Below are positions 1 through 64,000 of a DNA stretch of 64,000 bases, in pieces. The stretch is from Deltaproteobacteria bacterium. Lineage in GTDB: Bacteria > JADJOY01. Location: NCBI GenBank assembly GCA_016713535.1, contig JADJOY010000008.1, forward strand, positions 212,580-276,579, written 5' to 3'. How positions within the stretch are numbered: the stretch's first letter is position 1; every line of letters begins with the position of its first letter. The position numbers and the translations under genes are program-made. Below the pieces are notes generated by a model, which saw only the letters and a list, made by a program, of their open reading frames with translations, did not search any database and was not told the origin of the DNA.

Positions 1-501
1 CGCGGGTCACGCGCACCGCCTTGTCGCCGCTCATCACCACCGCGCGCGCGACGGTCACCACCGGCATGCCGAGGAGCTCGCCGAGGAGCGCGGGCACCAC
101 GCCCTGGTCGTCGTCGGAGGCCTGGCGTCCGCACAGGATGAGGTCCGCGCCGCCGGTCTTGGTGACGTAGGCGGCGAGCAGCTTGGCGATCGCGGCGAGG
201 TCGAGCGAGGCCGCGTCGACCTGCACGTGGCCGGTCTCGTCGGCGCCGAGCGCTGCCGCCTGGCGCAGGATGCTCGCCGGGTCGGTGCCGGCCGAGACCA
301 CCGCGAGCTTCGCGGCGAGGCCGCTATCCTTCAGCCGCAGCGCGGCCTCGATGGCCTGCTCGTCGTAGGCGTTCATGAGCCGCGGGATCGCGGTCTGGGT
401 GAGGGTCTTGCCGTCGGCGCCGATCTGCAACCCGCCCGCGAGGGCGTAGTTGTTGACGGCGTCGGGATCGAGGACTTCCTTCGCGCAGACTACGATCCGC
501 A
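1..501 (-). CDS. etfB: Electron transfer flavoprotein beta subunit (EtfB), partial; the C-terminus runs off the window start
   Basis: Reverse translation from the ATG at 499-501 gives MRIVVCAKEVLDPDAVNNYALAGGLQIGADGKTLTQTAIPRLMNAYDEQAIEAALRLKDSG..., a typical EtfB N-terminus. It is absent from the ORF track because the frame leaves the window. Confidence 0.8.
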
Positions 502-513
502 TTCGTTCGCTCC

Positions 514-545
514 TCGGGCGGGGGTGAACCCCGCCCCTACGACAG
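514..545. repeat. REP-like GC palindrome with flanking CTAC(G) (gggcggggg-tgaa-ccccgccc-ctacg)
   Basis: Perfect stem-loop followed by CTACG. It belongs to a family seen at >=9 intergenic sites in this window. Confidence 0.6.
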
Positions 546-562
546 CACTCGATCGGCCGAGG

Positions 563-865
563 TCAGGGACGCCCCGGGACGCGGTTGGGTTCGTCCACCA
601 GGAACACGCTGCCCGACTCGCACCACACGCACTCGTCGGCGTAGTTGTCGGGCTTGCGCTCGAGGTCTTTGAGCAGGTACCAGCGCCACGGTGGGTCGCC
701 GTGGTCGACAAACTCGCCGCTCAGCGTGCCGGTGAACTCCTGGCGGCCCGCGTAGCGAGTGCCCAGGATCGGGCCGCCGCCATCGCACTCGGCGCGCTTG
801 CCGGCAACGCTCGCGTCGAAGCCGGGCACGGCCCGGTCCGTCGTGGGCTTGGACGACTCGTCCAC
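563..865 (-). CDS. Small hypothetical protein (100 aa) with a CVWC motif, immediately downstream of the NMO gene
   Basis: The ORF has a diverse amino-acid composition (W, Y, F, K), unlike the R/A/G-rich antisense ORFs. It is adjacent to, and co-oriented with, the upstream gene. Confidence 0.35.
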   Translation of the reverse strand: MDESSKPTTDRAVPGFDASVAGKRAECDGGGPILGTRYAGRQEFTGTLSGEFVDHGDPPWRWYLLKDLERKPDNYADECVWCESGSVFLVDEPNRVPGRP

Positions 866-867
866 GT

Positions 868-1965
868 TCAGTCGTCGCCGGTCAGGTTCTCGAACGTGGT
901 GAGCGCTTCGTCGACCACGTCCATGACGATCTGGCGAGCGGGCTTCATGGCGGTCACGAAGCTCACGCCCTGGCCGGCCGCCTCGGTCATGAGGTCACCG
1001 CGGCGGTTGTCGTTGGCGCCCTGGATGTATGGCGAGCTGAGCAGCATCTGGTAGGGGGCGGGCAGGGGCGCGGGCGCCTCGGGCTTCTTCCACTCGGTGG
1101 TCCAGGGACACTTGAGCACGCGCATGGTCATGCCGGAGATCGACTTCGAGAAGTCGGTGTCCTCGGCCGTCGAGGCGATGAGGCGCTCCTTGATGATCAT
1201 GTCGACGTCGCTCTCGCGCGACGCGAGCCACAACGTACCCGTCCACACGCCCGCGGCGCCGAGGCAGAGCGCCGCCGCCAGGTGGCGGCCGGTGGTGACG
1301 CCGCCCGCGGCGATGACGGGCTTGCCCTGCGCGATCGACACCACCTCGGGGACGATGCTGAAGGTGCCCATCTCGCCGGTGTGGCCGGCGGCGTCGAAGC
1401 CCTGCGCGATGATGCCGTCCACGCCCGCCTCGATCTCGCGCTTGGCCTGGCGGGTCTTGCCGACCAGCCCGAACACCTTGATGCCGCGCGCGTGCGCCGC
1501 GTCGAGGATGAAGGCCGGGTTGCCGAGGCCCGAGGCCAGGAGCGGCACGCGCTCCTCGAGCAGCACCTCGAGCTGGGCGCGCGCCATCTGCTGGTTGAGG
1601 CCACCCCACTGGTGCAACGCTTCCTTCCCCTTGGGCTCGGGCACGTCGTACTTCTTGTGGATCATGTCAGCGTAGTCGCGGTGACCCTGCGGGATCTTCG
1701 ACTTGAGCTCGTCGAGGCCGCCCGCGGGCGGCACCGAGGCGGGCAGCACCAGGTCCACTCCGAACGGCTTCGTGCCGATGCGATCACGGATCCACTTGAG
1801 GTCGGCCGCGATCTCGTCGGGCGTGTGCATCGCCTCGCCGAGCACCGAGAAGCCACCGGCGTTGGTGACGGCCACCACCACGTCCTTGCAGTGAGTGAAG
1901 GCGATGATCGGGTACTCGATCCCGAACATTTCGCAGAACGGGGTGTGGAGCGGATTCTTCGCCAT
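868..1965 (-). CDS. Nitronate monooxygenase / 2-nitropropane dioxygenase family (NMO, FMN-dependent) oxidoreductase
   Basis: Translation from the internal Met (MAKNPLHTPFCEMFGIEYPIIAF...GGVTTGRHLAAALCLGAAGVWTGTLWLASRES...) matches the NMO/enoyl-reductase-II TIM-barrel family. The upstream 40 codons of the longest ORF are low-complexity and discounted. Confidence 0.8.
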   Translation of the reverse strand: MAKNPLHTPFCEMFGIEYPIIAFTHCKDVVVAVTNAGGFSVLGEAMHTPDEIAADLKWIRDRIGTKPFGVDLVLPASVPPAGGLDELKSKIPQGHRDYADMIHKKYDVPEPKGKEALHQWGGLNQQMARAQLEVLLEERVPLLASGLGNPAFILDAAHARGIKVFGLVGKTRQAKREIEAGVDGIIAQGFDAAGHTGEMGTFSIVPEVVSIAQGKPVIAAGGVTTGRHLAAALCLGAAGVWTGTLWLASRESDVDMIIKERLIASTAEDTDFSKSISGMTMRVLKCPWTTEWKKPEAPAPLPAPYQMLLSSPYIQGANDNRRGDLMTEAAGQGVSFVTAMKPARQIVMDVVDEALTTFENLTGDD

Positions 1966-2077
1966 CGCGGTGGTCTCCGGGCCGGGAACGCGGGTGGGAC
2001 GCCTTCGCTTCAGGGGCGAAAACCGCGCGGATCGAAGCGCCGAGGAGACGCCGAGCCGAGCCGGTTTCCATCCAAAA

Positions 2078-2091
2078 TGAAACATGTTCTA
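2078..2091. promoter_or_regulatory. KstR-type operator TGAAACATGTTCTA (TnnAACnnGTTnnA) in the divergent NMO / P450 intergenic region
   Basis: Exact match to the 14-bp palindromic KstR consensus, recalled from mycobacterial cholesterol-regulon work. It sits between divergently transcribed catabolic genes. Confidence 0.6.
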
Positions 2092-3316
2092 CTTGGGCCG
2101 TCAAGGCGCGAAATCCCCTGGTTTCGCGGCATTCGGAGGGTTCGGCGTGCTCGATTTCGATCCGTTCGACCCCGCCGTGATCCGCGACCCGTACCCCTGG
2201 TACGCGCGCCTGCGCGAGGAGGCGCCGCTTCACCACGTGGCGTCGCGGAACTACTGGGTGCTGACGCGCTACGCGGACGTCCGCGAGGCGTTCCGCGACC
2301 ACGAGACCTTCTCCTCCGCCCACGGAAACAGCCCCGAGCCCGGTTTCCAGCCCGGGCTCATCGCCACCGACCCGCCCAAGCACACACGGCTCCGCCGGAT
2401 CGTGCAGGCGGTGTTCACGCGGCGCGCGATCGAGGAGTCGTGGGGGGCGCGGATCCGGGCGATCTGCGAGGAGCTGATCGCGCCGTTGCTCGACGGCGAG
2501 CCGTTCGAGGCGTTCCGACGCCTCACGCTGCCGCTGCCGGTGCAGGTGGTCGTCGAGATGCTCGGCATCCCCGACGGCGACCTCGCCCAGTTCAAGGCCT
2601 GGTCGGACCACATGGTGGAGGGGGTGAGCCAGCACCTCGACGCCGACGTCCAGCGCCGCACCGCCGAGGCGTTCAAGGGGCTCAACGACTACTTTCACGA
2701 CAAGGTCCGCGAGCGCCGCACCGGCTCGGGCACCGACCTCATCACCCGCGTCGCCCAGGCGGGCGAGGGCGAGGCGCTCACCGACAAGGAAGCCTCGCAC
2801 TTCTGCATCTTGCTGCTCATCGCGGGGAACGAGACCACCACCAATCTGCTCGGCAACGCGCTGCTGGCGCTGATGGAGAATCCGGCCGAGCTGGCGAAGC
2901 TGCGCGAGCGGCGCGCGGAGCTCTTGCCGGGCGCCGTCGAGGAGATGCTGCGCTTCGGGCCGCCGTCGAAGTGCTTTTTCCGCCACACCACGCGCCCCGT
3001 CGAGATCCACGGGCAGACCATCCCCGACGGGGTGCGGGTGATGCTGACGATAGCTGCCGGCAACCGCGATCCGCGCGCGTTCCCCGAGCCGGACGCCTTC
3101 CGCGTCGACCGCGTCACCGACAACGACCACCTGTCGTTCGGCAGCGGCATCCACCACTGCCTGGGCTCGATGCTGGCGCGTCTCGAGACCGTCACCTTCT
3201 TCGACGTGCTGCTGGCGCGCGCGCGGGCGCTCGAGCCGTGCGGCGAGGCGCGGCTGGTCCACAACGTGATCGTCCGCGGTCCCGACCACCTGCCGATGCG
3301 GCTGGTGGTGGCGTGA
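2084..3316 (+). CDS. Cytochrome P450 monooxygenase
   Basis: Carries the FGSGIHHCLG heme-binding Cys loop, AGNETT I-helix and EEMLRF K-helix motifs. The true start may be the downstream GTG (about 2147). Confidence 0.85.
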   Translation: MFYLGRQGAKSPGFAAFGGFGVLDFDPFDPAVIRDPYPWYARLREEAPLHHVASRNYWVLTRYADVREAFRDHETFSSAHGNSPEPGFQPGLIATDPPKHTRLRRIVQAVFTRRAIEESWGARIRAICEELIAPLLDGEPFEAFRRLTLPLPVQVVVEMLGIPDGDLAQFKAWSDHMVEGVSQHLDADVQRRTAEAFKGLNDYFHDKVRERRTGSGTDLITRVAQAGEGEALTDKEASHFCILLLIAGNETTTNLLGNALLALMENPAELAKLRERRAELLPGAVEEMLRFGPPSKCFFRHTTRPVEIHGQTIPDGVRVMLTIAAGNRDPRAFPEPDAFRVDRVTDNDHLSFGSGIHHCLGSMLARLETVTFFDVLLARARALEPCGEARLVHNVIVRGPDHLPMRLVVA

Positions 3317-3337
3317 TGGGGCGTCACGGCCGCAGCG

Positions 3338-3432
3338 CGGGCGGGGATGAACCCCGCCCCTACGGTTCGGCGCGCCGCCGGAACGTCTCCGACCCCGCGA
3401 TCGTAGGGGCGGGCCCTGCGCCCGCCCGAATC
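3338..3432. repeat. REPIN-like doublet: two inverted REP palindromes (ggcgggg-atgaa-ccccgccc-CTACg ... cGTAG-gggcggg-ccctgc-gcccgccc)
   Basis: Two GC palindromes in opposite orientation, each flanked by GTAG/CTAC, lie between the P450 stop and the CMD gene start. Confidence 0.6.
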
Positions 3433-3445
3433 CGAGGAGCATTCG

Positions 3446-3802
3446 ATGCCATCCGAGAAGTTCGAGAAGGGCGCGAAGGTGTTCGAGGAGGTGATCGGCT
3501 TCCGCCCCCCCGAGGAGGGGCCGGCCTTCCTCAAGCTCACGATCGAGAACCTGTTCGCCGACGTGTGGGCGCGCGAAGGGCTGTCGATCCGCGACCGGCG
3601 CCTCATCACCCTCACGATCCTCCTCACGCAGATGAAGGAGGAGTCGCTGGCGCTTCACCTGCGCCAGGCGCTGAAGGGTGACCTGACCAAGAAGGAGCTC
3701 TCCGAGCTCATGATCCACGTGGCGCACTACGCGGGCTGGCCGGTCGGCCAGCTCGGCTTCGATACGTTGATGAAGACCCTCGCCGAGACGAAGAAGCCGT
3801 AG
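3446..3802 (+). CDS. Carboxymuconolactone decarboxylase (CMD/AhpD-like) family protein
   Basis: 118 aa: ...LKLTIENLFADVWAREGLSIRDRRLITLTILLTQ...HVAHYAGWP, which fits the CMD family. Confidence 0.7.
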   Translation: MPSEKFEKGAKVFEEVIGFRPPEEGPAFLKLTIENLFADVWAREGLSIRDRRLITLTILLTQMKEESLALHLRQALKGDLTKKELSELMIHVAHYAGWPVGQLGFDTLMKTLAETKKP

Positions 3803-3857
3803 CGGCGGGGCCTGTCCCCGCCCGAAGCTCCCGCCCACCGCAGAACGGAACCCGAGA

Positions 3858-5975
3858 ATGGAAGCGACTCGACAGATCTACTGGAACATCGCCTTCGGCA
3901 TGGCGATCTACGGTCTCGCCGCGGTCGCGGTGGGCTTCGCGGCTCGCGGAGTCTTCCGGCGCGTCCAGCTCTGGAAGCTCGGCGGCGCCGCGCTCCGCAC
4001 CGACCGCATGGGCGAGCGCGCCCGCGGTCTGGTCGCCGAGATCTTCGGCCATCGCCGGCTGCTGCGCGACCCGGTACCCGGCGTGGCGCACCTCTTTGTC
4101 TTCTACGGCTTCCTGGTCGAGCTGATCGCCACCGGCATGATCGCGGTCCAGGAGTGGACCGGCATCCACTATCTGAAGGGTCCGCTCTACCTCGGCTACT
4201 CGCTGGTGAGCGACGTGTTCGGGCTGCTCGGCCTCGTGGGCTGCGGGATCTTCCTTTGGCGGCGCGGGGTCCAGAAGGTGCCGCGCCTTCACACCGTGAC
4301 CGACGACTGGATCGCCATCGGGCTCTTGGCGCTGGTGTTCGCGCAGGGCTTCGTCGTCGAGGGCTTCCGCATCGCGGCCACCGAGCTGCGCCAGAACCCG
4401 GGGCTCGCGGTGTGGTCGCCGGGCGGCTTCCTGGTGGCGAAGGCGGTCTCCGGCCTGAGCGAGGGTGCGCTGCACGCGGTCCATCGCGGTGTGTGGTGGT
4501 TCCACGCGTTCACCGCGTTCGGGCTGCTCGGCTACATGGCGTACGGCAAGTTCAACCACATCTGGTTCGGCACCGCGAACATCCTGCTCCGCAACCTCGA
4601 GCCGAGCGGCAAGCTCGGCCACTTCGACATCGACAAGGCCCTCGAGAGCGACCCCGACGGCGACGTCGTGCTCGGCACCAGTCAGATCGAGCAGTACCCG
4701 TGGAAGAGTCTCCTGGACCTCGACGCCTGCATGAACTGCGGGCGCTGCGAGGCCGTGTGCCCGGCAAGCCAGAGCGGAGTGCCGCTGTCGCCGCGCAAGC
4801 TCATCCAGGACATGAAGGCTCACCTCACCGAGGTGGGCCCGGCGTCGCTGCTGGCGCGGCTCGCCAAGGGTGAAACGGTCGCTGGAGTCGCCGGTGCCGG
4901 GAACGGTGGGGCCGCCGGCGGGGATGCGGTTGCCGCACGCTCGCCGCTCTTCGGCGACGCGCCCGAGAACGCTACCGACCCGCGCCCCGCGGTCCTCGAG
5001 GTCGAGCTGTGGGGGTGTCGCACCTGCGGTGCCTGCACCCAGGAGTGCCCGGTCTTCATCGAGCACATCCCCAAGATAGTGGACATGCGCCGCCACCTGG
5101 TGATGACCGAGTCCAAGATGAGCGACGCGGCCCAGCTCATGCTCAAGAACATGGACGACCGCATGCACCCGTGGGCGAAGGCGCCCCACAACCGCGACGA
5201 GTGGTACCAGGACCTCGACGTGAAGATCCTCGGCGACGGCGCCACCGCCGAGTACCTCTACTGGGTGGGCTGTACCGGCGCGATGATCGACCGCAACATC
5301 CAGGTGACGCGCGCGATGGTGAAGGTGCTCAAGGCGGCGGGGGTGGACTTCGCGATCCTCGGCTCGGAGGAGGTCTGCACCGGCGACCCGGCGCGGCGCG
5401 TGGGCGGCGAGTTCACGTTCCAGCTCTGCGCCAAGCAGAACATCGAGACGCTCTCGAACTACGGCGTCAAGAAGATCATCACCACCTGCCCGCACTGCTT
5501 CAACAGCTACAAGAACGAGTACCCGGACTTCGGCGGCAACTACGAGGTGGTGCACCACACCCAGCTCATCGAGGAGCTGATCCGCGCCGGCAAGCTCAAG
5601 CTCAAGAGCGGGCTCGAGTCGCTCACCTACCACGACCCCTGCTACCTGGGGCGCCACAACGGTGTGTACGAGGCGCCGCGCGCGGTCCTCGACACCCTCG
5701 CGGCACCCGGCGGGCGGATCGAGATGGAACGCAGCCAGTCGAAGTCGCTCTGTTGTGGTGCGGGCGGCGGTTACGCGTGGATGGACGACGACCCCACCAC
5801 CCGCATCAACCACATGCGGCTCGCCGACGTGAAGGAGTGCGGCGCCAAGACCGCGGCGGTGTCGTGCCCGTTCTGCATGCAGATGTTCGACGACGCGCTC
5901 AAGACGCTCGATCCCGGCAAGACCATCCGCGCCGCGGACATCGCCGAGCTGGTGGCGGAGGCGCTCGAGGCGTGA
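3858..5975 (+). CDS. Membrane-bound Fe-S oxidoreductase, EtfD-like. It has an N-terminal NarI/HdrE-like transmembrane domain, 4Fe-4S ferredoxin motifs and two CCG (Cys-rich) domains
   Basis: N-terminal TM helices; CMNCGRCEAVCP and CRTCGACTQECP ferredoxin motifs; two CCG-type Cys-rich segments (CTGDP...TTCPHCFNS and CYLGRHN...CCGAGGG...SCPFCMQM). The architecture matches mycobacterial Rv0338c (EtfD). Confidence 0.8.
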   Translation: MEATRQIYWNIAFGMAIYGLAAVAVGFAARGVFRRVQLWKLGGAALRTDRMGERARGLVAEIFGHRRLLRDPVPGVAHLFVFYGFLVELIATGMIAVQEWTGIHYLKGPLYLGYSLVSDVFGLLGLVGCGIFLWRRGVQKVPRLHTVTDDWIAIGLLALVFAQGFVVEGFRIAATELRQNPGLAVWSPGGFLVAKAVSGLSEGALHAVHRGVWWFHAFTAFGLLGYMAYGKFNHIWFGTANILLRNLEPSGKLGHFDIDKALESDPDGDVVLGTSQIEQYPWKSLLDLDACMNCGRCEAVCPASQSGVPLSPRKLIQDMKAHLTEVGPASLLARLAKGETVAGVAGAGNGGAAGGDAVAARSPLFGDAPENATDPRPAVLEVELWGCRTCGACTQECPVFIEHIPKIVDMRRHLVMTESKMSDAAQLMLKNMDDRMHPWAKAPHNRDEWYQDLDVKILGDGATAEYLYWVGCTGAMIDRNIQVTRAMVKVLKAAGVDFAILGSEEVCTGDPARRVGGEFTFQLCAKQNIETLSNYGVKKIITTCPHCFNSYKNEYPDFGGNYEVVHHTQLIEELIRAGKLKLKSGLESLTYHDPCYLGRHNGVYEAPRAVLDTLAAPGGRIEMERSQSKSLCCGAGGGYAWMDDDPTTRINHMRLADVKECGAKTAAVSCPFCMQMFDDALKTLDPGKTIRAADIAELVAEALEA

Positions 5976-6394
5976 GCGCCACGGTGGAGGAGCGTCTCGC
6001 GCGGCTCGAGGACCTGGAAGTGATCCGCGACCTCGCGCGCCGCTACGCCGACGCGGTGTGGCGGCGCGACGTCGAGGGCGCGATCGCGCTCTTCACCGAG
6101 GACGGCGTGATGGACACCGGCGATCGCCCGCCCATCCGTGGGCGCGCCGCGCTCGGCGAGGCCTATCGCGCGATGGTGGGCGGCGCGAACGAGTTCCTGC
6201 CGTTCGTGGCCAACCACGTGATCGACCTCGACGGCGATCGCGCTACGGGCCGCTGCTACCTCGACCTGCGCGCCACCGTGGCGGGCGAGCGCCGGATCGG
6301 CGGTGGCCACTACGAAGACGTGTACAGGCGCACGACGGGCGGCTGGCGCTTCGCTGCGCGCAAGCTCGTGCTGCGCTTCCTCGCGCCCTACTGA
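5972..6394 (+). CDS. SnoaL-like / NTF2-like (ketosteroid-isomerase fold) protein
   Basis: The GTG start overlaps the upstream stop (GTGA). The sequence ...IRDLARRYADAVWRRDVEGAIALFTEDGVMDTGD...GGWRFAARKLVLRFL is an NTF2-like pattern. Confidence 0.6.
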   Translation: MSATVEERLARLEDLEVIRDLARRYADAVWRRDVEGAIALFTEDGVMDTGDRPPIRGRAALGEAYRAMVGGANEFLPFVANHVIDLDGDRATGRCYLDLRATVAGERRIGGGHYEDVYRRTTGGWRFAARKLVLRFLAPY

Positions 6395-6447
6395 GCGCGG
6401 GCGAGCTGGCGAGAGCCCCGACACACCCACGCGTCACGTGGAGGACC

Positions 6448-6612
6448 GTGTAGGGGCGGCCGCAAGGCCGCCCGCGATCGGGATCGGGATCGCCGGGGCT
6501 ACGACTGCGGGCGCCGATCAACGCCCGAGAAATCGGGCGGGCGTGAAGCCGCCCCTGCAAACCCATGCGGTTACCCGACGGGAGCGTAGGGGCGGCCGTG
6601 AGCCCGCCCGCG
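6448..6612. repeat. Cluster of three REP-like GC palindromes (tGTAG-gggcggcc-gcaa-ggccgccc; gggcgggc-gtgaa-gccgcccc; cGTAG-gggcgg...cccgccc)
   Basis: It lies in the intergenic region between convergent genes and has the same GTAG + palindrome architecture as the other sites. Confidence 0.55.
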
Positions 6613-6627
6613 GTCCCTCGCGCCGGC

Positions 6628-8303
6628 TCAGGTGAAGTGCCGGGGGAGGTCGCCCAGGGCGTAGCCGACGAAGCGGACGCCGTAGTGGTGGACGAGGTCG
6701 TGGACGGCGGCGAGGTAGGGCAGGCGCTTCTCGATCGCCATCGCGGGTAACCGCTCCGCGAGGCCCCGCGTCAGGGCGAGGGCGCTCTCCGGGCTGGTCG
6801 CCGCGGCGCTCAGGCACGGGTCGAGCGCGGCGCACCAGTGCTCGGATCCCCACGGCTCGACGAGCTCGCTCAGCGCCACCAGCTCGCCCGGCAGCTTCAT
6901 CGCCCAGTGGGTGCGCTCGATCCGATCCTTCGCGAACGCCTCGTTGACTGCCGCGACGTGGTCGCCGCGGCCGAGCTCGGCGGCGGCCGCGCCGAGGGCG
7001 ACGTAGCTTGCGACGGTGCCCGCCTTCGCGGCGCCGAGCTCACCGGCGTGGCGGAGGAACGTCTCGGCCTGCCCGGAAGGCACGAGCGCGTGCGCGGTCT
7101 CGGCGAGACGGTCGAGGTGCTCGCGGCCGAGCGCCGCGAGGATCGGCCCGAGGCGGGCGAGGGTGCCCGCGAAAAGCGGATGGTGCGCTGGCGGCACCCG
7201 TGCCGCCCATTCGCCCACGCCGCTCGTCGCCAGCGCGACCGCCTCCGGGGACCACGCGGCGCAGGTCACGAGCGCGTCGAGCCACGCCGCTGTGGCCTCG
7301 CCATCGCCGAGCAACCGCGCCGTCGAGGCCAGCCCCGCGAGTTGCGGCGCGAGCTCGCCGAGCACGAACGGCACCGCCTCGATCGAGAACTCGCGCACCA
7401 GCCGCGTGAGCTGGGCGACGTAGGCCTCCACGTGGCCGGGGGCGAGCGCGCCGAGCGATGCCACGAGGTTCCCGATCGCCGCGCGGTCGAGGGCGAGCGG
7501 GATCGGCGCGAGCGCGGCGAGGGCCTCGAGGGCCGGGCCGACGAGCAGCGGCTGGCCGCTGGCGAGGGTCGCGAGCGTGTCGGCGAGCGCCACGCTCACC
7601 GACGAGCGGCGTAGCGGCGGCGGCTCGGTGTCGCTGTTCAGGCCGTCGACGAGGGCGCGCGCCAGCTCACCGTGCCCGGCGCCGCACGCGATCTCGACGA
7701 CGCGCACCACGCCCGCGAGCTCGGCGGCGCGCTGCGGAGGGAGCTTCGAGATCGGCCGGTACTCGGCGAGCACCACGAGATCGGCGCCGCCGCCGAGGGC
7801 GCCCCGAACCACCGAGACCGGTGCGTGGTCGGCAAGCTCAGGAGCGACCCAGGTGCGCCCGCGGCGCGGCTCACTCCGCTCGCGTCGGCGCCGCCGACCG
7901 CCGCCGCGGTGCGGGTCAGGCGGCGGCGCTGCGCTCCGTACGGATGATCGAAGGTGAAGAGCTTCCGCTCGAGGACGGCGATCGACTCCACGGCCGCGTC
8001 GGCGCTTTCGCTCGCCGCCAGGACGCGCCCGAGCGCGCGCCACTCGGCGGCGGTCCCGGGGTAGAGCCGGCCGGGCGCCTCGACGATCGCGCGCAGCGCG
8101 TGCAGCACGCGAGATCGACTCGCGGCCTCGGTGAAGCGGCGCTCGAGCTCGCTCACGCACGCGAGCACGGGACCGAGCCGATCGGCGAGAACGGGCTCGA
8201 GCGAGGCGCGATCGATCGTCACGGGCGGGCGCTGGGCGGTCGGAGCCGTCGCGGTGCGTCGCAACGCGCGCGGCCACGTCGGAGGCGGCGCGGAAGATAC
8301 CAC
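6628..8303 (-). CDS. Hypothetical protein (about 555 aa) whose reading frame is broken by an apparent frameshift near 7850-7900
   Basis: The N-terminal 160 aa look protein-like in the frame of ORF 7638..8303 (MVSSAPPPTWPRALRR...LERKLFTFDHPYG...). The remainder looks protein-like in the frame of ORF 6628..8316 (...DLVVLAEYRPISKLPP...VVEIACGAGHGELARAL...HWCAALDPCLSAA...). Each frame degenerates into low-complexity sequence outside its own segment. Confidence 0.4.
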
Positions 8304-8357
8304 GGCACGATCGCACCGCCCGCGCTAGGATCGCGCGCCCCGAGCCGCGGAGCCCCG

Positions 8358-9668
8358 ATGATCGAGATCGACGCAGACGCCGAGCAACGCCCCTCCGACG
8401 AGCCCGGCTGGTACGCGTATTACGTGTTGGGCCTGCTCTGGCTCGTCTACGTCTTCAACTTCGTCGATCGCCAGGTGCTCGCGATCCTCCTCGAGCCGAT
8501 CAAGAAGGACCTCGGCGCCTCCGACACCGCAATGGGGTTCTTGAGCGGCTTCGCGTTCGCACTCTTCTACACCGTTGCGGGGATCCCGATCGCGCGCTGG
8601 GCGGACCGCGGCACGCGCCGCACCATCATCACGATCGGCCTCGCGCTGTGGAGCGGCATGACCGCGCTCTCGGGGATGGCGCGCGGGTTCGTGGAGCTGG
8701 CGGCTGCGCGGGTCGGGGTGGGGGTCGGCGAGGCGGCCGGCAGCCCTCCCGCGCACTCGCTCCTCTCCGACTACTTCCCGCCGCACCGGCGCGCGACCGC
8801 GCTCGGGATCTACGCCGCTGGGGTGTACGTGGGGGTGATGCTCGCGTTCGTGGGCGGCGGCTACGTGGCGACCCACTTCAGCTGGCGCACGGCGTTCCTG
8901 CTGGTGGGGTTGCCGGGGCTTCCGCTCGCGGCGCTGGTGCGGCTCACGGTGCGCGAACCGGCGCGCACCGCGGGACAAGGGGTGGCGGCGAGCGACGACC
9001 GCCCGAGCCTGGGAGAGGTGCTGCGTTTCCTCGCGAGCAAGCGCTCGTTCGTGCTGGTGGTGGTGGCGGCGGCGTTCAACACCCTCGCCGGCTACGCGGT
9101 GCTGACCTGGGGCGCCTCGTTCCTGCGCCGGGTCCACGCGATGCCGATCGGGCAGGTGGGGACCTCGCTCGGGCTGATCGTGGGGATCGGCGGCACGCTC
9201 GGCTCGTGGCTGGGCGGCGTGCTCGCCGATCGGCTCGGTCAGCGCGATCCGCGGTGGTACGGGCTCGTCTCCGCGATCGTGTCGGCGCTCGGCGTGCCGT
9301 TCGCGGTGGCGTTCCTGCTCGCGCCGAGCGCCACGACGGCGCTGGTGGCTTTCACGCCCTATTACGTGCTGGCGCAGATGTACATCGGCGCGATGCTCGC
9401 GGTGACGCAGTGCGTTGTGACGCCGCGGATGCGCGCGACCGCCTCCGCGGTGGTGCTCTTCGTGCTCAACCTGTTCGGCCTCGGGCTCGGCCCGCTCGTG
9501 GTGGGTGCCCTCAACGACGCGCTCAAGGCGCGCCTCGGTGACGTCGCGATCCGCTACTCGCTGCTCGGCGTGGTCGCGGTGAGTGCCCTCTCGGTGCCCT
9601 TTTTCGTCGCGGCAGCCCGGCACATGCGCCGTGATCTGGGGGCGGGACCGGTCACTCGAGGTCGATGA
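8358..9668 (+). CDS. MFS transporter (Spinster-like subfamily)
   Basis: MIEIDADAE...WYAYYVLGLLWLVYVFNFVDRQVLAILLEPIKKDLGASDTAMGFLSGFAFALFYTVAGIPIARWADRG... has a 12-TM MFS signature. The upstream part of the long ORF is Arg-rich junk. Confidence 0.85.
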   Translation: MIEIDADAEQRPSDEPGWYAYYVLGLLWLVYVFNFVDRQVLAILLEPIKKDLGASDTAMGFLSGFAFALFYTVAGIPIARWADRGTRRTIITIGLALWSGMTALSGMARGFVELAAARVGVGVGEAAGSPPAHSLLSDYFPPHRRATALGIYAAGVYVGVMLAFVGGGYVATHFSWRTAFLLVGLPGLPLAALVRLTVREPARTAGQGVAASDDRPSLGEVLRFLASKRSFVLVVVAAAFNTLAGYAVLTWGASFLRRVHAMPIGQVGTSLGLIVGIGGTLGSWLGGVLADRLGQRDPRWYGLVSAIVSALGVPFAVAFLLAPSATTALVAFTPYYVLAQMYIGAMLAVTQCVVTPRMRATASAVVLFVLNLFGLGLGPLVVGALNDALKARLGDVAIRYSLLGVVAVSALSVPFFVAAARHMRRDLGAGPVTRGR

Positions 9669-10566
9669 AGATCGGGCGGTGGTCGGAGACGCGGTAGAGG
9701 TTGGGGACCGCGTGGGGCGGCGTGCTGATGCCGGGGACGATCACGGGCCCTTCGGCGTGCATCCATTCCGGGTCGGCGATGGCGGGGTCGCGATCGAAGG
9801 CGTAGATCCGCGCCTCGCCGCGCACCCGGGACGTGAGGCGTGGCGAGGTGAAGACGTGGTCGATGATCTGGCGGTCGAGGTAGCTCGACCACGGCTCGTC
9901 GTCGCCCGGGCCGGACTCGGCGGGCTCGACGACCGGCTCGTGCCACAACCAACTCGTCATCGCGCCCTCGGTGAGCGGCGTGAGCGAGGCGCGGTGGCGC
10001 GGTTCGTTGAAGTCCCCGATCAGCACCGCGTCGGCGGTGCGCAGACCGACGAACGTTCCGTCGACGTCGAAGCCCTCCACCCACGCGGCGATCGCGTGGG
10101 CCTCGCGGGCGCGCTTGGGCGATCCCGGGTCGTCGCGCTCGGGGTCGGGTGCGTCGCCCGACGACTTGAGGTGGACGCCGATCACCGTGAGCCCTTCGCC
10201 GGTGCCGCGGTCGCGCAGCTCGGCCACCACGCTGCGGCTCGCGGGGCTCGGCAGCTTGTGGCGCTGCACGAGCTGGAAGCGCTCGGAGTCGAAGGCGAGC
10301 GCCACCTTGAGGATCTTGTCGTTGCCGGCGCTGGCGAGGAAGCGCCCCGCGTCGTCCGAGAGCCGGTAGCGGCGGCCGAGGGCGGCGCCGACCTCGGTGA
10401 GCAGCGCATCTAGGGCGGCGAGGTCGAGGACCTCGGGCAGGACCAGCACGTCGGCGTCGAGCTGCGCGAGGACACGCGTGAGGAGCGCGAGGTCGTCGGG
10501 GGTGCGCTCGACGCGGTGCGGCGGGTGGGCCGGGAAGAAGAACAGGTTGAAGCCCGCGACGCGCAT
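9652..10566 (-). CDS. Endonuclease/exonuclease/phosphatase (EEP) family protein, sphingomyelinase-like
   Basis: MRVAGFNLFFFPA...DADVLVLPEV...VIGVHLKS...IGDFNE...SDHRPIFIDLE are the EEP catalytic motifs. The start was chosen at MRVAG; the upstream ORF portion is low-complexity. Confidence 0.8.
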   Translation of the reverse strand: MRVAGFNLFFFPAHPPHRVERTPDDLALLTRVLAQLDADVLVLPEVLDLAALDALLTEVGAALGRRYRLSDDAGRFLASAGNDKILKVALAFDSERFQLVQRHKLPSPASRSVVAELRDRGTGEGLTVIGVHLKSSGDAPDPERDDPGSPKRAREAHAIAAWVEGFDVDGTFVGLRTADAVLIGDFNEPRHRASLTPLTEGAMTSWLWHEPVVEPAESGPGDDEPWSSYLDRQIIDHVFTSPRLTSRVRGEARIYAFDRDPAIADPEWMHAEGPVIVPGISTPPHAVPNLYRVSDHRPIFIDLE

Positions 10567-10734
10567 GCCCGGAGTGTCCGCGCGGGCGGCCTTGGGGGCA
10601 AGCGCCGCTGGCCGGGGGGCACGGTGCTGGAGCGTCGAGCACCACGATCGGCGAGCGGCCGACGGAGCGGCCGCGCTCCAGCCTCTCGCGTCCGCTGGCG
10701 CTGCGTCGCGGTTTCGGGGTAGGAAGACGCGCCC

Positions 10735-12168
10735 ATGAACATCGCGACCCGCCCCAGGCGTTCGATCGCCGCGTGCGCGCTGCTGCTGGTGGTGGCCGCC
10801 TGCGGTGGTGGCGGCGAGGGCGGCTCGTCCGGCTCGACCTCGCCACTTCGGGTCCGGGAGGGCTGGTTCATCGACGGCGCCGGGCGCGTGGTGCTGCTCC
10901 ACGGCGCCAACGTGATCGACAAGCGCCCGCCCTACCTCCCCTCGGAGGAGGAGTTCGGCGCCGCGGACGCCGACGCGATGCGCGACCTGGGCTTCAACGT
11001 GGTCCGCCTCGGTTTCATCTGGGCCGGGCTCGAGCCCGAGCGCGGGGCGCTGGACCGCGACTACCTCGCGCGCCTCACCGCGCTCGTGAAGCTCCTCACC
11101 AGCCGCGGGATCTACGTGCTGGTCGAATCCCACCAGGACCTGTGGAACGAGCGCTTCGGCGGCGAAGGCGCCCCCGACTGGGCGGTGTTCCAGCCGGCGA
11201 AGGAGCCGTTCGCCTTCAACTGGGGGCTCAGCTACTTCGTGAACCCGCCGATCGGGAACGCGTTCGAGGACTTCTGGAACGACCGCGAGGGCACCCAGAC
11301 CCGCTACGTCGAAGCCTGGCGCGAGCTGGCGCGCACCTTCGCGGGCGACCCGGGAGTGCTCGGCTACGACGTGATGAACGAGCCCTGGACCACCGCCACC
11401 TGGTTCGTGCCGCAGGAATCGACCACCACCGAGCCCTTCTACCGCCGCGTCATCCCGGCGATACGCGAGATCGACCCGGACCACACGGTGTTCTGGGCGT
11501 TGGCGCTACCCGGCGTGGTCGGCATCGAGTCCGACCTCGGCGTCCTCGGCTACGACAACCTCTCGCTCAGCTTCCACGTCTACTGCGCGACCAGCATCTT
11601 CCTGCGCGTCTACCTCGACGGCGTGTGCGAGAGCGCCACGGGACCCTCCTTCGACAAGAGCCGCGCCGCCCGCGATCGCCAGGGGAGCGGCTGGCTGCTC
11701 ACGGAGTTCGGCGCCAGCGACTTCCTCCCCGACATCGCGCGCCACGCGGCGGTCGCCGACCAGAACCTGGTGGGCTGGACCCACTGGGCGTGGAAGCTCT
11801 ACGACGACCCGACCGGCGACGTCGACGAGGCGATCGTCGCGAACGACACCGGGCCGATCGCCTTCAAGTCCAAGATGCCGCTGCTGGCGCGCACCTACGC
11901 GCGGGCGATCGCCGGAACTCCTGCCGCGATGTCGTTCGATCCGGAGAGCGGCGCGTTCGAGCTGGGTTACGCGCCCGACCCGTCGGTGTCCGCGCCCACC
12001 GAGATCTGGCTGCCGCTCGCGCAGCACTATCCGGGCGGCTACGCCGTGAGCGTGAGCGGCGGCTCGTGGGCCCCGTCGCGGCGCGACGAGCGGGTCCTCG
12101 AGGTGTCCGCGGCCACCGGCGCGTCCGAGGTGAATGTCACGATTCGTGCGGCTTCTGGAAGCAGATGA
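10735..12168 (+). CDS. GH5 glycoside hydrolase lipoprotein, endoglycoceramidase-like
   Basis: Lipobox LLLVVAACGG. The segment GANVIDKRPPYLP...GFNVVRLGFIWAGLEPERG...IYVLVESHQDLWNERFGGEGAPDWAV...DVMNEPW resembles Rhodococcus endoglycoceramidase II (GH5). Confidence 0.8.
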   Translation: MNIATRPRRSIAACALLLVVAACGGGGEGGSSGSTSPLRVREGWFIDGAGRVVLLHGANVIDKRPPYLPSEEEFGAADADAMRDLGFNVVRLGFIWAGLEPERGALDRDYLARLTALVKLLTSRGIYVLVESHQDLWNERFGGEGAPDWAVFQPAKEPFAFNWGLSYFVNPPIGNAFEDFWNDREGTQTRYVEAWRELARTFAGDPGVLGYDVMNEPWTTATWFVPQESTTTEPFYRRVIPAIREIDPDHTVFWALALPGVVGIESDLGVLGYDNLSLSFHVYCATSIFLRVYLDGVCESATGPSFDKSRAARDRQGSGWLLTEFGASDFLPDIARHAAVADQNLVGWTHWAWKLYDDPTGDVDEAIVANDTGPIAFKSKMPLLARTYARAIAGTPAAMSFDPESGAFELGYAPDPSVSAPTEIWLPLAQHYPGGYAVSVSGGSWAPSRRDERVLEVSAATGASEVNVTIRAASGSR

Positions 12169-12742
12169 TGTAGCCCTGCACCGGGCAGCGCTCGCCGAAC
12201 TGGATCTCGCCGAGGCTCGCCACGGGCTCGAGGCCATGGGCGCGGCCGAGCTCGAGCATGCGGGACATCGGCATCACGTAGCGGCCGGCCGGCAGGCGGA
12301 TCGTCTCGTCGATCGCGTCGCTGAAGCCGGGGCGCTGCTCGACGCACTCGACGAAGAAGAGCCCACCGGGGCGCAGCGCGTCGGCGACGTCGCGCATCAG
12401 CACGGTCTTGGTGAAGTCCGGGCAGTGCGGGAAACACGACACGCTCCACGCCAGGTCCACGGCGCTGGCGGGCAGCTCGGTGCGGATGCCGGCGAGGCGC
12501 AGCGACTCGCGATTCACCTCGCTCACCTCGACCGCGTACTTGGCGATCGAGTCCGGCAGCGAGCGCAGCAGCAACGCACGCCCTGGCCCCACGTCGAGCA
12601 CCGAGCGGGCGCTCGCGAGGCGCTCCGGGAAGCCGTTGCCGAGCCGTGCCAGGTACTCGAGGAAGTAGGAGGGCGGGTGAGGCGCCACCCACTCGGAGCG
12701 GTCGTTGGCGAAGACGTCGTCCCAGAAGTCCTGCATCGACAT
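12137..12742 (-). CDS. Class I SAM-dependent methyltransferase
   Basis: The sequence VLDVGPGRALLLRSLP...ALRPGGLFFVECVE is a Rossmann MT fold. It overlaps the convergent GH5 gene end by about 30 bp. Confidence 0.8.
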   Translation of the reverse strand: MSMQDFWDDVFANDRSEWVAPHPPSYFLEYLARLGNGFPERLASARSVLDVGPGRALLLRSLPDSIAKYAVEVSEVNRESLRLAGIRTELPASAVDLAWSVSCFPHCPDFTKTVLMRDVADALRPGGLFFVECVEQRPGFSDAIDETIRLPAGRYVMPMSRMLELGRAHGLEPVASLGEIQFGERCPVQGYIICFQKPHES

Positions 12743-12787
12743 GGAGCTACCTCCGCGGGCTCGCGCGAAAGCCCGAGCGACGCGCCG

Positions 12788-13480
12788 TCAGGCCGCCTGC
12801 ACGCAGCGCGCGACGTCGAGCGATTCGTCGACCGTGATCGGAACGTAGGCGGGGGCGAGGCGCTCGAGCGCGTCGTGGACCACCCGCGCGCCGAGGAGCT
12901 CGCGGCCGTGGGATGCCGTGACGATCGCTGCGCCGGAATGGCCCACCGCGATCGCGTCGAGCTCGATGGGCTCGCCCGCACCGAGGTCGGGCAGCGGCGC
13001 AGTGGGACGCCACGCGACGAAGCTCGCCGCGTGGTAGGCGGGCTTGAGGTCCTGGCGGCGAAACGACGCCACGCCGGCCCGATCGAGGAGCAGCGTGCCT
13101 TCGCCGCCGGCCTCGACCAGCGAGAGCAGGGGATGATCCTCGGTCCGAGCGAGGCCGAGCTGCAAGCGGTGGTAGCCGCGCGCCAGCCCGTCGACCGAGG
13201 CACTGAGGGTCGCGAGGTCGAGCAGGCACGAGCGGGTGTCGAGCACCACGCGTGCGCGCGCGCCGGCGCGCCACTCGGGGTCACGGCTCAGGGCGCGGGC
13301 GCAGCCGAGCAGGCCGCGCGCGCCGCTCAGCGCGGTGCCGGCGAGGCGGCGCGGGTCGAGGATGCGCGGGTTGGGGTCGCCGAGCAGCATCGCCACGCGT
13401 CGCCCCCAGGCCAGCCAGTCTCCGCGCGGCGAGTCGTCCCACAGGAGCGATGGATCGGGGATCGCCACCGACACCGGCAC
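12788..13480 (-). CDS. Hypothetical protein. The frame stays open and protein-like upstream of the GTG at 13480, so it may be the C-terminal part of the upstream cytidylyltransferase
   Basis: The 230-aa ORF is protein-like. My manual translation of this frame upstream of 13480 gives ...IPIDGHRSIDIDEPTDLAAARAVVDGTPVSRLANL..., which resembles the C-terminal DIDxxxDL region of CMP-sugar synthetases, with no stop up to about 13740. Confidence 0.45.
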   Translation of the reverse strand: MPVSVAIPDPSLLWDDSPRGDWLAWGRRVAMLLGDPNPRILDPRRLAGTALSGARGLLGCARALSRDPEWRAGARARVVLDTRSCLLDLATLSASVDGLARGYHRLQLGLARTEDHPLLSLVEAGGEGTLLLDRAGVASFRRQDLKPAYHAASFVAWRPTAPLPDLGAGEPIELDAIAVGHSGAAIVTASHGRELLGARVVHDALERLAPAYVPITVDESLDVARCVQAA

Positions 13481-13820
13481 GCGCGGCCGGCGGCCGGATT
13501 CAGCAAGGTTCGCGAGCCTCGAGACCGGTGTCCCATCGACGACCGCGCGCGCCGCGGCGAGGTCGGTCGGCTCGTCGATGTCGATGGAGCGGTGGCCGTC
13601 GATCGGAACACCGAGCCAGCCGCCGCGGATCCACGCCGCACGCTGGCAGCGCGGGTTGCGCCACTCGACGTTGACCGAGCCCGACGCGCGGTAGGCGCGC
13701 GCGCGGCCCTCGTGGAGGGCGCCGCGGATGGCGCCGGTGACGATCGGGTAGAGGCCGTCGGCGGCGCGCTCGAGCCACTCCTCGGGGCGGCTGCGCAGCC
13801 GGGTCCAGGTCGAGACCGTG

Positions 13821-14258
13821 TCACCCGCGCGAGCGGATGAGCTTGGCGACGGCGGCGTCGATCAGGCCCGGGTCGCGGAACGGGTAGGTGGGCATCAGGT
13901 TGACGAGGATGTCGATGCGCACACCGAGCTGCTCACGAGCCGTGGCCAGCGTCCAGCGGATCGCGCCCTCGAGCGACGAGACGTCCGCGGCGAGATCGTC
14001 GGGGCGCAGCGCCGGCACGAGCGCGCCGGCGGCGCGCGCCACCGCGGCGATCTCGGCGTCGTCGGTGCTCACCACCACGGTGCGCACGGTGCGCGCGGCG
14101 CGTGCGGCGCGGATCGTGTGCACGATCAGCGGCTCGCCGCCGAGCTCGGCGAGCGCCTTGCGCGGCACACCCTTCGAGCCGCCCCGGGCGGGGATCATGG
14201 CAGCGACGTCGAAGGGGCCTTCCGGTCCTTGCACGAGCGGGAGAGGTTCGGGGGTCAT
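13821..14258 (-). CDS. Acylneuraminate / CMP-sugar cytidylyltransferase (NeuA/KdsB family) N-terminal domain, truncated by an apparent frameshift
   Basis: MTPEPLPLVQGPEGPFDVAAMIPARGGSKGVPRKAL...VVVSTDD...LMPTYPFRDPGLIDAAV shows the IPARxxSKxxPxK motif and the PTxP-R motif. At 145 aa it is too short for the family. The continuation appears in another frame toward 13500. Confidence 0.6.
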   Translation of the reverse strand: MTPEPLPLVQGPEGPFDVAAMIPARGGSKGVPRKALAELGGEPLIVHTIRAARAARTVRTVVVSTDDAEIAAVARAAGALVPALRPDDLAADVSSLEGAIRWTLATAREQLGVRIDILVNLMPTYPFRDPGLIDAAVAKLIRSRG

Positions 14259-14262
14259 GGCG

Positions 14263-14911
14263 TCACATCCGTGTGGGGGCCGTGGCGAAGGTCGCCACGA
14301 TTCGTTCGGGATCGGCGCTCGCGAGCGCGGCGCTGATGTCGCGCTGCACGCCCGCGGGCACGCTGCGGTAGCTCTGACGCAGCAGCACGAAGTAGCTGCC
14401 GCCGTCCAGGTTCCAGACCGGCCACTCGCCTTGCGCCGCGAACGCCTCCTCGCAAAGGCGCGAGGTTGTCGAGGCGGAACACCGCGTCCTTGTCGAAGGT
14501 GAACACGTTGCCATCGGCGCGGCGGGCGTAGTTGATGGTGGCGGCGTCGAGGTCGAAGTAGCCGCGCCTCGCCAGGTGGCACTGGCGCTCGCAGTGGGCG
14601 GCGAACACCTCGCGCTCGTTCTCGAAGTAGCGGAATGGCTCGAGCCCGGGCAGGTAGCGCTCCGCCCAGCCGCGGAAGTGGCCGCGCTCGTCGTGGACGA
14701 GCGCCTCGATCGGGTCGGTGCGCGGAGCCTCGCCCGCGATGAGGAGCCGCTCGACGTAGTAGTCGACGTGCTCGGGAGCGAGGTCGACGAGCTTCACCAG
14801 GAGGTCGTCCACGGTGCGGAAGATCCGGTGCACCTTGGGGTACCAGTCCTCGGTGCGCTGGTGGCGCAGCACCTCGAGCTCGGGCAGCTCGGCGACAGCC
14901 AGGCGTCTCAT
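14263..14911 (-). CDS. Hypothetical protein (about 215 aa) with an apparent frameshift near 14460
   Basis: Frame A reads MRRLAVAELPELEVLRHQRTEDWYPKVHRIFRTVDD...NVFTFDKDAVFRLDNLAP. It then degenerates, while frame B reads ...EEAFAAQGEWPVWNLDGGSYFVLLRQSYRSVPAGVQRDISAALASADPERIVATFATAPTRM up to the stop at 14263. Confidence 0.5.
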
Positions 14912-14949
14912 GGCGGCGGTCGGTGGCGGGCGCGCATGCGCCGGCTGCG

Positions 14950-14985
14950 GCCCTCGACGGGGGACGGAGCCCCCGTCGCTACGAC
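14950..14985. repeat. REP-like palindrome (gacggggg-acggag-cccccgtc-gCTACg)
   Basis: Same family, with the loop sequence acggag shared with the element at 22997. Confidence 0.55.
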
Positions 14986-15086
14986 GATCGATCGCCGCGT
15001 GGTGCTCGTCGCGCGAGGGCCTTCGTGTCCCCCTCCGGCGGCGGGCGGGGATGGATGTCATGGCTGGCGCTCGCGGATCCATCGGT

Positions 15087-15749
15087 TCAGCGGCGCTCGA
15101 AGAGCATCAGGTAGCGGTCGGGGGTGTAGGAGACGGTGGGCACGAAGTCGAGGAGCTGGAAGTGGCGCGCCATCGCGTCGAAGAAGGCGTCGCGGTCGAA
15201 GGCCGCGCGCATCTCGGGCGGGATCGCGGCGAGCATGTCCGCGCACTCCATGCCGACCGGCCCCTCGATCAGCACCAACCCCGTCGCGATCCGAGCGAGC
15301 TTGTCGACCCAGCGCCAGCCGCCTCCGTCCTCGCGGAAGACGTAGTGGTGGACGTTGCCGATCAGGATGCGGTCGAAGTGCTCGTCGGTGACGAGCCGAC
15401 CGAAGCTCGTGTGCCGGAACTCCGCGTTCTCGACGCCCAGATAGGCGGCGATGTGGTGGCAGAGCCATATGCAGTGCTCGTCGGTGTCGAGCCCGAGCAC
15501 CCGCTCGAAGCCGTGCGCGGCGCGAAGCGAGAAGAAGCCCTTGTTGCAGCCGACGTCGAGGAGCCGGCGCCCGGCGCCGAGGAACTGGGGCGCGAGGCGC
15601 TCCATCAGCACGGTGCGCTGGTGCAGCACGTCCGTCGGCTGCAGGGTATCGATGCGATATGTGTGCGTGGGCGGGTACGCCTGCGCGTCGAGCGCGCACT
15701 GCAGCTCGTCGCCGGGACTCGCCGGCATCATCCGGGCGAGCGCGTTCAT
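15087..15749 (-). CDS. Class I SAM-dependent methyltransferase
   Basis: RRLLDVGCNKGFFSLRAA...VLGLDTDEH...ILIGNVHHY shows MT motifs I and II. Confidence 0.8.
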   Translation of the reverse strand: MNALARMMPASPGDELQCALDAQAYPPTHTYRIDTLQPTDVLHQRTVLMERLAPQFLGAGRRLLDVGCNKGFFSLRAAHGFERVLGLDTDEHCIWLCHHIAAYLGVENAEFRHTSFGRLVTDEHFDRILIGNVHHYVFREDGGGWRWVDKLARIATGLVLIEGPVGMECADMLAAIPPEMRAAFDRDAFFDAMARHFQLLDFVPTVSYTPDRYLMLFERR

Positions 15750-16399
15750 GCGGCACCTCGCAGTCCGCGCTGGGGGAGCGCGGCGGGGATCGGGATCGCG
15801 ACGGTCTCGAAGCCACCCTTCCGGTCACTCCAGCGGCTGTGGAAGAGGCGCCCGTCGTGCACGTAGGGGTTGGCGCCATGAACGAGGATCAGCTCGATCT
15901 CGGCCGAGTCGAGGTGGTAGCGCAACACTTGCCAGTCCTTGGCGCTGCCCGGGAACTGGGGGTCGACGCGCTTGGCCTCGAAGTAGAGCCACCGACCGTC
16001 GACGGTGGGGTGGCAGACCTCGTCGTAGCCGTCGAAGCGCCCGATGAGCTTGACGCGGTCGCGCCAGATCTCGCTCTCGTGCGTGTAGAACAGGCCTTCA
16101 TCGGTGGCGTACGGCTGCTCCACGTGGCCCTCGACCGCGCGGGCGCGGGTGCCACTCAACCGGCCGTCATCGCTCAGGACGATGTGACCGTGGTGGACGT
16201 TGCCGAGGCGCAGGTGGGTGCCCGCGCGCACCAGACGCGACGACTCGATCACGACGACCTCGCCTTCGAGGTGGTAGCGGACCTCGCGGAGCTCGGTGTG
16301 GTGCATGTAGTCCACACCGGTCACCACCAGCGCGGTGTCGTCGCTCAGTGGGCAGACGTCCTCAAAGACGTTCAACAACCCAGAGGTCGAACGCTTCAT
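15746..16399 (-). CDS. Hypothetical protein with an internal duplication, bicupin-like
   Basis: Two related halves (LREVRYHLEGEVVVI...LGNVHHGHIVLSDDGRL and WQVLRYHLDSAEIELILVHGANPYVHDGRLFHS). A GGAG RBS precedes the ATG at 16399, and a 4-bp ATGA overlap joins it to the downstream MT. Confidence 0.55.
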   Translation of the reverse strand: MKRSTSGLLNVFEDVCPLSDDTALVVTGVDYMHHTELREVRYHLEGEVVVIESSRLVRAGTHLRLGNVHHGHIVLSDDGRLSGTRARAVEGHVEQPYATDEGLFYTHESEIWRDRVKLIGRFDGYDEVCHPTVDGRWLYFEAKRVDPQFPGSAKDWQVLRYHLDSAEIELILVHGANPYVHDGRLFHSRWSDRKGGFETVAIPIPAALPQRGLRGAA

Positions 16400-16958
16400 C
16401 GATTCTTCTCCGGTCGACTCGCAGGTCATCGAACTCGAACGCGGTGCGCGCGTAGTGGTTCTGATAGAGCGGGCTCGGGATGTAGCCGTGCAGGACGATC
16501 AGCTCGGTGGCGTCGTAGATGGGCGGCGTGTGCCACACCACGATCGCGCGGCGCCCCACGCGCGCCAGCTCGCGGAAGATCCCGACGGCGATCTCCTCGG
16601 ACGGCACATGCTCGAGCACCGACTTGCAGATCGCGAAGTCGAAGGCGCGATCGGCGAACGGCAGGCAGGTGGCGTCGGCGCGCACGAACCGGAAGCCGGG
16701 GTTCTCGACCCGCGCGAGCTCGACGAGGGGGGGGGAAATGTCGAGCCCCAGGTAGGCGCGTGAGTCGAAGAGCTCGCGGATCTCCGCGCCCTTGGCGCAG
16801 CCGACGTCGAGCACCGTACCGCCGCGGGTCATCTGCGCCATGACGGCGCGGATCGGCTGACGGTTCTTCGACGTGACCGGCACACCGGTCACGCGGTTCA
16901 CGTAGCTGCCCATGAAGAGCTGGGCATCCTCCGATGTGAGCGTGAGCCAGGAGTCCAC
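16362..16958 (-). CDS. Class I SAM-dependent methyltransferase
   Basis: The sequence GTVLDVGCAKGAEIREL...YLGLDISPPLV...RADATCLPFADRAFDFAICKSVLEHV carries the MT motifs. The start is either 16958 or the internal Met at 16913. Confidence 0.75.
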   Translation of the reverse strand: MDSWLTLTSEDAQLFMGSYVNRVTGVPVTSKNRQPIRAVMAQMTRGGTVLDVGCAKGAEIRELFDSRAYLGLDISPPLVELARVENPGFRFVRADATCLPFADRAFDFAICKSVLEHVPSEEIAVGIFRELARVGRRAIVVWHTPPIYDATELIVLHGYIPSPLYQNHYARTAFEFDDLRVDRRRIDEAFDLWVVERL

Positions 16959-17319
16959 GACCGTTTTCCCCCCGAATGGTCGACAGTCGTCTGAGCAAGC
17001 CCCGCGCCAGCAGCGCAGGGGCGTCGCACGGGGGCCGGCGCTCGTCCGTCAGGAGGCCGTCATCCCGTCGAATTCACGAGGAAAACGGCGCGACGCAGAG
17101 GCGAGATCGCGAGCGCGATGGCGGGCGCGCGACGGCATCACCCGCGTCGCGACTAGCCAGGTTGAACCGGCCCGAAATGCCTACCGGGACGGAATTTCCC
17201 CGGATTCGAGGGGGCGCCGCGAGCGGATCGGCTCCGCGCGCACCCCGACCGCCGCGGCGGACCTCGCGGGCGACGCGAGCGACCGCGCCGCGTCCGCCGC
17301 GTGAACCCGATGCGGGACG

Positions 17320-18625
17320 TCAGCGGGTCGGGTCCTCGTGGAAGTGGGACGGCTCTTTGTTGGCGAGCCGGGAGCGGGCCTGCGACGCGGCGCGTTTGCC
17401 GCTCAGGTACGCGGCCTCGACGGTCGCGGCGATCGGCGAGCTCTCGGTGGCAGAGCCGGCCCAGAAGAGCGCACCGGTGTCGGGCGCGGCGAGATCGCGC
17501 CGCGCACCGACGCCGCCGGGACGGAGGAACGTGTAGCCGCCGAGCGCGAAGGGGTCGGTCGACCAGTCGATGCGCTTGAAGCCGGTGAGCAGGTCCTTGG
17601 GCTTTGCAGCCGGGAAGTGGCGCACCAGGTCGGTCGCGACCAGCTCGAGCGCCGCCTTGTCGTCGAGAGAGGCGACGTGCGCCGCGCGCGGCCCCGTGAA
17701 GTAGGCAGTCAGCACCGGCCAGCGCCGGGGCGCCCCGTAGAAGACGTTCCAGAACAGCGTCACCGGGCCCACCGCGCAGGCGAGGGTGTTCATGGCGTCG
17801 GGCCAGAACGGCTCGCGGAAGCGCAGCAGGAGCTTGCTGACGGGGCCCATGACGATGCGCTCGAGGGCGCTCCTCTTGGTAGCGGGGAGCTCGGGCTCGA
17901 AGCGGATATTGCCCGACTTGAGCACCCCCACCGGCAGGGTGGTGATCGCCGTACGCGCCTCGATCTCCTCGCCGGAGACGCCGCGGACCGTGACCTGCTC
18001 GCGGCGGAAGCGGATCGACTCGACGACGAAGCCGTGCTGCACGTCGAGGGGTTTGCCCATGTGCTGGATCACCGCGTCGTAGCCCGAGGCGACGCGGTGG
18101 TTCACGCCGCTCTCGAGGTGGACGACGCCGTCGTCGACGAGCCCGAGCAGGCCGACCTCGTCCAGGCTCGCGGGCAGGTGAGCGGTGAGCACCATCGATG
18201 CGAGCGCGCGGCCGCGGCCGCGGTAGCCCTTGCGATCGAGGAACTCGCGGCCCCGAGATGTCGGGCGGACGGACGCGGCGGATCTGGTGGAGGATCGGGA
18301 AGGTCGGCCAGATCTCGGGGTGCAGGAGGATCAGCGGCAACCAGTTGGTCTTGCCGCCGACGTTGAACATGAAGCCCTTCATGTTGGGGGTGGGACGGGT
18401 GGCGACACCCGCGGCGCGGACGTCGGGCCAGGTCGCGGCCCCCACGCCGTGCACGAACTCGGCGCCCGCCTCGACCGGATCCGAGACCAGGTCCCGGATC
18501 GACCACACCCGCCCCCCGACGCGGTCACGCGCTTCCAGCACTCGCACCGAGAGCCCGTGCTGTGCGAGGTCGCGTGCCGCCGCGATCCCGGCCATCCCGG
18601 CGCCAATCACCACCGCATCCAGCAT
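17320..18625 (-). CDS. FAD-dependent amine oxidase (flavin-containing) with an apparent frameshift near 18200-18240
   Basis: The N-terminus in one frame reads MLDAVVIGAGMAGIAAARDLAQHGLSVRVLEARDRVGGRVWS... (GxGxxG plus the amine-oxidase signature). The C-terminus in another frame reads ...TGALFWAGSATES...AATVEAAYLSGKRAA. Neither frame is complete on its own. Confidence 0.7.
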
Positions 18626-18735
18626 TCGTGTCCCTCACGGATCGAAAGCGCAACGCATATCCCACCGGCCCGCCGCGCTTCAACAACATTCGTCTCCGGA
18701 GCGCGCCTAGCTCGAGGTGGGGTTATGTTCCGCAC

Positions 18736-19485
18736 ATGGCCCGGCGAGGCGCGCGCGCGAGGCTCGCGTGGGGGATGGTGGCGGTGCTGGTGACGGCCGA
18801 GATGGGCGCGGCGGCCGGCTCGAGCTCCTCGACGGCGAAGCCGAGCGGCCCGTCGAGCGCCACCCCGGTCCGCAAGCGAGAGCCCGCGAGCACGACCAAG
18901 CCCGCCACGGCGAAGCCGGCTGTGCGCACCGGTGCCTCCCCCTCCGAGCTCAGGGCGGAGTCGGTGGTGGCGACCACCACCGCCGCCGAGCTCGAGCAGC
19001 GCCTCGGGCGCGCCGCGCGCGCCCCGGAGGCGGTCTTCGAGGTGCCGGGAACCGAGTGGCGGCTCAGGATCGCGTCGCTGGCGGTGGCCATCACGAGTGG
19101 GGACGTGGTCATCTCGCTGGTGCCGGATCCCGACGTGGGCACGATCCGGATCCGCGGTCGCCCGAGCCTGGTGGGCCGGAACGCGTGGCGCGCCGAGCGC
19201 CTCCGGATCTCGGTGGATACGCCGATCCTCGCCGAGCAGCTCGAGACCTGGATCGGCCAGCAGATCCGCGGCACCGAGCCGCGCTCGCTGGACGCGATCT
19301 TCGGCCCCAGCGCTACCTTCACGAGCACGCTCGCCGAGGGCGCGGCCCGGCCGCGGGTGCTGCCGCTCGTGAGCGAGATCCGCGCCGGCCGCCTCGAGCC
19401 GCAGTCGCTCTCCGTCGAGGGCGCGGCGATCCGCCTCGCCGCCGAGCTCAAGCCGGATGCGCCGGCTGCCGCGCCCGGGCGCTGA
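18736..19485 (+). CDS. Hypothetical secreted/anchored protein
   Basis: MARRGARARLAWGMVAVLVTAEMGAAAG is a signal-like N-terminus. The remainder is moderately complex with no recognizable domain. It is divergent from the amine oxidase. Confidence 0.45.
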   Translation: MARRGARARLAWGMVAVLVTAEMGAAAGSSSSTAKPSGPSSATPVRKREPASTTKPATAKPAVRTGASPSELRAESVVATTTAAELEQRLGRAARAPEAVFEVPGTEWRLRIASLAVAITSGDVVISLVPDPDVGTIRIRGRPSLVGRNAWRAERLRISVDTPILAEQLETWIGQQIRGTEPRSLDAIFGPSATFTSTLAEGAARPRVLPLVSEIRAGRLEPQSLSVEGAAIRLAAELKPDAPAAAPGR

Positions 19486-19521
19486 GCCCGGCGGCGCCGC
19501 GGGATCGATCGTCCGACCGCG

Positions 19522-20667
19522 TCACACGATGCAGGGTGTCGGCGCGTCCAGGACGGTGCTCGCGACCAGCTCCTCGAGGTAGCGCGTGTCCCACCACGAG
19601 AGCTGCCAGTGCTTGGCGCGCCGGAAGAAGAGCTGGATGTCGTGCTCGATGGTGAAGCCGATGCCGCCGTGGACCTGCTCGGCCTTGGCGGTGACGTCGC
19701 GGAACATCTGGCACGCGAAGAGCTTGGCCATGGGGGCCAGACGCTCGATCGGCCGCCCGGTTGCGCGCGCCCACGCGGCCTCGTAGACCAGCGTACGGCC
19801 GCCGCTCACCAGCGTCGCGCAGTCGGCGAGGTAGTGGGCGATCGCCATGAAGGCACCGATCGGCTTGCCGAACTGCTCGCGGATCTTGGCGTAGTGGTTG
19901 GTCATCTCGAGGGCGCGCTCGGCGCCGCCCGCCGCCTGCGCGGCAAGGTAGATGATTCCCTCGAGGAGCGTGTCGCTCCAGGTCTTCCAGCCGCTGCCGG
20001 CGGCGCCGATGCGGTCCGCGGTGGACACCCGCACGTTGCTGAAGGTGACCTGGTACTGGCAGTCGGAGCCGAGGGTCTTCTGCTGGGTGAGGGTGACGCC
20101 AGGCGCCTTGGGATCGACCAGCACGAGATCGATCGCATCGGGAGCGTCGCCGGTGCGGACGAGCACGAGAAGGCGGGTGGCGGACGACGCGAACTGGACG
20201 TGGCGCTTGGTGCCGTCGAGGACCAGCGAGCCGCCATCGGCCTTCGCGCGCAGCGCGACACCCTTGGGGCCGTAGCCGCGGTCGGGCTCGAGCCAGGCGG
20301 GGGTGAGGATCACCTCGCCGGACGCGATCTTCGGCAGCCACGCCTTCTTCTGCTCGTCCGAGCCCGCGCGCAGGATCGCCCCCGCGCTCGCGACACAGCT
20401 CACGAAGTGGGGCGACGGCGCCAGCGAGCGGCCGAACTCCTCGTACACCACGACACCTTCGATCGCCGACTGGCCGGCGCCTCCGTAGGCCTCGGGCAAG
20501 GTGAGCCCGAGGACGCCGAGCTCGCCGAGCTTCGCCCACAGCTCGGGCGAGTAGCCGGTGGGATCGTCCTCCAGGGTGCGCAGGGTCGCGAGGGTGGCGT
20601 ACTGGTCGCACACGCCGCGCACCATGTCGCGCAGCATGTTCTGCTCGTCGTTGAATTCCAGATCCAT
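19522..20667 (-). CDS. Acyl-CoA dehydrogenase
   Basis: 381 aa: ...YGGAGQSAIEGVVVYEE...VLDGTKRHVQFAS...QVHGGIGFTIEHDIQLFFRRAK shows ACAD family hallmarks. Confidence 0.9.
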   Translation of the reverse strand: MDLEFNDEQNMLRDMVRGVCDQYATLATLRTLEDDPTGYSPELWAKLGELGVLGLTLPEAYGGAGQSAIEGVVVYEEFGRSLAPSPHFVSCVASAGAILRAGSDEQKKAWLPKIASGEVILTPAWLEPDRGYGPKGVALRAKADGGSLVLDGTKRHVQFASSATRLLVLVRTGDAPDAIDLVLVDPKAPGVTLTQQKTLGSDCQYQVTFSNVRVSTADRIGAAGSGWKTWSDTLLEGIIYLAAQAAGGAERALEMTNHYAKIREQFGKPIGAFMAIAHYLADCATLVSGGRTLVYEAAWARATGRPIERLAPMAKLFACQMFRDVTAKAEQVHGGIGFTIEHDIQLFFRRAKHWQLSWWDTRYLEELVASTVLDAPTPCIV

Positions 20668-20766
20668 CCGGTACCTCTCGCGTTGCTCTGGCGCGGCCGG
20701 TCCCTCGGCCGCCGCCGTTTCGTTGGACCGCCGCGAGGGACCGCGGTCGGTCAGCCGGTCAGCGAA

Positions 20767-21249
20767 TCACGGCTTCCACTGGGCTCCCTCGCGGGTCCAG
20801 GGGTTGTCGCTCGCGGTGGCGGGGAGCGCGACCCGCACCTTGCACTCCGTCATGAGCTTCTCGCCGACGCCGAGCTTCACGTCGAGGCTCGCCCAGCCGC
20901 AGCCCACGTCGTCGGTCTCGACCTTCTCGACCGTGGCGCGGAACACCATACGATCGCCCGGGAACACCGAGTCCTTCATGCGGAACTTCATGCGGCCGAT
21001 GCGCCCGTGAGGCCCGGTCCAGTCGGTGACGTAGCGCTCGAACCAGGCGGCCTGGTTGGGCGTGTTGAGGAAGATGTCCTGCACGCCGTTGCGGTTCACC
21101 GCGAAGTCCTTGTCGTGGTGCATGGGGCGGAAGTCGCGGGTGGCGAGGGCGCCGAGGACCACGGTGGTGGCGCTGACGTCGAAGGCGAGCTCGGGGACGA
21201 CGTCGCCGGCCCGGACGCGATCGAGGGTGAGCTTCACGGGCGTGGTCAT
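20767..21249 (-). CDS. MaoC-like (R)-specific enoyl-CoA hydratase, hot-dog fold (ChsH2-like partner)
   Basis: MTTPVKLTLDRVRAGDVVPELAFDVSATTVVLGALATRDFRPMHHDKDFA... is a MaoC dehydratase. A 4-bp overlap with the upstream hot-dog gene. Confidence 0.8.
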   Translation of the reverse strand: MTTPVKLTLDRVRAGDVVPELAFDVSATTVVLGALATRDFRPMHHDKDFAVNRNGVQDIFLNTPNQAAWFERYVTDWTGPHGRIGRMKFRMKDSVFPGDRMVFRATVEKVETDDVGCGWASLDVKLGVGEKLMTECKVRVALPATASDNPWTREGAQWKP

Positions 21250-21761
21250 CGGTTCCCCCGTCGATAGCCGAGGCCGGTGTAGATCTCCTTGCCGACCATC
21301 GTGCCGTCCTGGTTGAAGTACTCGACGTCGATCACCCAGAAGCGCCCGAGGCCGAGCTTGGTCTGCTTCAGGTCGCTCACGGAGCGCAGCACCTGGTGGG
21401 CGCGCAGGTGGTCGCCGGGGCGGATCGGCGCGTAGAAGATGACCTCGTTGTCGGTCATCACCGCCTCGGGCAGCTCGAGCCTCTCCTTGAGGTCGAAGTG
21501 GATCTGCAGCGGCAGGCGCTGCTTGGTGCGTCCGGGCGCCCAGTGGTGAGGGCGGAACCACACCGACATCATGGTGGGCGGAGTCATGAGGCCGCCGGTG
21601 ATCTCGCGGGCCACGGCCTCGTCCCAGAAGAGTGGGTTGCCGTTCTGGGTGGAGGAGCAGCTCGAGTAGACGTAGCCCTTCTCGACCTCGAACTCGGGCT
21701 CTTCCTCGTAGCGGACCTGGTCGATCCAGCCCTTCACTTCGTCGGGTAGCGGCTCGGACAT
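21246..21761 (-). CDS. Hot-dog fold dehydratase N-terminal-type subunit (ChsH1-like partner)
   Basis: 171 aa, ...NPLFWDEAVAREITGGLMTPPTMMSVWFRP...; a hot-dog family protein paired with the downstream MaoC gene. Confidence 0.75.
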   Translation of the reverse strand: MSEPLPDEVKGWIDQVRYEEEPEFEVEKGYVYSSCSSTQNGNPLFWDEAVAREITGGLMTPPTMMSVWFRPHHWAPGRTKQRLPLQIHFDLKERLELPEAVMTDNEVIFYAPIRPGDHLRAHQVLRSVSDLKQTKLGLGRFWVIDVEYFNQDGTMVGKEIYTGLGYRRGNR

Positions 21762-21808
21762 CGTGATCTCCGGTCAGCGGCGGAACGGGTGGGCGAAGGC
21801 TTCGATCG

Positions 21809-22951
21809 TCATTCGACCGCGCCCGCGGCGCGCAGCTCCGCGATGCGCTCGGGCGTGACGCCGGCGGCGGCCAGAAGGGCGTCGGAGTCGGTCTCGGTGG
21901 CGGCGCGAGCGGCGTGCGGCGGGAGCTCCTCGCGCCCGCCGGCGAGGACCTCGCTCACCTGACGGAAGGCGCCGCGCTCGGGGTGCCGGGCCTGGACGAA
22001 GGCGCGACGGGCAACGAACTGATCGTCCTCGGCGACCTCGGGGATGGTGCTCACCGGCGCGACACAGGTGTCCTTGGCGGCGAGCTCGGCGATCCACGCG
22101 TCGCGATCGCGGGTGGCGAAGGCGGCGCGGAACGCGGCGCGGATGTCCTCTTGCTTCGCGTCGTCGAGCTGGTGCGGGATCCACTCGGCGCAGCCGAGGA
22201 GCTTGCAGAGGTTGGCGAAGAACGCGGGCTCGATCGCGCCCACCGAGAGCCAGCGGCCGTCGGCGCAGGCGTAGACGTCGTAGCAGGCGTAGCGGCCGGT
22301 GAGGATGTCGCCGCCGGGGCCGGGCTCCTCGCCGGTGGCGAGGAAGCGATCGACGTGGAGCGACATGAGGTGGAGGACGCCGTCGGCGACCGAGACGTCG
22401 AGCCACGCGCCCGCGCCGCTGCGCTCGCGCTGGAGGAGCGCGGCGAGGATCGCGATGACCGCGTGCATGCCCCCCGCGGCGCTGTCGGCGACGGTGGCGC
22501 CGGGGATCGCGGGGCCACCGTCCTCGCGCCGTCCTGAGCAGTGAAGGAACCCGCCGACGGCGAGATAGTTGATGTCGTGGCCGGCCCAGGTCGCGCGCGG
22601 CCCGTCCTGGCCGTAGCCGCTCGTCGAGCACAGGATCGCGCGCGGGTTCACGGCGCGGAGCGCCTCCCAGCCGATGCCGAGGCGCGCCACCACGCCGGGC
22701 CGGTAGCTCTCGATCACGACGTCGGCCTTCGCGGCCAGCGCGAGGAACGCCTCCTTGCCCTCGGCAGCCTTGAGGTCGATGCGGACGCGCTTCATGCCGC
22801 GCCCGGCGCCGTAGGAGAAGAAGGGAGGTTCGATCTGCACCGAACCCTTCTTCGCGGTCGGGCTCACCTTCACGACGGTCGCGCCGTAGTCGGCGAGGAT
22901 CCGCGAGGCGCGCGCCGCCGGACCGACGCTCGCCAGGTCGAGCACCGTCAC
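21809..22951 (-). CDS. Family III CoA-transferase (CaiB/BaiF/Frc family)
   Basis: MTVLDLASVGPAARASRILADYGATVVKVSP...IESYRPGVVARLG...CSTSGYGQDGP shows the family III motifs. The true start may be slightly upstream. Confidence 0.85.
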   Translation of the reverse strand: MTVLDLASVGPAARASRILADYGATVVKVSPTAKKGSVQIEPPFFSYGAGRGMKRVRIDLKAAEGKEAFLALAAKADVVIESYRPGVVARLGIGWEALRAVNPRAILCSTSGYGQDGPRATWAGHDINYLAVGGFLHCSGRREDGGPAIPGATVADSAAGGMHAVIAILAALLQRERSGAGAWLDVSVADGVLHLMSLHVDRFLATGEEPGPGGDILTGRYACYDVYACADGRWLSVGAIEPAFFANLCKLLGCAEWIPHQLDDAKQEDIRAAFRAAFATRDRDAWIAELAAKDTCVAPVSTIPEVAEDDQFVARRAFVQARHPERGAFRQVSEVLAGGREELPPHAARAATETDSDALLAAAGVTPERIAELRAAGAVE

Positions 22952-22994
22952 GCCCCTCGAGCCGAACCAGCGAGCCGGTCATGGGGCCGCGCCT

Positions 22995-23075
22995 CCCCGG
23001 CGTGAAGGGCGCGACGGTCGGGCTCGCGGGGGGACGGAGCCCCCCGCGCTACGAACGGCGCCGTAGCGACGGGGG
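22995..23075. repeat. REPIN-like doublet (gcgggggg-acggag-cccccgc-gCTACg ... cGTAGc-gacggggg-ttccat-cccccgtc)
   Basis: Two inverted GTAG-anchored palindromes separated by about 10 bp, in the gap between the CoA-transferase start and the ACAD stop. Confidence 0.6.
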
Positions 23076-23140
23076 TTCCATCCCCCGTCGCCTGGTGCAC
23101 GAGGCAGATCGGTCGAAGTCATGGAGGCCGCTCGGTTCAC

Positions 23141-24322
23141 TCAGTAATTCCTCGGAAGCCCCAGCCCGCGCCGCGCGATGATGTTTTTCTGGATCTCCGA
23201 CGCGCCGCCGCCGATGGTGTCGATCACCGTGTAGCGGTAGGTCTTCTCGGCGCGGCCCTTCATGGGGGCCTCCTCGGTGCCGACGCGGAGCTGGCTGCCG
23301 GGACTCGCGAGGTCCATCGAGGCGTCGGCGACGCGCTTCGAGAGCTCGGTGGCGTAGAGCTTGTACGTCGAGGCCTCGACGGTGGGCGGCGCTCCGCCCC
23401 GCATCGCGGCGCTCACGAATTTGAGGCCGAGGACGCGTGCGACCTCGGTCTGGGTGACGAGCTGGGCGATCTGGCTGCGCACCAGCGGATCGGCGCTGAG
23501 CGGTTCGTCGTCGCGGGTGGCGGTACGCGCCCACTCGCACAGCACCTCGACGCGCGCCTGGATCGGCGCGAACGTGAACATCGTGAAGCGCTCGAGGTCG
23601 AGCGCCTCCGAGATGTACTGGAAGCCCTTGCCGAGCTCGCCCACGCGATAGTCGTCTCCCACGTACACGTCGTCGAAGAACACCTGGTTGGTGATCTCGT
23701 CGCCGATGGTGGGCATCGACTGGACGGTGAGGCCCTTGGCCTTCATCGGCAGCAGGAAGAGCGTGATGCCGGCGTGCTTGGGGGCGTCCGGGTTGGTACG
23801 CGCGCCCACCCAGTACCAGTCGGCGAAGTGGGCCGAGGTGGTGAAGATCTTCTGCCCGTTGAGGCGCCAGCCCTCAGCATCGCGCACCGCGCGGAGCTGC
23901 ATGTTGGCGGCGTCGGAGCCCGCCTCCGGCTCGCTGTACCCGATCGCGAACTCGACCTCGTTGCGCAGGATCTTGGGCAGGAACTCGCCCTTGAGCTTGG
24001 CGCTGCCGTGGCGGATCAGGGTCTTGCCGATGATACCGACGCCCTTGCCGATCTGCGGCGCACCGCGCCCCGCGAGACGCTCGTTCAGGAGGTACTCGTA
24101 GACGCCGCTCTGCTCCGAGCCGCCGTGCTCCCTGGGCCAGGTGAGACCGAGCCAGCCGCGGTCGGCGATCTTGCGCATGAACGCGCGCCGCGGCGGCGTG
24201 TCGACGAGCTGCGCCATGTTCTCGCGCGTGACGTCCATGACCTCGGGATCGCGGTTCTCGTCGAGGAACCGGTCCACGTCCGCGAGGAAGTCGTGCTCTG
24301 CGTCGGTGAAGGCGAAGTCCAC
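23141..24322 (-). CDS. Acyl-CoA dehydrogenase
   Basis: 393 aa: ...WLGLTWPREHGGSEQSGVYEYLLNERLA...GYSEPEAGSD...GGGASEIQKNIIARRGLGLP is canonical for ACADs. Confidence 0.9.
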   Translation of the reverse strand: MDFAFTDAEHDFLADVDRFLDENRDPEVMDVTRENMAQLVDTPPRRAFMRKIADRGWLGLTWPREHGGSEQSGVYEYLLNERLAGRGAPQIGKGVGIIGKTLIRHGSAKLKGEFLPKILRNEVEFAIGYSEPEAGSDAANMQLRAVRDAEGWRLNGQKIFTTSAHFADWYWVGARTNPDAPKHAGITLFLLPMKAKGLTVQSMPTIGDEITNQVFFDDVYVGDDYRVGELGKGFQYISEALDLERFTMFTFAPIQARVEVLCEWARTATRDDEPLSADPLVRSQIAQLVTQTEVARVLGLKFVSAAMRGGAPPTVEASTYKLYATELSKRVADASMDLASPGSQLRVGTEEAPMKGRAEKTYRYTVIDTIGGGASEIQKNIIARRGLGLPRNY

Positions 24323-24367
24323 GGCGGCCCCCGGAGATCCTGTGGCAAGCGTCTCTGTTCGACCCGC

Positions 24368-24790
24368 TCAGGGAACGACGAAGCTCATGGCGCCCTCGAC
24401 GGCGACGGCGCCAGCCTGATTGGTGCACACCAGCTCGACGTCCACGCACCGCTCGCCGTTCGCCTCGTACTTGCGGGCGACCTTGCCCGAGCAGGTGATG
24501 AGGTCGCCGGGGAATAGCGGCGTCTTCCAGCGCACCTTGGTGCGACGCACGTTCTCGGGGCCGAGCCAGTTGGTGGCGTAGGTGTTGAGCACGCCGGCCT
24601 GATACATGCCGACCACCAGCGGGCGGGTGAAGCCGGACGCCTGCGCGAAGTCGACGTCGTGGTGGATCGGATTGAAGTCACCCGAGGCGCCCTGATACCG
24701 CACCACGTCGGTCAAGGTGATGGGGCCGACGGTCCAGGGCTCCGGTCCCTGGCCCTCGACGAGGCTCTCCCACGCGATGGCCGACGTCAT
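24368..24790 (-). CDS. MaoC-like enoyl-CoA hydratase, hot-dog fold
   Basis: MTSAIAWESLVEGQGPEPWTVGPITLTDVVRYQGASGDFNPIHHDVDFAQASGF... A 4-bp ATGA overlap with the upstream hot-dog gene. Confidence 0.8.
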   Translation of the reverse strand: MTSAIAWESLVEGQGPEPWTVGPITLTDVVRYQGASGDFNPIHHDVDFAQASGFTRPLVVGMYQAGVLNTYATNWLGPENVRRTKVRWKTPLFPGDLITCSGKVARKYEANGERCVDVELVCTNQAGAVAVEGAMSFVVP

Positions 24791-25245
24791 CAGCCGCCCT
24801 CCTCGGGGTTCTTCGCGGTCTCGACGCCGGTGAGACGCGCCTCGGCCACCAGGTTGCCGGCTTCGTCGCGGTACTCGGTGACCATCACCGCGAACGTCAT
24901 GGTTCCCCCGCGCTTGCCCTGCTTCTCGAAGATCTTCTCGATCCGCGAGGTGCCGATGAGCCGCGTGCCGGCCCGGGGCGGTGGCCCGTGGAACACGAAC
25001 TCCTGCTCGGCGTGCATGCCGCGCTTCGGGTCCATCCGCACCTTTTCCCACGGGTTGCTGCCGGGGACGCGGGTCTCCCAGAAGAACGCGGTGGTGAGAA
25101 AGGTGGGCGGGCAGGCCGGATGGTGGCCCTCGAAGTGAGCGGGGTGCGTCGACTTCGTCGCGGTCGCGAACTCGTGGATCTTGCCGCGCTCGACGTCGAG
25201 CGCGAAGGGAACGCCGGTCTCGCCGAGTGCCGCCTTGTCGACCAT
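24790..25245 (-). CDS. Hot-dog fold dehydratase N-terminal-type subunit
   Basis: 151 aa: MVDKAALGETGVPFALDVERGKIHEFATATKSTHPAHFEG... pairs with the downstream MaoC gene. This is the second copy of the module. Confidence 0.75.
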   Translation of the reverse strand: MVDKAALGETGVPFALDVERGKIHEFATATKSTHPAHFEGHHPACPPTFLTTAFFWETRVPGSNPWEKVRMDPKRGMHAEQEFVFHGPPPRAGTRLIGTSRIEKIFEKQGKRGGTMTFAVMVTEYRDEAGNLVAEARLTGVETAKNPEEGG

Positions 25246-25303
25246 GGATCGCCTCGCTGCCGCCTTCTCGGTCGCGGGTCGCGCGCGCGGCGCGGCCCGA
25301 GCC

Positions 25304-26086
25304 TCAGGGATGCTGACTGCTCACCGCGACGCACTCGCCGGTCATGTAGCTCGACAGGTCGCTGGCCAGGAACATCATCACGTTCGCCACTTCCCAGGGC
25401 TCGGCACCGCGGCCGAACGCTTCCTTCTGCTCGAGCTCCTCGAGCAGCCCGTCGGGCATCACCTTGGTCAGGAACTTGTGGGTGGCGAGGCTCGGCGCGA
25501 CCGCGTTCACACGAACGCCGTGCTCCGCCGCCTCCAGGGCGACGCAGCGGGTGAGCGCCATCACGCCCGCCTTCGCGGCGGCGTAATGGGCCTGGCGCTC
25601 CTGGGCGCGCCAGCCGAGGACGGACGCGTTGTTCACGACGGCTCCGGTGCCGCGCCGGTACATGTGCGGCAACATCGCCCGTAACATGCGGAAGGTGCCG
25701 GTCAACGTGATGCCGATCACCGCGTTCCACTGATCGTCGGTCATCTCGACGATCGGCGCGTTGCCGCCGAGGCCGGCGTTGTTGATCAGTACGTCGACGT
25801 GGCCGAGCTCCGCGACGGCGGCGTCCACCAGGGCTCGCACCTGCGCTTCCTCGGCGACGTTGCAGAGCGCGGTGGGCGGTCGTCGCCCGGTGAGGCGCTC
25901 GAGCTCCGCCGCGGCTTCACCGAGACGGCGCTCGTGGATGTCGCTGATCATCACCGTGGCGCCCTCTTCGGACGCGCGGCGGGCGGCGGCGAAGCCGATC
26001 CCGGTGCCCGCCGCGGCGGTCACCAGGACGTTCTTTCCGGCGAGCAGCGCGTGGCCGGTGGGATAGGGCGGCGGCTTGACGGTCAT
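25304..26086 (-). CDS. SDR family NAD(P)-dependent oxidoreductase
   Basis: The motifs VLVTAAAGTGIGFAAARR, NNAG and YAAAKAG are the SDR signatures. Confidence 0.85.
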   Translation of the reverse strand: MTVKPPPYPTGHALLAGKNVLVTAAAGTGIGFAAARRASEEGATVMISDIHERRLGEAAAELERLTGRRPPTALCNVAEEAQVRALVDAAVAELGHVDVLINNAGLGGNAPIVEMTDDQWNAVIGITLTGTFRMLRAMLPHMYRRGTGAVVNNASVLGWRAQERQAHYAAAKAGVMALTRCVALEAAEHGVRVNAVAPSLATHKFLTKVMPDGLLEELEQKEAFGRGAEPWEVANVMMFLASDLSSYMTGECVAVSSQHP

Positions 26087-26093
26087 GACGAAA

Positions 26094-26107
26094 ATAGAAC
26101 ACGTTTC
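26094..26107. promoter_or_regulatory. KstR-type operator TAGAACACGTTTCA (TnnAACnnGTTnnA) in the divergent SDR / LLM-P450 promoter region
   Basis: Second exact match to the KstR consensus, located between two divergently transcribed catabolic operons. Confidence 0.6.
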
Positions 26108-26195
26108 ACTTCGGCGCCGCGAGTGTAGTGACCGCCCCAGACGGTGTAAAGACGGCGCCTCGCGTGAGCGTCACGCGCATCGAGGAGCAGGGCTC

Positions 26196-27038
26196 ATGAT
26201 GAAGCTCGGGGTCACGATCTTCGCGACCGACCAGTGCATGGACGTGGTCGAGCTCGCCCGCGAGAGCGAGGCGCGCGGCTTCCACTCGCTCTACATCCCC
26301 GAGCACACCCACATCCCGACCAGCCGCCGCACCCCGCCGCCCACCGGCGACGCGGTGCTGGCCGAGGAGTACAAGCGCACCCTCGATCCGTTCGTGGCGC
26401 TCGGCGCGTGCGCGGCGGTGACGCAGAAGCTGGTGCTCGGCACCGGTATCGCGCTGGTGGCGCAGCGCGACCCGATCGTGTTCGCGAAGGAGATCGCCAC
26501 CCTCGACGTGCTGTCGAAGGGCCGCGCCGTGCTCGGCATCGGCTTCGGCTGGAACGAGGACGAGATGGAGGACCACGGCGTCACCTTCAAGGAGCGCCGT
26601 GACGTGGCGCGCGAGAAGATGCTCGCGATGCAAGCGTTGTGGGCGAACGAGGTGGCGAGCTTCGAGGGCCAGTACGTGAAGATCCCGCCGTGCTGGTCGT
26701 GGCCCAAACCTGTGCAGAAGCCGCGGGTGCCGATCCTGATCGGTGGCGGCGGCGGGCCCAAGCTCTTCGCGCACATCGCCGAGTATGCCGACGGCTGGAT
26801 CCCGATCGGCGGTGCGGGCGTGCGCGAGCTGATCCCGCAGCTCCACGCTGCGGTCGAGGCGCGCGGGCGCGACCCCAGGTCGATCCGCGTGATCCCGTTC
26901 GGCACGCTGCCCACGCCCGGGAAGCTCGACTACTACGCCTCGCTCGGCATCGACGAGGTGGTGCTGCGCATTCCGTCGGCTCCGCGCGACACGGTGATGC
27001 CCATGCTCGACGAGTTCCGGAAGCTGCTCCCGAGCTGA
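26196..27038 (+). CDS. LLM-class (luciferase-like) flavin/F420-dependent oxidoreductase
   Basis: MMKLGVTIFATDQCMDVVELARESEARGFHSLYIPEHTHIP...VLGIGFGWNEDE... A GAGGAG RBS sits 8 nt upstream. Confidence 0.85.
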   Translation: MMKLGVTIFATDQCMDVVELARESEARGFHSLYIPEHTHIPTSRRTPPPTGDAVLAEEYKRTLDPFVALGACAAVTQKLVLGTGIALVAQRDPIVFAKEIATLDVLSKGRAVLGIGFGWNEDEMEDHGVTFKERRDVAREKMLAMQALWANEVASFEGQYVKIPPCWSWPKPVQKPRVPILIGGGGGPKLFAHIAEYADGWIPIGGAGVRELIPQLHAAVEARGRDPRSIRVIPFGTLPTPGKLDYYASLGIDEVVLRIPSAPRDTVMPMLDEFRKLLPS

Positions 27039-27055
27039 CGCCGGGACCGAGCGAC

Positions 27056-28305
27056 ATGCGACTCGACGAGATCGACCTTACCGACCTCGATCGATTCCAG
27101 CGCGGCTCCCCCACGAGGCGTTCACGGCGCTGCGCCGCGAGGCTCCGGTGTGGTGGCACCCGCCCACGCCACGCGCGCCGGGTGGCGAGGGCTTCTGGGT
27201 CGTGAGCCGGCACGCCACGGCACGGCGCGTGCTGCTCGACACCCGGACGTTCTCCTCCGAGAGCGGGCCGGGACGCGACGGCGGCGGCACCACGCTCGTG
27301 GACTATCCGCGCGGGCAGGGGCCCGGGCAGATGATCACCATGACCGATCCGCCCGCGCACACGCGCCTCCGGCGGCTGGTGAACCACGGCTTCACGCCGC
27401 GGCGCTTCGCGGCCCTCGAGGCGGGGATCCGCGCCCGCGCGGCGCGCACGCTCGACGCGGTGGTGGCGCGCGGCGAGTGCGACTTCCTCGTCGAGGTCGC
27501 GGCCGAGCTTCCGCTCCAGGTCATCGCCGAGATCCTCGGCGTACCCCAGGACGATCGCCACAAGCTCTTCGCGTGGGCGAACGCCTTCACCGATCAGGAG
27601 GACGGCCAGAACGCGGGCTCGCTCGACGCCGCGCGCGCCGCGGCGATGGAGGCCTTCGGCTACGCTCACGCGTTGATCGAGCGAAAGCGCGCCGAGCCGG
27701 GCGCCGACATCCTGAGGGTGCTGGTCGCCGCCGAGCTGCCCGACGAGGACGGCGGCCATCGCCAGCTTGACACGGTCGAGCTCGACCTCTTCTTCGTGCT
27801 GCTGCTCACCGCCGGCTCCGAGACCACGCGCAACGCCATCGCCGGCGGCCTGCTGGCGCTGATCGAGCGCCCCGACGCCTGGGACAGGCTTCGCGCCGAC
27901 ACCGCGACGCTCCTGCCGATGGCGATCGAGGAGCTGCTGCGCTGGACCTCGCCCACGGCCTACAACCGCCGCACCGCCACGGAAGACCTGGAGCTCGAGG
28001 GAGCGCGGATCCGCGCCGGTGACAAGGTGTCGGTGTGGTACGCGTCGGCGAACCGCGACGAGGCGGTGTTCGCCGAGCCGTTTGCGCTCGATCTCGCGCG
28101 CCAGCCGAACGAGCACCTCGCGTTCGGTCACGGCCCGCATCTCTGCCTGGGTGCCCCGCTCGCGCGGCTCGAGATGCGGGTGATGTTCGAGGAGCTCCTC
28201 GCGCGCGTGGCGCGGGTCGAGCTCACCGCCCCCGTCGCGTGGATGCGCACCAACAAGTTCATCGGCCTGCGCCACATGCCGGTGCGCCTCTCACGCGCGC
28301 GCTGA
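27056..28305 (+). CDS. Cytochrome P450, CYP125/CYP142-like (steroid C26-monooxygenase clan), with a 1-nt frameshift in a C5 run at 27108-27112
   Basis: From the ATG at 27056, MRLDEIDLTDLDRFQRGSP reads in one frame. Adding one C restores HEAFTALRREAPVWWHPPTP...GFWVVSRHA, which parallels the CYP125 N-terminus. VARGECDFLVEVAAELPLQVIAEILGVP parallels CYP142/CYP125. The heme loop is FGHGPHLCLG. Confidence 0.85.
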
Positions 28306-28318
28306 AGAGCCGCGCGCC

Positions 28319-28705
28319 GTGCCAGCGAGGATCCCGATGCCCACGATCGACACGGTTCCCGCCCGCTACATGGAGGCCGTCAACGCCCGGAGCCTCGACG
28401 GTCTGCGCACCCTCTTCCGCGACGACGTGGTGCTCCACCACCCGATGGGGCTCTTCGAGGGGCGAGAGCTGGTGGTCGGCTTCTACGAGAACGCGGTGTT
28501 CCGGGCCAAGACCCAGCTCTCGGGCGACGGGCCGGTCTTGACCGGCGGCAGTACCGTCGCGCAGCAGATGCTCGGCCGCTTCCCCGAGGACAACGGCTTT
28601 GGCATGGCGATCCCGGATCAGCGCGCCATGGACCTCTTCGATTGCGATGCCGACGGCCGCGTCGCCACGATCACGATCTACTACCTGAGCTTCCCGTCGC
28701 GCTGA
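28319..28705 (+). CDS. SnoaL-like / NTF2-like protein
   Basis: 128 aa: ...RYMEAVNARSLDGLRTLFRDDVVLHHPMGLFEGRELVVGFYENAV... It is the last gene of the LLM-P450 operon. Confidence 0.6.
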   Translation: MPARIPMPTIDTVPARYMEAVNARSLDGLRTLFRDDVVLHHPMGLFEGRELVVGFYENAVFRAKTQLSGDGPVLTGGSTVAQQMLGRFPEDNGFGMAIPDQRAMDLFDCDADGRVATITIYYLSFPSR

Positions 28706-28859
28706 GCTGGCCGGCGGCGCGCCGGAAGCGATCCCGGACGCGAGCGGTCGCGCCACTCAGCTAGGACCGTCGGCGTGTTTCGGACGCGAGTCGGCGCTGT
28801 GGTGACGGCTTCCGCCCACAGCCCCGGCGCCCGGAGCGCGCCGTGCTGGATTCGCGGCG

Positions 28860-29141
28860 ATGGCTGCCAGCACCGCCGAAAGCCTTCGCGCACACCTCGC
28901 GCTCGTTGCCCAAGCCAAGTCGAGGGCGCAACGCGACGACATCTCGGAGCACCTCGCAGCCTCGTGCGACGAGCGGCTGGACGCCACGCTGCGCCTGTCG
29001 CAGCGGTGGATCGATGCGCGTGGAGACGTCGATCCGTCCATCGATGACGACGCCGAGACCTGGCGGCGGGTGTGCTGCGGTTGGGGGCGCGCGGCCGTTG
29101 AGCGACGAGCTACGCCGGCTGTTAGCCCGGGTTATTCATGA
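28860..29141 (+). CDS. Possible small helical protein (93 aa), unsupported beyond codon bias
   Basis: GC3 about 75% and a diverse composition. There is no recognizable domain. It ends inside the left inverted repeat of the adjacent element. Confidence 0.3.
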   Translation: MAASTAESLRAHLALVAQAKSRAQRDDISEHLAASCDERLDATLRLSQRWIDARGDVDPSIDDDAETWRRVCCGWGRAAVERRATPAVSPGYS

Positions 29142-29300
29142 AGGTTCGTAGCGAGGCCGCCAAGCGTCGAGCAGATTCGGGCAAACGCAGGATTTCTGAC
29201 CGCAAGCGTACTCAACGATACGTCGAGGACCGGAAATCCGAGTACGCCCGAAGATGCCGGCGATCGGCGGCCGCAGTAGAACGCTCCATGAATAATCCGG
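29127..29300. repeat. Low-GC (about 57%) segment flanked by 15-bp inverted repeats CCCGGGTTATTCATG / CATGAATAATCCGGG. Candidate MITE or structured RNA
   Basis: 14/15 inverted-repeat match separated by about 140 bp. The internal ORFs on both strands have low GC3, atypical for this genome. It sits between convergent gene ends. Confidence 0.4.
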
Positions 29301-29545
29301 GTTGGATGGACCCGAGGCGCTGGCCAGCCACAGCGGGATCCGGTTCGCCGTGATCGGAGGAGTCGCGCGCTGAGCGTGGGTTCGGCCCCGTGCGACGCTC
29401 GGTCTCGACGTGATCGCCGGCACCACCGAGGCGGGGCCGATCGACTCGTCGGCCGGCCGCGCGGGATTCGTCGTGAGGAGCACCGAGGCCGAAGCGGCAA
29501 ACGTCGAGGTCGTGCTCCCGGAGCGCCTGCGTCGGCCACGCTGAT

Positions 29546-30589
29546 TCAATGGACCGCGGCCGCCTCGGCGTCGCGCTCGAAGCGGTCGAGGGCGAAGGGC
29601 GTGACGAGGTGGGCGAGGTAGCGCTCGGGGATGAGCGCGCCCGAGACCCCGACGGTCGTGCCCGGGTGACGGTCGAGCGGCCGGAAGTACGTGCCGAGGA
29701 GCTGGTCCCACAGCATCGTGGTGTTGCCGAAGTTCCGGTTCGACTCGTCGAGCACCACCGAGTGGTGCCAGCGGTGGACCTCGGCGGTCGCCAGGACCCG
29801 GCTCACCGGTCCGTCGACGAACGCGATGTTGGAGTGCTGGAGCAGCCCGTTCACCGCCTTGATCACGGTCCAGTAGGCGAGCACTTCGGGCGTCACGCCG
29901 AGCAGGATGAGCGGACCGTTCTCGACGCTGAAGGTGAGGATCACGTTGAACGGGTGGGAGCGCGCCGACGCCAGGAAGTTGAGGCGCTGCGGTGAGTGGT
30001 GCACCGCGTGGAGGCGCCAGCCGATGCGCGTCGCGTGCATGAAGCGGTGCGCCGAATAGGCACCGAAGTCGGCGAGGACCACCGCCAGCGCCACCTGGAG
30101 TGCCACCGGCCAGCTCGTGGGCCACGGCGCGGCCGCGCCCGGGCCGTGGAGGAGGCGGCTGCCGATCGCCGCCAGCGAGACCGCGAGTGTCGCGCGCACC
30201 GCTGGCGCCACCACGTACGCGGTGGCGAGGGTGTGGGTGAGGTCGACCGCGAAGCTCTTCCGTTCGAGGCGCCATTCGGTGCTGTGGGGCGCGAGCACCT
30301 CGAGCGCGCCGAGCGCGATCGCCGCGACGAACACCACCGTGCCCGTCGCGCTGCCGGCGGCCCAGCCCGCGTGAAGTAGCCCCGCGGTGGCCGCGAGCGC
30401 CGCGACGAGCACGGCCGGATAGGCGAGGGACCGCAGCGCGGGCGCGGCTAGGCGTGGACGACACGGGTACGTTGGTGTTGGGCGGCATGCGATCGAGCCT
30501 ATATCGGAAGCGGAGCCGTCGCGGTGCGCGCCCGGGCGAGTGCGTGGCGTGCCGAATGGCAAACGCCGGCGCCCGGTTGCGGCGACCAC
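29546..30589 (-). CDS. Fatty acid hydroxylase / sterol desaturase superfamily membrane protein
   Basis: Histidine boxes HRFMH, HAVHHSP and HRWHH plus hydrophobic segments. The N-terminal 50 aa of the longest ORF are doubtful, so the start is uncertain. Confidence 0.7.
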   Translation of the reverse strand: MVAATGRRRLPFGTPRTRPGAHRDGSASDIGSIACRPTPTYPCRPRLAAPALRSLAYPAVLVAALAATAGLLHAGWAAGSATGTVVFVAAIALGALEVLAPHSTEWRLERKSFAVDLTHTLATAYVVAPAVRATLAVSLAAIGSRLLHGPGAAAPWPTSWPVALQVALAVVLADFGAYSAHRFMHATRIGWRLHAVHHSPQRLNFLASARSHPFNVILTFSVENGPLILLGVTPEVLAYWTVIKAVNGLLQHSNIAFVDGPVSRVLATAEVHRWHHSVVLDESNRNFGNTTMLWDQLLGTYFRPLDRHPGTTVGVSGALIPERYLAHLVTPFALDRFERDAEAAAVH

Positions 30590-30953
30590 ACCGATCGTCG
30601 CTTGCGGCCCACCGCTTCGTGATTACCCTGGAGGCGGTTCACCGTTGTTGCGGGGGATGACGATGCGACCTGCTTCGCGACTCGTGATCTCGCAGTTCCT
30701 CCCGCCGAGCCCCACTCGGCGCCGCACCAGCGAGCTCCCGTTCGGCCCCGAGCCGTAATCCGACCCACGCGTAGGACCCGCCCGCCGGTCGAGCGCGCGT
30801 AGCCAAGCGCCGCGCACCGTCGACCGGCCGCGACCCGCGCCATGCAGTCGGCGCGCGCACGCGGTCCACGCCACCACCACACGCGCGATACGGCGCCTGG
30901 CTCGCGACCATTCCGGCCGCGCAGCGCGAGCGCCGCGACGGAGGGATCGCACC

Positions 30954-33047
30954 ATGGCTTTGCTCACGTTCGTCATCGCTCACTGGTTCCTGGTTTCGCT
31001 CGGGACCGCGGTGAGCCTCTACCTGCTCGCCGGCATCCGGCTCATCCCGAACACCAAGGTCGGGATCGTCGAGAAGCGCGTGAGCCGCAAGGGCTCGATC
31101 GAGAGCGGCCTGATCGCGCTGCAAGACGAGGCCGGCTTCCAGCCCGCGATCCTGCGCGGTGGCATCCACTACCTGCTGCCCTTCTTCTACGCGGTGCACA
31201 AGATGCCGCTGGTGACCGTGCCGCAGGGCAAGATCGGCTACGTGTTCGCCCGTGACGGGGCACCACTGCCCGCGACGCAGACGCTAGCCAGCAACGAGAA
31301 GGCGAAGGACTTCGACGACGTCGCGACGTTCCTGAAGGCCGGTGGCCAGCGCGGCCCGCAGCGCAGCATCGTCCGCGAAGGGACCTACGCGCTCAACCTC
31401 GCGCAGTTCGTGGTGCTCACCGAGGAGGGGGTCTACGCGCTGCAACTCGAGGACAGCGAGCAGAAGCTCTTCGAGCGCATGGCGACGATCATCAAGGAGC
31501 GCGACGGGTTCCGCCCGGTGGTGATCAAGGGTGCCGACGACGTGATCGGCATCGTCACCGTCCACGACGGCCTGTCGCTGCCGTCGGGCCAGATCATCGC
31601 CCTTACGGTGGGCGACGACTCCAAGGTCGCCGCGACCTACCACAACAACTTCCAGGACATCGGCGCCTTCCTGCACGCCGGCGGTATGCGCGGTCGCCAG
31701 CACCAGGTGCTGGTCGAGGGCACGTACTACATCAACCGCCTGTTCGCGACCGTCGAGATGGTGCCCAAGACCGTGGTCGACGTCGGTAACGTCGGCGTCG
31801 TCGTGTCGTACATCGGCGAGGCCGGCACCGACCTCTCCGGCACCGACTACACCCACGGCGAGCTGGTGAGCGAGGGCCAGAAGGGCGTGTGGAGCCGGGC
31901 GCTGCTGCCCGGCAAGTACGCGTTCAACACCTACGCCGGCAAGGTGCTGTCGGTGCCCACCACCAACTTCATCCTCAAGTGGAACAAGTCCGAGGTGGGG
32001 GCTCACCACTACGACGAGAACCTCGCCGAGGTCTCGCTCATCACCAAGGACGCGTTCGAGCCGTCGCTGCCGCTCTCGGTGGTGGTGCACATCGACTACA
32101 AGAAAGCACCGCTGGTGGTGCAGCGCTTCGGCGACATCAAGCGCCTGGTCGAGCAGACCCTCGACCCGATGGTCTCGGCTTACTTCAAGAACATCGCGCA
32201 GACGCGCACCCTGATCCAGCTCCTCCAGGATCGTAGCGCGATCCAGGATCAGGCCTCGCGGGAGATGAAGTCGAAGTTCGCGAACTACAACCTCGAGCTC
32301 GAGGAGGTGCTGATCGGCACGCCCACCGCGGGCAAGGGCGGTGGCCAGATCGAGCAGATCCTGAACCAGCTTCGCGCCCGCCAGGTCGCGGTCGAGCAAG
32401 TCGAGACCTACAGCCGCCAGGAGGCCGCCGCGGTGAAGGAGCGCGAGCTGCGTGAGGCCGAGGCGCGCGCGAAGCAGCAGACCCCGATCACCGAGTCCGA
32501 GCTCTCGATCGTGGTGCAGACCAACCAGGGCAAGGCCGACCTCGCTCGCGCCCAGCAGCAGGCGGCGCAGATCCAGGCGCTCGCGCAGGCCGAAGCCGAG
32601 AAGATCGCGCGACTCGGCGAGGGCGAGGCGCGCAAGGTGCGCGTCATGGCCGAGTCGGAGGCCGAGCGCGCGGCGCGCGTCGGCGTGGCGCAGGCCCTCG
32701 CCATCGAGGAGCAGGTGCGCGCCTACGGCGGCCCGCGCTTCCAGCTCACCAAGGAGGTCATGAACCGCTTCGCCGAGGCGATCGAGAAGGCGAAGGTGGA
32801 CGTGGTGCCGCGCATCCTGATGGGCGGTGGCGTGGCGGCCGACGGCAAGGGCGGCCTCGGTGGCGGTGGCAACGTCCTGGAGGCGCTGCTGGGGCTGCTC
32901 CTCGCCGACAAGATGGGGCTCGACGTGGGAGCGTCGGCTCCCATGAGCGCGGACGCGGAGGCGATGCGCGCCGAGGTCCGCGCGGCGGTCGCCATGGACC
33001 GCGGCAGTTCGAGGGGACGGAGCGTGGACGGCGCGCCGACCGGGTGA
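30954..33047 (+). CDS. Flotillin / SPFH (band 7) family protein with an extended EA-rich coiled coil and a Gly-rich tail
   Basis: N-terminal TM, an SPFH region, then a flotillin-like coiled coil (AEARAKQQ...QQQAAQIQALAQAEAEKIARLGEGEARKVRV...) and GGGVAADGKGGLGGGG. Confidence 0.75.
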   Translation: MALLTFVIAHWFLVSLGTAVSLYLLAGIRLIPNTKVGIVEKRVSRKGSIESGLIALQDEAGFQPAILRGGIHYLLPFFYAVHKMPLVTVPQGKIGYVFARDGAPLPATQTLASNEKAKDFDDVATFLKAGGQRGPQRSIVREGTYALNLAQFVVLTEEGVYALQLEDSEQKLFERMATIIKERDGFRPVVIKGADDVIGIVTVHDGLSLPSGQIIALTVGDDSKVAATYHNNFQDIGAFLHAGGMRGRQHQVLVEGTYYINRLFATVEMVPKTVVDVGNVGVVVSYIGEAGTDLSGTDYTHGELVSEGQKGVWSRALLPGKYAFNTYAGKVLSVPTTNFILKWNKSEVGAHHYDENLAEVSLITKDAFEPSLPLSVVVHIDYKKAPLVVQRFGDIKRLVEQTLDPMVSAYFKNIAQTRTLIQLLQDRSAIQDQASREMKSKFANYNLELEEVLIGTPTAGKGGGQIEQILNQLRARQVAVEQVETYSRQEAAAVKERELREAEARAKQQTPITESELSIVVQTNQGKADLARAQQQAAQIQALAQAEAEKIARLGEGEARKVRVMAESEAERAARVGVAQALAIEEQVRAYGGPRFQLTKEVMNRFAEAIEKAKVDVVPRILMGGGVAADGKGGLGGGGNVLEALLGLLLADKMGLDVGASAPMSADAEAMRAEVRAAVAMDRGSSRGRSVDGAPTG

Positions 33048-33162
33048 CCGTGGCGCGCTGACCGAGCCGAGAGCGAGCGGCCAGTCGTGGAGCACGAGGC
33101 GTGCTCTGCGGCTGGCCGCGCCGGTTGCGGGGCGCCCGCAGCGCTTTCTACATTGGCCCCAG

Positions 33163-34965
33163 GTGCGCTCCCGCGGAGGCCCCATGGATCGATCGCAGCG
33201 AAGTGAGCACGTCTCGATTCGTCGTACGGTGCTGGCGAGCGTCGTCGCGCTGGCGCTCGGGACCAGTGGATGCCTCACCGTCGGGGCGGTCGCGCCCAAC
33301 CCCGCGCCGCCCGGGGCGCTGATCACGATCCTGGGCCAGGGCTTCGGAGTGCGCGGGCTCCTCGACGGCGTCCTCTACGGCGGCGTCTCGATCCCGGTGC
33401 TCGCGTGGACCGACTCGCAGATCGTCGCGGTGCTGCCCAACCCCAAGCCGAACGGCACCTACCCGGTGCAAGTGAAGCACGGAGGCCAGCTCTCGGCGCC
33501 GGTGTCCCACACCATCGCCGCGGCCACTGGCGCGACGATCTCGGGGCTTCACCTCACCCCCAACCCGAACAACGTCCTCAGCACCGTCGTCGAGTTCGAA
33601 ACCTCGGCATCGGCGACACCGTGGGTGACGGTGTCGTCGAGCGCCGGTGCCTTCCAGGTGCCGGCGAGCGGGATCCTCAGCGCCGCCCCAGGGACGAGCC
33701 ACCGGATCGCGGTGCTCGGGCTCCACACCCAGGTGCCCTACACGATCACGGCTGGCGCCACCGACGGAGCGGGCCGCCCGAGCCAGCCCGGCAGTCTCTT
33801 CTACACGCCCGACCCGCTCCCGGCTGGCTTCCCGCCGCTCGCCCTCACCGTGCGCCAGCAGGGGCAGTTCGCGCCCGGGCTCCTGCTCTTCGGCATGACC
33901 CGCGGGATCATCGCCGCCGACACAGGGATCTACGTGGTCGACGACGGCGGCGAGCCGGTCTGGTACTACCGCAAGCCGGTCACGGTGTTCAGCCACACCG
34001 CTCAGCTTCGCAACGGCGACTACCTCTACCTCGACTACCTGAACGGCGTCGTCGGGCAGGTCGATCTGCTCGGCAACCCGGTCCACACGTGGACCTCGAA
34101 CATCGGCGGCCTCCTCCACCACGACGTCGAGGAGCTTCCGAACGGGAACCTGCTGATGCTCGACGCCGAGGTGCGGGCGATCCCGGGCTTCCCGGGGAAC
34201 CAGACCCTGAACCTGGTGGGGGACGTGGTGGTGGAGCGTGACCGGAACGACGGTCACACGGTGTGGTCGCTCTCGCTCTTCGACGTCCTCGATCCGTACC
34301 GCTACGCCAGCACCGCCATGTTCGACGCGCCGGTCTACGACGCGTACTTCGGCGGGCTCTCCACCCGCGACTGGACCCATGTCAACAACGTCATCTACGA
34401 CGCCAGCGACGACTCGCTGATCCTCACGCCGCGCACCCAGGACGTGATCCTCAAGGTGAGCCGAGCCACCAAGCAGCTCGTGTGGGTGGCGGGTGACGAC
34501 CTGCCGAGCTCGAGCGCCGACGACGCCTGGCCATGGCTCACGTTCGTGGGTGCCGGACGGCTGCCCAACTTCCCGCACGGGCCGTCCATCGCGCCCAACG
34601 GCGATCTCATCCTCTACGACAACGGCAACGAGCTGCCGGTCGAGTACTCGCGGGGCGCCCAGTACGCGATCGACGGCGCGAGCCGCACGATCCGCCAGGT
34701 GTGGGAGTACGTCGATCCGACGTATCACCCGCCGCTCTTCGGGCCGTGGCTCGGCAACGCACTCGCGTTCCCGGGCGGCACCGCGCTGGTGAACGACGCG
34801 GGGATCAACGACCCCAACTTGATCTACCTGCGCATGGCGAAGCTCACCGAGGTGCGCAAGTCCGACAACCAGAAGGTGTGGGAGCTGGTGGTGCGCGACC
34901 CGGCCAACCTCGAGGGCTACAACGGCTTCGACGCCGAGAAGATCCAGAGCCTCTATCCGCCGTGA
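33163..34965 (+). CDS. Arylsulfotransferase (ASST)-like lipoprotein with an N-terminal IPT/TIG domain
   Basis: Lipobox ALALGTSGC, an IPT-like segment (ITILGQGFG...VLPNPKPNGTYPVQV), then an ASST-like beta-propeller region (LYDNGNE...). The start may be the internal MDRSQ. Confidence 0.65.
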   Translation: MRSRGGPMDRSQRSEHVSIRRTVLASVVALALGTSGCLTVGAVAPNPAPPGALITILGQGFGVRGLLDGVLYGGVSIPVLAWTDSQIVAVLPNPKPNGTYPVQVKHGGQLSAPVSHTIAAATGATISGLHLTPNPNNVLSTVVEFETSASATPWVTVSSSAGAFQVPASGILSAAPGTSHRIAVLGLHTQVPYTITAGATDGAGRPSQPGSLFYTPDPLPAGFPPLALTVRQQGQFAPGLLLFGMTRGIIAADTGIYVVDDGGEPVWYYRKPVTVFSHTAQLRNGDYLYLDYLNGVVGQVDLLGNPVHTWTSNIGGLLHHDVEELPNGNLLMLDAEVRAIPGFPGNQTLNLVGDVVVERDRNDGHTVWSLSLFDVLDPYRYASTAMFDAPVYDAYFGGLSTRDWTHVNNVIYDASDDSLILTPRTQDVILKVSRATKQLVWVAGDDLPSSSADDAWPWLTFVGAGRLPNFPHGPSIAPNGDLILYDNGNELPVEYSRGAQYAIDGASRTIRQVWEYVDPTYHPPLFGPWLGNALAFPGGTALVNDAGINDPNLIYLRMAKLTEVRKSDNQKVWELVVRDPANLEGYNGFDAEKIQSLYPP

Positions 34966-34993
34966 GGCGCCCCCTCGCGGCCGCCAGCGGACC

Positions 34994-35659
34994 TCACGCC
35001 GCGACGAGCCCGTAACGCTCGGGCCGGAACTCGGCGAGCGAGTCGAGGAGCTCGTGGACCGTGGGGTAGACGCTGCGCGGAGCGTGTGGACCGGGGACCG
35101 CGATCACGGTCATTCCCGCCGCGAGCGCCGCCTGCGCGCCGTTGGGCGCGTCCTCGAACGCCAGGCATTCGCTCGGCACCGCGCCGAGGCGGCGCGCCGC
35201 CTCCAGGAAGATGTCGGGTGCCGGCTTGCCGCGCTTCACCGCCGGGTCGTCGCCGAGGACGCGGGTGGCGAAGAGCTCGATCCACGCACGGTGCGCGCGG
35301 GTCTTGGCCTCGAACTCGACCTCGTCCGAACCGGTCGCGAGCGCGAGCGGCACGCCCGCGGCGGCGAGCCGCCGCACCAGCGCCTCGGCGCCGGGTAGGG
35401 CGGCGCACTCGGGGAAGCGCTCCATCAGGAGCGGAGCGCGCTCGGAGAGGTAGTCCTCGGGTGCGAGCGGCACGCCGAGGGTCTCGACGAGGATGCGCGC
35501 CGACTCGAGCTTCTTCTGTCCCATCATCCGGCCCTTCAGCACCGGATCGAGGGCCTTGCCGAAGCGCGCGAGGATCGCGTTCGTGACGAGCGTGTAGATG
35601 CTCTCGGTGTCGAGCAGCAGGCCGTCGAGATCGAAGATGCAGGGGCGCCGGGCGGTCAT
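34994..35659 (-). CDS. HAD-family hydrolase (beta-phosphoglucomutase-like phosphatase)
   Basis: CIFDLDGLLLDTE motif I, ATGS motif II and KPAPDIF...FEDAPNG motifs III/IV. Confidence 0.8.
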   Translation of the reverse strand: MTARRPCIFDLDGLLLDTESIYTLVTNAILARFGKALDPVLKGRMMGQKKLESARILVETLGVPLAPEDYLSERAPLLMERFPECAALPGAEALVRRLAAAGVPLALATGSDEVEFEAKTRAHRAWIELFATRVLGDDPAVKRGKPAPDIFLEAARRLGAVPSECLAFEDAPNGAQAALAAGMTVIAVPGPHAPRSVYPTVHELLDSLAEFRPERYGLVAA

Positions 35660-35718
35660 GGGGCGGAAATCTAGCAGCGCGAACGGCCACGGACCGGGCT
35701 GACTCGCGAGCCTCGATG

Positions 35719-35752
35719 TTGACAGCGATCGATGTCACCATTAGTAATGACA
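35719..35752 (+). promoter_or_regulatory. Candidate sigma70-type promoter (-35 TTGACA) with a 20-bp palindrome TGTCACCATTAGTAATGACA in the spacer/-10 region. Likely a MerR-type operator
   Basis: TTGACA at 35719-35724. The imperfect palindrome 35733-35752 overlaps TAGTAAT. It lies about 65 bp upstream of the desaturase-MerR operon. Confidence 0.45.
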
Positions 35753-35815
35753 TTGAACACTGTTACATCTATCGATGCGCCGCTGAGCGGTGGCATCTAA
35801 CGAGGAGCCAAGCCC

Positions 35816-37000
35816 ATGCCGTCCACCGCCCGATCGATCCGACCCACCTCGCGGGTCTCCAACCCGTGCCAGCGTCTCCCCCCCGATGCCCTCAAGCGCT
35901 TCGGCGACGAGATCGAGGCCATTCGCCGCGACGTCGAGGCGAAGCTCGGCAGCGACGACGTGCGCCACGTGAAACGCGTCGACGCGTTCTCGCGCACGAT
36001 GGAGGTGGTCGGCCGCGTCCTGATCCACGTGAGCCCGGAGCCGGTCTCGTTCGTGGCGGGCGTGACCGCGCTGTGGCTGCACAAGCAGCTCCAGGCCACC
36101 GAGGTCGGGCACACCGCGCTCCACGGCGCCTTCGACGGTCTGCCGGGCGCCGAGCGCTTCCAGTCGAAGACCTTCCGCTGGGACACGCCCATCGACGAGG
36201 AGTCGTGGGACCAGGGCCACAACAAACGTCATCACCCGTACACCAACATCGCCGGCAAGGACCCCGACATCCACTTCGGGCCGGTGCGCTTGACCGAGGA
36301 CACCCCGTTTCGCGCGCATCATCGCGGCCAGCTTCCGTTCACGCTGTTCGTGTTGTGGCCGAACTTCGGCTTCCTCATGAACCTCCACTTCAGCGGGCTC
36401 AACGACTTCTACTTCGGCAACGACCGCGGCGAGGGCGGCATGGACTTCCTGCCCGACCGTTCGTGGAAGAGCGCGGTCACCGCGCACAAGCGCGCGCTTC
36501 GGAAGTACGCCCGCCACTACGCCAAGGAGTACGTCTTCTTCCCGGCGCTCGCGGGGCCGTTCTTCTGGAAGGTGATGCTCGGCAACTGGCTCGCGGCGAC
36601 GATGCGCGACGTCTACTCGGCGATCACCATCTACTGCGGCCACGTCGGCGAGGACGTCGCGGCGTACGCGGAGGGGACGCGCCCGCGCGGCCCGGGCGCC
36701 TGGTACGCGATGCAGGTCGAGTCGGCGAACAACTTCGAGGTGAAGCTACCAATCTCGATGCTGTGCGGGGCCCTCGACCTGCAGATCGAGCACCATCTGT
36801 TCCCGCGCTTCCCGACCAACCGCCTGCGCGAGATCGCTCCGCGGGTGCGCGCCGCGTGCGAGCGCCACGGCGTGCGCTACCGCAGCGACACCTGGGGCCG
36901 CACCCTCGGCAAGGCGCTACGCCAGATCGCGCGGCTGAGCCGCCCGCGGCCGGGCGAGGCCGACGCCCCGCTCGGGGTGCCAGGCGCGGTGGCGGCATGA
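35816..37000 (+). CDS. Membrane fatty acid desaturase (acyl-CoA/acyl-lipid desaturase, DesA3-like)
   Basis: His boxes HKQLQATEVGHTALHGA, HNKRHHPYTN and EHHLFPRFP, with hydrophobic stretches. Confidence 0.85.
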   Translation: MPSTARSIRPTSRVSNPCQRLPPDALKRFGDEIEAIRRDVEAKLGSDDVRHVKRVDAFSRTMEVVGRVLIHVSPEPVSFVAGVTALWLHKQLQATEVGHTALHGAFDGLPGAERFQSKTFRWDTPIDEESWDQGHNKRHHPYTNIAGKDPDIHFGPVRLTEDTPFRAHHRGQLPFTLFVLWPNFGFLMNLHFSGLNDFYFGNDRGEGGMDFLPDRSWKSAVTAHKRALRKYARHYAKEYVFFPALAGPFFWKVMLGNWLAATMRDVYSAITIYCGHVGEDVAAYAEGTRPRGPGAWYAMQVESANNFEVKLPISMLCGALDLQIEHHLFPRFPTNRLREIAPRVRAACERHGVRYRSDTWGRTLGKALRQIARLSRPRPGEADAPLGVPGAVAA

Positions 37001-37860
37001 ACGCCGAGGCTGAGATCGACGATAATGCGGCCATGGCGAAGCCGAGAGGACGACGGGCGAGCGAGGGTGGCGGAGTCGAGGAGCAGACGTCCGCGGGTGA
37101 GGCCACCGCGGACGAGAGCGCGGTCGTCGAATACACGATCGACGAGCTCGCCGCGCACACCCGTGTGCCGAGCCGCACGATCCGCTTCTACCAGGCCAAG
37201 GGTGCTTTGCCGCGACCAACGGTGCGCGGTCGCACCGCGTATTACGGAGCGGCCCACATCGAGCGCCTCAAGCTCATCGCCGATCTCCAGGACCGCGGTC
37301 TCACGATCCGCGCGATCCGCGATCTGGTGGCCCGGATCGAGAAGGGCGACCTCGAGCTCGGCGCCTGGCTGGGCGTCGAGGAGCAGCTCTCGCGGCCGTG
37401 GGCGAACGACGCGCCGCGCTTGGTGAACGAGGACGGGCTGCGCGAGCTGGTCGGCAGCGATCGCCCGGGGCTGGTGAGCGAGCTGGTGAGGCTCGGCCTC
37501 GTGAACCGCGAGCACGGCTCGTTCCTGGTGGCGAGCACCGCGCTGCTCAAGCTCGCTCTCGACCTCGAGTCGGCGGGCGTGGATCTCGAGGTCGCGTGGA
37601 AGGCCGGCGAGCTGATCCGCAAGCACGTCGCGCGCGCCGCCCACGATGTCGTCCACTACCTGATCGAGCACGCCGGGCGCGGCTTCGGCCGCGCCGAGAC
37701 TCCCGACGACATCGGCCGCGCCATCGGCGCGATCCGCCCCAAGGCGCTCGAGGCCGCCGGGGTGATCTTCGGCCAGGAAGTGGAGCGCACCCTCACGGGC
37801 CTGATCCAGAGCGGCGAGATCGCGCGCGTCACCGCGCGCAAGCCCGGCTCGCGGAAGTAG
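36997..37860 (+). CDS. MerR-family transcriptional regulator
   Basis: The HTH YTIDELAAHTRVPSRTIRFYQAKGALP is followed by a coiled-coil and effector domain. The ATG overlaps the desaturase stop (ATGA). Confidence 0.8.
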   Translation: MNAEAEIDDNAAMAKPRGRRASEGGGVEEQTSAGEATADESAVVEYTIDELAAHTRVPSRTIRFYQAKGALPRPTVRGRTAYYGAAHIERLKLIADLQDRGLTIRAIRDLVARIEKGDLELGAWLGVEEQLSRPWANDAPRLVNEDGLRELVGSDRPGLVSELVRLGLVNREHGSFLVASTALLKLALDLESAGVDLEVAWKAGELIRKHVARAAHDVVHYLIEHAGRGFGRAETPDDIGRAIGAIRPKALEAAGVIFGQEVERTLTGLIQSGEIARVTARKPGSRK

Positions 37861-37954
37861 GGGTTTGGAGGGCACGGGGCCCTTGGCCCCTCCTCCGTCG
37901 CCGCCTTCCCCCGATCGCGGCGGCGACCGAGCGTGGCCCATGAGCGCGGATGGT

Positions 37955-38727
37955 CTATCTCGGCGCGAGGACGCGGCGCAGGAAGCGCTGGGTGAAGGGG
38001 TGCGCGGGCGCGGTGAAGACCTGGTCGGCGGCCCCTTCCTCCACCTTGCGCCCCGCCTCCAGCACCACCACCCGGTTCGCGACCTCGCGCGCGAAGCCCA
38101 TCTCGTGGGTGACCACGAGCATCGTCATGCGCTCGCGGGCGAGGTCGCGCATGACCTCGAGCACCTCGCCGACCAGCTCGGGGTCGAGGGCGGAGGTGGC
38201 CTCGTCGAAGAGCATGAGCGCCGGTTCCATGGCGAGCGCGCGGGCGATGGCGACGCGCTGCTGCTGACCGCCCGAGAGGCGTGCCGGGTACTCGTCGCGT
38301 TTCTCGGCGAGGCCGACGCGCTCGAGGAGCGCGAGCCCGCGCTCGGTCGCGGCGGGCGGGCTCTCGCCCTTCACCCGCACCGGCGCCTCGATCACGTTCT
38401 CGAGCGCGGTGAAGTGGGGAAGAGGTGAAAGCGCTGGAACACCATGCCGATCCGCGCGCGCTGCGCGTCGACCTCGCGCTCGGGTCGCGCCACCCAGCGG
38501 GTGCCGTCGTGGCGCTCGCCGATCGGCTTACCGTCGAACCACACGTGCCCGCTGGTCGGCGGTGAGAGGTGGTTGATGCAGCGAAGCAACGTCGACTTCC
38601 CCGAGCCGCTCGGGCCAATGACCGCCACCACCTCGCCGCGCGCCACGCCGAGGTCGATGCCGGCGAGCACCTCGGCCTGGCCGAAGCGCTTACCGACACC
38701 TTCGAGGCGAAGCAGCTCGTCGCTCAC
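37955..38727 (-). CDS. Polar amino-acid ABC transporter ATP-binding protein, with an apparent frameshift near 38400-38445
   Basis: The N-terminal half carries Walker A GPSGSGKST in the frame of ORF 38392..39354. The C-terminal half carries LSGGQQQRVAIARAL and Walker B in ORF 37955..38395. A GTG start with a GGAG RBS sits at 38727. Confidence 0.75.
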
Positions 38728-39399
38728 GATTCCCGTGCTCCGAGGCGCGCTTCGAGCCTGGCGGCGACGCCACTCAGGATCAGCACGATCGTCAGGTAGC
38801 CGAGCGCCGCCCAGCCGTAGACCTCCCATGGCCGGAGGTACGTCGCGGCGATGCGCTGGGTCACGTAGAGCGCCTCGCTGAGCGCGATCACCGACACCAG
38901 CGAGGTGTCCTTGGAGAGCGCCGCGAGCTCGTTCACGATCGGCGGGATCAGCCGGCGGTAGGTCTGCGGCAGGATGATCCGGCGCATGGCGAGGCGGTGG
39001 CTCATGCCCAGCGCGCGGGCGGCCTCCATCTGGCCCCGGTCGATGGACTCGATCGCGGCGCGCAGGATCTCCGCGAAATAGGCCCCCGCGTTGAGGCCGA
39101 GCGCGAGCACCCCGGCGGGGAAGGCGTCGAGGCGCACGTCGAGGAGCGGCGGCAACGCGAAGTAGACGAACAGCACCTGGAGCAAGAGCGGCGTGCCGCG
39201 GAAGAGCGCGATGTAGATCCGCGCCGCGTGGCGCAGCACCGCGAAGCGCGACATCCGCCCGAGGGCGATCAAGAGGCCGACCAGCAGCCCGGCGGCGCCG
39301 GAGAGCACCGTCAGCTCGGCGGTGAGCACGAAGCCGGCCGCGAGCCGCGGCCACACCACCTGGGTGGAGAAGGTCCAGAAGTCGGGCTGGTCGGGCATC
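38724..39399 (-). CDS. Polar amino-acid ABC transporter permease
   Basis: MPDQPDFWTFSTQVVWPRL...GAYFAEILRAAIESIDRGQMEAARALGMS carries the EAA-loop permease signature. Confidence 0.8.
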
Positions 39400-39457
39400 G
39401 AACCGAGGGCGGCGAGAACGGGTGCGCGACGAACGGGCGTGGCGGCGGCTCGAGCGA

Positions 39458-40282
39458 TCAGTGCGCGGCGGCGCCGAGCACGGTGCCGAACCACGTCTCG
39501 GAGATGCGCTGGAAGGTGCCGTCGGCCCTGGCGGCCTCGAGCGCCGCGGCGAGCGCCTGCACCAGCTCGCCGCCCGGCTTCTTGACCGCCATGCCCACCG
39601 GCTCGGGCGCCAGCGCCTGACCGGTGACCTGGAAGCTCGCCGCGTCCCGCTTGGCGTAGTAGCGCGCCACCGGCTCGTCGATGACGATCGCCTCGGCCTG
39701 TCCCGCCTTGAGCGCCTGGAACGCCTGGGTGGCGAGCTGGAACGCCTTCACGTCCTTGATCGCCACGCCGTCCGCCTTGGCCTTGAGGACCGCCTGGTGC
39801 GAGGTGGTGTCGGCCTGCACCGCGACCACCTTGCCGGCGAGGTCGGCCGTGGACTTCACGTTGCTGCCGGGCTTGGCGACGACGACCTGCGCCATCTGCA
39901 GATATTCGACGAAGTCCGCGACTGCCTTGCGCTCGGGCGTGACGTTCATGCTCGACACGATCACGTCGTAGCGGCTCGAGGTGAGGCCCGCCAGGATCCC
40001 GTCCCAGTTCATCACCACGAACTCGGCGCGCACGCCGAGCCGCCGCGCGAGGTCGGTGGCGAGGTCGACGTCGAAGCCGGTGGCCTTGCCGTCGGAGCCC
40101 TCGAACTCCATGGGCGGGTACGTCGCGTCGATCGCCACGCGCAGCACGCCGGCCTTGGCGATTCTCTCGGGCGCGCGCAGCGCGGCGGGCGTGGGATCGG
40201 CGGCGAGCGCCGGGAGCGCGGCGACCGCGAGCGTGGCGACGAGCCACGATCCGAGCGCGAGACGGAGGGCAGGACGCTTCAT
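39458..40282 (-). CDS. Amino-acid ABC transporter substrate-binding protein
   Basis: Signal peptide MKRPALRLALGSWLVATLAVAALPALA followed by a type 2 periplasmic binding fold (VLRVAIDATYPPMEF...). Confidence 0.8.
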   Translation of the reverse strand: MKRPALRLALGSWLVATLAVAALPALAADPTPAALRAPERIAKAGVLRVAIDATYPPMEFEGSDGKATGFDVDLATDLARRLGVRAEFVVMNWDGILAGLTSSRYDVIVSSMNVTPERKAVADFVEYLQMAQVVVAKPGSNVKSTADLAGKVVAVQADTTSHQAVLKAKADGVAIKDVKAFQLATQAFQALKAGQAEAIVIDEPVARYYAKRDAASFQVTGQALAPEPVGMAVKKPGGELVQALAAALEAARADGTFQRISETWFGTVLGAAAH

Positions 40283-40320
40283 GGGCGATCTCTCCGGGGC
40301 CGTGCGAGGACGCGCTGACG

Positions 40321-41238
40321 CTAGCTCCGCACGCGCCGCGGCAGCAACGCGACCCACCAGCCCACCAGCGCGGGAAGCGTGAAGCCGAGGGCCTGGAGCG
40401 AGCCGTGGACGGTCCACATGAAGTCGAGGTCGAACGCGAACCCGGGTGCCACGGTGCGCAAGCCGTAGACCAGCGCGAGCGAGGTGCCGAGCGCGAGCGC
40501 GGCGGCGGCCACACCGAAGAGCACCCGGGAGAGCCGCTGCTGCCGGCCATCGCGCGCGAGCGTCAGGTGGATCGCGCCCACCGCGAGCACGGCGCCGCCG
40601 AACGCCACCACCGCCCCGGTCTCGAGCCACGGCGTGAGCCCGGCGTGAGTCGCGGAGATCCCGATCGCGACCGCCGGCACGCCGGCGATCACGCCCGCGC
40701 ACGCGGCGTCGGCGAGCCGGCTCGGCCGCGCCCGCGCGGCGAGGCTCGCGATGATCGGCAGCGCGAAGCCGGCGTAGTGGAAGTGCGCTGCGGTGAGGAT
40801 CACCGTCGTCGTGTCGAAGCCGAACGGCGTGGCGCCGAGCCGGTCGGCGAACATCCACGCGGCGCCGATCGGCACGAAGAGCCGCGCCGCGAGCGCCGCA
40901 CGCTCGGGCCACGCCGAGCCGAGCGGGCGGCGTCGCCAGGCTTCGCGGACGGCGCCGAGTGCCACCGAGAGCGTCACGGCGAGCCAGGGCGTGGCGAGGA
41001 TGCCGGCGCCGCTTCCCGCGTCGAGCCGCGTGGAGAGCCCGAGCAGCGCCGCCGCGACGGCCACGATCTCGACACGTGGCCCCCAGACATACACGAGGGC
41101 GAGACCGAGCGGCACGATCACCAGTGCGGCGAACGCGACCAGCGCTCGCGGCCAGGCGGCGAGCTCGCCCACGCCGACGGCGCTCAGCGCGCCCCACACC
41201 AGCGCGCCGAGCGCCGCGGCGAGAGCGCCGCGCCTCAC
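40321..41238 (-). CDS. YndJ-like integral membrane protein
   Basis: Multi-TM protein with the TAAHFHYAGFALP motif. The GTG start was chosen at 41238; the upstream ORF portion is Arg/Pro-rich junk. Confidence 0.5.
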   Translation of the reverse strand: MRRGALAAALGALVWGALSAVGVGELAAWPRALVAFAALVIVPLGLALVYVWGPRVEIVAVAAALLGLSTRLDAGSGAGILATPWLAVTLSVALGAVREAWRRRPLGSAWPERAALAARLFVPIGAAWMFADRLGATPFGFDTTTVILTAAHFHYAGFALPIIASLAARARPSRLADAACAGVIAGVPAVAIGISATHAGLTPWLETGAVVAFGGAVLAVGAIHLTLARDGRQQRLSRVLFGVAAAALALGTSLALVYGLRTVAPGFAFDLDFMWTVHGSLQALGFTLPALVGWWVALLPRRVRS

Positions 41239-41828
41239 GTCCGATCGGCCACGGCCGCCGCGACCGTCGCCTGCATCGCCGCTTTCGAGTCGCGGACGAA
41301 GCGGCGCTGGAGCGCGCGGGCGATCGGGTAGCCGAGGCGGACCATCCAGTAGCGCGGCCGAGAGAAGGCACGGATGTCGTACCAGACCGAGTCGTCGGCG
41401 AGCCACTCGACGGTGAAGCGCTCCTCGCCCTTCTCGACGTGGCGCGGCAGGGTGCCGTAGGCGAAGCCGAACCGCCGGATGGGGCTCTCCTCGTCCACGA
41501 CGTAGACGATCCGGCAGGTGTTGAGCCACCACAGCCCGAGGCTGTGGGCGAGCATCGCCACCACCGTGCCGGTGGCGATCGGTGCGCCGGGCGGCTCGAT
41601 CGCGGTCCACGGCGCCGGGAACATGCGCCAGGCGCGGAGGGCGTCGCAGGCTGCGCGAAACGCCGGCTCGCCGTGGCCGAGGAGCAGGCGGTTGTGGTCG
41701 AGGTCGAAGCCGGGTGGCGCGTCGCCACCGTCGGAGCGGCCGACCTCGGCGTAGCTCACCGGGCGGGGGCTCTGGTCGCGGATCGCGGCGGCGATTCGAG
41801 CGGCGCTGGGGCGGGTGATCGACCACAT
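41235..41828 (-). CDS. DUF1990-family protein
   Basis: MWSITRPSAARIAAAIRDQSPRPVSYAEVG...WLNTCRIVYVVDE... is DUF1990-like, and this family is commonly coupled to YndJ. A 4-bp overlap with the downstream gene. Confidence 0.5.
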   Translation of the reverse strand: MWSITRPSAARIAAAIRDQSPRPVSYAEVGRSDGGDAPPGFDLDHNRLLLGHGEPAFRAACDALRAWRMFPAPWTAIEPPGAPIATGTVVAMLAHSLGLWWLNTCRIVYVVDEESPIRRFGFAYGTLPRHVEKGEERFTVEWLADDSVWYDIRAFSRPRYWMVRLGYPIARALQRRFVRDSKAAMQATVAAAVADRT

Positions 41829-41860
41829 CGGCGGGGGCTCTCGGGGCGGAACGTAACCGG

Positions 41861-41943
41861 CAACCACTGCTAGTGATCGCTAGCAGGAAATGCGATCAAT
41901 CACTAGCCAAATTTACTACCAACCGCTAGCAAGGCCGTCAATT
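41861..41943. promoter_or_regulatory. AT-richer region with an 18-bp near-palindrome TGCTAGTGATCGCTAGCA, a GCTAG..ATCACTAGC inverted repeat and a CAACCnCTAGC direct repeat
   Basis: It lies between the meaB stop and the DUF1990 start, both on the minus strand. It could be the terminator of the mutAB-meaB operon and/or an operator for the DUF1990-YndJ operon. Confidence 0.35.
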
Positions 41944-41972
41944 TCGGCGCGTTCTTGCCGCGAAAAACCCCT

Positions 41973-42979
41973 TCACACGGCCCCGTCGGGCCCCAGCAGC
42001 CGCTCCACGGCCAGCTCGGGCGCCAGCTCACCGCGCTCGACCCTCGCCTCGAGCTCCGCGAGCTGCTCCGCGACGCCCGCGCGGAGCAGGAACCGGGCGT
42101 GGAGCTGTTCGTCGAGGAGCGCGCGCATCCACTCGCGCGACTGACGGGCGCGCCGTGCCGCGAACGAGCCGCGCTCGAGGCCGTTGGCGCGGTGCGCCTC
42201 GACGGTCCGCCACAGCTCCTCGATGCCGTCGCCGGTCTTCGACGACACCGTCACCACGGGCACCTTCCAGCCGTCCTCGGCGGCGCTCAGGTATTCGAGC
42301 GCGCGCTGGTAGTCGACGCGGCTGCGGCTGGCGCGAGAGAGGTTGTCGCCGTCCGCCTTGGTGATCGCGATCAGGTCGGCGAGCTCGATGATGCCCTTCT
42401 TGATCCCCTGCAGCTCGTCACCGGCTCCGGCGAGGAGCAGCACCAGGAAGCAGTCCACCATCGAGTGGACGGTGGTCTCTGATTGGCCGACGCCGACGGT
42501 CTCGACCAGCACCACGTCGTAGCCGGCCGCCTCGCAGACCAGGATGCTCTCGCGGGTCTTGCGCGCGACACCGCCGAGGGTGCCGGCGGTGGGCGAGGGC
42601 CGGATGAACGCGGCGGCGTCGACCGAGAGCCGGCTCATGCGGGTCTTGTCGCCGAGCAGGCTGCCGCCGGTGCGGCCGCTGGTGGGATCGACGGCGAGCA
42701 CCGCGACGCGGTGGCCGGCGCCGGTGAGGCGGGTGCCGAGAGCATCGATGAGCGTGCTCTTGCCGGCGCCCGGCGGTCCGGTGATGCCGACCCGGCGCGC
42801 GCCGCCGGTGTGGCCGGAGAGCCGCTCGAGGACCTGGTGGGCGAGGCGGGTGTGGGCCGCGGCGGTGCTCTCGACCAGGGTGATCGCGCGCGCCAGCGTC
42901 ACGCGGTCGCCGGCGAGGACGCCGGCGACGTAGTCGTCGAGGGTGAGGGCCCGCTTGGTGGCCGGGCGTGCGCCGTCGC

Positions 42980-42983
<4 letters not shown>
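41973..42983 (-). CDS. meaB: Methylmalonyl-CoA mutase-associated GTPase MeaB
   Basis: P-loop [12 protein letters not shown], plus DxxG and NKAD motifs. A 4-bp overlap with mutB. Confidence 0.9.
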
Positions 42984-45141
<2,158 letters not shown>

Positions 45142-45144
<3 letters not shown>

Positions 45145-47273
45145 TGGCACGGCTCCCATGGCGCGGGCGAGGTTCGTGAGCGCGGCGACCAGGTCGGCGC
45201 CGGCGTAGAGACGAGGCAGCGCATCGATGCGGGCGCGGGTGGCCTCGTTGGTGAGGGTGCGGCCGATGAGCGCGAGCGGCGCGCCCGGCACCGCGGCGGC
45301 GACGCTCGCGACCAGCGCCGCGAGCGGCTCGGCCTCGGTGTCGTCGAGCGGCGAGAGCGCGATCGCGGCGGCGCCCCTCTCGGCCTTCGCGGCGGCGAGC
45401 GCCGCCGGTCCGGCGAGCCCCTCGCGGGTCACCACCTCGAAGCCCGCGACCTCGAGCACCTCGCGCGCGAAGCCGAGCTTGGCCTTGGCGCGCTTGCCGG
45501 TGTCGACCGCGGCGGCGAGCACCCGCGGACGGCGTCCGTCGCGGGCGAGGATCTTCTCGGAGGCGCGGCGGATGCGCTCGAAGCCTTCGGCGGCGCGCAC
45601 CGCCACGAGCGCCTCCACCTTCGGTCCGGCGAGCGCGTCGCCACGCAGCGCGGCGCGCAGCTCGCCGATCGTGGCGCCCGCGTCGGCCGCGGCGATCGCG
45701 GCGTCCACGCGCGCGGACGGCTCGCTCGCGCGCGCCACCCCGGCGAGCGCCTCGTCCCGCTTGGCGGCGTCGGCCGCGGCGCGCTGGCCGGCGAGCTCGG
45801 CGATCCGCTCCTCGCGCAGCGCCTTCAGGTCGCACGCCGGAACCGCGGGGCGCTGCTCGCCCAGGTTCGGGAACTTGGACACACCGATCAGCGGCTCGAC
45901 CCGCTTGCTCGCCGCGGCGCGCCGCTCGGCGCCGCGGGCACCCACCAGCGCCTGCGCCGCGCCACTCGCGAGCGCCGCCGCGAGCCCACCGGCCTTCTCG
46001 ATCTCCTGCAGCACGCTCCACGCGCGCGCGCGAGCGTGTCGGTGAGGCTCTCGACGAAGTACGAGCCGCCCGCGGGATCGTGGACCTTGGCGAGGTGGCT
46101 CTCGTCGCGCAGCAGCACGTGGGTGTTGCGGGCCACGCGCTGCGAGTGGCCGTCGCTCGGGCGCAGGGCGTGGTCGTAGGGCGCGACGGAGACGCTGTCC
46201 GCGCCGCCCACCACCGCCGCGAACGCTTCGACGGTGCCGCGGATCATGTTCACCCACGGATCGAACTGGGTCTCGCAGCGCCGCGACGTGCCGGCGTGGA
46301 TCGTGAGCGCGGCGGCCGCTTCCTCGCAAGCGTAGGCGGCGAGCACCTGTCCCCACACCAGCCGCGCGGCGCGCAGCTTCGCGGCCTCCAGGAACATCCG
46401 CGTGCCGACCGGGAAGGAGAGCCCGATGCGGCGCGCGGCGTCCGCCGCCGCCACGCCGCGGTCGACGAGCGCGCGCAGGTACTCGACCGCGGCGGCGATC
46501 GTGAGCCCGAGCTCCTGGTCCACCGCCGCGCCCGCGTCGTGGTAGGGGGCACCCGAGGCGATCGCGACCTTCAGGCGCGGCGCCTTCGCGCCGGCCCACC
46601 GCGCCAGCGCCGCCAGCTCCGCGTACGCCGCGTCGAGCTCGACGTGGCTGCCGCCGGTAGCGGCGAGGGCGCCGAGGGGGTCGGCGGCGATCGTGAGGCC
46701 GTCGAGCGCGGCGCCGCGCGCGTTGAGGCTCGCGATCGCCAGCGCCGCGAGCGCCAGCGGCGCCGGTCCGGTACCGACCACGAGCGCATGCTTCGTGGGG
46801 TCGAGGGGGGCCACGATCGCGGCCAGGTCGGCACGGCTCGCGAGCGACACGCCGCCGCTGCCGACCCGTCCGGCGCTCCGCGCATCGGCGGGGTCGAGCT
46901 CGGCGCGCGTGGCTTCGTCCGGGACCAGCGCGATCTCGGTGGCGCCGCCGGCGAGCTCGCTCGCGACGTGCGCCGTTGCGGCGGCGGGACGGACGTCCTC
47001 GACGTCGATGCGGACCGCCCACGGCCCGGCGTCGGCCCGAGTGCCGCGCACGTACGGCGCCGCTCCCGGGCGGCTACCGAGGTGCGGCACCGCGCTCTCG
47101 GCGTCGCGGACGTAGATGGGCCGCACCGGGATGCCGTCGAGCTGGCGGCGCCCGAGCTTCTCCTCGATCGGCTTACCGCCGAGCTCGGCGCGCGCGGCGT
47201 CGAGCCAGGCACTCTCGGTCGGCGGCGGGAACTCCTCGAACAGCGGACGCACCTCGGGAAGGGACGGGCTCAC
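45142..47273 (-). CDS. mutA: Methylmalonyl-CoA mutase small (beta) subunit, with an apparent frameshift near 46020-46045 (GC-repeat run)
   Basis: The N-terminal roughly 400 aa are coherent in ORF 45888..47273 up to ...[16 protein letters not shown]. The C-terminal roughly 300 aa are coherent in ORF 45142..47022 (...[18 protein letters not shown]...). The gene order mutA-mutB-meaB is as in mycobacteria. Confidence 0.75.
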
Positions 47274-47418
47274 GGGGTGTTTCTCCTCCGCGGCGAACCG
47301 CAGGAACGTCGGTTGGACGGCTCATAACGCGCCGTGTCGCGAAGCTAGCAGGGACCCCCAGGCGAGACAACGCGGTTCGGTGCCCCGGCGCGCCGCTGCG
47401 CTGCGGTAGTCTGCCGCC

Positions 47419-48273
47419 ATGAGCCAGCCGCCACCGAATCACGAGCAGGAACGTCACTGGAACGAGGAGGCGGGCCCGCGCTGGGTCGAGCACCGGGAGG
47501 AGCTCGACCGCCAGCTCGCACCATTCAGCGAGCGCCTGATCGAGCGGCTCGCGCCCGCGGCCGGCGAGCGCATCGTGGACGTGGGCTGCGGCTGCGGCAC
47601 CACCTCGATCGAGGTAGCGGGCCAGGTCGGAGCGCGCGGCGAGGTGCTCGGCGTCGACATCTCGAAGCCGATGCTCGACCTGGCACGGCAGCGGGGCGCC
47701 GGGATCGCAGAGCTCCGCTTCGAGCTCGCCGACGCCCAGACGTATCCCTATGCCCAGGGCCACTACGACGCCATCTGCTCGCGCTTCGGCGTGATGTTCT
47801 TCGCCGACCCGGCGCACGCGTTCGAGAACTTGGCGCGGGCGCTCGGGCCGGGTGGGCGCTTCGTGTTCCTGGCGTGGCAGGGGCGCGAGGTGAACCCGTG
47901 GTTCGCGCGGCTCATGGCGGCGGTCGCGAGCGTGATCGAGATCCCCAAGCCGCCGTCGCCCGATGCCCCGGGGCCGTTTTCGCTCGGCGCGGGCGAGCGC
48001 GTGGAGCGGCTGCTCACCGGGGCCGGGTTCGCGGCGCCGTCGATCGGTGACCTGCGCATGCCGTTTCGCTTCGGCGGCGGCGGCCGGGTGGAGGACGTGG
48101 TCGACTTCATGGTCGCGGCGGGGCCGATGGCGAAGCTGCTCGCCGACGCGCCCCCCGAGCGTGCCGCGGCGGCGCGTGAGGCGATGCACGCCGCGCTGGC
48201 GCCGTTCGCGTCGCCGGAGGGGGTGGTCGCGCCCTCGGCGTGCTGGCTCGTCGAAGCGCGAAAACCGGGCTGA
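47419..48273 (+). CDS. Class I SAM-dependent methyltransferase
   Basis: VDVGCGCGTTSIEVA...VLGVDISKPML...PGGRFVFLAW. Confidence 0.75.
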   Translation: MSQPPPNHEQERHWNEEAGPRWVEHREELDRQLAPFSERLIERLAPAAGERIVDVGCGCGTTSIEVAGQVGARGEVLGVDISKPMLDLARQRGAGIAELRFELADAQTYPYAQGHYDAICSRFGVMFFADPAHAFENLARALGPGGRFVFLAWQGREVNPWFARLMAAVASVIEIPKPPSPDAPGPFSLGAGERVERLLTGAGFAAPSIGDLRMPFRFGGGGRVEDVVDFMVAAGPMAKLLADAPPERAAAAREAMHAALAPFASPEGVVAPSACWLVEARKPG

Positions 48274-48339
48274 TCCGCGCACCGGGGAGCGGCGCGCCGT
48301 TTCCTTCTCGGGGCCCCGGGCGGCGGACATAATCGAGGC

Positions 48340-51300
48340 ATGAACCCGCCCAAGCCCGCCTCCGATCGTTCGCCCGCGGCCAGCCGTGTCGCGGCGCCCG
48401 CCGCCGAGCGCCCGCGCTTCGTCACCGCCGCGTCGCTCTTCGACGGCCACGACGCGTCCATCAACATCATGCGCCGCATCCTCCAGCAGGAGGGCGCCGA
48501 GGTGATCCACCTCGGTCACAACCGCTCGGTCGAGGAGATCGTGGCGGCGGCGATCCAGGAGGACGCCCACGGCATCGCGGTGTCCTCCTACCAGGGCGGG
48601 CACGTCGAGTTCTTCACCTACATGGTGGAGATGCTGCGCGAGCGCGGCGCAGGCCACGTGCGGGTGTTCGGCGGCGGCGGCGGCGTGATCGTCGACGACG
48701 AGATCGAAGCGCTTCACCGCGCCGGCGTCACGCGCATCTACTCGGTGGAGGACGGCCGCCGGCTCGGCCTGGTGGGCATGATCCGGGACATGCTGGCGCG
48801 TCTCGACCTGCAGCCGCTGCCATGCCCCGATGCGGTCCCCGACGGCGTCGTGCGCCGCGAGCCCGGAGCGCTGGGGCGCTTCATCAGCGCCCTCGAGCAG
48901 GCCGGCACAGACGACGGCGACGGCGCGAACGCCGGGGCGCTGGGCGCCATCCGCGACGCGCTGCGGGCGCGGATGCCGGCGCAGGCGGCGCCGATCGTGG
49001 GCATCACCGGCACCGGCGGCGCGGGCAAGTCGTCGGTCAACGACGAGCTGCTCCGGCGCATCCTCGATCACTTCCCCGAGCGTACGGTCGCGGTGCTGTC
49101 GGTCGACCCGACCCACCGCCGCACCGGCGGCGCCTTGCTCGGCGATCGCATCCGCATGAACGCCGCCCGCGGCGAGCGGGTCTTCATGCGCTCGATGGCG
49201 ACGCGGCGCGCGAACCTGGCCACCTCTGCAGCGGTCAGCGACGCGCTGCTCGCGCTGCGCGCGGCGTCCTTCGACCTGATCCTCCTCGAGACCGCCGGGA
49301 TCGGCCAGGGCGACAGCGAGGTGGTCGACCTCTCCGACCTCTCGCTCTACGTCATGACCCCCGAATACGGCGCGCCCTCGCAGCTCGAGAAGATCGACAT
49401 GCTCGAGCTCGCCGACCTGGTGGTGATCAACAAGGCCGACCGCCGCGGCGCCTCGGACGCGCTGCGCGAGGTACGCCGGCAGCTCCGCCGGGTGCGCGGC
49501 CTCACCAGCCTGGCACCCGAGGACATGCCGGTGTTCTCGACGATCGCGAGCCGCTTCGGCGACGCGGGCGTCGACCGGCTCTTCGCCGCGCTGATGCGCA
49601 AGGTGGGCGAGAAGAGCGGCCAGGACTGGAACCCCGGCGAGCCGCCCGCGCGCACCGGCGTGACCCTCACGGTGGTGCCGGACGCGCGCGTCCGCTATCT
49701 GGCCGAGATCGCCGAGACGTGCCGGTCATACCGCCAGCGGATCGCCGCCCAGGCCGAGCTCGTCGCCCGCGCGCAGGCGCTGGGCGTGGCGCTCGCCGAG
49801 CTCGGCGAGGTGCCACCACCGACATCCCTGGCCGAGCTGCCCGCGGGCGACGGCGACGCGAGCGGGCGCGACCCGGTGGTGGCCGAGCTGGCGCGCCGCT
49901 ACGGCGAGCTGGTCGAGAGCGTCGATCCGCGCCTCAAGCGCGAGCTCGGCGAGTTCCCGGCGTTGCGCGAGAGCTACGCGGCGGACGTCTCGAAGTTCAC
50001 CGTGCGCGGCAAGGAAGTGACGATCCGCAACGACTACCGGACCCTCTCGGGCACGCGGGTACCCAAGGTGTCGCTGCCGAGAGGCGATTCGCTGGGCGAC
50101 CTGACGCGCTGGCTCGGCGTCGAGAACGTCCCCGGCCGCTTCCCGTACACGGCGGGTGTGTTCCCGTTCAAGCGCGCGGAGGAGGACCCGACGCGCATGT
50201 TCGCGGGCGAGGGCACCGCGGAGCGCACCAACCGGCGCTTCCACTACGTGAGCCACGGGCTGCCCGCGGTGCGGCTCTCGACCGCCTTCGACTCGGTCAC
50301 GCTCTACGGCGACGACCCCGCCGAGCGCCCCGACATCTGGGGCAAGATCGGCAACAGCGGCGTCAGCGTGTGCACCCTCGACGATGCCAAGCGGCTCTAC
50401 TCGGGGTTCGACCTGGTGTCGCCCAAGTCGAGCGTGTCGATGACGATCAACGGCCCGGCGCCCGCGATCCTCGCGATGTTCCTGAACACCGCGATCGACC
50501 AGGCCGTGGAGAAGCGACTCCGCGAGAGCGGCCGCCTCGAAGCGGCACTCGCGAAGGCCCGCGCCGAGGCGGGCGGCGAGCTGCCGGTGTATCGCGGCGA
50601 GCTGCCCGCGGGCCACGACGGCGGCGGGATCGCGCTCCTCGGCACCAGCGGCGACCGGCTGCTGCCCGCGGAGGAGTACGCCGCGATCAAGGCGCGGGTG
50701 CTTGCGCAGGTCCGCGGCACCGTCCAGGCCGATATCCTGAAGGAGGACCAGGCCCAGAACACCTGCATCTTCTCGACCGACTTCGCCCTCAAGCTCATGG
50801 GCGACGTGCAGCAGTTCTTCGTCGAGAACGAGGTGCGCAACTTCTACAGCGTCTCGATCAGCGGCTACCACATGGCCGAGGCGGGCGCGAATCCGATCAC
50901 GCAGCTCGCGTTCACCCTCGCCAACGGCTTCACGTTCGTCGAGTACTACCGGGCGCGCGGGCTCGCGGTCGACGACTTCGCGCCGAATCTGTCGTTCTTC
51001 TTCTCGAACGGGCTCGACGCCGAGTACGCGGTGCTGGGGCGCGTGGCGCGCCGCATCTGGGCGGTGGCGATGCGCGAGCGCTACGCGGCCAACGAGCGCT
51101 CGCAGATGCTCAAGTACCACATCCAGACGAGCGGCCGGAGCCTGCACGCGCAGGAGGTCGACTTCAACGACATCCGCACCACGCTGCAGGCGCTGTACGC
51201 GATCTTCGACAACTGCCAGAGCCTGCACACCAACGCCTACGACGAGGCGGTGACCACGCCCACCGAGGAGTCGGTGCGGCGCGCGCTCGCGATCCAGCTC

Positions 51301-51816
51301 ATCATCAATCGCGAGCTCGGCTGGTCGAAGAACGAGAACCCACTTCAGGGCTCGTTCTTCGTCGAGGAGCTGACCGACCTTGTCGAGGACGCGGTGCTCG
51401 CCGAGTTCGAGCGGCTGAGCGACCGCGGCGGCGTGCTGGGTGCCATGGAGGCGATGTACCAGCGCGGCAAGATCCAGGACGAGAGCCTCCACTACGAGAC
51501 ACTCAAGCACTCGGGTGAGCTACCGATCGTGGGCGTCAACACCTTCCTTCACCCTGACCGCGCCGCTGCGGTGGGCGGAGTGCGCGAGCTGATCCGCTCC
51601 TCGGACGAGGAGAAGGCGAGCCAGGTGAGCGAACTGCGCCGCTTCCACGAGCGCAACGCCGAGCGTGCCCCCGCGGCGCTCGAGAAGCTCCGCCGCGTGG
51701 CCCTCGAAGGCGGCAACGTGTTCGCGGAGCTGATGGAGACGGTCAAGTGCGCCAGTCTGGGCCAGATCTCCCGCGTGCTCTACGACGTGGGCGGCCAGTA
51801 CCGGCGCTCGATGTGA
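48340..51816 (+). CDS. icmF: Fused isobutyryl-CoA mutase IcmF (B12-binding domain + MeaB-like GTPase + mutase substrate-binding domain)
   Basis: N-terminal DGHDASINIMRRIL B12-binding motif, central GITGTGGAGKSS P-loop with NKAD, then a C-terminal acyl-CoA mutase TIM barrel. 1158 aa. Confidence 0.9.
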   Translation: MNPPKPASDRSPAASRVAAPAAERPRFVTAASLFDGHDASINIMRRILQQEGAEVIHLGHNRSVEEIVAAAIQEDAHGIAVSSYQGGHVEFFTYMVEMLRERGAGHVRVFGGGGGVIVDDEIEALHRAGVTRIYSVEDGRRLGLVGMIRDMLARLDLQPLPCPDAVPDGVVRREPGALGRFISALEQAGTDDGDGANAGALGAIRDALRARMPAQAAPIVGITGTGGAGKSSVNDELLRRILDHFPERTVAVLSVDPTHRRTGGALLGDRIRMNAARGERVFMRSMATRRANLATSAAVSDALLALRAASFDLILLETAGIGQGDSEVVDLSDLSLYVMTPEYGAPSQLEKIDMLELADLVVINKADRRGASDALREVRRQLRRVRGLTSLAPEDMPVFSTIASRFGDAGVDRLFAALMRKVGEKSGQDWNPGEPPARTGVTLTVVPDARVRYLAEIAETCRSYRQRIAAQAELVARAQALGVALAELGEVPPPTSLAELPAGDGDASGRDPVVAELARRYGELVESVDPRLKRELGEFPALRESYAADVSKFTVRGKEVTIRNDYRTLSGTRVPKVSLPRGDSLGDLTRWLGVENVPGRFPYTAGVFPFKRAEEDPTRMFAGEGTAERTNRRFHYVSHGLPAVRLSTAFDSVTLYGDDPAERPDIWGKIGNSGVSVCTLDDAKRLYSGFDLVSPKSSVSMTINGPAPAILAMFLNTAIDQAVEKRLRESGRLEAALAKARAEAGGELPVYRGELPAGHDGGGIALLGTSGDRLLPAEEYAAIKARVLAQVRGTVQADILKEDQAQNTCIFSTDFALKLMGDVQQFFVENEVRNFYSVSISGYHMAEAGANPITQLAFTLANGFTFVEYYRARGLAVDDFAPNLSFFFSNGLDAEYAVLGRVARRIWAVAMRERYAANERSQMLKYHIQTSGRSLHAQEVDFNDIRTTLQALYAIFDNCQSLHTNAYDEAVTTPTEESVRRALAIQLIINRELGWSKNENPLQGSFFVEELTDLVEDAVLAEFERLSDRGGVLGAMEAMYQRGKIQDESLHYETLKHSGELPIVGVNTFLHPDRAAAVGGVRELIRSSDEEKASQVSELRRFHERNAERAPAALEKLRRVALEGGNVFAELMETVKCASLGQISRVLYDVGGQYRRSM

Positions 51817-51859
51817 GGCGGGCGCTGGCACTCGGTCGCGCTCGCCGCGGGCGCCGTCC

Positions 51860-53089
51860 GTGAAGGTGCTGCTGGTCACCGACTCCTTCCCGCCGCGCTG
51901 CGGCGGCAGTGGTCACAGCGTCCACGCGCTGGCCCGCGCGCTCGGCGACGCGGAGGCGGACGTGCGGGTGCTGCAGCGCGCGGCGGGCGCGCGCCCCGGG
52001 CGACGCGCACTCGAGGTCGGCGGCGTGGCGGGCGTGAGGCTCGTGATGCCGGAGGTGCGAACCCCGATCGTGCGCGACCTGTACCGCGCCGCGGTCCGCG
52101 ATCCGGCGCTCGCGCGCGCCATCCGCGAGGCCATCGACGACGAGCGGCCCGACGTGATCCACGCCCAGCAGGGGTCGAACTTCGCGCCCGCGCTGCGCGC
52201 CGCGCGCGGGGCGGGGGTGGCGGTGGTGGCGACGGTCCGCGACTACGCGCCGATCTGCCTGCGTACCACACGCTTCAGCGGCGGCGCGATCTGCCCTGGC
52301 TGCTCGGCGGCGCGGCTCGCGGCCTGCTTCGCCGATCGCTACGGGGCGCCCGCCTGGGCCTTCGCCCCGATGGTTCCGCTCGTACTGATCGCCACTCGCC
52401 GTCGCACCCGCGTGCTCTCGGCTTTCGATCGCGTGATCGCGGTGAGCGGCTACGTCCGCGACCGGCTCAGCGCGGGCGGCGTGACGGCGCCGATCGAGGT
52501 GGTCTCGAACGTACCGCCCGCGCCGCCCGCGAAGCCACCACGGCCGGCGGCCGCGAGCGGGTTCGAGTACGTACTCTTCGCCGGCAAGCTCAACCGCGAG
52601 AAGGGCGCCGACGGCCTCGCCGCGGTCGCAGCGGCGTTGCCTGCGCACGCTCGCCTCGTGGTGCTCGGCGACGGCCCGCTCGCGCCCGCGCTCGACGAGG
52701 CAGCTTCCGCCGGCGCGCCGATCGTGCGTTGCGGCGACGTCACCAACGACGAGGTGCTCGCATGGATCGCCCACGCCCGCGCGCTGCTCCTGCCGTCGCG
52801 CTGGCCCGAACCGCTGAGCCGGCTGCTCCTCGAGGCGGGCGCGTCCGGAGTACCGGTCGTGGCGCTCGCGACCGGCGGCACTGCGGAGCTGATCCGCGAC
52901 GGTGAGAACGGCCGCCTCGCCGTGGAGGCCGCCGCGCTGCCCGGGCTCGTTGCCGAGCTCGTGACCGATGCCGGGCTGCGCGGCCGCCTGGCCGCGGGTG
53001 CGCGCCGCATCGCCGCCACCCGCCCCGACCGCGTCGCGATCGTGGGCCGGATGCTCGACGTGTACCGGGAAGCGGTCGCGGCAGCGTGA
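51860..53089 (+). CDS. GT4-family glycosyltransferase
   Basis: MKVLLVTDSFPPRCGGSGHSVHAL... GT-B fold with a C-terminal EAGASGVPVVA...GENG motif. Confidence 0.8.
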   Translation: MKVLLVTDSFPPRCGGSGHSVHALARALGDAEADVRVLQRAAGARPGRRALEVGGVAGVRLVMPEVRTPIVRDLYRAAVRDPALARAIREAIDDERPDVIHAQQGSNFAPALRAARGAGVAVVATVRDYAPICLRTTRFSGGAICPGCSAARLAACFADRYGAPAWAFAPMVPLVLIATRRRTRVLSAFDRVIAVSGYVRDRLSAGGVTAPIEVVSNVPPAPPAKPPRPAAASGFEYVLFAGKLNREKGADGLAAVAAALPAHARLVVLGDGPLAPALDEAASAGAPIVRCGDVTNDEVLAWIAHARALLLPSRWPEPLSRLLLEAGASGVPVVALATGGTAELIRDGENGRLAVEAAALPGLVAELVTDAGLRGRLAAGARRIAATRPDRVAIVGRMLDVYREAVAAA

Positions 53090-53173
53090 CGGCTGGTTGC
53101 GGCGCGCCGCGCGGCGGTTGGACTAGTCCGGCGGAGCGGTTAGAAGACCGCCCCACGCCGCGGGGCGTCACCC

Positions 53174-54037
53174 ATGGCCACCGCCAACGTCGATCTCCAC
53201 CTCCACACGACTCTCTCGGACGGCACCCTTCCTCCCGAGGAGGTGATCGCGCTCGCCGCGGAAGAGGGCCTGAGCGCGGTGAGCCTGACCGACCACGACA
53301 CCGTCCGCTCGCTCGCCCGCGGCCAGGCCGCCGCTGCCCGCAAGGGTCTCGACTACCTGCCCGGCACCGAGATCAGCCTGGTCGTCCGTGATCGCTCGGT
53401 GCATCTCCTCGTGTATCTGTTCGACCTCGCGAGCCCGATGACTGCGGCCCTCGAGCGCCTCGAGCGCAGCCGCGCCGATCGGCTGCCGCGGCTGGTCGCC
53501 CGGCTCACCGAGCTCGGCATGCCGCTCGCCGAGGACGAGGTCCGCGCCGAGGCGGGCGGCGAGCTGATCGGACGGCTCCACTTCGCCCACGCCCTGATCC
53601 GTAAGGGCTACGTCGGTTCGGTGAGCGAGGCCTTCGAGCGCTGGCTGAGCCGGGGCCGGCCCGCGCACCTCGAGCGCGACCGGCTGACGCCCGCCGAGGC
53701 AATCGCGCTGGCGCGCGCCTCGGGCGGAGTCACGTCGGTGGCTCATCCGGGCCTGATCGACGAGGACGAGGGGATCGCGCTCGCGGTGATCGAGGACCTC
53801 GTCGCTCTCGGCCTCGACGGGATAGAGGTCTGGCACCCGTCCCACGCCGACGAGGCGCGCCGCCGCTACGCCCACCTGGCGCGGGCGCTCGGCCTGGTCG
53901 CGACCGGTGGCTCGGACTTCCACGGCGACAAGAAGCCAGGGCTCAGGGTGGGACGGGGACGCGGCGACCTCGCGGTGCCGGCCGAGGTCCTCGACGCGCT
54001 CGCCGATCGGCGCCGCTCGCGTGAGGTGCGCTCATGA
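53174..54037 (+). CDS. PHP-domain metal-dependent phosphoesterase
   Basis: VDLHLHTTLSDGTL...SLTDHDT...VAHPG...GIEVWHP...GGSDFHG is the PHP His/Asp motif set. The stop overlaps the ubiA start (ATGA). Confidence 0.75.
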   Translation: MATANVDLHLHTTLSDGTLPPEEVIALAAEEGLSAVSLTDHDTVRSLARGQAAAARKGLDYLPGTEISLVVRDRSVHLLVYLFDLASPMTAALERLERSRADRLPRLVARLTELGMPLAEDEVRAEAGGELIGRLHFAHALIRKGYVGSVSEAFERWLSRGRPAHLERDRLTPAEAIALARASGGVTSVAHPGLIDEDEGIALAVIEDLVALGLDGIEVWHPSHADEARRRYAHLARALGLVATGGSDFHGDKKPGLRVGRGRGDLAVPAEVLDALADRRRSREVRS

Positions 54038-54920
54038 CCCCCGCGGTGTGGGGCCGCTCGCTGTGGGCGTCGATGCGGCCCCACCAGTGGGTCAAGAACG
54101 GGCTGCTCTTCGCGGCGCTCGTGTTCGCGCAGAAGCTCGGCGATCCGGGCCGCGTGGCGACCGTGTGCGTCGCGTTCGCGCTGTGGTGCCTGATGGCGAG
54201 CGCGGTCTACCTGTGGAACGACCTCTTCGACCTCGAGGAGGACCGCCATCACCCCGAGAAGTGCCGGCGGCCGATCGCGAGCGGGGCGTTGCCGCCGGAG
54301 ATCGCGCGCAAGGCCTGCGCGGTGCTCGCCGCGGTGGCGATCCTCGGCGCCTTCCTGCTCGGGCGCGCGTTCGGCGTGGTGCTGGTCGCGTACGCGCTCA
54401 TGAACGTCGCATACACGATCCGTCTCAAGCACGTGGTGATTCTCGACGTCATGACCCTCGCCGCGGGCTTCGTGCTGCGCGCCGTCGGTGGCGGTGTCGT
54501 GATCCACGTCGAGGTCTCACCCTGGCTGGTGATCTGCACCATCCTGCTCGCGCTGTTCCTCGGGTTCGGCAAGCGTCGTCACGAGCTGGTGCTGCTCGAG
54601 GAGCGCGCGTCCGAGCATCGCAAGATCCTCCAGGAATACAGCCCGTATTTCCTCGACCAGATGATCTCGGTCGTGACCGCCTCGACGGTGGTCGCCTATT
54701 GTCTCTACACGCTCTCGCCCGAGGTCGCGAACAAGCTCCACGTCAAGCACCTGCACCTGACGGTGCCGTTCGTGCTCTACGGCATCTTCCGTTACCTCTA
54801 CCTCGTCCACCAGAAGGGGCAGGGGGGAAACCCCTCGCGCGTTCTGTTGACGGACCCACCCCCCTCATCACTACGATTGCGCTCTGGTTGCTGACGGCGA
54901 CGATCATCCTTTATCGCTGA
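54034..54920 (+). CDS. UbiA-family decaprenyl-phosphate phosphoribosyltransferase (DPPR synthase, Rv3806c-like), with an apparent 1-nt frameshift at the C6 run near 54859-54864
   Basis: HQWVKNGLLFAALVFA and NDLFDLEEDRHHPEKCRRPIASG motifs. The C-terminal TM helix (PLITTIALWLLTATIILYR) continues in another frame (ORF 53907..54920) after the homopolymer run. Confidence 0.8.
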
Positions 54921-55004
54921 GCCAACGCGGCTCGGCGCCGCGCGCGGGGCACGCAGTCTCCCCGGACCACCGTCCCACCTCGCGGCCCTCTCGGGTCGAC
55001 CGCC

Positions 55005-55586
55005 ATGGCCGAGCGCACCGAGCGAAGCGCCGCATCCGGCACCAGCCCCGACCCGACTCGCCCGGTCGCCAAGCAGCGTGACCCCGCGAAGGTCGCGAGC
55101 GAGTCGCCGCCGGTCGACGTGGACGCGCTGGTGGCGTCGGTGAAGGCCCGCCTGGACGCCAGCGACGCAGGCCACGACGGCGTGAGCGCGCCAGCGCCCG
55201 CGGTCAAGGCCGAGGTGCCGCTGCCGGACGAAGCGCTGGCACGCACCTTCGAGCTCCTCAGGCGCGCCGGGCCCCTCGATCCTCGCGTGCCCATCCAGTC
55301 GCACCGCGCCGTGGTCGGCCCGGTGGTGGTGCTCTTCAAGTCGCTGCTGCGGCGTGTCCTCGCGCCGGCCTTTTCGGCGCTCTTCGATCACCAAGCCCGC
55401 TTCGACCAGGCCTCGCTCGCGTACGCCGAGGAACTCTACAAGCGGATCGTGGGGATGGAGGGCGACCTGCGCACCCGCCTCGAGCGCATCGAGGCGCGCC
55501 ATGCGCTCGAGCTCGAGACCATCGAGCGCCGGCTCGGGCGGCTCGAGCGGCTGGTCGGCGGATCGTCCTCCGATTCGAGCGCGTGA
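55005..55586 (+). CDS. Hypothetical protein with a C-terminal coiled-coil
   Basis: Moderately complex 193-aa ORF co-oriented within the glycosyltransferase cluster; ...LERIEARHALELETIERRLGRLERLVG. Confidence 0.4.
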   Translation: MAERTERSAASGTSPDPTRPVAKQRDPAKVASESPPVDVDALVASVKARLDASDAGHDGVSAPAPAVKAEVPLPDEALARTFELLRRAGPLDPRVPIQSHRAVVGPVVVLFKSLLRRVLAPAFSALFDHQARFDQASLAYAEELYKRIVGMEGDLRTRLERIEARHALELETIERRLGRLERLVGGSSSDSSA

Positions 55587-55602
55587 CACCGCGGGACCGT
55601 CG

Positions 55603-57894
55603 ATGACTGCGCCGGTTCCGATCCACCAGTTCCTGCCCACGCTCAACCCGGGCGACGCGATCGGGAACGTGACGCGCGCGATGCGCGACGCGATCCGCGC
55701 GATGGGCCATCCGTCCGAGATCTTCGCCGAGAACGTCGATCCCTCGCTCGCCGGCGAGGCGCACCGCTACGCGGAGTACCCGCACTTCGAGGATCCCCGC
55801 AACGTCCTCCTCTACCACTACAGCGTGGCCTCGCCGCTCAGCGAGTTCCTGCGCCTGACCTGGGAGAGGAAGGTCCTGATCTACCACAACGTGACACCGC
55901 CCTCGTTCTACGACGACCTCGAGCCTCACATCCGCGCGGTGCTCGCCCGCAGCGAGGACGAGCTGCGCGCGCTCGCGCCGGTGATCGACGTGGCGGTCGG
56001 TGACTCGGGCTTCAACTGCTCCGAGCTCACCCGCTTCGGCTTCCGCGATCCACAGGTGCTACCGATCCTCCTCGACCTGCACAAGCTCGAGCGCGAGATG
56101 GACGCCGACACCCTGGTCGACGAGTCGGGCGCCGAGCACCGCATCCTGTTCGTCGGCAAGCTCGGTCCCAACAAGCGCTTCGAAGACCTGATGTTGTGCT
56201 TCGAGCACTACCGTCGCACCCGCGATCCCAAGGCGAAGCTGGTGCTGATCGGCGGTTCGTTCAGCCCCATGTACGAGCAGCGGGTACGCGCGCTCCAGCA
56301 ACACCTGGGGCCCGATTCGATCGTGCTGAAGGGCGCAGTTTCGCAAGGCGTGCTCAACGCGTACTACCGCAAGGCTGCGCTCTTCCTGTGCCTGAGCGAT
56401 CACGAGGGCTACTGCGTGCCACTCGTCGAGTGCATGTACCTCGGCTTGCCGGTGGTCGCGTTCCGTCACCCCGGGGTCGAGTGGACGCTCGGCGGCAGCG
56501 GGCTGCTCCTCGACCGCAAGGACCCCGAGACCGTGGCCGCGGCGATGGAGCGCGTGCTCACCGACCCGATGCTGCGCAAGAACGTGGTCGACGGCCAGAA
56601 GAAGCGCCTCGAGGAGCTCTCGCCGACGCGCGTGAAGCAGCGCCTCGCCGAGGTCCTGGGGATGGCGCTCGCGCGCCCGGTGCGCAAGCCCAGGATCGCG
56701 TTCGTGGTGCAGCGCTACGGCGCCGAGGTGAGCGGTGGCAGCGAGGCCCATTGCCGGCTGGTCGCCGAGCACCTGAAGGACAAGGCCGAAGTGCAGGTTC
56801 TCACCACCACCGCGCGCGACTACGAGACCTGGCGTGAGCACTACCCACCCGGAGTCGGCGACGTGAACGGTGTCCGTGTCGAGCGCTTTCCGGTACTGGC
56901 CGAGCGCGACCTGGCCCGGTTCTCGGAGGAGAGCGAAGCCGTGTTCGCGGCGCGCGACCGCAAGCCCGAGGACGAGGCGCGCTGGATCCTCGATCAGGGC
57001 CCGTTCGCACCGGCGCTGGTCGATGCGATCGGCGAGCGCGTCGCCGACGTCGACGCGTTCGTCTTCTTCACCTACCTCTACTATCCGACGGTGATGGGCC
57101 TCCTGAAGGCGGGCGAGAAGGGCCTGCTCGTGCCGACGGCCCACGACGAGGCGCCGTTCCACTTCCGCATCGTACAGAGCGCGATGAAGCGCGCCGCAGG
57201 GATGATCTTCAACACCGAGGAGGAGCGCGCGCTCATCGAGTGCGCGCAGGGCGGGCCACGCGGCATCGGCATCATCACCGGCGTCGGCATCGAGGAGCCC
57301 GAGGACTACTCGGCGGCGCGGTTCCGCGCGCGCACCGGCATCGAGCGGCCCTTCCTGCTTTACGTGGGCCGGATCAGCCCGGCCAAGGGCTGCCTGCAGA
57401 TCCTCGACTTCCACACCGCCATGCGTACCGCATGGCCCGATTGTCCGGACCTGGTGTTCGTCGGCAAGGCCGAGATCGGGCTCGACGGGCGACCGGGGGT
57501 TCACGCGCTCGGTTTCGTCCAGGACGAGCGTGACAAGTTCGACGCGCTCGCCGCGGCGCTCGCGCTGGTCAACCCGTCGCCGATGGAGAGCCTATCGATG
57601 GTGCTCCTCGAGGCGTGGCTCGCCGGCACGCCGACCATCGCGAACGCCGCCTGCGCGGCGCTGGTGGGGCAGAGCCGCCGCTCGAAGGGCGGGGTCTGGT
57701 ACCACTCGTACGAGGAGTTCGAGGCGCTGGTGCGGCTGCTGGCCGGTGATCCCGAGCTGCGCGCGCGCCTCGGCCGCGCGGGACGCGAGTTCGTGCGCGG
57801 CCACTACCACTGGGATCTCATCAACCACAAGTATCTCGTCGCGCTGCGCTACCTCGATCTCGACGCGCGAGCGCGCGCGACGGAGGCTGCCTGA
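55603..57894 (+). CDS. Tandem double GT4-domain glycosyltransferase (763 aa)
   Basis: Two GT-B halves in one polypeptide. The second half (IAFVVQRYGAEVSGGSEAHCR...) is paralogous to the GT at 58676. The ATG lies at 55603. Confidence 0.8.
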   Translation: MTAPVPIHQFLPTLNPGDAIGNVTRAMRDAIRAMGHPSEIFAENVDPSLAGEAHRYAEYPHFEDPRNVLLYHYSVASPLSEFLRLTWERKVLIYHNVTPPSFYDDLEPHIRAVLARSEDELRALAPVIDVAVGDSGFNCSELTRFGFRDPQVLPILLDLHKLEREMDADTLVDESGAEHRILFVGKLGPNKRFEDLMLCFEHYRRTRDPKAKLVLIGGSFSPMYEQRVRALQQHLGPDSIVLKGAVSQGVLNAYYRKAALFLCLSDHEGYCVPLVECMYLGLPVVAFRHPGVEWTLGGSGLLLDRKDPETVAAAMERVLTDPMLRKNVVDGQKKRLEELSPTRVKQRLAEVLGMALARPVRKPRIAFVVQRYGAEVSGGSEAHCRLVAEHLKDKAEVQVLTTTARDYETWREHYPPGVGDVNGVRVERFPVLAERDLARFSEESEAVFAARDRKPEDEARWILDQGPFAPALVDAIGERVADVDAFVFFTYLYYPTVMGLLKAGEKGLLVPTAHDEAPFHFRIVQSAMKRAAGMIFNTEEERALIECAQGGPRGIGIITGVGIEEPEDYSAARFRARTGIERPFLLYVGRISPAKGCLQILDFHTAMRTAWPDCPDLVFVGKAEIGLDGRPGVHALGFVQDERDKFDALAAALALVNPSPMESLSMVLLEAWLAGTPTIANAACAALVGQSRRSKGGVWYHSYEEFEALVRLLAGDPELRARLGRAGREFVRGHYHWDLINHKYLVALRYLDLDARARATEAA

Positions 57895-58679
57895 TGTCCG
57901 ACCGTGAGCCCGTGCGACTGACCTCGCTCGACGAGTCCTTCGACACGGCGCTGAAGGACCTCCTCGGCGGCGTCGACGTGCGCAGCGCGACGGTGGTCCC
58001 GCCGGCGGCGGGGACTGTCGCTGGGCCGACTCGGTCCGACCAGGCGCTCGCGTACCTGAAGGCCACCTACGGGCTCGAGCCGCTCGCGTCCGGGGCGCCC
58101 GTCGCCGTCGAGCGCACCGGCGGGCTCGGCGGCTTCCTGCGACGGCTCGCCCGCAGGCTCTTCGTGTCGCGCACCTACCACGCGACGCTGGTCACGATGG
58201 TCGCCGACGTGGCCGAGCGGCAGGCCGCGCTGGACGCGCGCCTCCAGGCCCTCGCGAGCGCCCAGAGCCTCGCCAACGAGCGTGCGGCGCGAGTCGTGTT
58301 CCGGCTGTGGGGCGACTACAACCACCTCGTGCGGGTGGTCCTCGACCACCACGTCAACGAGGTGTTCGGCGCGTTCGAGCGCCACTTCGGCGCGTTCCAG
58401 GATCACTTCCACGCCTTCGAGCGCCACTTCGGCGCGTTCCAGGAGCACTTCCAGGCTTTCGAGCGCCACTTCGACGCGAACGTCGAGACGGTGCGCGAGG
58501 TCACCGAGGCGTTGCGCAAGCTCGAGCAGGCGGTCCACGAGATCGAGGGGCCCCATGACGAGCTGGTGCGCTCGGTGACCGAGCTTCTCGCGACGCGGGC
58601 TCGCGAGGAGGTACTGGCGCGGCGCGTCGAGGCGCTCGAGGACGTCCGTGCCGGCGCCGCTGAGCCGGCCGCCTCGTGA
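57894..58679 (+). CDS. Hypothetical protein with five tandem His/Phe-rich octapeptide repeats (ERHFGAFQ-like)
   Basis: ...EVFGAFERHFGAFQDHFHAFERHFGAFQEHFQAFERHFDANVE... It is translationally coupled on both sides (ATGA at 57894 and GTGA at 58676). Confidence 0.5.
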   Translation: MSDREPVRLTSLDESFDTALKDLLGGVDVRSATVVPPAAGTVAGPTRSDQALAYLKATYGLEPLASGAPVAVERTGGLGGFLRRLARRLFVSRTYHATLVTMVADVAERQAALDARLQALASAQSLANERAARVVFRLWGDYNHLVRVVLDHHVNEVFGAFERHFGAFQDHFHAFERHFGAFQEHFQAFERHFDANVETVREVTEALRKLEQAVHEIEGPHDELVRSVTELLATRAREEVLARRVEALEDVRAGAAEPAAS

Positions 58680-59875
58680 GGGTCGCCGCGGTCGTGCAGC
58701 GCTACGGCGCCACCGTAGCGGGTGGCGCCGAGCGTCTCGCCCGCGAGGTCTGCACCCGGCTCGCGGCGGGAGGGGACGAGGTCACCGTCCTCACCACCAC
58801 GGCGCGCGACTACGTGACCTGGCGAAACGAGCTGCCCGCCGGCGCGGCGGACGACACCGGTGTCGCGGTGCGGCGCTTCGCGGTCGCGAGCGAACGCGAG
58901 CCGGACGCGTTCCAGGCGCTGAGCGCGCGCGTCTTCCGCGAGGGCGCGATGCCCACGCTCGAGGACGAGCTCGGCTGGATTCGCGCACAGGGACCGGACT
59001 CGCCAGGGCTGCTCGCGGCGCTTTGGCGCGAGCGGACGCTTCACGACGCGTGGCTCTTCTTCACGTACCTCTACGCGCCAACGGCGCTCGGCGTGCCGAT
59101 CGCTCCGCAGCGCGCGGTGCTGGTGCCGCTCGCGCACAACGAGGCGCCGATCTATCTGCGCACCTTCAAGAACCTGTTCCGGCTGCCGCGTGCCTTGCTC
59201 TTCCAGACTCCCGAGGAGCAGGAGCTGGTGGAGCGCGTGGTGCCGCGCAACACCGTGCGTGGCGAGGTCGTGGGCTGCGGCGTGGACCTGGCGCCGGCCT
59301 CGGCGCCCGAGGCCGCGTGGCCCGCGAGCGTGCCGCCCGGAGCGCGCTATCTCCTCTACCTGGGCCGGCTCGACCCGTCGAAGGGCGTGGGCGAGCTGCT
59401 CGATGCGTTCGCGAGCTGGCGCGCGACGCGCGGGGGCGCGCTCGCGCTGGTGCTCGCCGGTGAGGCCGCGATGGAGCTGCACGCGGCGCAGGGCGTGGTG
59501 GTCCCGGGTTTCGTGTCCGAAGACGAGCGCGACCGGCTGCTCGCACACGCGGAGGTGGTGATCCAGCCGTCGCGCTTCGAGAGTCTCTCGCTGGTGGCGC
59601 TCGAAGCGTGGGCGCGTGGCCGAGCGGTGCTGGGGCAGCGTGGCTCGGACGTGCTCGTCGGGCAGATCGGGCGCAGCGGCGGCGGCTTCGTCTGGGGGGA
59701 GCCCGCCGAGCTCCACGCGCTCCTCGACCGGCTCGCCGCGGGCGACGCCGCGTTCGCCGAAGCGGGCCGCGCCGGGCGGCGCTTCGTCGAGGCGACCGGC
59801 TCGTGGGAGCGAGTGATCGAGCGCTATCGAGCGGCGCTGGTGACGGCCGCGAGCGGGGCGCCGCGGGCGGCGTGA
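58676..59875 (+). CDS. GT4-family glycosyltransferase
   Basis: MRVAAVVQRYGATVAGGAERLAREVC... is paralogous to the second half of the double GT. Confidence 0.8.
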   Translation: MRVAAVVQRYGATVAGGAERLAREVCTRLAAGGDEVTVLTTTARDYVTWRNELPAGAADDTGVAVRRFAVASEREPDAFQALSARVFREGAMPTLEDELGWIRAQGPDSPGLLAALWRERTLHDAWLFFTYLYAPTALGVPIAPQRAVLVPLAHNEAPIYLRTFKNLFRLPRALLFQTPEEQELVERVVPRNTVRGEVVGCGVDLAPASAPEAAWPASVPPGARYLLYLGRLDPSKGVGELLDAFASWRATRGGALALVLAGEAAMELHAAQGVVVPGFVSEDERDRLLAHAEVVIQPSRFESLSLVALEAWARGRAVLGQRGSDVLVGQIGRSGGGFVWGEPAELHALLDRLAAGDAAFAEAGRAGRRFVEATGSWERVIERYRAALVTAASGAPRAA

Positions 59876-59894
59876 GCGCCCCTCGCCGACCAAA

Positions 59895-59923
59895 TTGACG
59901 GAGGTGGGGGTGAGTGCTAGATA
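59895..59923 (+). promoter_or_regulatory. Candidate sigma70-type promoter for the pyr operon (-35 TTGACG, 17-bp spacer, -10 TAGATA)
   Basis: Spacing and hexamers are read directly from the sequence, upstream of the pyrR leader. Confidence 0.4.
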
Positions 59924-59987
59924 GCGCGCGGCTCTCACGCAGGGGCACCGCATGAGCGGGTTCGCCGCGCGGGTCTCGACCCGACCT

Positions 59988-60017
59988 CGCCTCCCACCGG
60001 GAGGGAGGTTTTTTTTT
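59988..60017 (+). terminator. Rho-independent terminator / pyrR leader attenuator (cctccc-loop-gggagg followed by T9)
   Basis: GC stem followed by nine T residues, about 40 nt upstream of the pyrR ATG and about 110 nt downstream of the glycosyltransferase stop. Confidence 0.7.
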
Positions 60018-60055
60018 AATCTCGTCTCGTATCGGCCGGACGGAATCGCCTCGTC

Positions 60056-60656
60056 ATGACCACGAAGACCGCGCCTCGGCGGCGGCTGCCGCGAGGGTAC
60101 CGGATCGCCCGGAATCTGCTCGGCCCAGCGGAGCTGGACGCGGCGCTCGGCGCGATGGCGAGCGAGATCCGCTCCCGGAACCCAGAGCCCGACCAGGTGG
60201 CGCTGATCGGCATCCGGCGAGGGGGAGTCCACCTCGCGAACCGGCTGGCGAAGCTCCTCGCGGTCGCCGGACGCGAGCCGCCGGTCGGGATCGTCGACAT
60301 CACCCTCTACCGCGACGACCTCGACCGGGTGGGGCCGAACCCGATCGTCGGCTCGACCGAGATCCCGTTCGAGATCGAGGGCATCACGGTCGTGCTCGTC
60401 GACGACGTGCTCTATACCGGCCGCACCGTCCGCGCCGCGCTGGACGCCTTGCTCGACTACGGTCGGCCGCGCGGCGTCCAGCTCGCGGTGCTCGTCGATC
60501 GCGGCCACCGCGAGCTGCCGATCCAGCCCGACTACGCGGGGCTCCGCGAGGCGACCCGTCCCACCGATCAGGTCGAGGTGCTGCTCGCCGAGGAGGGTGG
60601 CGACGACACCGCGGTGCTGCTCGAGCGTGAGGTCGCCGCGACCCCGGGAGGCGCCC

Positions 60657-60664
<8 letters not shown>
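60056..60664 (+). CDS. pyrR: Bifunctional pyrimidine operon regulator / uracil phosphoribosyltransferase PyrR
   Basis: ...[18 protein letters not shown]...[21 protein letters not shown] carries the PRTase motifs. Operon position before pyrB. Confidence 0.9.
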
Positions 60665-61653
<989 letters not shown>

Positions 61654-61670
<17 letters not shown>

Positions 61671-62952
61671 AGGCGGGCTGGTGATCGACCCGTCGTCGCG
61701 CCTCGAAGAGGCGCGCGACGTGGTGATCGAGGACGGCAAGGTCGTGGCACTCGCGACCCCGGGCGAGGTGCGAGTCGCGGACCAGCGGCTCGACGCCCGC
61801 GGGCGCTGGGTGCTCCCCGGGCTCGTCGACATGCACGTCCACCTGCGCGAGCCGGGCGAGGAGCACAAGGAGACCGTGGCGAGCGGCACCCACGCCGCCG
61901 CAGCGGGCGGCGTCACGACCGTGGCCTGCATGGCCAACACGATCCCGGTCAACGACAACGCGGCGGTCACCGACTACATCCTGCGCAAGGCCAAGAGCGA
62001 AGGCCTGGTCAACGTGCTGCCGATCGGCGCCGTCACACGCGGTCTCAAGGGCGAGGAGCTGGCGGACCTCGGCGAGCTCGCCGAGGCTGGCTGCATCGCG
62101 TATTCGGACGACGGCCAGCCGGTGATGAACTCGCGGCTGGCGCGCAATGCCCTCGAGTACGCGCGCTCGTTCGAGCGCCTGGTGATCTCGCACTGCGAGG
62201 ACCGGAACCTCACCCGTGGCGGCGCGATGAACGAAGGGGATCTCTCGGTGAAGCTCGGCCTGGGCGGCATGCCGTCGGTCGCCGAGGACGTGATGGTGGC
62301 GCGCGACATCGCGCTCGGCGCGTACACGGGTGCGCGCATCCACATTGCGCACCTGTCGACGGCCGGAGCAGTGGAGATGGTGCGGCGCGCCAAGCGCTCC
62401 GGCGTGCAGGTCACCGCCGAGGCCACGCCGCATCACTTCACACTGACCGAGGAGGCGGTGGGCGACTACGACACCCACGCCAAGATGAACCCGCCGCTCA
62501 GGTCGCGGCGCGACCGCGAGGCGCTCCTCGCCGGACTCGCCGACGGAACGATCGACGCGATCGCCACCGACCACGCGCCACACGACGCGACCTGCAAGCA
62601 CATCGAGTTCGGCCTCGCGGCGTTCGGCGTGGTGGGGCTCGAGACCGTGCTCCCCCTCACGCTCGACCTGGTGAGGAAGGGCGTGCTGAGCCGAACCCGC
62701 GCGGTCGAGCTGCTCGGACTGGGTGCCTCGCGAGCGCTCGGCATCGCCAAGGGCACGCTGGCGGTGGGCGCGGACGCGGATCTCGCGATCGTCGATCCGG
62801 ACCTCGAGTGGGTGTTCCAGGTCGATCGAATGCGCAGCAAATCCCGCAACTCGCCCTTCACGGGCTACAAGCTTCGCGGGCGAGCGGTTACCACTGTGGT
62901 GAGCGGACGGGTCGTGCACGACACCGCGCGAACCCAAGCACGGGAAGGGTGA
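61654..62952 (+). CDS. pyrC: Dihydroorotase (allantoinase-type)
   Basis: [12 protein letters not shown] metal ligands and the ATDHAPH motif. Confidence 0.9.
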
Positions 62953-62956
62953 TTCG

Positions 62957-64000
62957 ATGACGCGGGCGAAACGCCCCATGCGGCTGGCGCTCGCCGACGG
63001 CACCGTACTCGACGGCTTCGGCTTCGGCGCGAACGTCGAGTCGGGCGGCGAGCTGGTGTTCAACACCGGCCTCACCGGCTATCAGGAAGTGCTGACCGAT
63101 CCGTCCTATCGCGGGCAGATCGTCTCGATGACGTACCCACACGTCGGCAACGTCGGCGTGAACCCCGAGGACATGGAGTCCGCCAAGGCTCACCTCGCCG
63201 GCTTCGTGGTCCGCGAGCTGAGCCCGGTCGGCAACTGGCGCTCGCGCCAGGACCTGGATACGTGGCTGGCCGAGCAGGGCGTCGCGGGGATCGAGGGCGT
63301 CGACACCCGCTCGCTGACTCGCAAGCTGCGTGAGACCGGCTGCACGATGGCGGTGATCGGCCCCGCCAGCGTGTCGCGCGACGACCTCGTCGATCGCGCC
63401 CGGAGCATGCCGGGCCTCGAGGGTCGCGACCTGGTCGCGGAGGTCACGAGCAGCGTGCCGCGCGCCTGGACGCAGGGTTGCTGGGAGCTCGGCCGGGGAT
63501 ACATCGAGGGCGTGAACGACGCGGCCAGCGCGCCGCACGTCGTCGCCTACGACTTCGGCGTGAAGTGGAACATCCTGCGCCGGCTGGTGACCGAGGGCTG
63601 TCGCGTGACCGTGGTTCCCGCGAGCACTACCGCCGAACAGGTGCTGGCGCTCGAGCCAGACGGGATCTTCCTGTCCAACGGCCCGGGCGATCCCGCGGGC
63701 GTGCCGTACGTGGTGAGCTCGGTGCGGGGCCTGATCGGCAAGAAGCCGATCTTCGGCATCTGCCTCGGCCACCAGATCCTCGGCCTCGCCCTCGGTGGCG
63801 AGACCTACAAGCTGCGCTTCGGGCACCACGGCATCAACCATCCGGTGCGAGACGAGTCCACCCGGAAGGTGGAGATCACGTCGCAGAACCACAACTTCTG
63901 CGTGGACGTGCAGTCGCTCAAGGGCCGAGCCGTGGTCACACACCTCAACCTCAACGACCACACCGTCGAGGGGCTCGAGGTGCCGGACGCGAACCTGTTC
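62957..64000 (+). CDS. carA: Carbamoyl-phosphate synthase small (glutaminase) subunit, partial; it runs off the window end
   Basis: [25 protein letters not shown]...[11 protein letters not shown]...HHG (the GATase Cys-His). There is no stop in the window, so it is not in the ORF track. Confidence 0.9.

What the first reader, a model, noticed from the sequence alone, without database searches (positions are those of the whole stretch)
514..23075. A family of GTAG-anchored GC-rich palindromes (REP/REPIN-like) populates the intergenic gaps
At least nine elements share this architecture: a 5' (C)GTAG, a 7-9-bp G/C stem and a 4-7-nt loop, or the reverse complement ending in CTAC(G).

The sites are:
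- 514-545;
- 3338-3365 and 3400-3432 (an inverted doublet);
- 6448-6480, 6525-6560 and 6578-6612;
- 14950-14985;
- 22995-23025 and 23030-23075 (an inverted doublet);
- possibly 3808-3830.

Two loop variants recur (tgaa/atgaa/gtgaa, and acggag).

A conserved GTAG followed by a palindrome is the defining feature of REPs mobilised by RAYT (IS200-like TnpA) transposases. The inverted doublets match the REPIN model. No RAYT gene lies in this window.
Basis: partly seen in the sequence, partly recalled or inferred. Interest (0 to 1): 0.55.

Follow-up and report, generated by a model that had tools for sequence, protein, structure and literature searches.

The report
GTAG-tagged REP hairpins in intergenic gaps
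The GC-rich hairpins between the genes are real copies of a well-known class of small bacterial repeats (REP/REPIN elements, which a dedicated tyrosine transposase called RAYT copies in other bacteria), so this is an ordinary find, new only for this uncultured wastewater bacterium.

Summary
Ten elements lie in window 516-23090, all outside coding sequence. Each has a GTAG tag (once GCAG), an 8-9 bp G/C stem (one of 7 bp, one degenerate) and a 4-6 nt loop.

- **Chance:** tagged perfect hairpins number 9, against 0.32 expected from dinucleotide shuffles.
- **Stems:** they differ between copies by two-sided compensatory changes.
- **Two families:** A is GTAG-GGGCGGGG-N4-5-CCCCGCCC, with seven copies. 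B is GTAG-CGACGGGGG/CGCGGGGGG-N6, with three copies.
- **Family A elsewhere:** the strict core occurs in at least 119 genome stretches from about 13 phyla, with conserved loops. It flanks RAYT genes in Rheinheimera and sits in frame inside RAYT genes of a very large family. This matches the published REP type of TnpA_REP subclass 2.4.
- **Family B elsewhere:** it recurs at unrelated loci in two metagenome contigs and in a related MAG. One of those loci has the same two-REP doublet with the same 10-nt spacer.
- **Relatives:** syntenic regions lack the elements at 516 and 3339/3403. A closer relative keeps the one at 3799.

No RAYT gene is in the window. The rest of this genome could not be searched, so present-day mobilisation is inferred.

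Verdict: a new member of a known kind, of low interest.

The parts
516..540 (-). Family A REP, single copy: GTAG GGGCGGGG ttcac CCCCGCCC. It lies between two minus-strand genes, 23 nt after the stop of ORF 563-865 and 14 nt before the ATG (502) of the ETF gene.
   Evidence: DNA fold -11.4 kcal/mol, z -3.0. Absent from the syntenic spacer of relative L137.
3339..3363 (-). Family A REP, left half of a doublet with the GTAG ends facing inwards: GTAG GGGCGGGG ttcat CCCCGCCC.
   Evidence: Lies in the 129-nt P450|CMD spacer. Absent in L130, L133, L134, L137 and L138.
3403..3427 (+). Family A REP, right half of the doublet (39-nt spacer): GTAG GGGCGGGC cctgc GCCCGCCC. Stem pair 8 is flipped G-C to C-G.
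   Evidence: In the minimum-energy fold the two REPs pair with each other in one long hairpin. Three short-read contigs start at 3399 and a fourth at 3430.
3799..3822 (+). Family A REP with one substitution at the foot of the stem: GTAG C GGCGGGG cctgt CCCCGCC. Its GTAG supplies the TAG stop codon of the CMD gene 3446-3802.
   Evidence: Kept, with a 3-nt deletion, at the same place in L137 and L138. Absent in L130 and L133, whose CMD proteins are 4-5 residues longer.
6450..6473 (+). Family A REP, first of a cluster of three in alternating orientation: GTAG GGGCGGCC gcaa GGCCGCCC. Stem pairs 7 and 8 are both flipped.
   Evidence: Fold -12.3 kcal/mol.
6535..6558 (-). Degenerate family A REP: tag GCAG, GGGCGGC ttcac GCCCGCCC with an imperfect stem.
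6586..6609 (+). Family A REP with one stem mismatch: GTAG GGGCGGCC gtga GCCCGCCC. With 6535-6558 it forms a doublet with the tags inwards (27-nt spacer).
   Evidence: 6522-6615 folds into one long hairpin, -30.4 kcal/mol, z -3.0.
14955..14982 (-). Family B REP, single copy: GTAG CGACGGGGG ctccgt CCCCCGTCG, between two minus-strand ORFs.
   Evidence: Fold -11.6 kcal/mol.
23025..23052 (-). Family B REP, variant B2: GTAG CGCGGGGGG ctccgt CCCCCCGCG. Left half of a doublet with the tags inwards.
   Evidence: Stem pairs 3 and 4 differ from B1 by changes on both sides.
23063..23090 (+). Family B REP, variant B1: GTAG CGACGGGGG ttccat CCCCCGTCG. Right half of the doublet (10-nt spacer), between ORF 21774-22982(-) and the acyl-CoA dehydrogenase gene 23141-24322(-).
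   Evidence: The same B1+B2 doublet with a 10-nt spacer occurs at an unrelated locus in metagenome contig L129 (93% identity over 68 nt).

Best explanation
The elements are repetitive extragenic palindromes (REPs) of the GTAG-tagged superfamily. They fall into two sequence families, with some copies arranged as inverted doublets or clusters of the REPIN/BIME type.

From established work on E. coli TnpA_REP, the mechanism runs as follows. On single-stranded DNA the hairpin, with the unpaired GTAG at its foot, is bound and cut by a REP-associated HUH tyrosine transposase (RAYT, also called TnpA_REP). That enzyme is encoded once or a few times elsewhere in the genome. It spreads the elements into intergenic DNA as non-autonomous passengers.

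Shown here:
- the architecture and its excess over chance;
- selection for base pairing in the stems;
- the extragenic position;
- recurrence at unrelated loci and in other genomes;
- gain or loss of copies between relatives;
- the physical association of the family A sequence with RAYT genes in other bacteria.

Inferred:
- that this genome encodes matching RAYT(s);
- that the copies are, or recently were, mobile;
- any secondary role of transcribed copies as RNA hairpins, for example in 3'-end stabilisation or attenuation between co-directional genes.
For: - **Excess over chance:** 9 tagged hairpins against 0.32 in shuffles. All 9 core hairpins in the window carry the tag.
- **Selection on pairing:** among 11 copies (8 from the window, 3 from L128/L129), stem positions 1, 3, 4, 7 and 8 change on both sides. 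Only 1 of 94 pairs is mismatched.
- **Position:** all copies lie outside coding sequence, among ordinary metabolic genes. They have no T-tract and are not flagged by the terminator scan of 1-20000, which covers eight of the ten.
- **Family A in other genomes:** GTAGGGGCGGGG-N5-CCCCGCCC occurs in at least 119 stretches of genomes from about 13 phyla. The loop was left free in the pattern, yet 108 of 155 matches have CTTGT, CTTGC, TTTAT or TTTAC.
- **RAYT link, flanking:** in Rheinheimera (L080, L028) these REPs flank ORFs that pass Pfam Y1_Tnp. The ORFs score 76-78 bits on NCBIfam REP_Tyr_transpos, just under its 80-bit cut-off.
- **RAYT link, internal:** in a Dehalococcoidia MAG (L047) an inverted REP pair sits in frame inside such a gene. 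More than 7,400 relatives exist, some named RayT by JGI. 95 of the 120 best-scoring relatives carry the peptide that the REP encodes, mostly as AGASPAPT.
- **Family B elsewhere:** it occurs at unrelated loci in L128 and L129, which have 70-72% G+C, and in relative L137. L129 repeats the B1+B2 doublet as a unit.
- **Gain and loss:** syntenic spacers of relatives lack the copies at 516 and 3339/3403. The nearer relative retains 3799.
- **Assembly breaks:** four of six short-read contigs covering the region end within 4 nt of the REP at 3403-3427. This is the behaviour of a sequence repeated in that sample.
Against: - No RAYT gene is in the 64 kb, nor in about 17 kb of additional sequence from relatives.
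- The genome-wide copy number of either family in this organism is unknown.
- The metagenome scan found only two further exact copies of B1.
- The window's family A loops (ttcac, ttcat, gcaa, gtga) are rare among the family A copies sampled elsewhere.
- The elements are confined to the first 23 kb, and 41 kb of the window has none.
- No RAYT association was found for family B.
- Several spacers in relatives are too diverged to define clean insertion boundaries. Loss therefore cannot be told apart from gain.
Confidence: 0.85

Rival explanations
1. Fossil REPs. The elements are true REPs by descent, but the matching RAYT has been lost from this genome. The copies are then immobile relics that decay or persist only where they are harmless or useful.
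For: No RAYT is in the window or in the flanking sequence of relatives. Several copies are degenerate: 6535-6558 has a GCAG tag, 6586 has a stem mismatch, 3799 has a foot substitution, and the L137 copy has a 3-nt deletion. The literature reports loss of REPtrons in many E. coli strains (PMC3733652).
Against: Five copies have perfect stems and intact tags. Copies at 516 and 3339/3403 are absent in a relative of 88.6% nucleotide identity, which suggests fairly recent gain. A 64-kb window is far too small to expect a single-copy gene.
Confidence: 0.1
2. Regulatory RNA hairpins that evolved in place, such as terminators, mRNA 3'-end stabilisers or attenuators. On this view they have no history as mobile DNA.
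For: All copies are intergenic. The three single copies (516, 3799, 14955) have the GTAG strand in the sense direction of the flanking co-directional genes. REPs are known to act as RNA elements in other bacteria (PMC3733652 abstract).
Against: They have no T-tract and no hit in the terminator scan. Copies in doublets lie on both strands. The same 25-28-nt sequences recur at unrelated loci and across phyla with the tag conserved. They are also embedded in RAYT genes. A secondary RNA role is compatible with the main explanation, but it does not explain where the elements came from.
Confidence: 0.03
3. Remnants or miniature derivatives of another transposon class, such as IS200/IS605 end hairpins or MITEs, rather than RAYT-dependent REPs.
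For: IS200/IS605 ends also carry subterminal hairpins that a related Y1 transposase recognises (PMC6006769 abstract).
Against: There is no tnpA or tnpB nearby. The units are only 24-28 nt long, with the canonical GTAG directly at the foot of the stem. Identical family A units flank and sit inside proteins whose best match is the RAYT family, not IS200 (76-78 bits against 23 bits).
Confidence: 0.02

Closest known systems
GTAG-tagged REP superfamily (Di Nocera et al. 2013, PMC3733652; Nunvar et al. 2010, PMC2817692)
   Same: An unpaired GTAG sits at one end of a 6-13 bp G/C-rich stem with a short loop. Sub-families differ by complementary stem changes. Several families coexist in one genome. Elements occur as single copies, dimers and clusters. 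They lie mainly between co-directional or convergent ORFs.
   Different: The host is an uncultured MAG labelled 'Deltaproteobacteria bacterium' with 71% G+C. The exact stems are not among the consensus sequences I could read in those papers. Both clean doublets have the GTAG ends inside (the TT type), which is the minority arrangement in most published families.
REPs associated with TnpA_REP subclass 2.4 (Quentin et al. 2018, PMC6006769)
   Same: Family A has the canonical GTAG with three consecutive G-C pairs at the foot of the stem. [quoted passage not shown]
   Different: The window's copies carry unusual loops (ttcac, ttcat, gcaa, gtga) rather than the dominant CTTGY and TTTAY loops. No subclass 2.4 gene could be looked for in this genome.
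REPINs of Pseudomonas fluorescens and E. coli BIMEs (Bertels and Rainey 2011, PMC3116915)
   Same: Two inverted REPs are separated by a short spacer and can fold into one long hairpin, as at 3339-3427 and 6535-6609. One doublet recurs as a unit at another locus. The cluster at 6450-6609 alternates in orientation like a BIME.
   Different: Population size, the single-copy matching RAYT and vertical co-inheritance all belong to the REPIN concept, and none could be tested. The two REPs of the 23025-23090 doublet fold separately rather than into one long hairpin.

Membership tests
GTAG-tagged REP | Conserved GT[AG]G tetranucleotide at the 5' foot of a stem-loop | tested here: met
   9 of 10 elements have GTAG directly (or, at 3799, one base) before the stem, and one has GCAG. 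Every core hairpin in the window carries the tag.
GTAG-tagged REP | Short G/C-rich imperfect palindrome (about 20-40 nt) whose pairing, not its sequence, is conserved | tested here: met
   Elements are 24-28 nt with stems of 7-9 bp. Five stem positions show changes on both sides, and 1 of 94 pairs is mismatched. Fold z-scores run from -2 to -3.
GTAG-tagged REP | Extragenic location | tested here: met
   All ten lie outside ORFs supported by GC3 or Pfam. 3799 overlaps only a stop codon.
GTAG-tagged REP | High copy number dispersed through the host genome (usually more than 100 copies) | not testable with these tools
   Only 64 kb of this genome is available. Indirect evidence: 10 copies in 23 kb, further copies at unrelated loci in L128, L129 and L137, and short-read contigs that end at the REP.
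GTAG-tagged REP | Matching RAYT/TnpA_REP gene in the genome, typically flanked by the same REPs (a REPtron) | not testable with these tools
   None in the window or in the flanks of relatives, and the rest of the genome cannot be reached. For the family A sequence the association is shown in other taxa: L080, L028 and L047 and the RAYT family found.
REPIN | Two REPs in inverted orientation separated by a short spacer and able to form one long hairpin | tested here: met
   3339/3403 (39-nt spacer) and 6535/6586 (27-nt spacer) pair with each other in the minimum-energy fold. 23025/23063 (10-nt spacer) is inverted, but the two REPs fold separately.
REPIN | The doublet, not the single REP, is the unit that is copied | tested here: inconclusive
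   One doublet (B1+B2, 10-nt spacer) recurs at an unrelated locus in L129. Three single copies in the window and single copies in L128 and L137 also exist, and the sample is too small.
Intrinsic (Rho-independent) terminator | G/C-rich hairpin followed directly by a T-tract, oriented with the upstream gene | tested here: not met
   No T-tract follows any element. None of the eight in the scanned 1-20000 is among the terminator-like sites. Members of doublets lie on both strands.

The most novel reading that the evidence does not exclude
An uncultured, myxobacteria-like wastewater bacterium may hold two co-resident and still active REP/REPIN populations.
- One would be a loop-diverged branch of the family A REP that is shared across phyla, which would imply that RAYT subclass 2.4 was acquired horizontally.
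- The other would be a lineage-restricted family B served by a second RAYT that has not been described.
This would extend living REPIN-RAYT systems well beyond the Gammaproteobacteria in which they have been studied. It would also offer a case where a REP has rebuilt a gene's stop codon (3799-3802).
Probability: 0.3. Interest if true: 0.4.

Novelty: new member of a known kind. Interest (0 to 1): 0.22.

Why it matters
The main value is for annotation and assembly.
- These repeats break short-read assemblies of this organism.
- They create spurious small ORFs; for example, ORF 3363-3530(-) picks up the REP-encoded peptide motif.
- They should be masked or labelled as REPs rather than treated as regulatory novelties.

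Biologically the finding adds a high-G+C, deltaproteobacterial or myxobacteria-like host to the range of GTAG REPs. It also gives one more example of an identical REP hairpin shared by many phyla together with its RAYT. That bears on the debate over whether REPIN-RAYT systems are inherited vertically or spread horizontally. It does not open a new question.

Tried and rejected
- **Rfam:** a search at gathering thresholds found no family anywhere in the window.
- **Reaching the rest of the genome:** exact-protein look-ups for five window proteins were run. Four were not on record. The CMD protein returned only contigs of 2 kb or less. The genome could therefore not be walked to look for a RAYT or to count copies.
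- **Collection scans:** The single metagenome scan went on the strict B1 pattern and found two contigs.
- **Literature by sequence:** a full-text search for the string GTAGGGGCG returned only primer-type matches. The supplements of Di Nocera 2013 held no matching consensus.
- **Alignment of the two families:** MAFFT did not place the 3' arms of families A and B in register, so stem pairs were tabulated by script instead.
- **Other repeats:** a direct-repeat search of the whole window found no further dispersed family.
- **Rejected as a family member:** the tagged hairpin at 20485-20512 lies inside an acyl-CoA dehydrogenase gene and has an unrelated stem. It fits the roughly 0.3 chance hits expected.
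- **Rejected readings:** CRISPR, integron attC sites and transcription-factor operators. There is no array. Pairing rather than sequence is conserved. The tag is asymmetric.


Full report
**Observation.** The window has 71.2% G+C. Reading the listed sites and re-extracting them in a common orientation shows ten elements built the same way. Each has GTAG, then directly a G/C stem, a loop of 4-6 nt and the complementary arm. The stem is 8-9 bp in eight copies, 7 bp at 3799 and imperfect at 6535-6558.

Family A has seven copies:
- 516-540(-)
- 3339-3363(-)
- 3403-3427(+)
- 3799-3822(+)
- 6450-6473(+)
- 6535-6558(-), degenerate, with tag GCAG
- 6586-6609(+), with one stem mismatch

Family B has three copies:
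- 14955-14982(-)
- 23025-23052(-)
- 23063-23090(+)

The last doublet lies about 30 nt to the right of the positions given. The 'possible' site is at 3799-3822, and it turns out to be a true family A copy with one substitution at the foot of the stem.

**Is it more than chance?** GTAG followed by a perfect stem of at least 7 bp and a loop of 3-7 nt occurs 9 times. In 200 dinucleotide-preserving shuffles the mean is 0.32 and the maximum 2. For stems of at least 8 bp the count is 8 against 0.065. One of the nine, at 20485 inside a gene, is probably the expected chance hit.

Looked at the other way round, the window holds 126 perfect hairpins with stems of at least 7 bp. Every hairpin of the two core types carries the tag, 6 of 6 and 3 of 3.

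Across eleven copies (eight from the window, three from related contigs), stem positions 1, 3, 4, 7 and 8 vary by changes on both sides. Only 1 of 94 pairs is mismatched. Pairing is therefore what is conserved. Single-strand DNA folds give the expected hairpins, with z-scores from -2 to -3.

**Surroundings.** The neighbouring genes are ordinary metabolic genes:
- an ETF subunit (2-502, minus strand)
- a nitronate monooxygenase-like gene (868-2085, minus)
- a P450 (2084-3316, plus)
- a carboxymuconolactone decarboxylase family gene, CMD (3446-3802, plus)
- a CCG/4Fe-4S protein (3858-5975, plus)
- an MFS transporter
- a GH5 glycosidase
- acyl-CoA dehydrogenases

All elements lie outside coding sequence, mostly between co-directional genes. 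None is followed by a T-tract. None of the eight inside the scanned 1-20000 is reported by the terminator scan. Rfam has no match anywhere in the window.

The doublets at 3339/3403 (39-nt spacer) and 23025/23063 (10-nt spacer) have their GTAG ends facing each other. This is the 'TT' dimer in the nomenclature of Di Nocera et al.. The three copies at 6450-6609 alternate in orientation, like a BIME. In the minimum-energy folds, the REPs of 3339/3403 and of 6535/6586 pair with each other in one long hairpin, as in the REPIN model. The two REPs of the 23025/23063 doublet fold separately.

There are no copies in 24000-64000.

**Elsewhere: family A.** The records carry labels from about 13 phyla, including:
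- Acidobacteriota
- Bacteroidota (Hymenobacter)
- Gammaproteobacteria (Rheinheimera, Actinobacillus)
- Desulfobacterota
- Chloroflexota
- Planctomycetota
- Bacillota (Flavonifractor, Oscillospiraceae)
- Armatimonadota, Rokubacteria, Nitrospirota, Actinomycetota, Elusimicrobiota and Chitinispirillales

. The loop was left unconstrained in the pattern, yet 108 of 155 matches have CTTGT, CTTGC, TTTAT or TTTAC. These are therefore homologous copies and not chance palindromes. Many loci also hold sister variants with compensated stems, such as GGGCGACC/GGTCGCCC and GGGCGGCC/GGCCGCCC, and inverted pairs.

**Link to RAYT.** I took the E. coli K-12 RayT sequence from its annotated record and used it as a seed against the ORFs of all fetched loci.
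- It found three RAYT-like ORFs in Rheinheimera sp. YQF-1 (L080), one in R. soli (L028) and one in a Dehalococcoidia MAG (L047).
- In L080 and L028 the genes are flanked by doublets made of GTAGGGGCGACC... and GTAGGGGCGGGG... REPs.
- The proteins pass Pfam Y1_Tnp. Their best NCBIfam match is REP_Tyr_transpos at 76-78 bits (cut-off 80), against 23 bits for IS200.
- In L047 an inverted REP pair lies in frame inside the gene.
- A database search with that protein gave more than 7,400 relatives at E of 1e-10 or better, some named 'REP element-mobilizing transposase RayT' by JGI. 95 of the 120 best-scoring relatives contain the peptide encoded by the family A REP, most often as AGASPAPT. The word-based candidate selection of that tool favours such hits, so this fraction is not an unbiased estimate.

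This is what Quentin et al. [quoted passage not shown]

**Elsewhere: family B and the window's own lineage.** The single metagenome scan, for the strict B1 pattern, found two contigs from one sample (L128 and L129, 70-72% G+C). Their flanks are unrelated to the window. L129 carries the same B1+B2 doublet with the tags inwards and the same 10-nt spacer (93% identity over 68 nt).

The window's CMD protein is identical to NCBI MBK7973496.1, 'MAG... [Deltaproteobacteria bacterium]'. It also occurs in wastewater metagenome assemblies. Four of the six short-read contigs covering it end within 4 nt of the REP at 3403-3427, as expected for a sequence repeated in that sample.

Syntenic contigs from relatives allow a comparison of presence and absence:
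- L137 and L138 (88.6% and 87.5% nucleotide identity) lack the REPs at 516 and 3339/3403. They keep the 3799 element with a 3-nt deletion.
- More distant relatives (L130, L133, L134) lack all of these. Their CMD proteins are 4-5 residues longer, so in the window's lineage the REP's GTAG supplies the stop codon.
- L137 carries a family B copy at a different locus, between its two ETF genes.
- L133 has degenerate REP-like hairpins in a spacer where the window has none.

The elements therefore come and go on the time scale of species divergence.

**What could not be shown.** No RAYT is in the window (best E-value 2.9 with a 100-sequence RAYT profile), nor in the extra sequence from relatives. The remainder of the genome was out of reach. 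The presence of a matching RAYT, the genome-wide copy number and current activity are therefore inferred. No RAYT association was found for family B.

**Mechanism.**
- Established knowledge: E. coli TnpA_REP binds the REP hairpin with its GTAG on single-stranded DNA and cleaves it (PMC3479197 and PMC8266576, from the abstracts listed). REPs and REPINs are regarded as non-autonomous elements copied by RAYTs (PMC3116915 and PMC3337134).
- Shown here: the DNA features, the excess over chance, dispersal, turnover, and the association of family A with RAYT genes in other taxa.
- Inferred: that the same process placed these copies, and that transcribed copies may also act as RNA hairpins between co-directional genes.

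**Comparison and novelty.** The elements meet every testable defining feature of GTAG-tagged REPs. They fail the defining feature of intrinsic terminators. Family A corresponds to the subclass 2.4 REP type. Family B resembles published Stenotrophomonas-type REPs such as GGTAGCGCCGGGCCATGCCCGGCG (PMC2817692) in layout, but not in sequence.

The host taxon, the unusual loops and family B itself appear not to have been described in the papers I could read. The kind of element is well known. This is a new member of a known kind, and its interest is low.

Noticed in passing
window 3799-3802, with the CMD gene 3446-3802: The GTAG tag of a REP supplies the TAG stop codon of the CMD gene. The protein is 4-5 residues shorter than in relatives that lack the element (L130, L133). 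The arrangement is kept in L137 and L138.
   Followed up: yes
L047 6596-7426 (-), with REPs at 6855-6879 and 6901-6925: A RAYT gene in a Dehalococcoidia MAG carries an inverted REP pair in frame, encoding ...VGAPLAGA...RAGASPAPT.... 95 of the 120 best-scoring homologues carry the REP-encoded peptide, mostly as AGASPAPT. This matches the published subclass 2.4 peculiarity.
   Followed up: partly
L080 4896-7920 (Rheinheimera sp. YQF-1): Three near-identical RAYT ORFs lie within 3 kb. They are separated by REP doublets and by a run of five family A REPs at an exact 81-nt period. Multi-copy RAYTs are unusual for a gene family usually described as single-copy.
   Followed up: no
window 3399 and 3430 (ends of contigs L001-L004); L128 position 19: Short-read metagenome contigs of this organism end at or next to REPs, so these elements fragment assemblies of the lineage.
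   Followed up: partly
window 24000-64000: There are no REP copies at all in 41 kb, against ten in the first 23 kb, although intergenic gaps of several hundred bases exist there (for example 24367-24790, 28705-29546 and 37000-37955).
   Followed up: no
window 58365-58490: A 21-nt tandem repeat of about five to six units (TTCGGCGCGTTCGAGCGCCAC-like) lies inside a + strand ORF. It would encode a repeated seven-residue motif.
   Followed up: no
L133 3368-3723: A relative has a 354-nt CMD|CCG spacer, against 55 nt in the window. It holds degenerate REP-like hairpins (TTGGGGCGGCCGCGAGGCCGCCC and GGGCGGGCTCTCGCCCCCCCTAC), so REP content differs from spacer to spacer between relatives.
   Followed up: partly
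L056, L057 (Thermoanaerobaculia MAGs); L036, L086, L114 (Oscillospiraceae and Gemmiger MAGs): Other GTAG-tagged hairpin families sit alongside family A, for example GTAG CCCGGGAT ttca ATCCCGGG. Some gut Bacillota loci are very dense in such REPs: 9 in 1.9 kb and 11 in 8 kb.
   Followed up: no
window 3363-3530 (-): A spurious stop-free frame across the REP doublet gives the best, though non-significant (E 2.9), match to the RAYT profile, through the REP-encoded peptide motif. Gene callers may report such ORFs as hypothetical proteins.
   Followed up: partly

Follow-up and report, generated by a model that had tools for sequence, protein, structure and literature searches.

Two 14-bp palindromes in the 64,000-nucleotide stretch of DNA analysed here (the window) are almost certainly functional operators, a prediction made because they persist as conserved islands within the otherwise diverged spacers of close relatives and because a variant of the motif stands upstream of distant orthologues of one flanking gene, encoding an F420-type luciferase-like oxidoreductase (LLM). 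We consider it probable (roughly 60%) that both are operators of one dimeric helix-turn-helix repressor encoded outside the window, most likely an acyl-CoA-sensing member of the TetR family, a class that includes KstR, FadR and PsrA. An initial annotation of this DNA had read the sites as perfect KstR-type operators and predicted from them a KstR-like TetR repressor controlling a sterol or branched-lipid side-chain degradation regulon. The sites and their divergent setting were borne out, whereas KstR orthology and sterol specificity were not. The sites are located as follows:

2078-2091, no strand assigned: operator 1, TGAAACATGTTCTA (minus-strand reading TAGAACATGTTTCA), ahead of the start codons of the P450a gene (by 55 nt; GTG at 2147, with GGAGG before it) and the NMO gene (by 112 nt; 1965)
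26095-26108, no strand assigned: operator 2, TAGAACACGTTTCA, ahead of the start codons of the SDR gene (by 8 nt; 26086, minus strand) and the LLM gene (by 87 nt; 26196)

Both intergenic sites fit the 14-bp palindromic KstR core TnnAACnnGTTnnA exactly, the second lying one base further along than the 26094-26107 originally given, and when read in the same orientation (TAGAACATGTTTCA against TAGAACACGTTTCA) they are identical at 13 of 14 positions. Three matches to TNNAACNNGTTNNA occur in the 64 kb, whereas dinucleotide-preserving shuffles averaged 0.04 and never exceeded 1 (0 of 100 reaching three), such that the motif is indeed above background. When the window was scanned with a weight matrix built from 13 sites, operators 1 and 2 alone scored strongly between genes (27.9 and 25.6 bits), and the next best intergenic match reached 10.0 bits with the wrong spacing. 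The third match, TAGAACGCGTTCGA at 44856-44869, had been missed by the initial annotation. It lies within the methylmalonyl-CoA mutase large-subunit gene and spans the codons TCG AAC GCG TTC TAC of a conserved 10-residue peptide containing ESNAFY; since the match follows from these codons, it was rejected as a third operator and is counted as a coding coincidence.

Both sites are conserved in relatives. Operator 1 is identical in L081/L085, L083, L084 and L086; about 36 bp around it form a conserved island, while the rest of the spacer shows a 53-bp indel. Three distinct contigs, with NMO proteins 90-98% identical to that of the window, all keep the operator unchanged. Around operator 2, L001 agrees with the block GGTCATGACGAAAATAGAACACGTTTCACTT at every position, against an overall nucleotide identity of about 81%, and the operon to the left is fully syntenic. 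At greater distance, about ten metagenome-assembled genomes (MAGs; including L002, L003, L004, L011, L023, L030, L031, L069 and L080) have the variant T[GA]TAACGTGTTTCA 39-105 bp before their LLM orthologue. Their LLM proteins share 62-88% identity with that of the window, and their sites are embedded in sequence unrelated from one locus to another. Across 80 LLM loci (1.29 Mb) the motif matched 25 times; 10 of these matches fall at most 105 bp upstream of the LLM start, against about 0.1 expected from the motif rate in the rest of the 80 loci. One of the distant loci, L030, carries the motif a second time, 58 nt in front of an NMO-like gene. Functionless chance matches do occur, as illustrated by the match at 44856, for which coding constraint alone is responsible, and by an intragenic match at 1739 of L001 that is not conserved in the window. 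As an account of the two operators, however, chance is very improbable and is effectively refuted by the conservation data, given that both sites are intergenic, nearly identical to each other and far in excess of expectation, that they are invariant across diverged spacers and that about ten distant orthologous loci have the motif in the corresponding place.

Gene calls and Pfam (59 called genes in the window) agree with the description first given of both surroundings: operator 1 separates a divergent NMO gene (868-1965, minus strand) and first P450 gene (2147-3316, plus strand), in the company of EtfD-like and etfB genes, while operator 2 separates an SDR, hot-dog and acyl-CoA dehydrogenase (ACAD) operon ending at 26086 (minus strand) from an LLM, CYP125-like P450 and SnoaL operon starting at 26196 (plus strand). 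The four flanking operons comprise:

2-1965, minus strand: left operon of operator 1 (Pfam; gene order in L083 and L086)
868-1965, minus strand: NMO-family flavoenzyme (Pfam)
563-865, minus strand: conserved 100-aa protein of unknown function
2-502, minus strand: start of etfB
2147-6394, plus strand: right operon of operator 1 (Pfam; same gene order in L083)
2147-3316, plus strand: P450a, best solved-structure matches 6gmf and CYP109-type, not CYP125
3446-3802, plus strand: CMD/AhpD-like protein (Pfam)
3858-5975, plus strand: membrane EtfD-like Fe-S oxidoreductase (Pfam CCG twice, plus Fer4)
5972-6394, plus strand: SnoaL_4 protein (Pfam)
19522-26086, minus strand: left operon of operator 2 (Pfam, NCBIfam)
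25304-26086, minus strand: SDR (NF005880, 428 bits against a 336-bit cut-off)
24790-25245, minus strand: hot-dog protein (Pfam)
24368-24790, minus strand: MaoC hydratase, best match HadB, with ChsH1 at 9e-7
23141-24322, minus strand: ACAD1, best solved-structure match ChsE4 (4x28_A, 1.4e-57)
21809-22951, minus strand: family-III CoA-transferase (Pfam)
21246-21761 and 20767-21249, minus strand: two hot-dog proteins (Pfam)
19522-20667, minus strand: ACAD2 (Pfam)
26196-28705, plus strand: right operon of operator 2 (LLM, P450b, SnoaL_2)
26196-27038, plus strand: F420-type LLM (TIGR03619, 244.5 bits against a 166.9-bit cut-off)
27056-28305, plus strand: P450b, CYP125/126/124 group, frameshifted
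28337-28705, plus strand: SnoaL_2 protein

In relatives, the NMO operon continues beyond the window with etfA, a DUF35/ChsH2-type OB-fold protein, a lipid-transfer-type thiolase and an enoyl-CoA hydratase; the thiolase of L088 scored 418 bits against NF004715, for which the cut-off is 424 bits. The left flank recovered via the 90-98% relatives also shows a methyltransferase and a subtilase fragment. An exact look-up of the window's NMO protein among public contigs returned no record, so this genome is absent from that collection. Over residues 20-698 the EtfD-like protein aligns with 9ojn_A ('Iron-sulfur-binding reductase', 1042 aa), which we take to be the published structure of EtfD, the mycobacterial membrane ETF:quinone oxidoreductase, at E = 3e-110, and its assignment is solid. 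P450b, the gene product that had been called CYP125-like, is closest to CYP125MRCA (6e-116), CYP126 (2e-101), CYP124 (5e-76) and CYP125 (about 1e-67 to 1e-70), with CYP142 also among its nearest matches, which places the predicted protein in the CYP125/126/124 group without assigning a substrate. Comparison with the intact L001 orthologue reveals a 1-nt frameshift in a C-run at about 27109-27113 of this gene. The first P450 proved not to be CYP125/142-like, and the MaoC protein resembles HadB more closely than ChsH1.

Distances of 8-112 nt to the four start codons place the operators promoter-proximal beside lipid-catabolic genes, and short dyad-symmetric sites upstream of beta-oxidation and ETF genes are a feature of TetR-type acyl-CoA-responsive operators. 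If the sigma-70-like TTTACA-17-TACACT of the minus strand is a promoter, operator 2 falls at about +7 to +20; a search for a sigma-70-like promoter at operator 1 found none, promoter mapping in this lineage not being confident. Since the SDR N-terminus is complete with respect to its family model, operator 2 must overlap the SDR promoter or leader. The location of both operators in short divergent spacers means that one bound dimer could shut off both flanking operons. An Rfam scan of the window returned no RNA family, and a riboswitch or other RNA explanation was therefore dropped.

The regulator had been reported as absent from the window, and neither Pfam (59 called genes) nor a six-frame search with the TetR_N profile and a KstR sequence, the latter query validated beforehand against PDB 5ua2, detected a TetR or KstR protein there. 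Similarly, no TetR/KstR homologue was found beside a site in 82 related loci (L001-L082), nor by Pfam in the left flank, of which the 90-98% relatives supplied about 8 kb. Several TetR proteins encountered in relatives were considered as binders and set aside. Those of L004 and L011, the only ones linked to site-bearing loci, are weakly similar to generic TetRs, including 2fbq (L004, E = 3.5e-11), a 'probable transcriptional regulator' chain that is presumably PsrA, and have a different operator of their own, AACTAACGATCGTTAGTT. The TetR of L036 has no solved relative at E <= 1e-6. NCBIfam identifies the TetRs linked to NMO-ETF clusters in 76-80% relatives (L088, L094, L095) only as generic members, and their spacers lack this motif, a different palindrome, GAAACGATACGTATCGTTTC, being present in those of L088 and L094. 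A database search with KstR returned mycobacterial-type proteins only among the 120 matches listed, and is therefore uninformative for this lineage.

Such a pattern of linkage leaves some room for the sites to be real operators of another regulator family, or composites in which a -10-like promoter element (TATAAC/TAGAAC) adjoins a GTTTCA half-site for a non-TetR factor, an alternative we regard as unlikely while granting it some weight. The half-sites are conserved asymmetrically: GTTTCA is nearly invariant and always faces the LLM gene, whereas its partner takes the form T[AGC][GT]AAC (TATAAC, TGTAAC, TCTAAC or TAGAAC, depending on the locus) and resembles a -10 hexamer, so that part of the 'palindrome' could be a promoter element rather than one arm of a symmetric operator. 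Most loci have an A-rich tract before the site, and both window sites are accompanied by a conserved TTGACG at a distance of 6-12 nt. Nevertheless, the window sites are good dyads, symmetric at 12 of 14 positions, the AAC/GTT core is invariant in 13 of 13 sites, and regulator genes of other kinds, MerR, Lrp and GntR included, show no consistent linkage to site-bearing loci. The sole regulator gene in the window, a MerR-type gene (36997-37860) co-transcribed with a desaturase and 9 kb away, has no site nearby. A 14-bp palindrome with an AAC-N2-GTT core is experimentally bound by the dimeric TetR-type KstR (PMC1995591), and a dimeric helix-turn-helix repressor of this kind is the most economical binder, which preserves the TetR portion of the original prediction.

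A stricter version of that prediction, with a genuine KstR orthologue as the binder and a regulon for degrading the side chains of cholesterol or related sterols, like that of mycobacteria and Rhodococcus, appears improbable. It draws on several features shared with the KstR operators of Mycobacterium and Rhodococcus (Kendall et al. 2007, PMC1995591), namely the exact 14-bp core with one exact TAGAAC half-site, intergenic and often divergent placement beside lipid-catabolic genes, promoter or leader overlap implying direct repression, and neighbouring genes for a CYP125-group P450, a two-subunit ACAD and a MaoC-type hydratase. However, the full palindrome conserved in actinomycete kstR promoters is TAGAAC(N2)GTTCTA (PMC1995591), from which the second half-site here, GTTTCA, departs at two positions relative to GTTCTA, and the wider lineage consensus T[GA]TAACGTGTTTCA departs as well. 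The conservation described for KstR is, moreover, within actinomycetes (PMC1995591). The closest relatives here carry other labels, being MAGs assigned to 'bacterium' (including 'bacterium STL-UNK1'), Deltaproteobacteria, Myxococcota and Binatia; such labels constitute weak evidence for an apparently non-actinomycete host lineage. Searches of the window and related loci with the validated query uncovered no KstR gene. A cognate KstR combines TetR_N with PF17925 and is autoregulated through its own site.

The sterol component of this interpretation was examined by comparison with the mycobacterial cholesterol side-chain module (Cyp125, ChsE4-ChsE5, ChsH1-ChsH2 and Ltp2) and its EtfAB-EtfD partners. 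Common to both are a CYP125/126/124-group P450b, an ACAD1 closest to ChsE4 and Tcur3483, paired hot-dog/MaoC proteins of which the hydratase is weakly ChsH1-like, an EtfD homologue, and a DUF35 (ChsH2-type) protein paired with a lipid-transfer thiolase, the latter two just left of the window in relatives. EtfD is needed for fatty-acid beta-oxidation in M. tuberculosis (PMC8593149). On the other hand, no KshA/KshAB, KstD, HsaA-D, IpdAB, FadD3 or Mce4-type gene and no acyl-CoA ligase was identified by Pfam among the 59 called genes of the 64 kb, no NCBIfam model with a steroid-pathway name passed, and the NMO protein has no IpdC-type match in NCBIfam. A KstD-family flavoprotein and CoA_trans A/B genes are present only in 76-80% relatives (L088, L094), where the KstD-family protein falls below its NCBIfam cut-off and the tested CoA_trans A subunit far below its subfamily cut-off. 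Also counting against a sterol pathway of the mycobacterial type are P450a, which is not of the C26-monooxygenase type, the affinity of MaoC for HadB, and the frameshift in P450b. Components additional to the mycobacterial module are the F420-type LLM, the SnoaL and CMD proteins and the family-III CoA-transferase.

A further departure is seen in about nine distant MAGs, in which the operator lies between the LLM gene and a gene for a non-steroid, indolepyruvate/2-oxoacid:ferredoxin oxidoreductase (IOR)-like protein of about 1156 aa. Identification of this divergent partner as IcmF (cf. 48340-51816 in the window) was rejected, as tblastn gave no match and Pfam assigned POR and DUF6537 domains, which are IOR-like; genes of about 144 aa beside the IOR-like genes were likewise rejected as Lrp/AsnC regulators for want of such a Pfam domain. 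Elsewhere, then, the conserved members of this regulon are the F420-type LLM and the IOR-like 2-oxoacid oxidoreductase, neither of which is known to be a KstR target. Of the two halves of the original wording, the softer one, 'branched-lipid side-chain degradation regulon', is the better match to the evidence.

Under the preferred reading, a single acyl-CoA-sensing TetR-type repressor acting at both operators, the four operons would form one oxidation module under common control. Its predicted parts are NMO, ETF and (in relatives) thiolase; P450a, CMD, EtfD and SnoaL; SDR, hydratases, ACADs and CoA-transferase; and the F420-type LLM, CYP125-group P450 and SnoaL. The P450 and LLM oxygenases may activate a hydrophobic substrate, after which the two-subunit ACADs and hot-dog hydratases, as a beta-oxidation set, would shorten a methyl-branched or bulky acyl-CoA chain, with electrons passing via ETF and EtfD to the quinone pool. 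A CoA thioester of the pathway is the presumed inducer, releasing the repressor. The family of the repressor, repression as its mode of action, the inducer and the class of substrate are what we infer from this arrangement; the regulatory mechanism itself, a palindromic operator at a divergent promoter, is already textbook.

Similar designs are known from proteobacterial TetR-family repressors of fatty-acid degradation, PsrA and FadP, whose regulons are reviewed in PMC5343134. As in these and in DesT/FadR-type systems, an unlinked or loosely linked TetR repressor would act over dispersed beta-oxidation operons, through a short palindrome of the GAAAC/GTTTC type and with an acyl-CoA or fatty-acid effector. 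The PsrA consensus is G/CAAAC-N2-4-GTTTG/C, and such regulons reportedly (Kazakov and colleagues, 2009) include etfBA and ETF-quinone oxidoreductase. The exact motif found here differs, and no PsrA or FadP orthologue was identified.

A broader and decidedly tentative proposal, which we think unlikely, is that a KstR-like operator code and regulon exist outside Actinobacteria, in an uncultured Myxococcota/Binatia-related lineage. An unlinked TetR-type repressor recognising T[AG]nAAC-N2-GTTTCA would there co-ordinate the F420-dependent LLM, CYP125-group P450, ChsE-like ACADs, IOR-like oxidoreductase and ETF/EtfD sink, in an unrecognised sterol, hopanoid or isoprenoid side-chain pathway of abundant soil and sediment bacteria. 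These genes are apparently shared with Acidimicrobiia by horizontal transfer; LLM-gene orthologues are found in Acidimicrobiia too, but without the upstream site. Should the preferred reading hold, the KstR-type operator would not be confined to actinomycetes, and the 14-bp motif with its four co-regulated operons would offer a handle on lipid catabolism in uncultured high-GC bacteria. A KstR motif beside CYP125-like and ChsE-like genes would then be no proof of steroid degradation, which is relevant to the use of this motif as a marker of cholesterol catabolism in metagenomes.

Two intergenic 14-mers in the window, referred to here as sites or operators 1 and 2, are on sequence grounds real predicted operators, and an unlinked repressor likely acts through them on a regulon for lipids or branched-chain acyl-CoAs. 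Read directly from the window, site 1 is TGAAACATGTTCTA (2078-2091) and site 2 is TAGAACACGTTTCA (26095-26108); the initial annotation placed the first correctly and the second one base too low. Written in one orientation (TAGAACATGTTTCA and TAGAACACGTTTCA) they are identical at 13 of 14 positions, and, as had been claimed, both fit the KstR core. The pattern TNNAACNNGTTNNA is well above background, with three matches in the 64 kb, whereas dinucleotide-preserving shuffles of the window average 0.04 and never exceed 1. With a weight matrix derived from 13 related sites, the two sites score 27.9 and 25.6 bits and no other strong intergenic match occurs in the window, the next best reaching 10.0 bits with the wrong spacing. 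The third pattern match, TAGAACGCGTTCGA (44856-44869), absent from the initial annotation, falls within the gene for the large subunit of methylmalonyl-CoA mutase, 92 codons from its start, where the codons TCG AAC GCG TTC TAC encode part of the conserved peptide ESNAFY. Since third-codon-position GC in this genome is ~94%, the conserved peptide almost forces the motif, and the match was set aside as coincidence rather than a third operator; its exact agreement with TnnAACnnGTTnnA serves as a warning that coding sequence can generate the motif in high-GC genomes.

Genes called by codon-usage score and annotated through Pfam place each site in a divergent spacer of the window (GC ~71%), in agreement with the initial description:

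2-502, minus: etfB, continuing past the window edge
563-865, minus: conserved 100-aa protein without a Pfam match, between NMO and etfB
868-1965, minus: NMO-family flavoenzyme (NMO, by Pfam), left of site 1
right of site 1, plus: P450a, CMD/AhpD-like protein, 705-aa membrane Fe-S protein (two CCG domains), SnoaL_4
26086 to 19522, minus, left of site 2: SDR, hot-dog, MaoC, ACAD1, family-III CoA-transferase, hot-dog, hot-dog, ACAD2
26196-28705, plus, right of site 2: LLM (F420-type luciferase-like oxidoreductase), P450b, SnoaL_2

Site 2 is conserved beyond the window. Scanning with the LLM protein, at one genome per species, yielded 80 loci (L001-L080), ten of which (L001-L004, L011, L023, L030, L031, L069 and L080) carry the motif 39-105 bp upstream of an LLM orthologue 64-88% identical to that of the window; in an eleventh, L047, the site is placed one gene further upstream. 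The ten loci derive from metagenome-assembled genomes (MAGs) labelled Proteobacteria, Deltaproteobacteria, Myxococcota, Gammaproteobacteria (L069) and simply 'bacterium' (L001). The last of these, 'bacterium STL-UNK1', is syntenic with the window over 16-37.7 kb at ~81% nucleotide identity and shares with it an identical 31-bp block, GGTCATGACGAAAATAGAACACGTTTCACTT; the recurrence of the motif upstream of LLM is the more telling observation. From locus to locus the sequence flanking the sites is unrelated, and the LLM-upstream sites themselves follow the consensus T[GA]TAACGTGTTTCA. Across 1.29 Mb of loci we found 25 motif matches, 10 of them within ~100 bp before LLM, where ~0.1 would be predicted from how often the motif occurs elsewhere in these loci. 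In about nine site-bearing loci (not L001), as well as in L047, the divergent partner of LLM encodes a ~1156-aa product carrying POR and DUF6537 domains, which by sequence is indolepyruvate/2-oxoacid:ferredoxin oxidoreductase-like (IOR-like) and whose start codon lies 12-57 nt from the site. What is conserved at the heart of the predicted regulon is the LLM/IOR pair and not the SDR operon. In L030 a second site precedes an NMO-like gene by 58 nt. Among the 80 loci, no site was found upstream of LLM in those from Acidimicrobiia and Actinomycetes, some of which have classical TAGAACACGTTCTA sites elsewhere. LLM is also common to Myxococcota/Deltaproteobacteria-labelled and Acidimicrobiia/Actinomycetes-labelled MAGs at 62-72% identity, which suggests horizontal exchange of the gene between phyla and F420 use outside Actinobacteria.

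Relatives of site 1 were gathered through a metagenome scan with P450a and lookups of NMO homologues, and the NMO/P450a arrangement was found in four distinct contigs (L081, which is the same contig as L085; L083; L084; and L086) with NMO proteins 90-98% identical to that of the window. The 14-mer is unchanged in all four, in spacers whose alignment contains a 53-bp indel and scattered substitutions; the invariant positions comprise the block GGTTTC..CCAAAATGAAACATGTTCTACTT, followed by CGTCAAGGC. More distant NMO orthologues (76-80% identity; L088, L089 and L094-L096) showed no site and are paired divergently with a fused CoA-transferase, so that operator 1 belongs to the lineage in which a P450a-CMD-EtfD operon adjoins NMO. 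The ~100-aa protein between NMO and etfB is kept in all relatives examined, with counterparts of 88-107 aa in L083, L086, L088, L094, L095 and L096.

KstR is a TetR-type dimer that binds 29-bp probes containing TAGAAC(N2)GTTCTA and represses its own promoter from a site partly overlapping the -10 region (Kendall et al., PMC1995591). The window sites share this form and are similarly placed. Only 8 nt separate the end of operator 2 from the SDR start codon, and the SDR aligns to its family model with nothing missing at the N-terminus, so that operator 2 must overlap either the promoter or a leader that is very short; relative to a promoter-like minus-strand element, TTTACA-17-TACACT, it would fall at approximately +7 to +20. 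Operator 1 lies 55 nt and 112 nt from two start codons, that of P450a being most likely GTG 2147, preceded by GGAGG. The minus strand carries a conserved TTGACG 6 nt from operator 1, on the NMO-upstream side; site 1 itself yielded no sigma-70-like promoter, in a lineage where promoters can be placed only tentatively. Given the form and positions of the sites, a single repressor dimer per spacer could block both divergent promoters. Part of the conserved block could instead be a -10 element, making the block composite, as is consistent with a conserved asymmetry in which GTTTCA always occupies the LLM side while the other half varies (TATAAC, TGTAAC, TAGAAC).

As the initial annotation had stated, the regulator of the predicted operators lies outside the window: a six-frame search with the TetR_N profile and M. 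tuberculosis KstR (the query being confirmed beforehand as identical to PDB 5ua2) returned no TetR-family gene or KstR homologue. Nor did either appear beside the site-bearing LLM loci or in the sequence left of the window as retrieved from relatives. TetR genes linked to related clusters have other palindromes of their own, and none of those tested was named KstR by NCBIfam. In L004 a perfect 18-bp palindrome, AACTAACGATCGTTAGTT (3455-3472, minus), just upstream of the TetR gene heading a TetR-P450 operon, is probably that regulator's own operator and distinct from the motif studied here. In both L088 and L094 the spacer between FadD (ligase) and CoA-transferase (L088 15606-15864; L094 19848-20113) contains GAAACGATACGTATCGTTTC, a perfect palindrome of 20 bp that seems to be another operator, serving a related cluster; there, TetR, a KstD-family flavoprotein (622 bits, cut-off 789 bits), acyl-CoA ligase and CoA-transferase A/B genes stand beside the NMO-ETF-DUF35-thiolase operon.

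The flanking genes resemble cholesterol side-chain enzymes at the family level only. P450b (27056-28305) matches best the reconstructed CYP125 ancestor 8vxi (6e-116), then CYP126 (2e-101), CYP124 (5e-76), CYP125 and CYP142, and its earlier description as CYP125-like is therefore fair for the group. P450a was rejected as a member of that group, its best matches being 6gmf and CYP109-type enzymes. Among solved structures ACAD1 is closest to ChsE4 (4x28_A, 1.4e-57; the M. tuberculosis ChsE4-ChsE5 pair) and Tcur3483, and in NCBIfam ACAD1 and ACAD2 score like the large (PimC) and small (PimD) subunit of a two-subunit dehydrogenase, under the cut-offs. The MaoC protein is nearer HadB (6e-10) than ChsH1 (9e-7). 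SDR exceeds the NF005880 cut-off (428 versus 336 bits) and LLM that of the F420-dependent family TIGR03619 (244.5 versus 166.9 bits); the NMO protein has a sub-threshold FabK match alone. The 705-aa Fe-S protein matches 9ojn_A (3e-110) over nearly its full length; that entry is taken to be mycobacterial EtfD, whose structure was solved recently. The NMO operon of relatives extends to etfA, a DUF35/ChsH2-type OB-fold protein, a lipid-transfer-type thiolase and an enoyl-CoA hydratase. The picture from these assignments is of a self-contained module that would oxygenate a hydrophobic acyl-CoA substrate, shorten it by beta-oxidation and pass electrons to the respiratory chain. Pfam searches of the genes called in the 64 kb found no resemblance to KshA/B, KstD, HsaA-D, IpdAB, Mce4 or an acyl-CoA ligase.

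By analogy, the predicted operators would work like the KstR operator and they fit its published core pattern, TnnAACnnGTTnnA, of which only 16 (M. tuberculosis) and 31 (M. smegmatis) further intergenic instances are reported (PMC1995591). However, they share only one half of the full consensus, the searches yielded no KstR protein, the host apparently lies outside the actinomycetes and the regulon overlap is partial. In the literature searched, KstR was never mentioned alongside Myxococcota, Binatia/Binatota or Deltaproteobacteria. PsrA recognises a GAAAC-type motif, and PsrA/FadP-type regulons include etfBA and ETF-quinone oxidoreductase. The sites fit equally well with this broader class of TetR-type fatty-acid/acyl-CoA repressors, in which the PsrA and FadP regulons cover beta-oxidation (PMC5343134). 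Of the KstR-like repressor and sterol or branched-lipid side-chain regulon initially proposed, the operators and a likely lipid or branched-chain regulon stand, whereas 'KstR' and 'sterol' in the strict sense are on balance unlikely. KstR-motif matches should not be taken as proof of steroid catabolism, and in this uncultured lineage the operator pair is mainly a handle for defining the regulon.

Two B12-dependent acyl-CoA mutase systems, neither with an operator, adjoin each other at 41973-51816 and fit the branched-chain acyl-CoA theme:

41973-47252, minus: MeaB with large and small methylmalonyl-CoA mutase subunits
48340-51816, plus: IcmF-type 1158-aa fusion of B12-binding, MeaB and mutase domains

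ARAGORN called a tRNA-Thr (9169-9250) inside an MFS transporter gene and a 101-nt tRNA-Pro (22996-23096) in the ACAD1/CoA-transferase gap, both probably false positives because Rfam at its gathering threshold finds no tRNA across the whole window. An amine oxidase (17320-18195), a cytidylyltransferase (13821-14198) and the mutase small subunit (45888-47252) appear truncated. The P450b frame is broken by one C absent from the C-run at ~27109-27113, leaving 18 N-terminal codons in one frame and the remainder in another, whereas the L001 orthologue has an unbroken frame; the cause is either a sequencing error in the homopolymer or recent decay into a pseudogene. An ABC-transporter ATPase (37955-38727, minus) is likewise split into two overlapping ORFs, with Pfam ABC_tran positions 2-74 in 38392-38727 and 83-137 in 37955-38395, and together the two cases hint at indel errors in the assembly.

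Follow-up and report, generated by a model that had tools for sequence, protein, structure and literature searches.

A predicted eight-gene operon for the breakdown of methyl-branched, probably sterol side-chain-type, CoA esters in a deltaproteobacterial genome

The genes at positions 19522-26086 of the window (the whole 64,000-nucleotide stretch that was analyzed) are predicted to form a single eight-gene operon for the breakdown of methyl-branched CoA esters, probably of the sterol side-chain type. We consider it fairly probable that this operon encodes most of an (R)-specific β-oxidation route acting on acyl-CoA esters that carry a 2-methyl branch and a bulky tail, the likeliest substrate being a sterol side-chain C26-CoA ester, and that its two acyl-CoA dehydrogenases (ACADs), ACADL and ACADS, make up one α2β2 enzyme. 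All eight genes lie on the minus strand, with GC3 values of 0.91-0.97 in the called frames (Table 1). Their transcription order is SDR, hot-dog pair 1, ACADL, the CoA_transf_3 protein, hot-dog pair 2, and ACADS. Pfam searches of the ORFs assigned the MaoC_dehydratas, CoA_transf_3, ACAD, and SDR families as the initial annotation of this DNA had expected, and its coordinates for the two hot-dog pairs (20767-21761 and 24368-25245) were exact. It had placed each pair after an ACAD gene and given both a 4-bp overlap; by transcription, each pair comes before an ACAD, and the 4-bp overlap (ATGA, 21246-21249) is confined to pair 2, that in pair 1 being 1 bp (TGATG at 24790). An ORF at 21774-22982, the longest one across the CoA_transf_3 gene, was rejected as a wrong frame with no Pfam match.

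Table 1. Features of the proposed operon, its control region, and the divergent operon, in order of coordinate
Feature	Position	Strand	Basis or remark
ACADS, 381 aa, proposed non-catalytic β subunit of α2β2 ACAD	19522..20667	-	Pfam ACAD domains, C-terminal domain match truncated
hdB2, 160 aa, catalytic subunit, pair 2	20767..21249	-	Pfam MaoC_dehydratas, weak
hdA2, 171 aa, non-catalytic subunit, pair 2	21246..21761	-	Pfam FAS1_DH_region 9e-12
MCR-like protein, 380 aa, proposed α-methylacyl-CoA racemase, CoA_transf_3 fold	21809..22951	-	Pfam CoA_transf_3 1e-85
ACADL, 393 aa, proposed catalytic α subunit of α2β2 ACAD	23141..24322	-	all three ACAD domains (Pfam)
hdB, 140 aa, catalytic MaoC subunit, pair 1	24368..24790	-	Pfam MaoC_dehydratas 7e-18
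hdA, 151 aa, non-catalytic subunit, pair 1	24790..25245	-	Pfam FAS1_DH_region 7e-16, weak MFE-2_hydrat-2_N
SDR, 260 aa, first operon gene, proposed 3-hydroxyacyl-CoA dehydrogenase	25304..26086	-	Pfam adh_short_C2 1e-58
KstR-type operator palindrome TAGAACACGTTTCA (TnnAACnnGTTnnA)	26095..26108	.	8 nt upstream of SDR start codon
Sigma-70-like promoter candidate TTTACA-17-TACACT	26122..26150	-	upstream of operator and SDR gene
F420-dependent LLM-class oxidoreductase, first gene of divergent operon sharing operator region	26196..27038	+	Pfam Bac_luciferase
CYP125/CYP126-like cytochrome P450	27056..28305	+	Pfam p450
SnoaL-like protein, third gene of divergent operon	28319..28705	+	Pfam SnoaL_2 4e-10

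The best PDB matches of ACADL are ChsE4/FadE26 (4x28_A, 1.4e-57) and Tcur3483 (4e-56), with the next at 3.5e-39. The motifs LDLER (E244), SEPxAGSD, and TTSAHF and residue P89 are invariant in 28 orthologs. E244 occupies the IVD/LCAD-type catalytic base position, and Pro89 is kept as in ChsE4 and LCAD, where it opens the pocket to bulky substrates. ACADL has lost the QxxGGxGF motif. This motif is retained in ACADS, which has an invariant Trp358 in place of the MCAD-type catalytic Glu, a Gly at the IVD-type position, and GYG instead of GSD, so that the catalytic Glu and the flavin-ring motifs are gone. The same split is described for α2β2 ACADs, in which the isoalloxazine and the substrate sit in α, which also provides the catalytic Glu, and β makes contact with the FAD ADP-ribose (PMC11153573). 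Because the motif losses are complementary, we infer that ACADL and ACADS are the α and β subunits of one heterotetramer and not duplicates. The NCBIfam assignments are reciprocal in a way that favors this pairing (pimC_large as the top match of ACADL; pimD_small and IpdE2 among those of ACADS).

Both hot-dog pairs look like heteromeric (R)-hydratases. The Asp/His hydratase motif is present only in the downstream (B) subunit of each pair, which supports the initial view of these coupled genes as heteromeric enzymes. In hdB2, D39 and H44 (RDxRPMHHD) are invariant among 25 homologs; its PDB sequence matches are ChsH1 chains only (2.6e-15), and its AF2 model (pLDDT 85) is best matched by ChsH1 (4w78_B; 31% identity, TMt 0.85). 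The partner hdA2 matches only ChsH2 N-domain chains (1e-3) and reads NGNPLFW at the motif position, with Asn for Asp and Phe for His, a substitution kept in 25 orthologs. A further locus, L079, carries an in-frame hdA2-hdB2 fusion. In pair 1, hdB has the motif GDFNPIHHD and matches HadB (1.6e-10), PhaJ (7e-8), and ChsH1 (2e-7) in the PDB, and hdA has a HadA-like NCBIfam match and no conserved Asp/His motif among 20 homologs. The proposal that the pairs are ChsH1/ChsH2-type hydratases thus stands in part for pair 2, which among solved structures lies nearest to ChsH1 and ChsH2, although hdA2, unlike ChsH2, has no DUF35 domain, which counts against it; pair 1 resembles HadAB-type dehydratases more closely than ChsH. 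Pairs 1 and 2 probably act on different substrates. Their presence beside a single proposed dehydrogenase counts against our main reading.

The CoA_transf_3 protein had been taken for a CaiB-type CoA-transferase; we propose from its sequence that it is an α-methylacyl-CoA racemase. Its PDB matches are led by Mycobacterium tuberculosis MCR (1x74, 1.7e-63) and Far (3e-55), true CoA-transferases following at 1.6e-37 or weaker, and its score is 218 bits with MCR but no higher than 133 bits with any true transferase. The alignment conserves the equivalents of His126, Asp127, Asp156, and Glu241, whose catalytic roles in the racemase have been described (PMC12682127). The SDR exceeds the cutoff of NCBIfam PRK07831 (427.6 bits; cutoff 336), and its best PDB matches are an M. 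smegmatis SDR (3o38, 2.5e-88) and, second, the (3R)-hydroxyacyl-CoA dehydrogenase of MFE-2 (2et6).

The operator lies inside the 109-bp divergent intergenic region, and its 14-bp core is identical to a validated M. smegmatis site, that of MSMEG_3519, in the list of Kendall et al. 2007 (PMC1995591). The window contains three matches to the KstR motif versus 0.04 expected by chance, one of which falls inside the mutB coding region and counts against the assignment. An identical site occupies the same place in the relatives L001, L006, L008, and L009; the motif also adjoins SDR-hdA-hdB in L086 and L087 and lies upstream of ACADL in L073 and L081. The operon is probably repressed by a KstR-like TetR regulator. 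For the promoter, the consensus scan returned two sites versus 0.3 expected in shuffles, which is weak evidence.

In the divergent operon, the LLM-class oxidoreductase scores 244.5 bits against NCBIfam TIGR03619 (cutoff 166.9). The P450 gene is frameshifted by the loss of 1 nt from a C-run at ~27108-27112, and comparisons were made on the intact L001 ortholog (417 aa), which is 73-74% identical to the window protein. The AF2 model of this ortholog best matches sitosterol-bound CYP125MRCA (8vxi) at 50% identity; the use of an ortholog and the nature of this match, a reconstructed ancestor, count against the assignment. CYP126A1 (46-48%), CYP124 (36-38%), and CYP125A1 (35-37%) follow; the closeness of CYP126 and of CYP124, which acts on methyl-branched lipids, also weighs against it. 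The SnoaL-like gene is syntenic in L001 and L006. ETF, EtfD-like, and methylmalonyl-CoA mutase genes are present in the window. By tblastn and Pfam of its ORFs, the window has no thiolase (as noted initially), DUF35/Ltp, aldolase, acyl-CoA ligase, TetR regulator, or steroid ring-degrading gene, which counts against our reading. The operator, the P450, and the ChsE4-like ACAD nevertheless lend independent support to the steroid interpretation first put forward.

Comparison across genomes indicates that the operon joins two units, each of them conserved on its own. The order ACADα-racemase-hdA2-hdB2-ACADβ is kept in 52 loci from Myxococcota, Acidimicrobiia, Binatia, and other metagenome-assembled genomes (MAGs), with 57-76% amino acid identity for these five core genes across several phyla. 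Homologs of the LLM-class oxidoreductase (61-67% identity) adjoin this core in ~8 other loci, and in many related loci Ltp/SCPx-type thiolases with DUF35 partners do so. The SDR-hdA-hdB unit occurs separately elsewhere; in L086 it adjoins an ECH-CoA_trans-CoA_trans-NMO run resembling echA20-ipdA-ipdB-ipdC (ring C/D).

The reaction order that we infer would begin with the CYP125-like P450 taking the terminal methyl to the carboxylate, CoA activation being encoded elsewhere. The racemase would then supply the 2S (25S) epimer. ACADL, with its Glu244, flavin-ring pocket, and Pro89, would join ACADS, which has no catalytic base and keeps the motif contacting the ADP part of FAD, in one α2β2 dehydrogenase yielding the 2-enoyl-CoA and passing electrons to ETF. 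Hydration would fall to a heteromeric hot-dog enzyme, the candidates being hdA2/hdB2 (ChsH1/ChsH2-like) and hdA/hdB (a split MFE-2/HadAB-like hydratase 2). The SDR would oxidize the 3-hydroxyacyl-CoA, and thiolysis or aldol cleavage would be performed by the product of a gene outside the window.

The initial annotation had instead seen two nearly collinear, duplicated modules of ACAD plus heteromeric hydratase that would shorten the side chain in two rounds, one after the other, the acid being activated by a CaiB-type transferase. Domain content does repeat along the block, there are two distinct hydratase pairs, and the Asp that serves catalysis in family III transferases is found in the racemase subfamily too, so that, judged by sequence alone, the protein may yet transfer CoA. 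We nonetheless hold this model to be very improbable. By tblastn, the ACADs share ~31% identity over ~246 aa and the catalytic hot-dogs ~35%, the non-catalytic hot-dogs do not match each other, and the only DNA-level repeat between the halves is a stretch of 46 nt, matching at 74%, that encodes the hydratase active-site motif. In ACADS, neither of the known positions for a catalytic base holds one and the flavin-ring motifs are missing, which leaves the two cycles unsupported. Both ACADs are co-conserved around the racemase and hydratase genes, and the five-gene core stands in dozens of genomes without the SDR and pair 1, a separate mobile three-gene unit. The CoA_transf_3 protein has the racemase-specific His126/Glu241 dyad and a far better MCR score, and in 34 other loci the core has beside it a separate gene for a true family III transferase of 415 aa. 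It seems hardly probable at all that the two ACADs are independent, with ACADS a homo-oligomeric dehydrogenase or oxidase whose catalytic residue is an unusual one, or an ACAD-fold protein that has no redox role. That idea draws on gene position, the two being three genes apart whereas most described α/β pairs are adjacent, and on the best PDB and NCBIfam scores of ACADS, which go to homotetrameric short-chain enzymes (with a family profile, 220 bits against butyryl-CoA dehydrogenase-type enzymes, above the steroid β subunits Tcur3481 at 180 and ChsE5 at 165, which also counts against our main reading). It fits poorly with the complementary motif loss, the strict co-conservation of both genes in one operon, their side-by-side counterparts in L086 and L087, and the invariant Trp at the ACADS catalytic position.

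A use of the same enzymes on non-steroid methyl-branched lipids (pristanic or phytanic acid from phytol, or methyl-branched fatty acids), with the KstR-like box belonging to a broader lipid regulon, is a tentative alternative to which we give a minor but real chance. To our knowledge, the Myxococcota, Acidimicrobiia, and Binatia MAGs in which the core is widespread belong to lineages not known for steroid degradation, which counts against a sterol substrate; the window has no ring-degrading genes, and CYP124, a phytanic acid binder, is among the close P450 matches. Moreover, peroxisomes are known to process both pristanic acid and bile-acid intermediates by such a combination of a racemase with an (R)-specific hydratase and a dehydrogenase (PMC12682127). 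Against it, among solved structures ACADL and hdB2 come nearest to ChsE4 and ChsH1, both of them steroid enzymes, the operator agrees with KstR sites that have been validated, the SDR-hdA-hdB unit of L086 adjoins IpdAB/IpdC-like ring C/D genes, and the best P450 match is sterol-bound. The (R)-specific route that we propose for sterol side-chain esters is of a known kind; the operon architecture is new and widespread, including in many uncultured bacteria.

Because the window has a G+C content of about 70%, raw ORF lists were full of spurious frames, and the coding frames of the block were picked by third-position G+C analysis. This resolved eight minus-strand genes between positions 19522 and 26086, all of them intact. 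They encode a short-chain dehydrogenase (SDR), two pairs of hot-dog proteins (hdA/hdB and hdA2/hdB2, with A denoting the non-catalytic and B the catalytic subunit), a CoA_transf_3 protein, and two acyl-CoA dehydrogenases (ACADL and ACADS). The block described in the initial annotation is real, and the gene families named there agree with the Pfam matches of the called genes, with small corrections to the overlap of one hot-dog pair and to the frame of the CoA_transf_3 gene, for which the longer ORF 21774–22982 was rejected as lying in the wrong frame and having no Pfam match. Just downstream, and convergent with ACADS, lies a conserved gene without a Pfam match, in which the coding signal begins at about position 18700; a counterpart of 227 aa occupies the same position in the related locus L001.

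Features of the window and of related loci (L numbers)
Feature	Position	Strand	Length	Remark
ETF subunit gene	2-502	-		cut by window end
NMO-family gene	868-2085	-		
KstR-type box TGAAACATGTTCTA	2078-2091			divergent promoter, NMO-family gene/second P450
Second P450	2084-3316	+		
EtfD-like membrane Fe-S/CCG oxidoreductase	3858-5975	+		
Amine oxidase	17320-18625	-		frameshift near 18200
Conserved gene without Pfam match	18562-19485	+		
ACADS	19522-20667	-	381 aa	eighth in transcription order
hdB2	20767-21249	-	160 aa	seventh
hdA2	21246-21761	-	171 aa	sixth
CoA_transf_3 protein	21809-22951	-	380 aa	fifth
Spacer, ACADL to CoA_transf_3 gene	22952-23140		189 bp	GC-rich hairpin at about 23023-23091
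ACADL	23141-24322	-	393 aa	fourth
hdB	24368-24790	-	140 aa	third
hdA	24790-25245	-	151 aa	second
SDR	25304-26086	-	260 aa	first
KstR-type box TAGAACACGTTTCA	26095-26108			divergent promoter, SDR side
F420-type LLM oxidoreductase				divergent operon, gene 1; TIGR03619, above cutoff
CYP125/126-like P450	27056-28305			divergent operon, gene 2; frameshifted
SnoaL-like protein				divergent operon, gene 3
ABC-transporter ATPase	37955-38727	-		split by frameshift
Methylmalonyl-CoA mutase-MeaB operon	41973-47273	-		
KstR-type box TAGAACGCGTTCGA	44856-44869			about 290 nt inside methylmalonyl-CoA mutase large-subunit gene (mutB)
Methylmalonyl-CoA mutase small subunit (mutA)	45142-47273	-		split by frameshift
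Fused IcmF-like B12 mutase	48340-51816	+	1158 aa	
hdA2-hdB2 in-frame fusion	L079:2559-3650		363 aa	Myxococcales MAG
SDR-hdA-hdB with neighbors	L086:7400-19600			
SDR-hdA-hdB with neighbors	L087:4383-10875			
Second KstR-type box TGGAACGTGTTCTA	L001:12356-12369; L006:13448-13461; L008:8798-8811			
Example genes beside the five-gene core	L076:5745-6992; L069:2863-4053; L074:4255-5712; L071:4417-5589			

Four genes elsewhere in the 64-kb window are frameshifted, namely those for the P450, the amine oxidase, mutA, and the ABC ATPase. The P450 has its true ATG at 27056, and the loss of 1 nt from a run of C residues at about 27108–27112 shifts the frame to ORF 27148–28305; the L001 counterparts of the P450 (417 aa) and of the amine oxidase (434 aa) are intact. 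Four broken genes in so short a stretch suggest homopolymer or assembly indel errors, which are a likelier explanation than gene decay.

The initial annotation read the block as two duplicated modules, each made of an acyl-CoA dehydrogenase and a hot-dog pair. Comparison of the two halves by tblastn, together with a DNA repeat search, ruled out a recent duplication: the two dehydrogenases, ACADL and ACADS, align over two thirds of their length at about 31% identity, the catalytic hot-dog proteins hdB and hdB2 reach about 35%, and hdA and hdA2 give no match to each other. The sole DNA-level likeness is a 46-nt stretch (74%) over the hydratase active-site motif.

A search with an alignment of hdB2 homologs, keeping one genome per species, returned 80 loci, all from metagenome-assembled or otherwise uncultured genomes of Myxococcota, “Deltaproteobacteria,” Acidimicrobiia, Actinomycetes, Binatia, and others. 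A five-gene core of ACADL, the CoA_transf_3 gene, hdA2, hdB2, and ACADS is complete, closely packed, and in the same order in 52 of the 80, the remainder being mostly truncated by contig ends; this arrangement is kept over several phyla, with core proteins 57–76% identical to those of the window. The trio SDR-hdA-hdB is joined to the core only in the four closest relatives (82–93% identity) and is separate elsewhere. In L086, it is preceded by an acyl-CoA ligase gene and lies beside an ECH-CoA_trans-CoA_trans-NMO-ECH-ACAD-ACAD-thiolase run resembling the steroid ring C/D genes echA20-ipdA-ipdB-ipdC; the L087 trio is preceded by an ACAD β/α pair of neighboring genes. Since most loci have the core without the trio and the trio is found alone elsewhere, the window operon is a junction of two conserved units rather than two copies of one.

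The L087 trio also adjoins a 550-aa FAD_binding_2 protein, possibly KstD-like. Genes beside the core in other loci (L010–L085) encode a genuine family III CoA-transferase of 415 aa (34 loci), an SCPx-type thiolase of family PRK06157 (27 loci), an HMG-CoA-synthase-like protein with a fused DUF35 domain (17 loci), an F420-type LLM oxidoreductase (16 loci), a second α-type ACAD, a paralog sharing about 60% identity with ACADL (16 loci), and an Ltp-type thiolase accompanied by a free DUF35 protein (about 15 loci). When plasmids were searched for a cultured organism carrying the core, the only match was a 50% identical hot-dog pair, which in Azospirillum B510 belongs to a different CoA-ester cluster.

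The two dehydrogenases have complementary residue patterns. In α2β2 acyl-CoA dehydrogenases, the α subunit carries the catalytic Glu and the isoalloxazine/substrate site, which the β subunit lacks, and the ADP-ribose of FAD is contacted by β (PMC11153573). Among 28 ACADL orthologs, the Glu of LDLER (E244), at the IVD/LCAD-type base position, is invariant, as are the SEPxAGSD and TTSAHF segments and Pro89. Among 30 ACADS orthologs, an invariant Trp358 occupies the position of the MCAD-type catalytic Glu and a Gly the IVD-type position, and ACADS has GYG in place of GSD. The QxxGGxGF motif, which contacts the ADP moiety of FAD in acyl-CoA dehydrogenases generally, is invariant in ACADS and gone from ACADL. 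Both genes are present in the 52 complete loci in the same operon order, non-adjacent because three genes lie between them; in L086 and L087, ACADS-like and ACADL-like genes stand side by side.

The closest solved structures to ACADL are ChsE4/FadE26 (1.4e-57) and Tcur3483, the next match being at 3.5e-39 (198 bits against 138 for this next match), and ACADL is clearly ChsE4/Tcur3483-like. ACADS scores 180 bits to Tcur3481 and 165 to ChsE5, against 220 to a homotetrameric butyryl-CoA dehydrogenase, and a profile search intended to lift the steroid β subunits to the top still placed homotetrameric enzymes first. The best NCBIfam model is pimC_large for ACADL and AcrC (193 bits) for ACADS, which also matches pimD_small (162 bits) and IpdE2 (148 bits); all these scores are far under the cutoffs. 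An exact-sequence look-up of ACADL returned no record. The pimC and pimD matches led us to consider a PimCD-type dicarboxylate pathway, which we rejected, as the scores fall far below the cutoffs and a racemase would have no role there. Judged by their residue patterns, ACADL and ACADS look like the α and β subunits of one enzyme, and we infer that they assemble as α2β2.

The CoA_transf_3 protein had been labeled a CaiB-type family III CoA-transferase. The label (CaiB/Frc type) holds at the level of the Pfam CoA_transf_3 superfamily but not for any named transferase family, as all NCBIfam transferase models give 100–143 bits against cutoffs of 413–750. The protein scores 218 bits to MCR and 191 to Far, compared with 133 at most to any family III transferase, and its alignment to 1x74 keeps GHDINY, VAD, and GAIEP, which supply the equivalents of His126, Asp127, Asp156, and Glu241. 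[quoted passage not shown] The window protein is thus predicted to be of the α-methylacyl-CoA racemase type. The 415-aa protein of the 34 related loci scores about 240 bits on the same transferase models and may be the CoA-activating enzyme in the genomes that carry it; the window holds no gene of this type.

The spacer between ACADL and the racemase-type gene is unusually long, and a frameshift at the racemase N terminus was suspected for this reason; it was ruled out, as 378–380 aa is the usual length of the orthologs. A tRNA-Pro called in the spacer by ARAGORN (101 nt, 22996–23096) is no tRNA by Rfam, the region being a GC-rich hairpin, and an ARAGORN tRNA-Thr at 9169–9250 likewise lacks Rfam support. 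Folding of the whole spacer was no better than that of shuffled sequences (z = −1.3). In relatives, this spacer also holds GC-rich hairpins, unrelated to that of the window, and in L004 an element within it is duplicated in tandem.

Both hot-dog pairs had been described as joined by 4-bp overlaps and as heteromeric hydratases of the ChsH1/ChsH2 type. The 4-bp overlap (ATGA) is found in hdA2/hdB2, but hdA and hdB share a single base pair (TGATG); in nearly all 52 complete loci, the overlap of hdA2 with hdB2 is 4 or 1 bp. Both pairs are translationally coupled with one catalytic subunit each, the hydratase-2 Asp/His motif occurring in the downstream subunit only: GDFNPIH in hdB and RDFRPMH in hdB2, with D39 and H44 invariant. 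At the motif position, hdA2 reads NGNPLF, with Asn and Phe for Asp and His, and hdA has no Asp. In PDB sequence searches, hdB2 matched ChsH1 chains only (2.6e-15) and hdA2 only chains of the ChsH2 N-domain; the AlphaFold model of hdB2 (pLDDT 85) also has ChsH1 as its best match (TM 0.85). The ChsH assignment therefore fits the second pair only, whereas the first is nearer HadB and Rv0504c and matches ChsH1 more weakly. Strict ChsH membership fails even for the second pair, because hdA2, with an FAS1_DH_region match only, has no DUF35 domain. In L079, hdA2 and hdB2 are fused through a linker of about 45 residues; this single case hints at physical association of the subunits and is possibly a natural fusion or an assembly artifact.

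The second-best solved match of the SDR is the (3R)-dehydrogenase of multifunctional enzyme 2 (MFE-2), and the trio reproduces the domain set of that enzyme. As initially annotated, no thiolase gene lies in the window: tblastn found neither a thiolase nor a DUF35/Ltp gene, and Pfam identified none among the called ORFs.

The SDR operon and a divergent operon share a 109-bp promoter region, in which the sequence TAGAACACGTTTCA precedes the SDR start by 8 nt. This sequence fits the KstR operator core TnnAACnnGTTnnA and is identical over 14 bp to the validated MSMEG_3519 site given in Kendall et al. 2007 (PMC1995591). The window contains three KstR-type matches, compared with 0.04 expected by chance. 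L001, L006, L008, and L009 have the SDR-proximal site unchanged; comparable boxes lie beside the trio in L086 and L087, in divergent promoters, and upstream of ACADL in L073 and L081. No TetR/kstR gene was found among the called ORFs of the window. An NMO-family gene adjoins one of the window boxes, and the KstR-regulated Rv1894c of Mycobacterium tuberculosis is a gene of the same family. A second conserved box, TGGAACGTGTTCTA, occurs in three of the relatives, in L001 within the amine-oxidase coding region; the window lacks an exact copy of it at the corresponding position.

The P450 of the divergent operon was compared through a model of its intact ortholog P0241, which is 73–74% identical to the window protein. 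The best PDB match was the sitosterol-bound reconstructed CYP125MRCA (50% identity, TM 0.86–0.90), followed by CYP126A1 (46–48%), CYP124 (36–38%), and the natural CYP125A1/A3 (35–37%); by convention, members of one P450 family share more than 40% identity. Elsewhere in the window, the ETF and EtfD-like genes would take up electrons from the dehydrogenase, and the mutase genes would process propionyl-CoA; these genes fit a neighborhood for lipid and propionyl-CoA catabolism, but their functions are general ones.

We tentatively propose, as a reading that we hold to be possible but rather doubtful, that the five-gene core is a dedicated unit not described before, perhaps even a physical complex, for racemization, dehydrogenation, and hydration in the first, C25-methyl-branched cycle of sterol side-chain breakdown. 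In the main mechanism proposed for the operon, with a reaction order that we infer, the P450 would oxidize the terminal methyl group, and CoA activation would be encoded elsewhere. The racemase would supply the 2S epimer, the α2β2 dehydrogenase would form the 2-enoyl-CoA, a heteromeric (R)-hydratase would add water, and the SDR would yield the 3-ketoacyl-CoA. Thiolysis would fall to a gene elsewhere; SCPx/Ltp-type thiolases with DUF35 partners adjoin the core in many related loci. The initial annotation took the apparent duplication to suggest two successive side-chain shortening cycles. Of the two hydratases that accompany one dehydrogenase, one may serve branched and the other unbranched cycles, or they may act on different steroid intermediates. 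As the main rival explanation, the same chemistry would act on isoprenoid or other methyl-branched acids. Every enzyme family here is known from mycobacterial cholesterol catabolism and from peroxisomal oxidation of bile acids and pristanic acid; on the side of a sterol substrate stand the KstR-type boxes and the sitosterol-bound best match of the P450.

What is new, to our knowledge and within a limited literature, is the arrangement, in which a racemase gene and a ChsH-like pair without DUF35 stand between the α and β ACAD genes, the wide spread of this core in uncultured lineages, and its occurrence with KstR-type boxes outside the classical actinomycetes. A literature search on Tcur3481/Tcur3483, PDB entry 3O38, and this gene combination found nothing useful. 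If the core is indeed a dedicated unit, its occurrence under KstR-like operators in unclassified uncultured bacteria as well as in Myxococcota, Binatia, and Acidimicrobiia would mean that sterol catabolism extends far beyond Actinomycetota and Pseudomonadota, the groups studied for it so far. A correct sterol assignment would make the core a compact metagenome marker for sterol or branched-lipid side-chain degradation and would suggest KstR-type regulation beyond actinomycetes. The core also offers a defined protein set for testing racemase, dehydrogenase, and hydratase as one unit. For annotation, two ACAD genes in one operon need not mean two enzymes, nor a CoA_transf_3 match a transferase.

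Compared with the mycobacterial KstR regulon with CYP125 (Kendall et al. 2007), the host here is an unclassified uncultured bacterium, the operator is predicted from sequence, the window has no kstR gene, and one box lies inside a coding region; shared features are the TnnAACnnGTTnnA core in a divergent promoter and the F420-type LLM, NMO, and P450 genes adjoining boxes. MFE-2 combines hydratase 2 with a (3R)-hydroxyacyl-CoA dehydrogenase. As in the peroxisomal enzyme and the split mycobacterial Hsd4A/Hsd4B, the trio provides an SDR, a non-catalytic N-type hot-dog (hdA weakly matches MFE-2_hydrat-2_N), and a catalytic MaoC hot-dog. It does so from three separate polypeptides, and its SDR belongs to PRK07831, a family without a named function; its (3R) stereochemistry is putative.

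The racemase-type protein shares the CoA_transf_3 fold and four residue equivalents with MCR/Rv1143 and Far/Rv0855 of M. tuberculosis and with human AMACR. In contrast to these, its gene sits between two ACAD subunit genes in a conserved operon, and its N terminus is about 8 residues shorter than that of MCR. With ChsH1-ChsH2 of M. tuberculosis (PDB entries 4w78 and 4wnb), the hydratase genes have in common adjacent, overlapping genes for a catalytic and a non-catalytic hot-dog subunit; ChsH1 is the best match of hdB2 in both sequence (31% identity) and fold, and the ChsH2 N-domain is the sole PDB sequence match of hdA2. The C-terminal DUF35 domain of ChsH2, on which the Ltp2 aldolase docks, is missing from hdA2, and no Ltp2 gene is nearby; about 15 related loci instead have a separate DUF35 protein together with an Ltp-type thiolase-like gene beside the core. 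The first pair differs further in being nearer to HadAB-type dehydratases.

The α2β2 steroid side-chain acyl-CoA dehydrogenases ChsE4-ChsE5 (FadE26-FadE27, M. tuberculosis) and Tcur3481-Tcur3483 (Thermomonospora curvata) belong to a class that includes PimCD and IpdE1-IpdE2. By contrast, the two genes of the window are not adjacent but parted by the racemase and two hydratase genes, and ACADS is at least as near to homotetrameric butyryl-CoA dehydrogenases as to ChsE5 or Tcur3481. With scores far under the NCBIfam equivalog cutoffs, the window proteins are not orthologs of any named pair. They nevertheless share with the ChsE and Tcur pairs the presence of two different ACAD-fold proteins in one operon, one with the catalytic Glu and flavin-ring site and the other keeping the ADP-contact motif, and ACADL, in which Pro89 is kept, has ChsE4 and Tcur3483 as its best solved matches.

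Follow-up and report, generated by a model that had tools for sequence, protein, structure and literature searches.

Gene content of the divergent locus

The window, by which we mean the whole 64-kb stretch of DNA analysed here (G+C content of ~70 per cent), belongs to an uncultured sludge bacterium whose MAG carries the label 'Deltaproteobacteria'. At the locus of interest, eight genes on the minus strand diverge from three genes on the plus strand. The minus-strand set begins with an SDR gene (25304–26086), a match to Pfam adh_short. An earlier note on this DNA had placed the SDR start codon at 26086, and this assignment is corroborated by the NCBIfam model NF005880/PRK07831, which aligns from residue 3 (427.6 bits, above the cut-off). 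The SDR gene is followed by genes for a hotdog-fold (FAS1_DH_region) hydratase subunit recognized by Pfam (24790–25245), a MaoC-like hydratase subunit whose orthologue is called in locus L209 (24368–24790), an acyl-CoA dehydrogenase (ACAD) resembling ChsE4/FadE26 (23141–24322; PDB 4X28_A, 1.4e-57; Tcur3483), an alpha-methylacyl-CoA racemase-like protein of the family III CoA-transferase fold (21809–22951; MCR 1X74, 1.7e-63; Pfam CoA_transf_3), a second hotdog-fold hydratase subunit recognized by Pfam (21246–21761), a second MaoC-like subunit (20767–21249), and, as the last gene, a second ACAD identified by domain and family models (19522–20667). The operon had been described as containing six genes; the two that had been missed are the MaoC genes at 24368–24790 and 20767–21249, both of which start with an ATGA overlap of the preceding stop codon. 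A Shine-Dalgarno sequence is present before every gene of the operon except the SDR gene, the ATG of which is preceded by TATTTTCGTC. From these homologies, we infer that the minus-strand operon may serve the beta-oxidation of 2-methyl-branched acyl-CoAs, for example those of sterol or isoprenoid side chains.

The plus-strand operon starts with a gene for an F420-dependent LLM-class oxidoreductase (26199–27038). Its start had been placed at 26196, but the second ATG, at 26199, is more likely, as it is conserved in orthologues and gives the 279-aa product of the NCBI annotation; the LLM product is identical to MBK7973520.1. The protein falls within the Rv2161c family (TIGR03619; 244.5 bits against a cut-off of 166.9), and orthology to Rv3520c was rejected (TIGR03559; 66.7 bits against a cut-off of 335). 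The second gene (27056–28305) encodes a P450 that matches PDB structures of the CYP125/CYP126/CYP124 clan, its best solved relatives being CYP125MRCA (4.6e-122) and CYP126 (2.4e-107), followed by CYP124 and CYP125. This gene is frameshifted: compared to loci L212 and L209, a 1-nt deletion in a run of Cs at ~27105–27109 splits the open reading frame that begins with the ATG at 27056, and the deletion means either that the gene is a true pseudogene or that the assembly is in error at a homopolymer. The third gene (28319–28705) encodes a SnoaL-like protein recognized by Pfam, with synteny kept in L001, L209, and L212. The identities that had been assigned to the three genes of this operon were all upheld by Pfam. 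Convergent to the SnoaL gene lies a member of the fatty-acid hydroxylase/sterol desaturase family (PF04116; 29546–30589), whose position is kept in the same three loci. Judged by their homologies, the two operons together look like a pathway in which a 2-methyl-branched chain is first omega-hydroxylated and then broken down by beta-oxidation. None of the core genes for the steroid ring (for example, kshA, kstD, or hsaC) was found in the 64-kb window.

Elsewhere in the window, the gene for the ATPase of an amino-acid ABC transporter (37955–39354) is split into two open reading frames, likely by an indel; ABC_tran positions 2–74 are located in 38392–39354 and positions 83–137 in 37955–38395. The overlap of the mutA and mutB open reading frames at 45888–46021 may have the same cause. 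A 1158-aa IcmF-type fusion of a B12-binding domain, a MeaB GTPase, and a mutase (48340–51816) adjoins a separate mutA/mutB/meaB set (41973–47273).

A KstR-type palindrome in the control region

Because the LLM start lies at 26199 and the SDR start at 26086, the control region between the two divergent operons spans 112 bp. It contains a 14-bp imperfect palindrome with a 6+2+6 architecture, TAGAACACGTTTCA, located at 26095–26108 (the earlier coordinates, 26094–26107, were off by one base). This putative KstR-type operator fits the KstR core TnnAACnnGTTnnA with zero mismatches. Between the palindrome (hereafter, the box) and the SDR start codon lies an A-rich flank, GACGAAAA (26087–26094). Three exact fits to TnnAACnnGTTnnA were observed in the window, as compared with an expectation of 0.04, and none of 100 shuffled sequences reached three. 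One of the other two fits is the sister box described below. The remaining one, TAGAACGCGTTCGA at 44856–44869, is situated inside mutB (the methylmalonyl-CoA mutase large subunit), and we discounted it as a third operator: it coincides with the codons for the conserved SNAFY residues, is flanked by GC-rich DNA, and so most likely reflects the coding sequence itself. Longer inverted repeats were tried as a reading of the site at 26095–26108 and rejected, as was an RNA element (an Rfam search returned zero matches).

In Mycobacterium tuberculosis, as in industrial mycobacteria, the use of cholesterol is under the master control of KstR, a regulator that has so far been treated as actinobacterial. 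In EMSA, KstR_Mtb binds the sequence TGAAACGTGTTCTA at Rv1894c/Rv1895 and at Rv3545c(cyp125)/Rv3546(fadA5) (Kendall et al. 2007, PMC1995591). This sequence is the reverse complement of the box in the window, which is therefore identical to bound KstR sites across the entire 14-mer. The same 14-mer is found at MSMEG_3519, among other M. smegmatis sites, and over 20 nt the window and the Rv1894c site agree at 18 of 20 positions. The earlier designation of the box as KstR-type is thus borne out by both the exact consensus fit and the identity to EMSA-positive sites.

The resemblance extends to the placement of the box and to the genes around it. KstR sites are often located in divergent intergenic regions, where they overlap the -10 element (Kendall et al. 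2007, PMC1995591). More generally, operators of KstR (Rv3574/MSMEG_6042) in Mycobacterium, Rhodococcus, and Nocardia have the same palindrome and lie between divergent genes of lipid or cholesterol catabolism, close to a -10 element or transcription start site (TSS); likewise, the box in the window lies between divergent genes and adjoins a predicted promoter. Known KstR targets include CYP125-clan P450s, ACADs, MaoC hydratases, NMO, and F420-type LLM proteins. By homology, the genes that flank the box also belong to lipid or cholesterol catabolism, as judged from the CYP125-clan P450, the ChsE4-like ACAD, the MCR, the MaoC pairs, and the SDR, in addition to the NMO at the sister site. The locus nevertheless differs from characterized KstR systems in that its host is a non-actinobacterial MAG, there is no kstR gene within the 64-kb window, the LLM protein is of the Rv2161c and not the Rv3520c family, and Mce4 and ring-cleavage genes are absent nearby. 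Moreover, the -10 element of the predicted promoter (P1, see below) precedes the box, whereas a typical KstR box is located just upstream of the -10 element or overlaps it.

The closest counterpart in layout is the Rv3520c/Rv3521 node of M. tuberculosis, in which one KstR box separates an F420-type LLM gene from a side-chain beta-oxidation operon. In both cases a P450 gene adjoins the LLM gene, and in M. tuberculosis this gene is cyp142, which encodes a sterol C26-monooxygenase. The M. tuberculosis node differs in its box (TAGAACCTGTTCTA), in its LLM subfamily, and in its partner operon, which is DUF35-ltp4-ltp3, as opposed to the operon from the SDR to the second ACAD in the window. The organisms that have KstR also have KstR2, a TetR-type repressor that acts on the catabolism of steroids (HIP) and recognizes a different motif, AnCAAGnnCTTGnT; a scan of the relatives' loci L213–L217 found no box of this type.

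Conservation of the box among orthologous loci

Five loci with orthologous SDR and LLM genes were available for phylogenetic footprinting: L212, in which the LLM protein is 97 per cent identical to that of the window, and L001, L209, L210, and L211, in which it is 88–89 per cent identical. In all five the box is conserved at 14 of 14 positions, whereas the surrounding intergenic DNA is only 50–60 per cent conserved. When the window is compared segment by segment to L001 and L209, identity is complete for the box (14/14), for the flank between the box and the SDR ATG (8/8), for the block GCGAGTGTA that contains the -10 element of P1 (9/9), and for the block GTGTAAAG that contains its -35 element (7/7). 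The 17-nt spacer of P1 has kept its length but only 9 of its 17 nucleotides, and the remaining intergenic DNA up to the LLM gene is identical at 23–28 of 47 positions. Invariance among the orthologues reaches beyond the box itself and covers the entire segment 26061–26111. The DNA of the first nine SDR codons (26061–26086) does not vary among any of the orthologues and contains a plus-strand TTGACG at 26076–26081. The sequence CTTGACGG is also found before the sister box, both in the window and in L213, with a gap of 7 nt there and 13 nt here.

Promoter geometry on the SDR side

A promoter scan of 700 bp returned one match, with 0.0 expected. This sigma70-like promoter, P1, reads TTTACA-17-TACACT on the minus strand, directed towards the SDR gene, and is conserved: its -35 hexamer (26145–26150) is invariant and its -10 hexamer (26122–26127) is part of the invariant block GCGAGTGTA. 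In 13 kb there are two sigma70-like matches, of which P1 is the only intergenic one, the other being inside the SDR coding sequence. The box begins 14 nt downstream of the -10 element of P1 and ends 8 nt upstream of the SDR ATG. With a predicted TSS near 26115, it would therefore occupy approximately positions +8 to +21 of the SDR transcript.

A second arrangement is suggested by the edge of the box. Its first two bases and the A-rich flank together form a minus-strand TATTTT (26096–26091) located 4 nt before the SDR ATG, which could act as the -10 element of a near-leaderless SDR promoter. Other -10-like hexamers (TATAAT, TAGAAT, and TACATT) overlap the same edge of the box in other loci, including those in which an indolepyruvate:ferredoxin oxidoreductase (IOR)-family gene faces the LLM gene (see below).

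A repressor bound to the box would sit between P1 and the SDR start codon, at about +8 to +21, and would also cover TATTTT, the possible driver of a near-leaderless transcript. With either promoter, initiation or escape of RNA polymerase at the SDR operon would be blocked. Repression of the SDR operon by a bound dimer is thus a prediction that is well supported by geometry.

Possible regulation of the LLM operon

The LLM side is less clear-cut. In a relaxed -35/-10 scan of 13 box-anchored loci, no consistent plus-strand promoter for the LLM gene was detected. Between 26152 and the LLM start, there is no AT-rich -10-like element; any LLM promoter would therefore have to be located no farther than ~60 bp from the box, where it would probably be repressed by the same bound dimer. 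The distance between the box and the LLM start codon is 88–90 nt in the window, compared to 25–50 nt in other MAGs. Co-repression of the LLM operon is plausible, given the association of the box with LLM genes across genomes.

These observations partly support the earlier interpretation of the site as a divergent operator. The proposal that the box overlaps the -35 and -10 elements of both operons is not borne out, since the box is downstream of the -10 element of P1 and no LLM promoter was recognized. The further proposal that one operator could co-repress both operons is plausible, with better support on the SDR side.

Recurrence of the box upstream of LLM genes

We scanned 80 LLM loci from species-representative genomes for the exact box. 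Ten of them carry it within 110 nt of the LLM gene (39–105 nt upstream of the LLM tblastn match), as compared with eight boxes in the remaining 851 kb; this amounts to an approximately 70-fold enrichment upstream of the LLM gene. Nine of the ten box-bearing loci are from Myxococcota, 'Deltaproteobacteria', or similar MAGs, and in those nine the divergent partner is a gene for a 1157-aa IOR-family protein, not the SDR operon. The box in IOR/LLM loci ends 25–50 nt before the LLM start, with only a Shine-Dalgarno sequence in between. Because the box precedes LLM orthologues whatever the divergent partner is, the LLM gene appears to be its common partner. IOR/LLM loci with a box (L002, L003, L004, L011, L023, L030, L031, L069, L080, L101, and L175) have TGTAACGTGTTTCA as the preferred form and an A-rich flank before it.

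Among the matches listed in a scan of metagenomes for TGTAACGTGTTTCA, there are two further IOR/LLM instances (L101 and L175), as well as two loci (L163 and L171) in which the box is located 22 nt upstream of an SDR-LLM-SDR operon. Eleven high-GC metagenome contigs among the listed matches have no regulator gene adjacent to the box, except for a TetR gene downstream of the IOR gene in L175, which is not of the KstR type.

A sister site in the same window

The sister box, TGAAACATGTTCTA (2078–2091), which is the first site of the earlier note, is likewise an exact fit and likewise intergenic. It is located between an NMO gene on the minus strand (start at 1965) and P450-CMD-EtfD-like genes on the plus strand (GTG at 2147), and thus follows the same orientation logic in another divergent region of lipid-catabolic genes. 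All 14 positions of the sister box are conserved in L213 and L214, where the NMO protein is 90 per cent identical and a conserved TTGACG precedes the box by 7 nt; the box is absent from relatives with NMO proteins that are 77–80 per cent identical. The sister box probably belongs to the same regulon as the box at 26095–26108.

On one side of the sister box (868–5975, and in L213), the gene order is NMO-(101 aa)-ETFbeta-ETFalpha-DUF35 (ChsH2-type), and on the other side P450-CMD is accompanied by a gene for a membrane Fe-S CCG protein similar to EtfD of mycobacteria. Because NMO, ETF, and EtfD-like genes flank the sister box, genes for electron transfer from ACADs may share the regulon. In L215 (9270–16844; also in L216), in which the NMO protein is 80 per cent identical, a gene cluster without a KstR box adjoins NMO-ETF. 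This cluster includes genes for DUF35, an Ltp-type thiolase, an enoyl-CoA hydratase, a TetR protein, an acyl-CoA ligase, two CoA-transferase subunits, and a KstD-family flavoprotein (622 bits, below the equivalog cut-off), and hints at alicyclic or steroid-ring catabolism in the lineage.

Candidate regulators and the host

KstR operators go together with a cognate TetR-family KstR orthologue in the same genome, which usually regulates its own gene. Pfam scans of about 70 window open reading frames detected no TetR gene in the 64-kb window. An iterated TetR-HTH HMM, applied to the window and the first 80 loci and then to all 217 loci, likewise found no TetR gene in the window. The TetR proteins encoded in loci of relatives are EthR-like (L058), RutR/ScbR-like (L215), and SCO3833-like (L175); none of these three is KstR-like, and none of their genes has a box upstream.

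The nearest named relatives of PyrB, which is encoded in the window, are from Binatia, delta MAGs, Geothermobacteraceae, and Thermosulfuriphilus. Both the MAG label and these relatives suggest that the host is outside the actinobacterial range of KstR. Orthologues of NMO and of the LLM protein occur widely among MAGs of this kind. KstR has been described only from Actinobacteria. According to a review, proteobacterial bile-acid degraders do not have KstR1 or KstR2 homologues, and a literature search found no paper that ties KstR to Myxococcota or Binatota. The kind of element described here is well known, and its noteworthy part is the non-actinobacterial host.

Possible identities of the site

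On balance, we lean towards the interpretation that the site is a functional KstR-type operator for a TetR-family dimer, positioned in the region between both operons. A dimeric repressor of this family, encoded outside the 64-kb window, would bind the 6+2+6 palindrome, and by analogy with KstR, which is released by 3-oxocholestenoate or the CoA ester of this acid, its repression would be lifted by a CoA thioester or an oxidized substrate intermediate. The most serious competitor, which we nonetheless regard as unlikely, is that the regulator is another TetR-family sensor of fatty acids or acyl-CoA (PsrA-, FadR-, or DesT-like). The AAC-N2-GTT core would then resemble the KstR core by convergence or distant common descent, and the regulon would comprise general beta-oxidation and electron transfer and would not be sterol-specific. 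PsrA of Pseudomonas and relatives is a TetR-family repressor of beta-oxidation and ETF genes that binds a palindrome of GAAAC half-sites, C/GAAAC-N2-4-GTTTG/C, and its box spans -18 to +20 in PsrA's own promoter (PMC13104628). One half-site in the window reads TGAAAC, the host is proteobacteria-like, and Proteobacteria are without KstR according to reviews. We give this possibility the weight that we do because a PsrA-like sensor would suit the sister site, where the adjoining genes, NMO-ETF and EtfD-like, are of a kind typically seen in fatty-acid regulons. The fit to PsrA, however, is confined to one half-site: the minus strand reads GAAAC-GT-GTTCT, so that the second half-site has GTTCT in place of GTTTC, and we rejected the site as a PsrA-type operator. 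The spacing differs as well, as the PsrA consensus is usually, and Pseudomonas PsrA sites are mostly, N4-spaced (PMC13104628), and the site as a whole is an exact fit to KstR and is identical to sites bound by KstR. A further argument against this alternative is the presence of genes for a CYP125-clan P450, a racemase, and a ChsE4-like ACAD, which indicate methyl-branched or sterol side chains as substrates.

It is improbable that the conserved block represents only the core promoter and translation-initiation region of an SDR gene that has no Shine-Dalgarno sequence, with TATTTT as a -10-like element and an A/U-rich leader. Such a role would account for an SDR ATG without a Shine-Dalgarno sequence only 8 nt from the box, for the invariance of the whole segment 26061–26111 and not just of the box, and for the -10-like hexamers that overlap the box edge in several loci. 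However, neither a -10 element nor a leader needs dyad symmetry, and the 14-bp palindrome recurs with differing flanks and downstream genes at the sister site, in the IOR/LLM regions, and before the SDR-LLM-SDR operon; because the dyad recurs in such unrelated contexts, a promoter or leader role alone is disfavoured. Still less probable is a regulator of another family, for example of the LacI/GalR type. The TGTAACGTGTTTCA variant of the delta group does resemble the generic LacI-type site TGnAAnCGnTTnCA and matches 8 of its 10 specified positions, but the central dinucleotide varies (AC, GT, AT, GC, and AA) and is not CG, in agreement with the 'nn' of KstR and not with the hinge-helix requirement of LacI. 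The centre of the site in the window is AC in place of the central CG step of TGnAAnCGnTTnCA, and a LacI/GalR-type operator was rejected; the gene context also is lipid and not sugar catabolism. Finally, one of the three fits in the window (at 44856) is clearly coding-driven, but that the box at 26095–26108 is itself a chance match without function is scarcely credible, given an expectation of only 0.04 fits per window, the invariance of the box amid diverging neighbours, and its recurrence upstream of orthologues in distant MAGs.

Implications for KstR-type regulation

Returning to the KstR-type interpretation, the broader proposal would be that a KstR-like repressor-operator system with a CYP125/ChsE/MCR-type side-chain regulon exists in an uncultured non-actinobacterial lineage, and we put this forward only tentatively. 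The lineage would be one of the former Deltaproteobacteria or of an unclassified phylum, living in activated sludge, with the box kept before genes for Rv2161c-family LLM proteins in Myxococcota-like MAGs. If true, both KstR-type regulation and aerobic catabolism of sterol side chains would extend beyond Actinobacteria. An identical box in a delta-like sludge bacterium suggests one of two histories: a spread of the repressor, along with its regulon, to bacteria outside the Actinobacteria, or convergence of an unrelated sensor upon the same site. Either reading bears on which organisms degrade sterols and branched lipids in wastewater.
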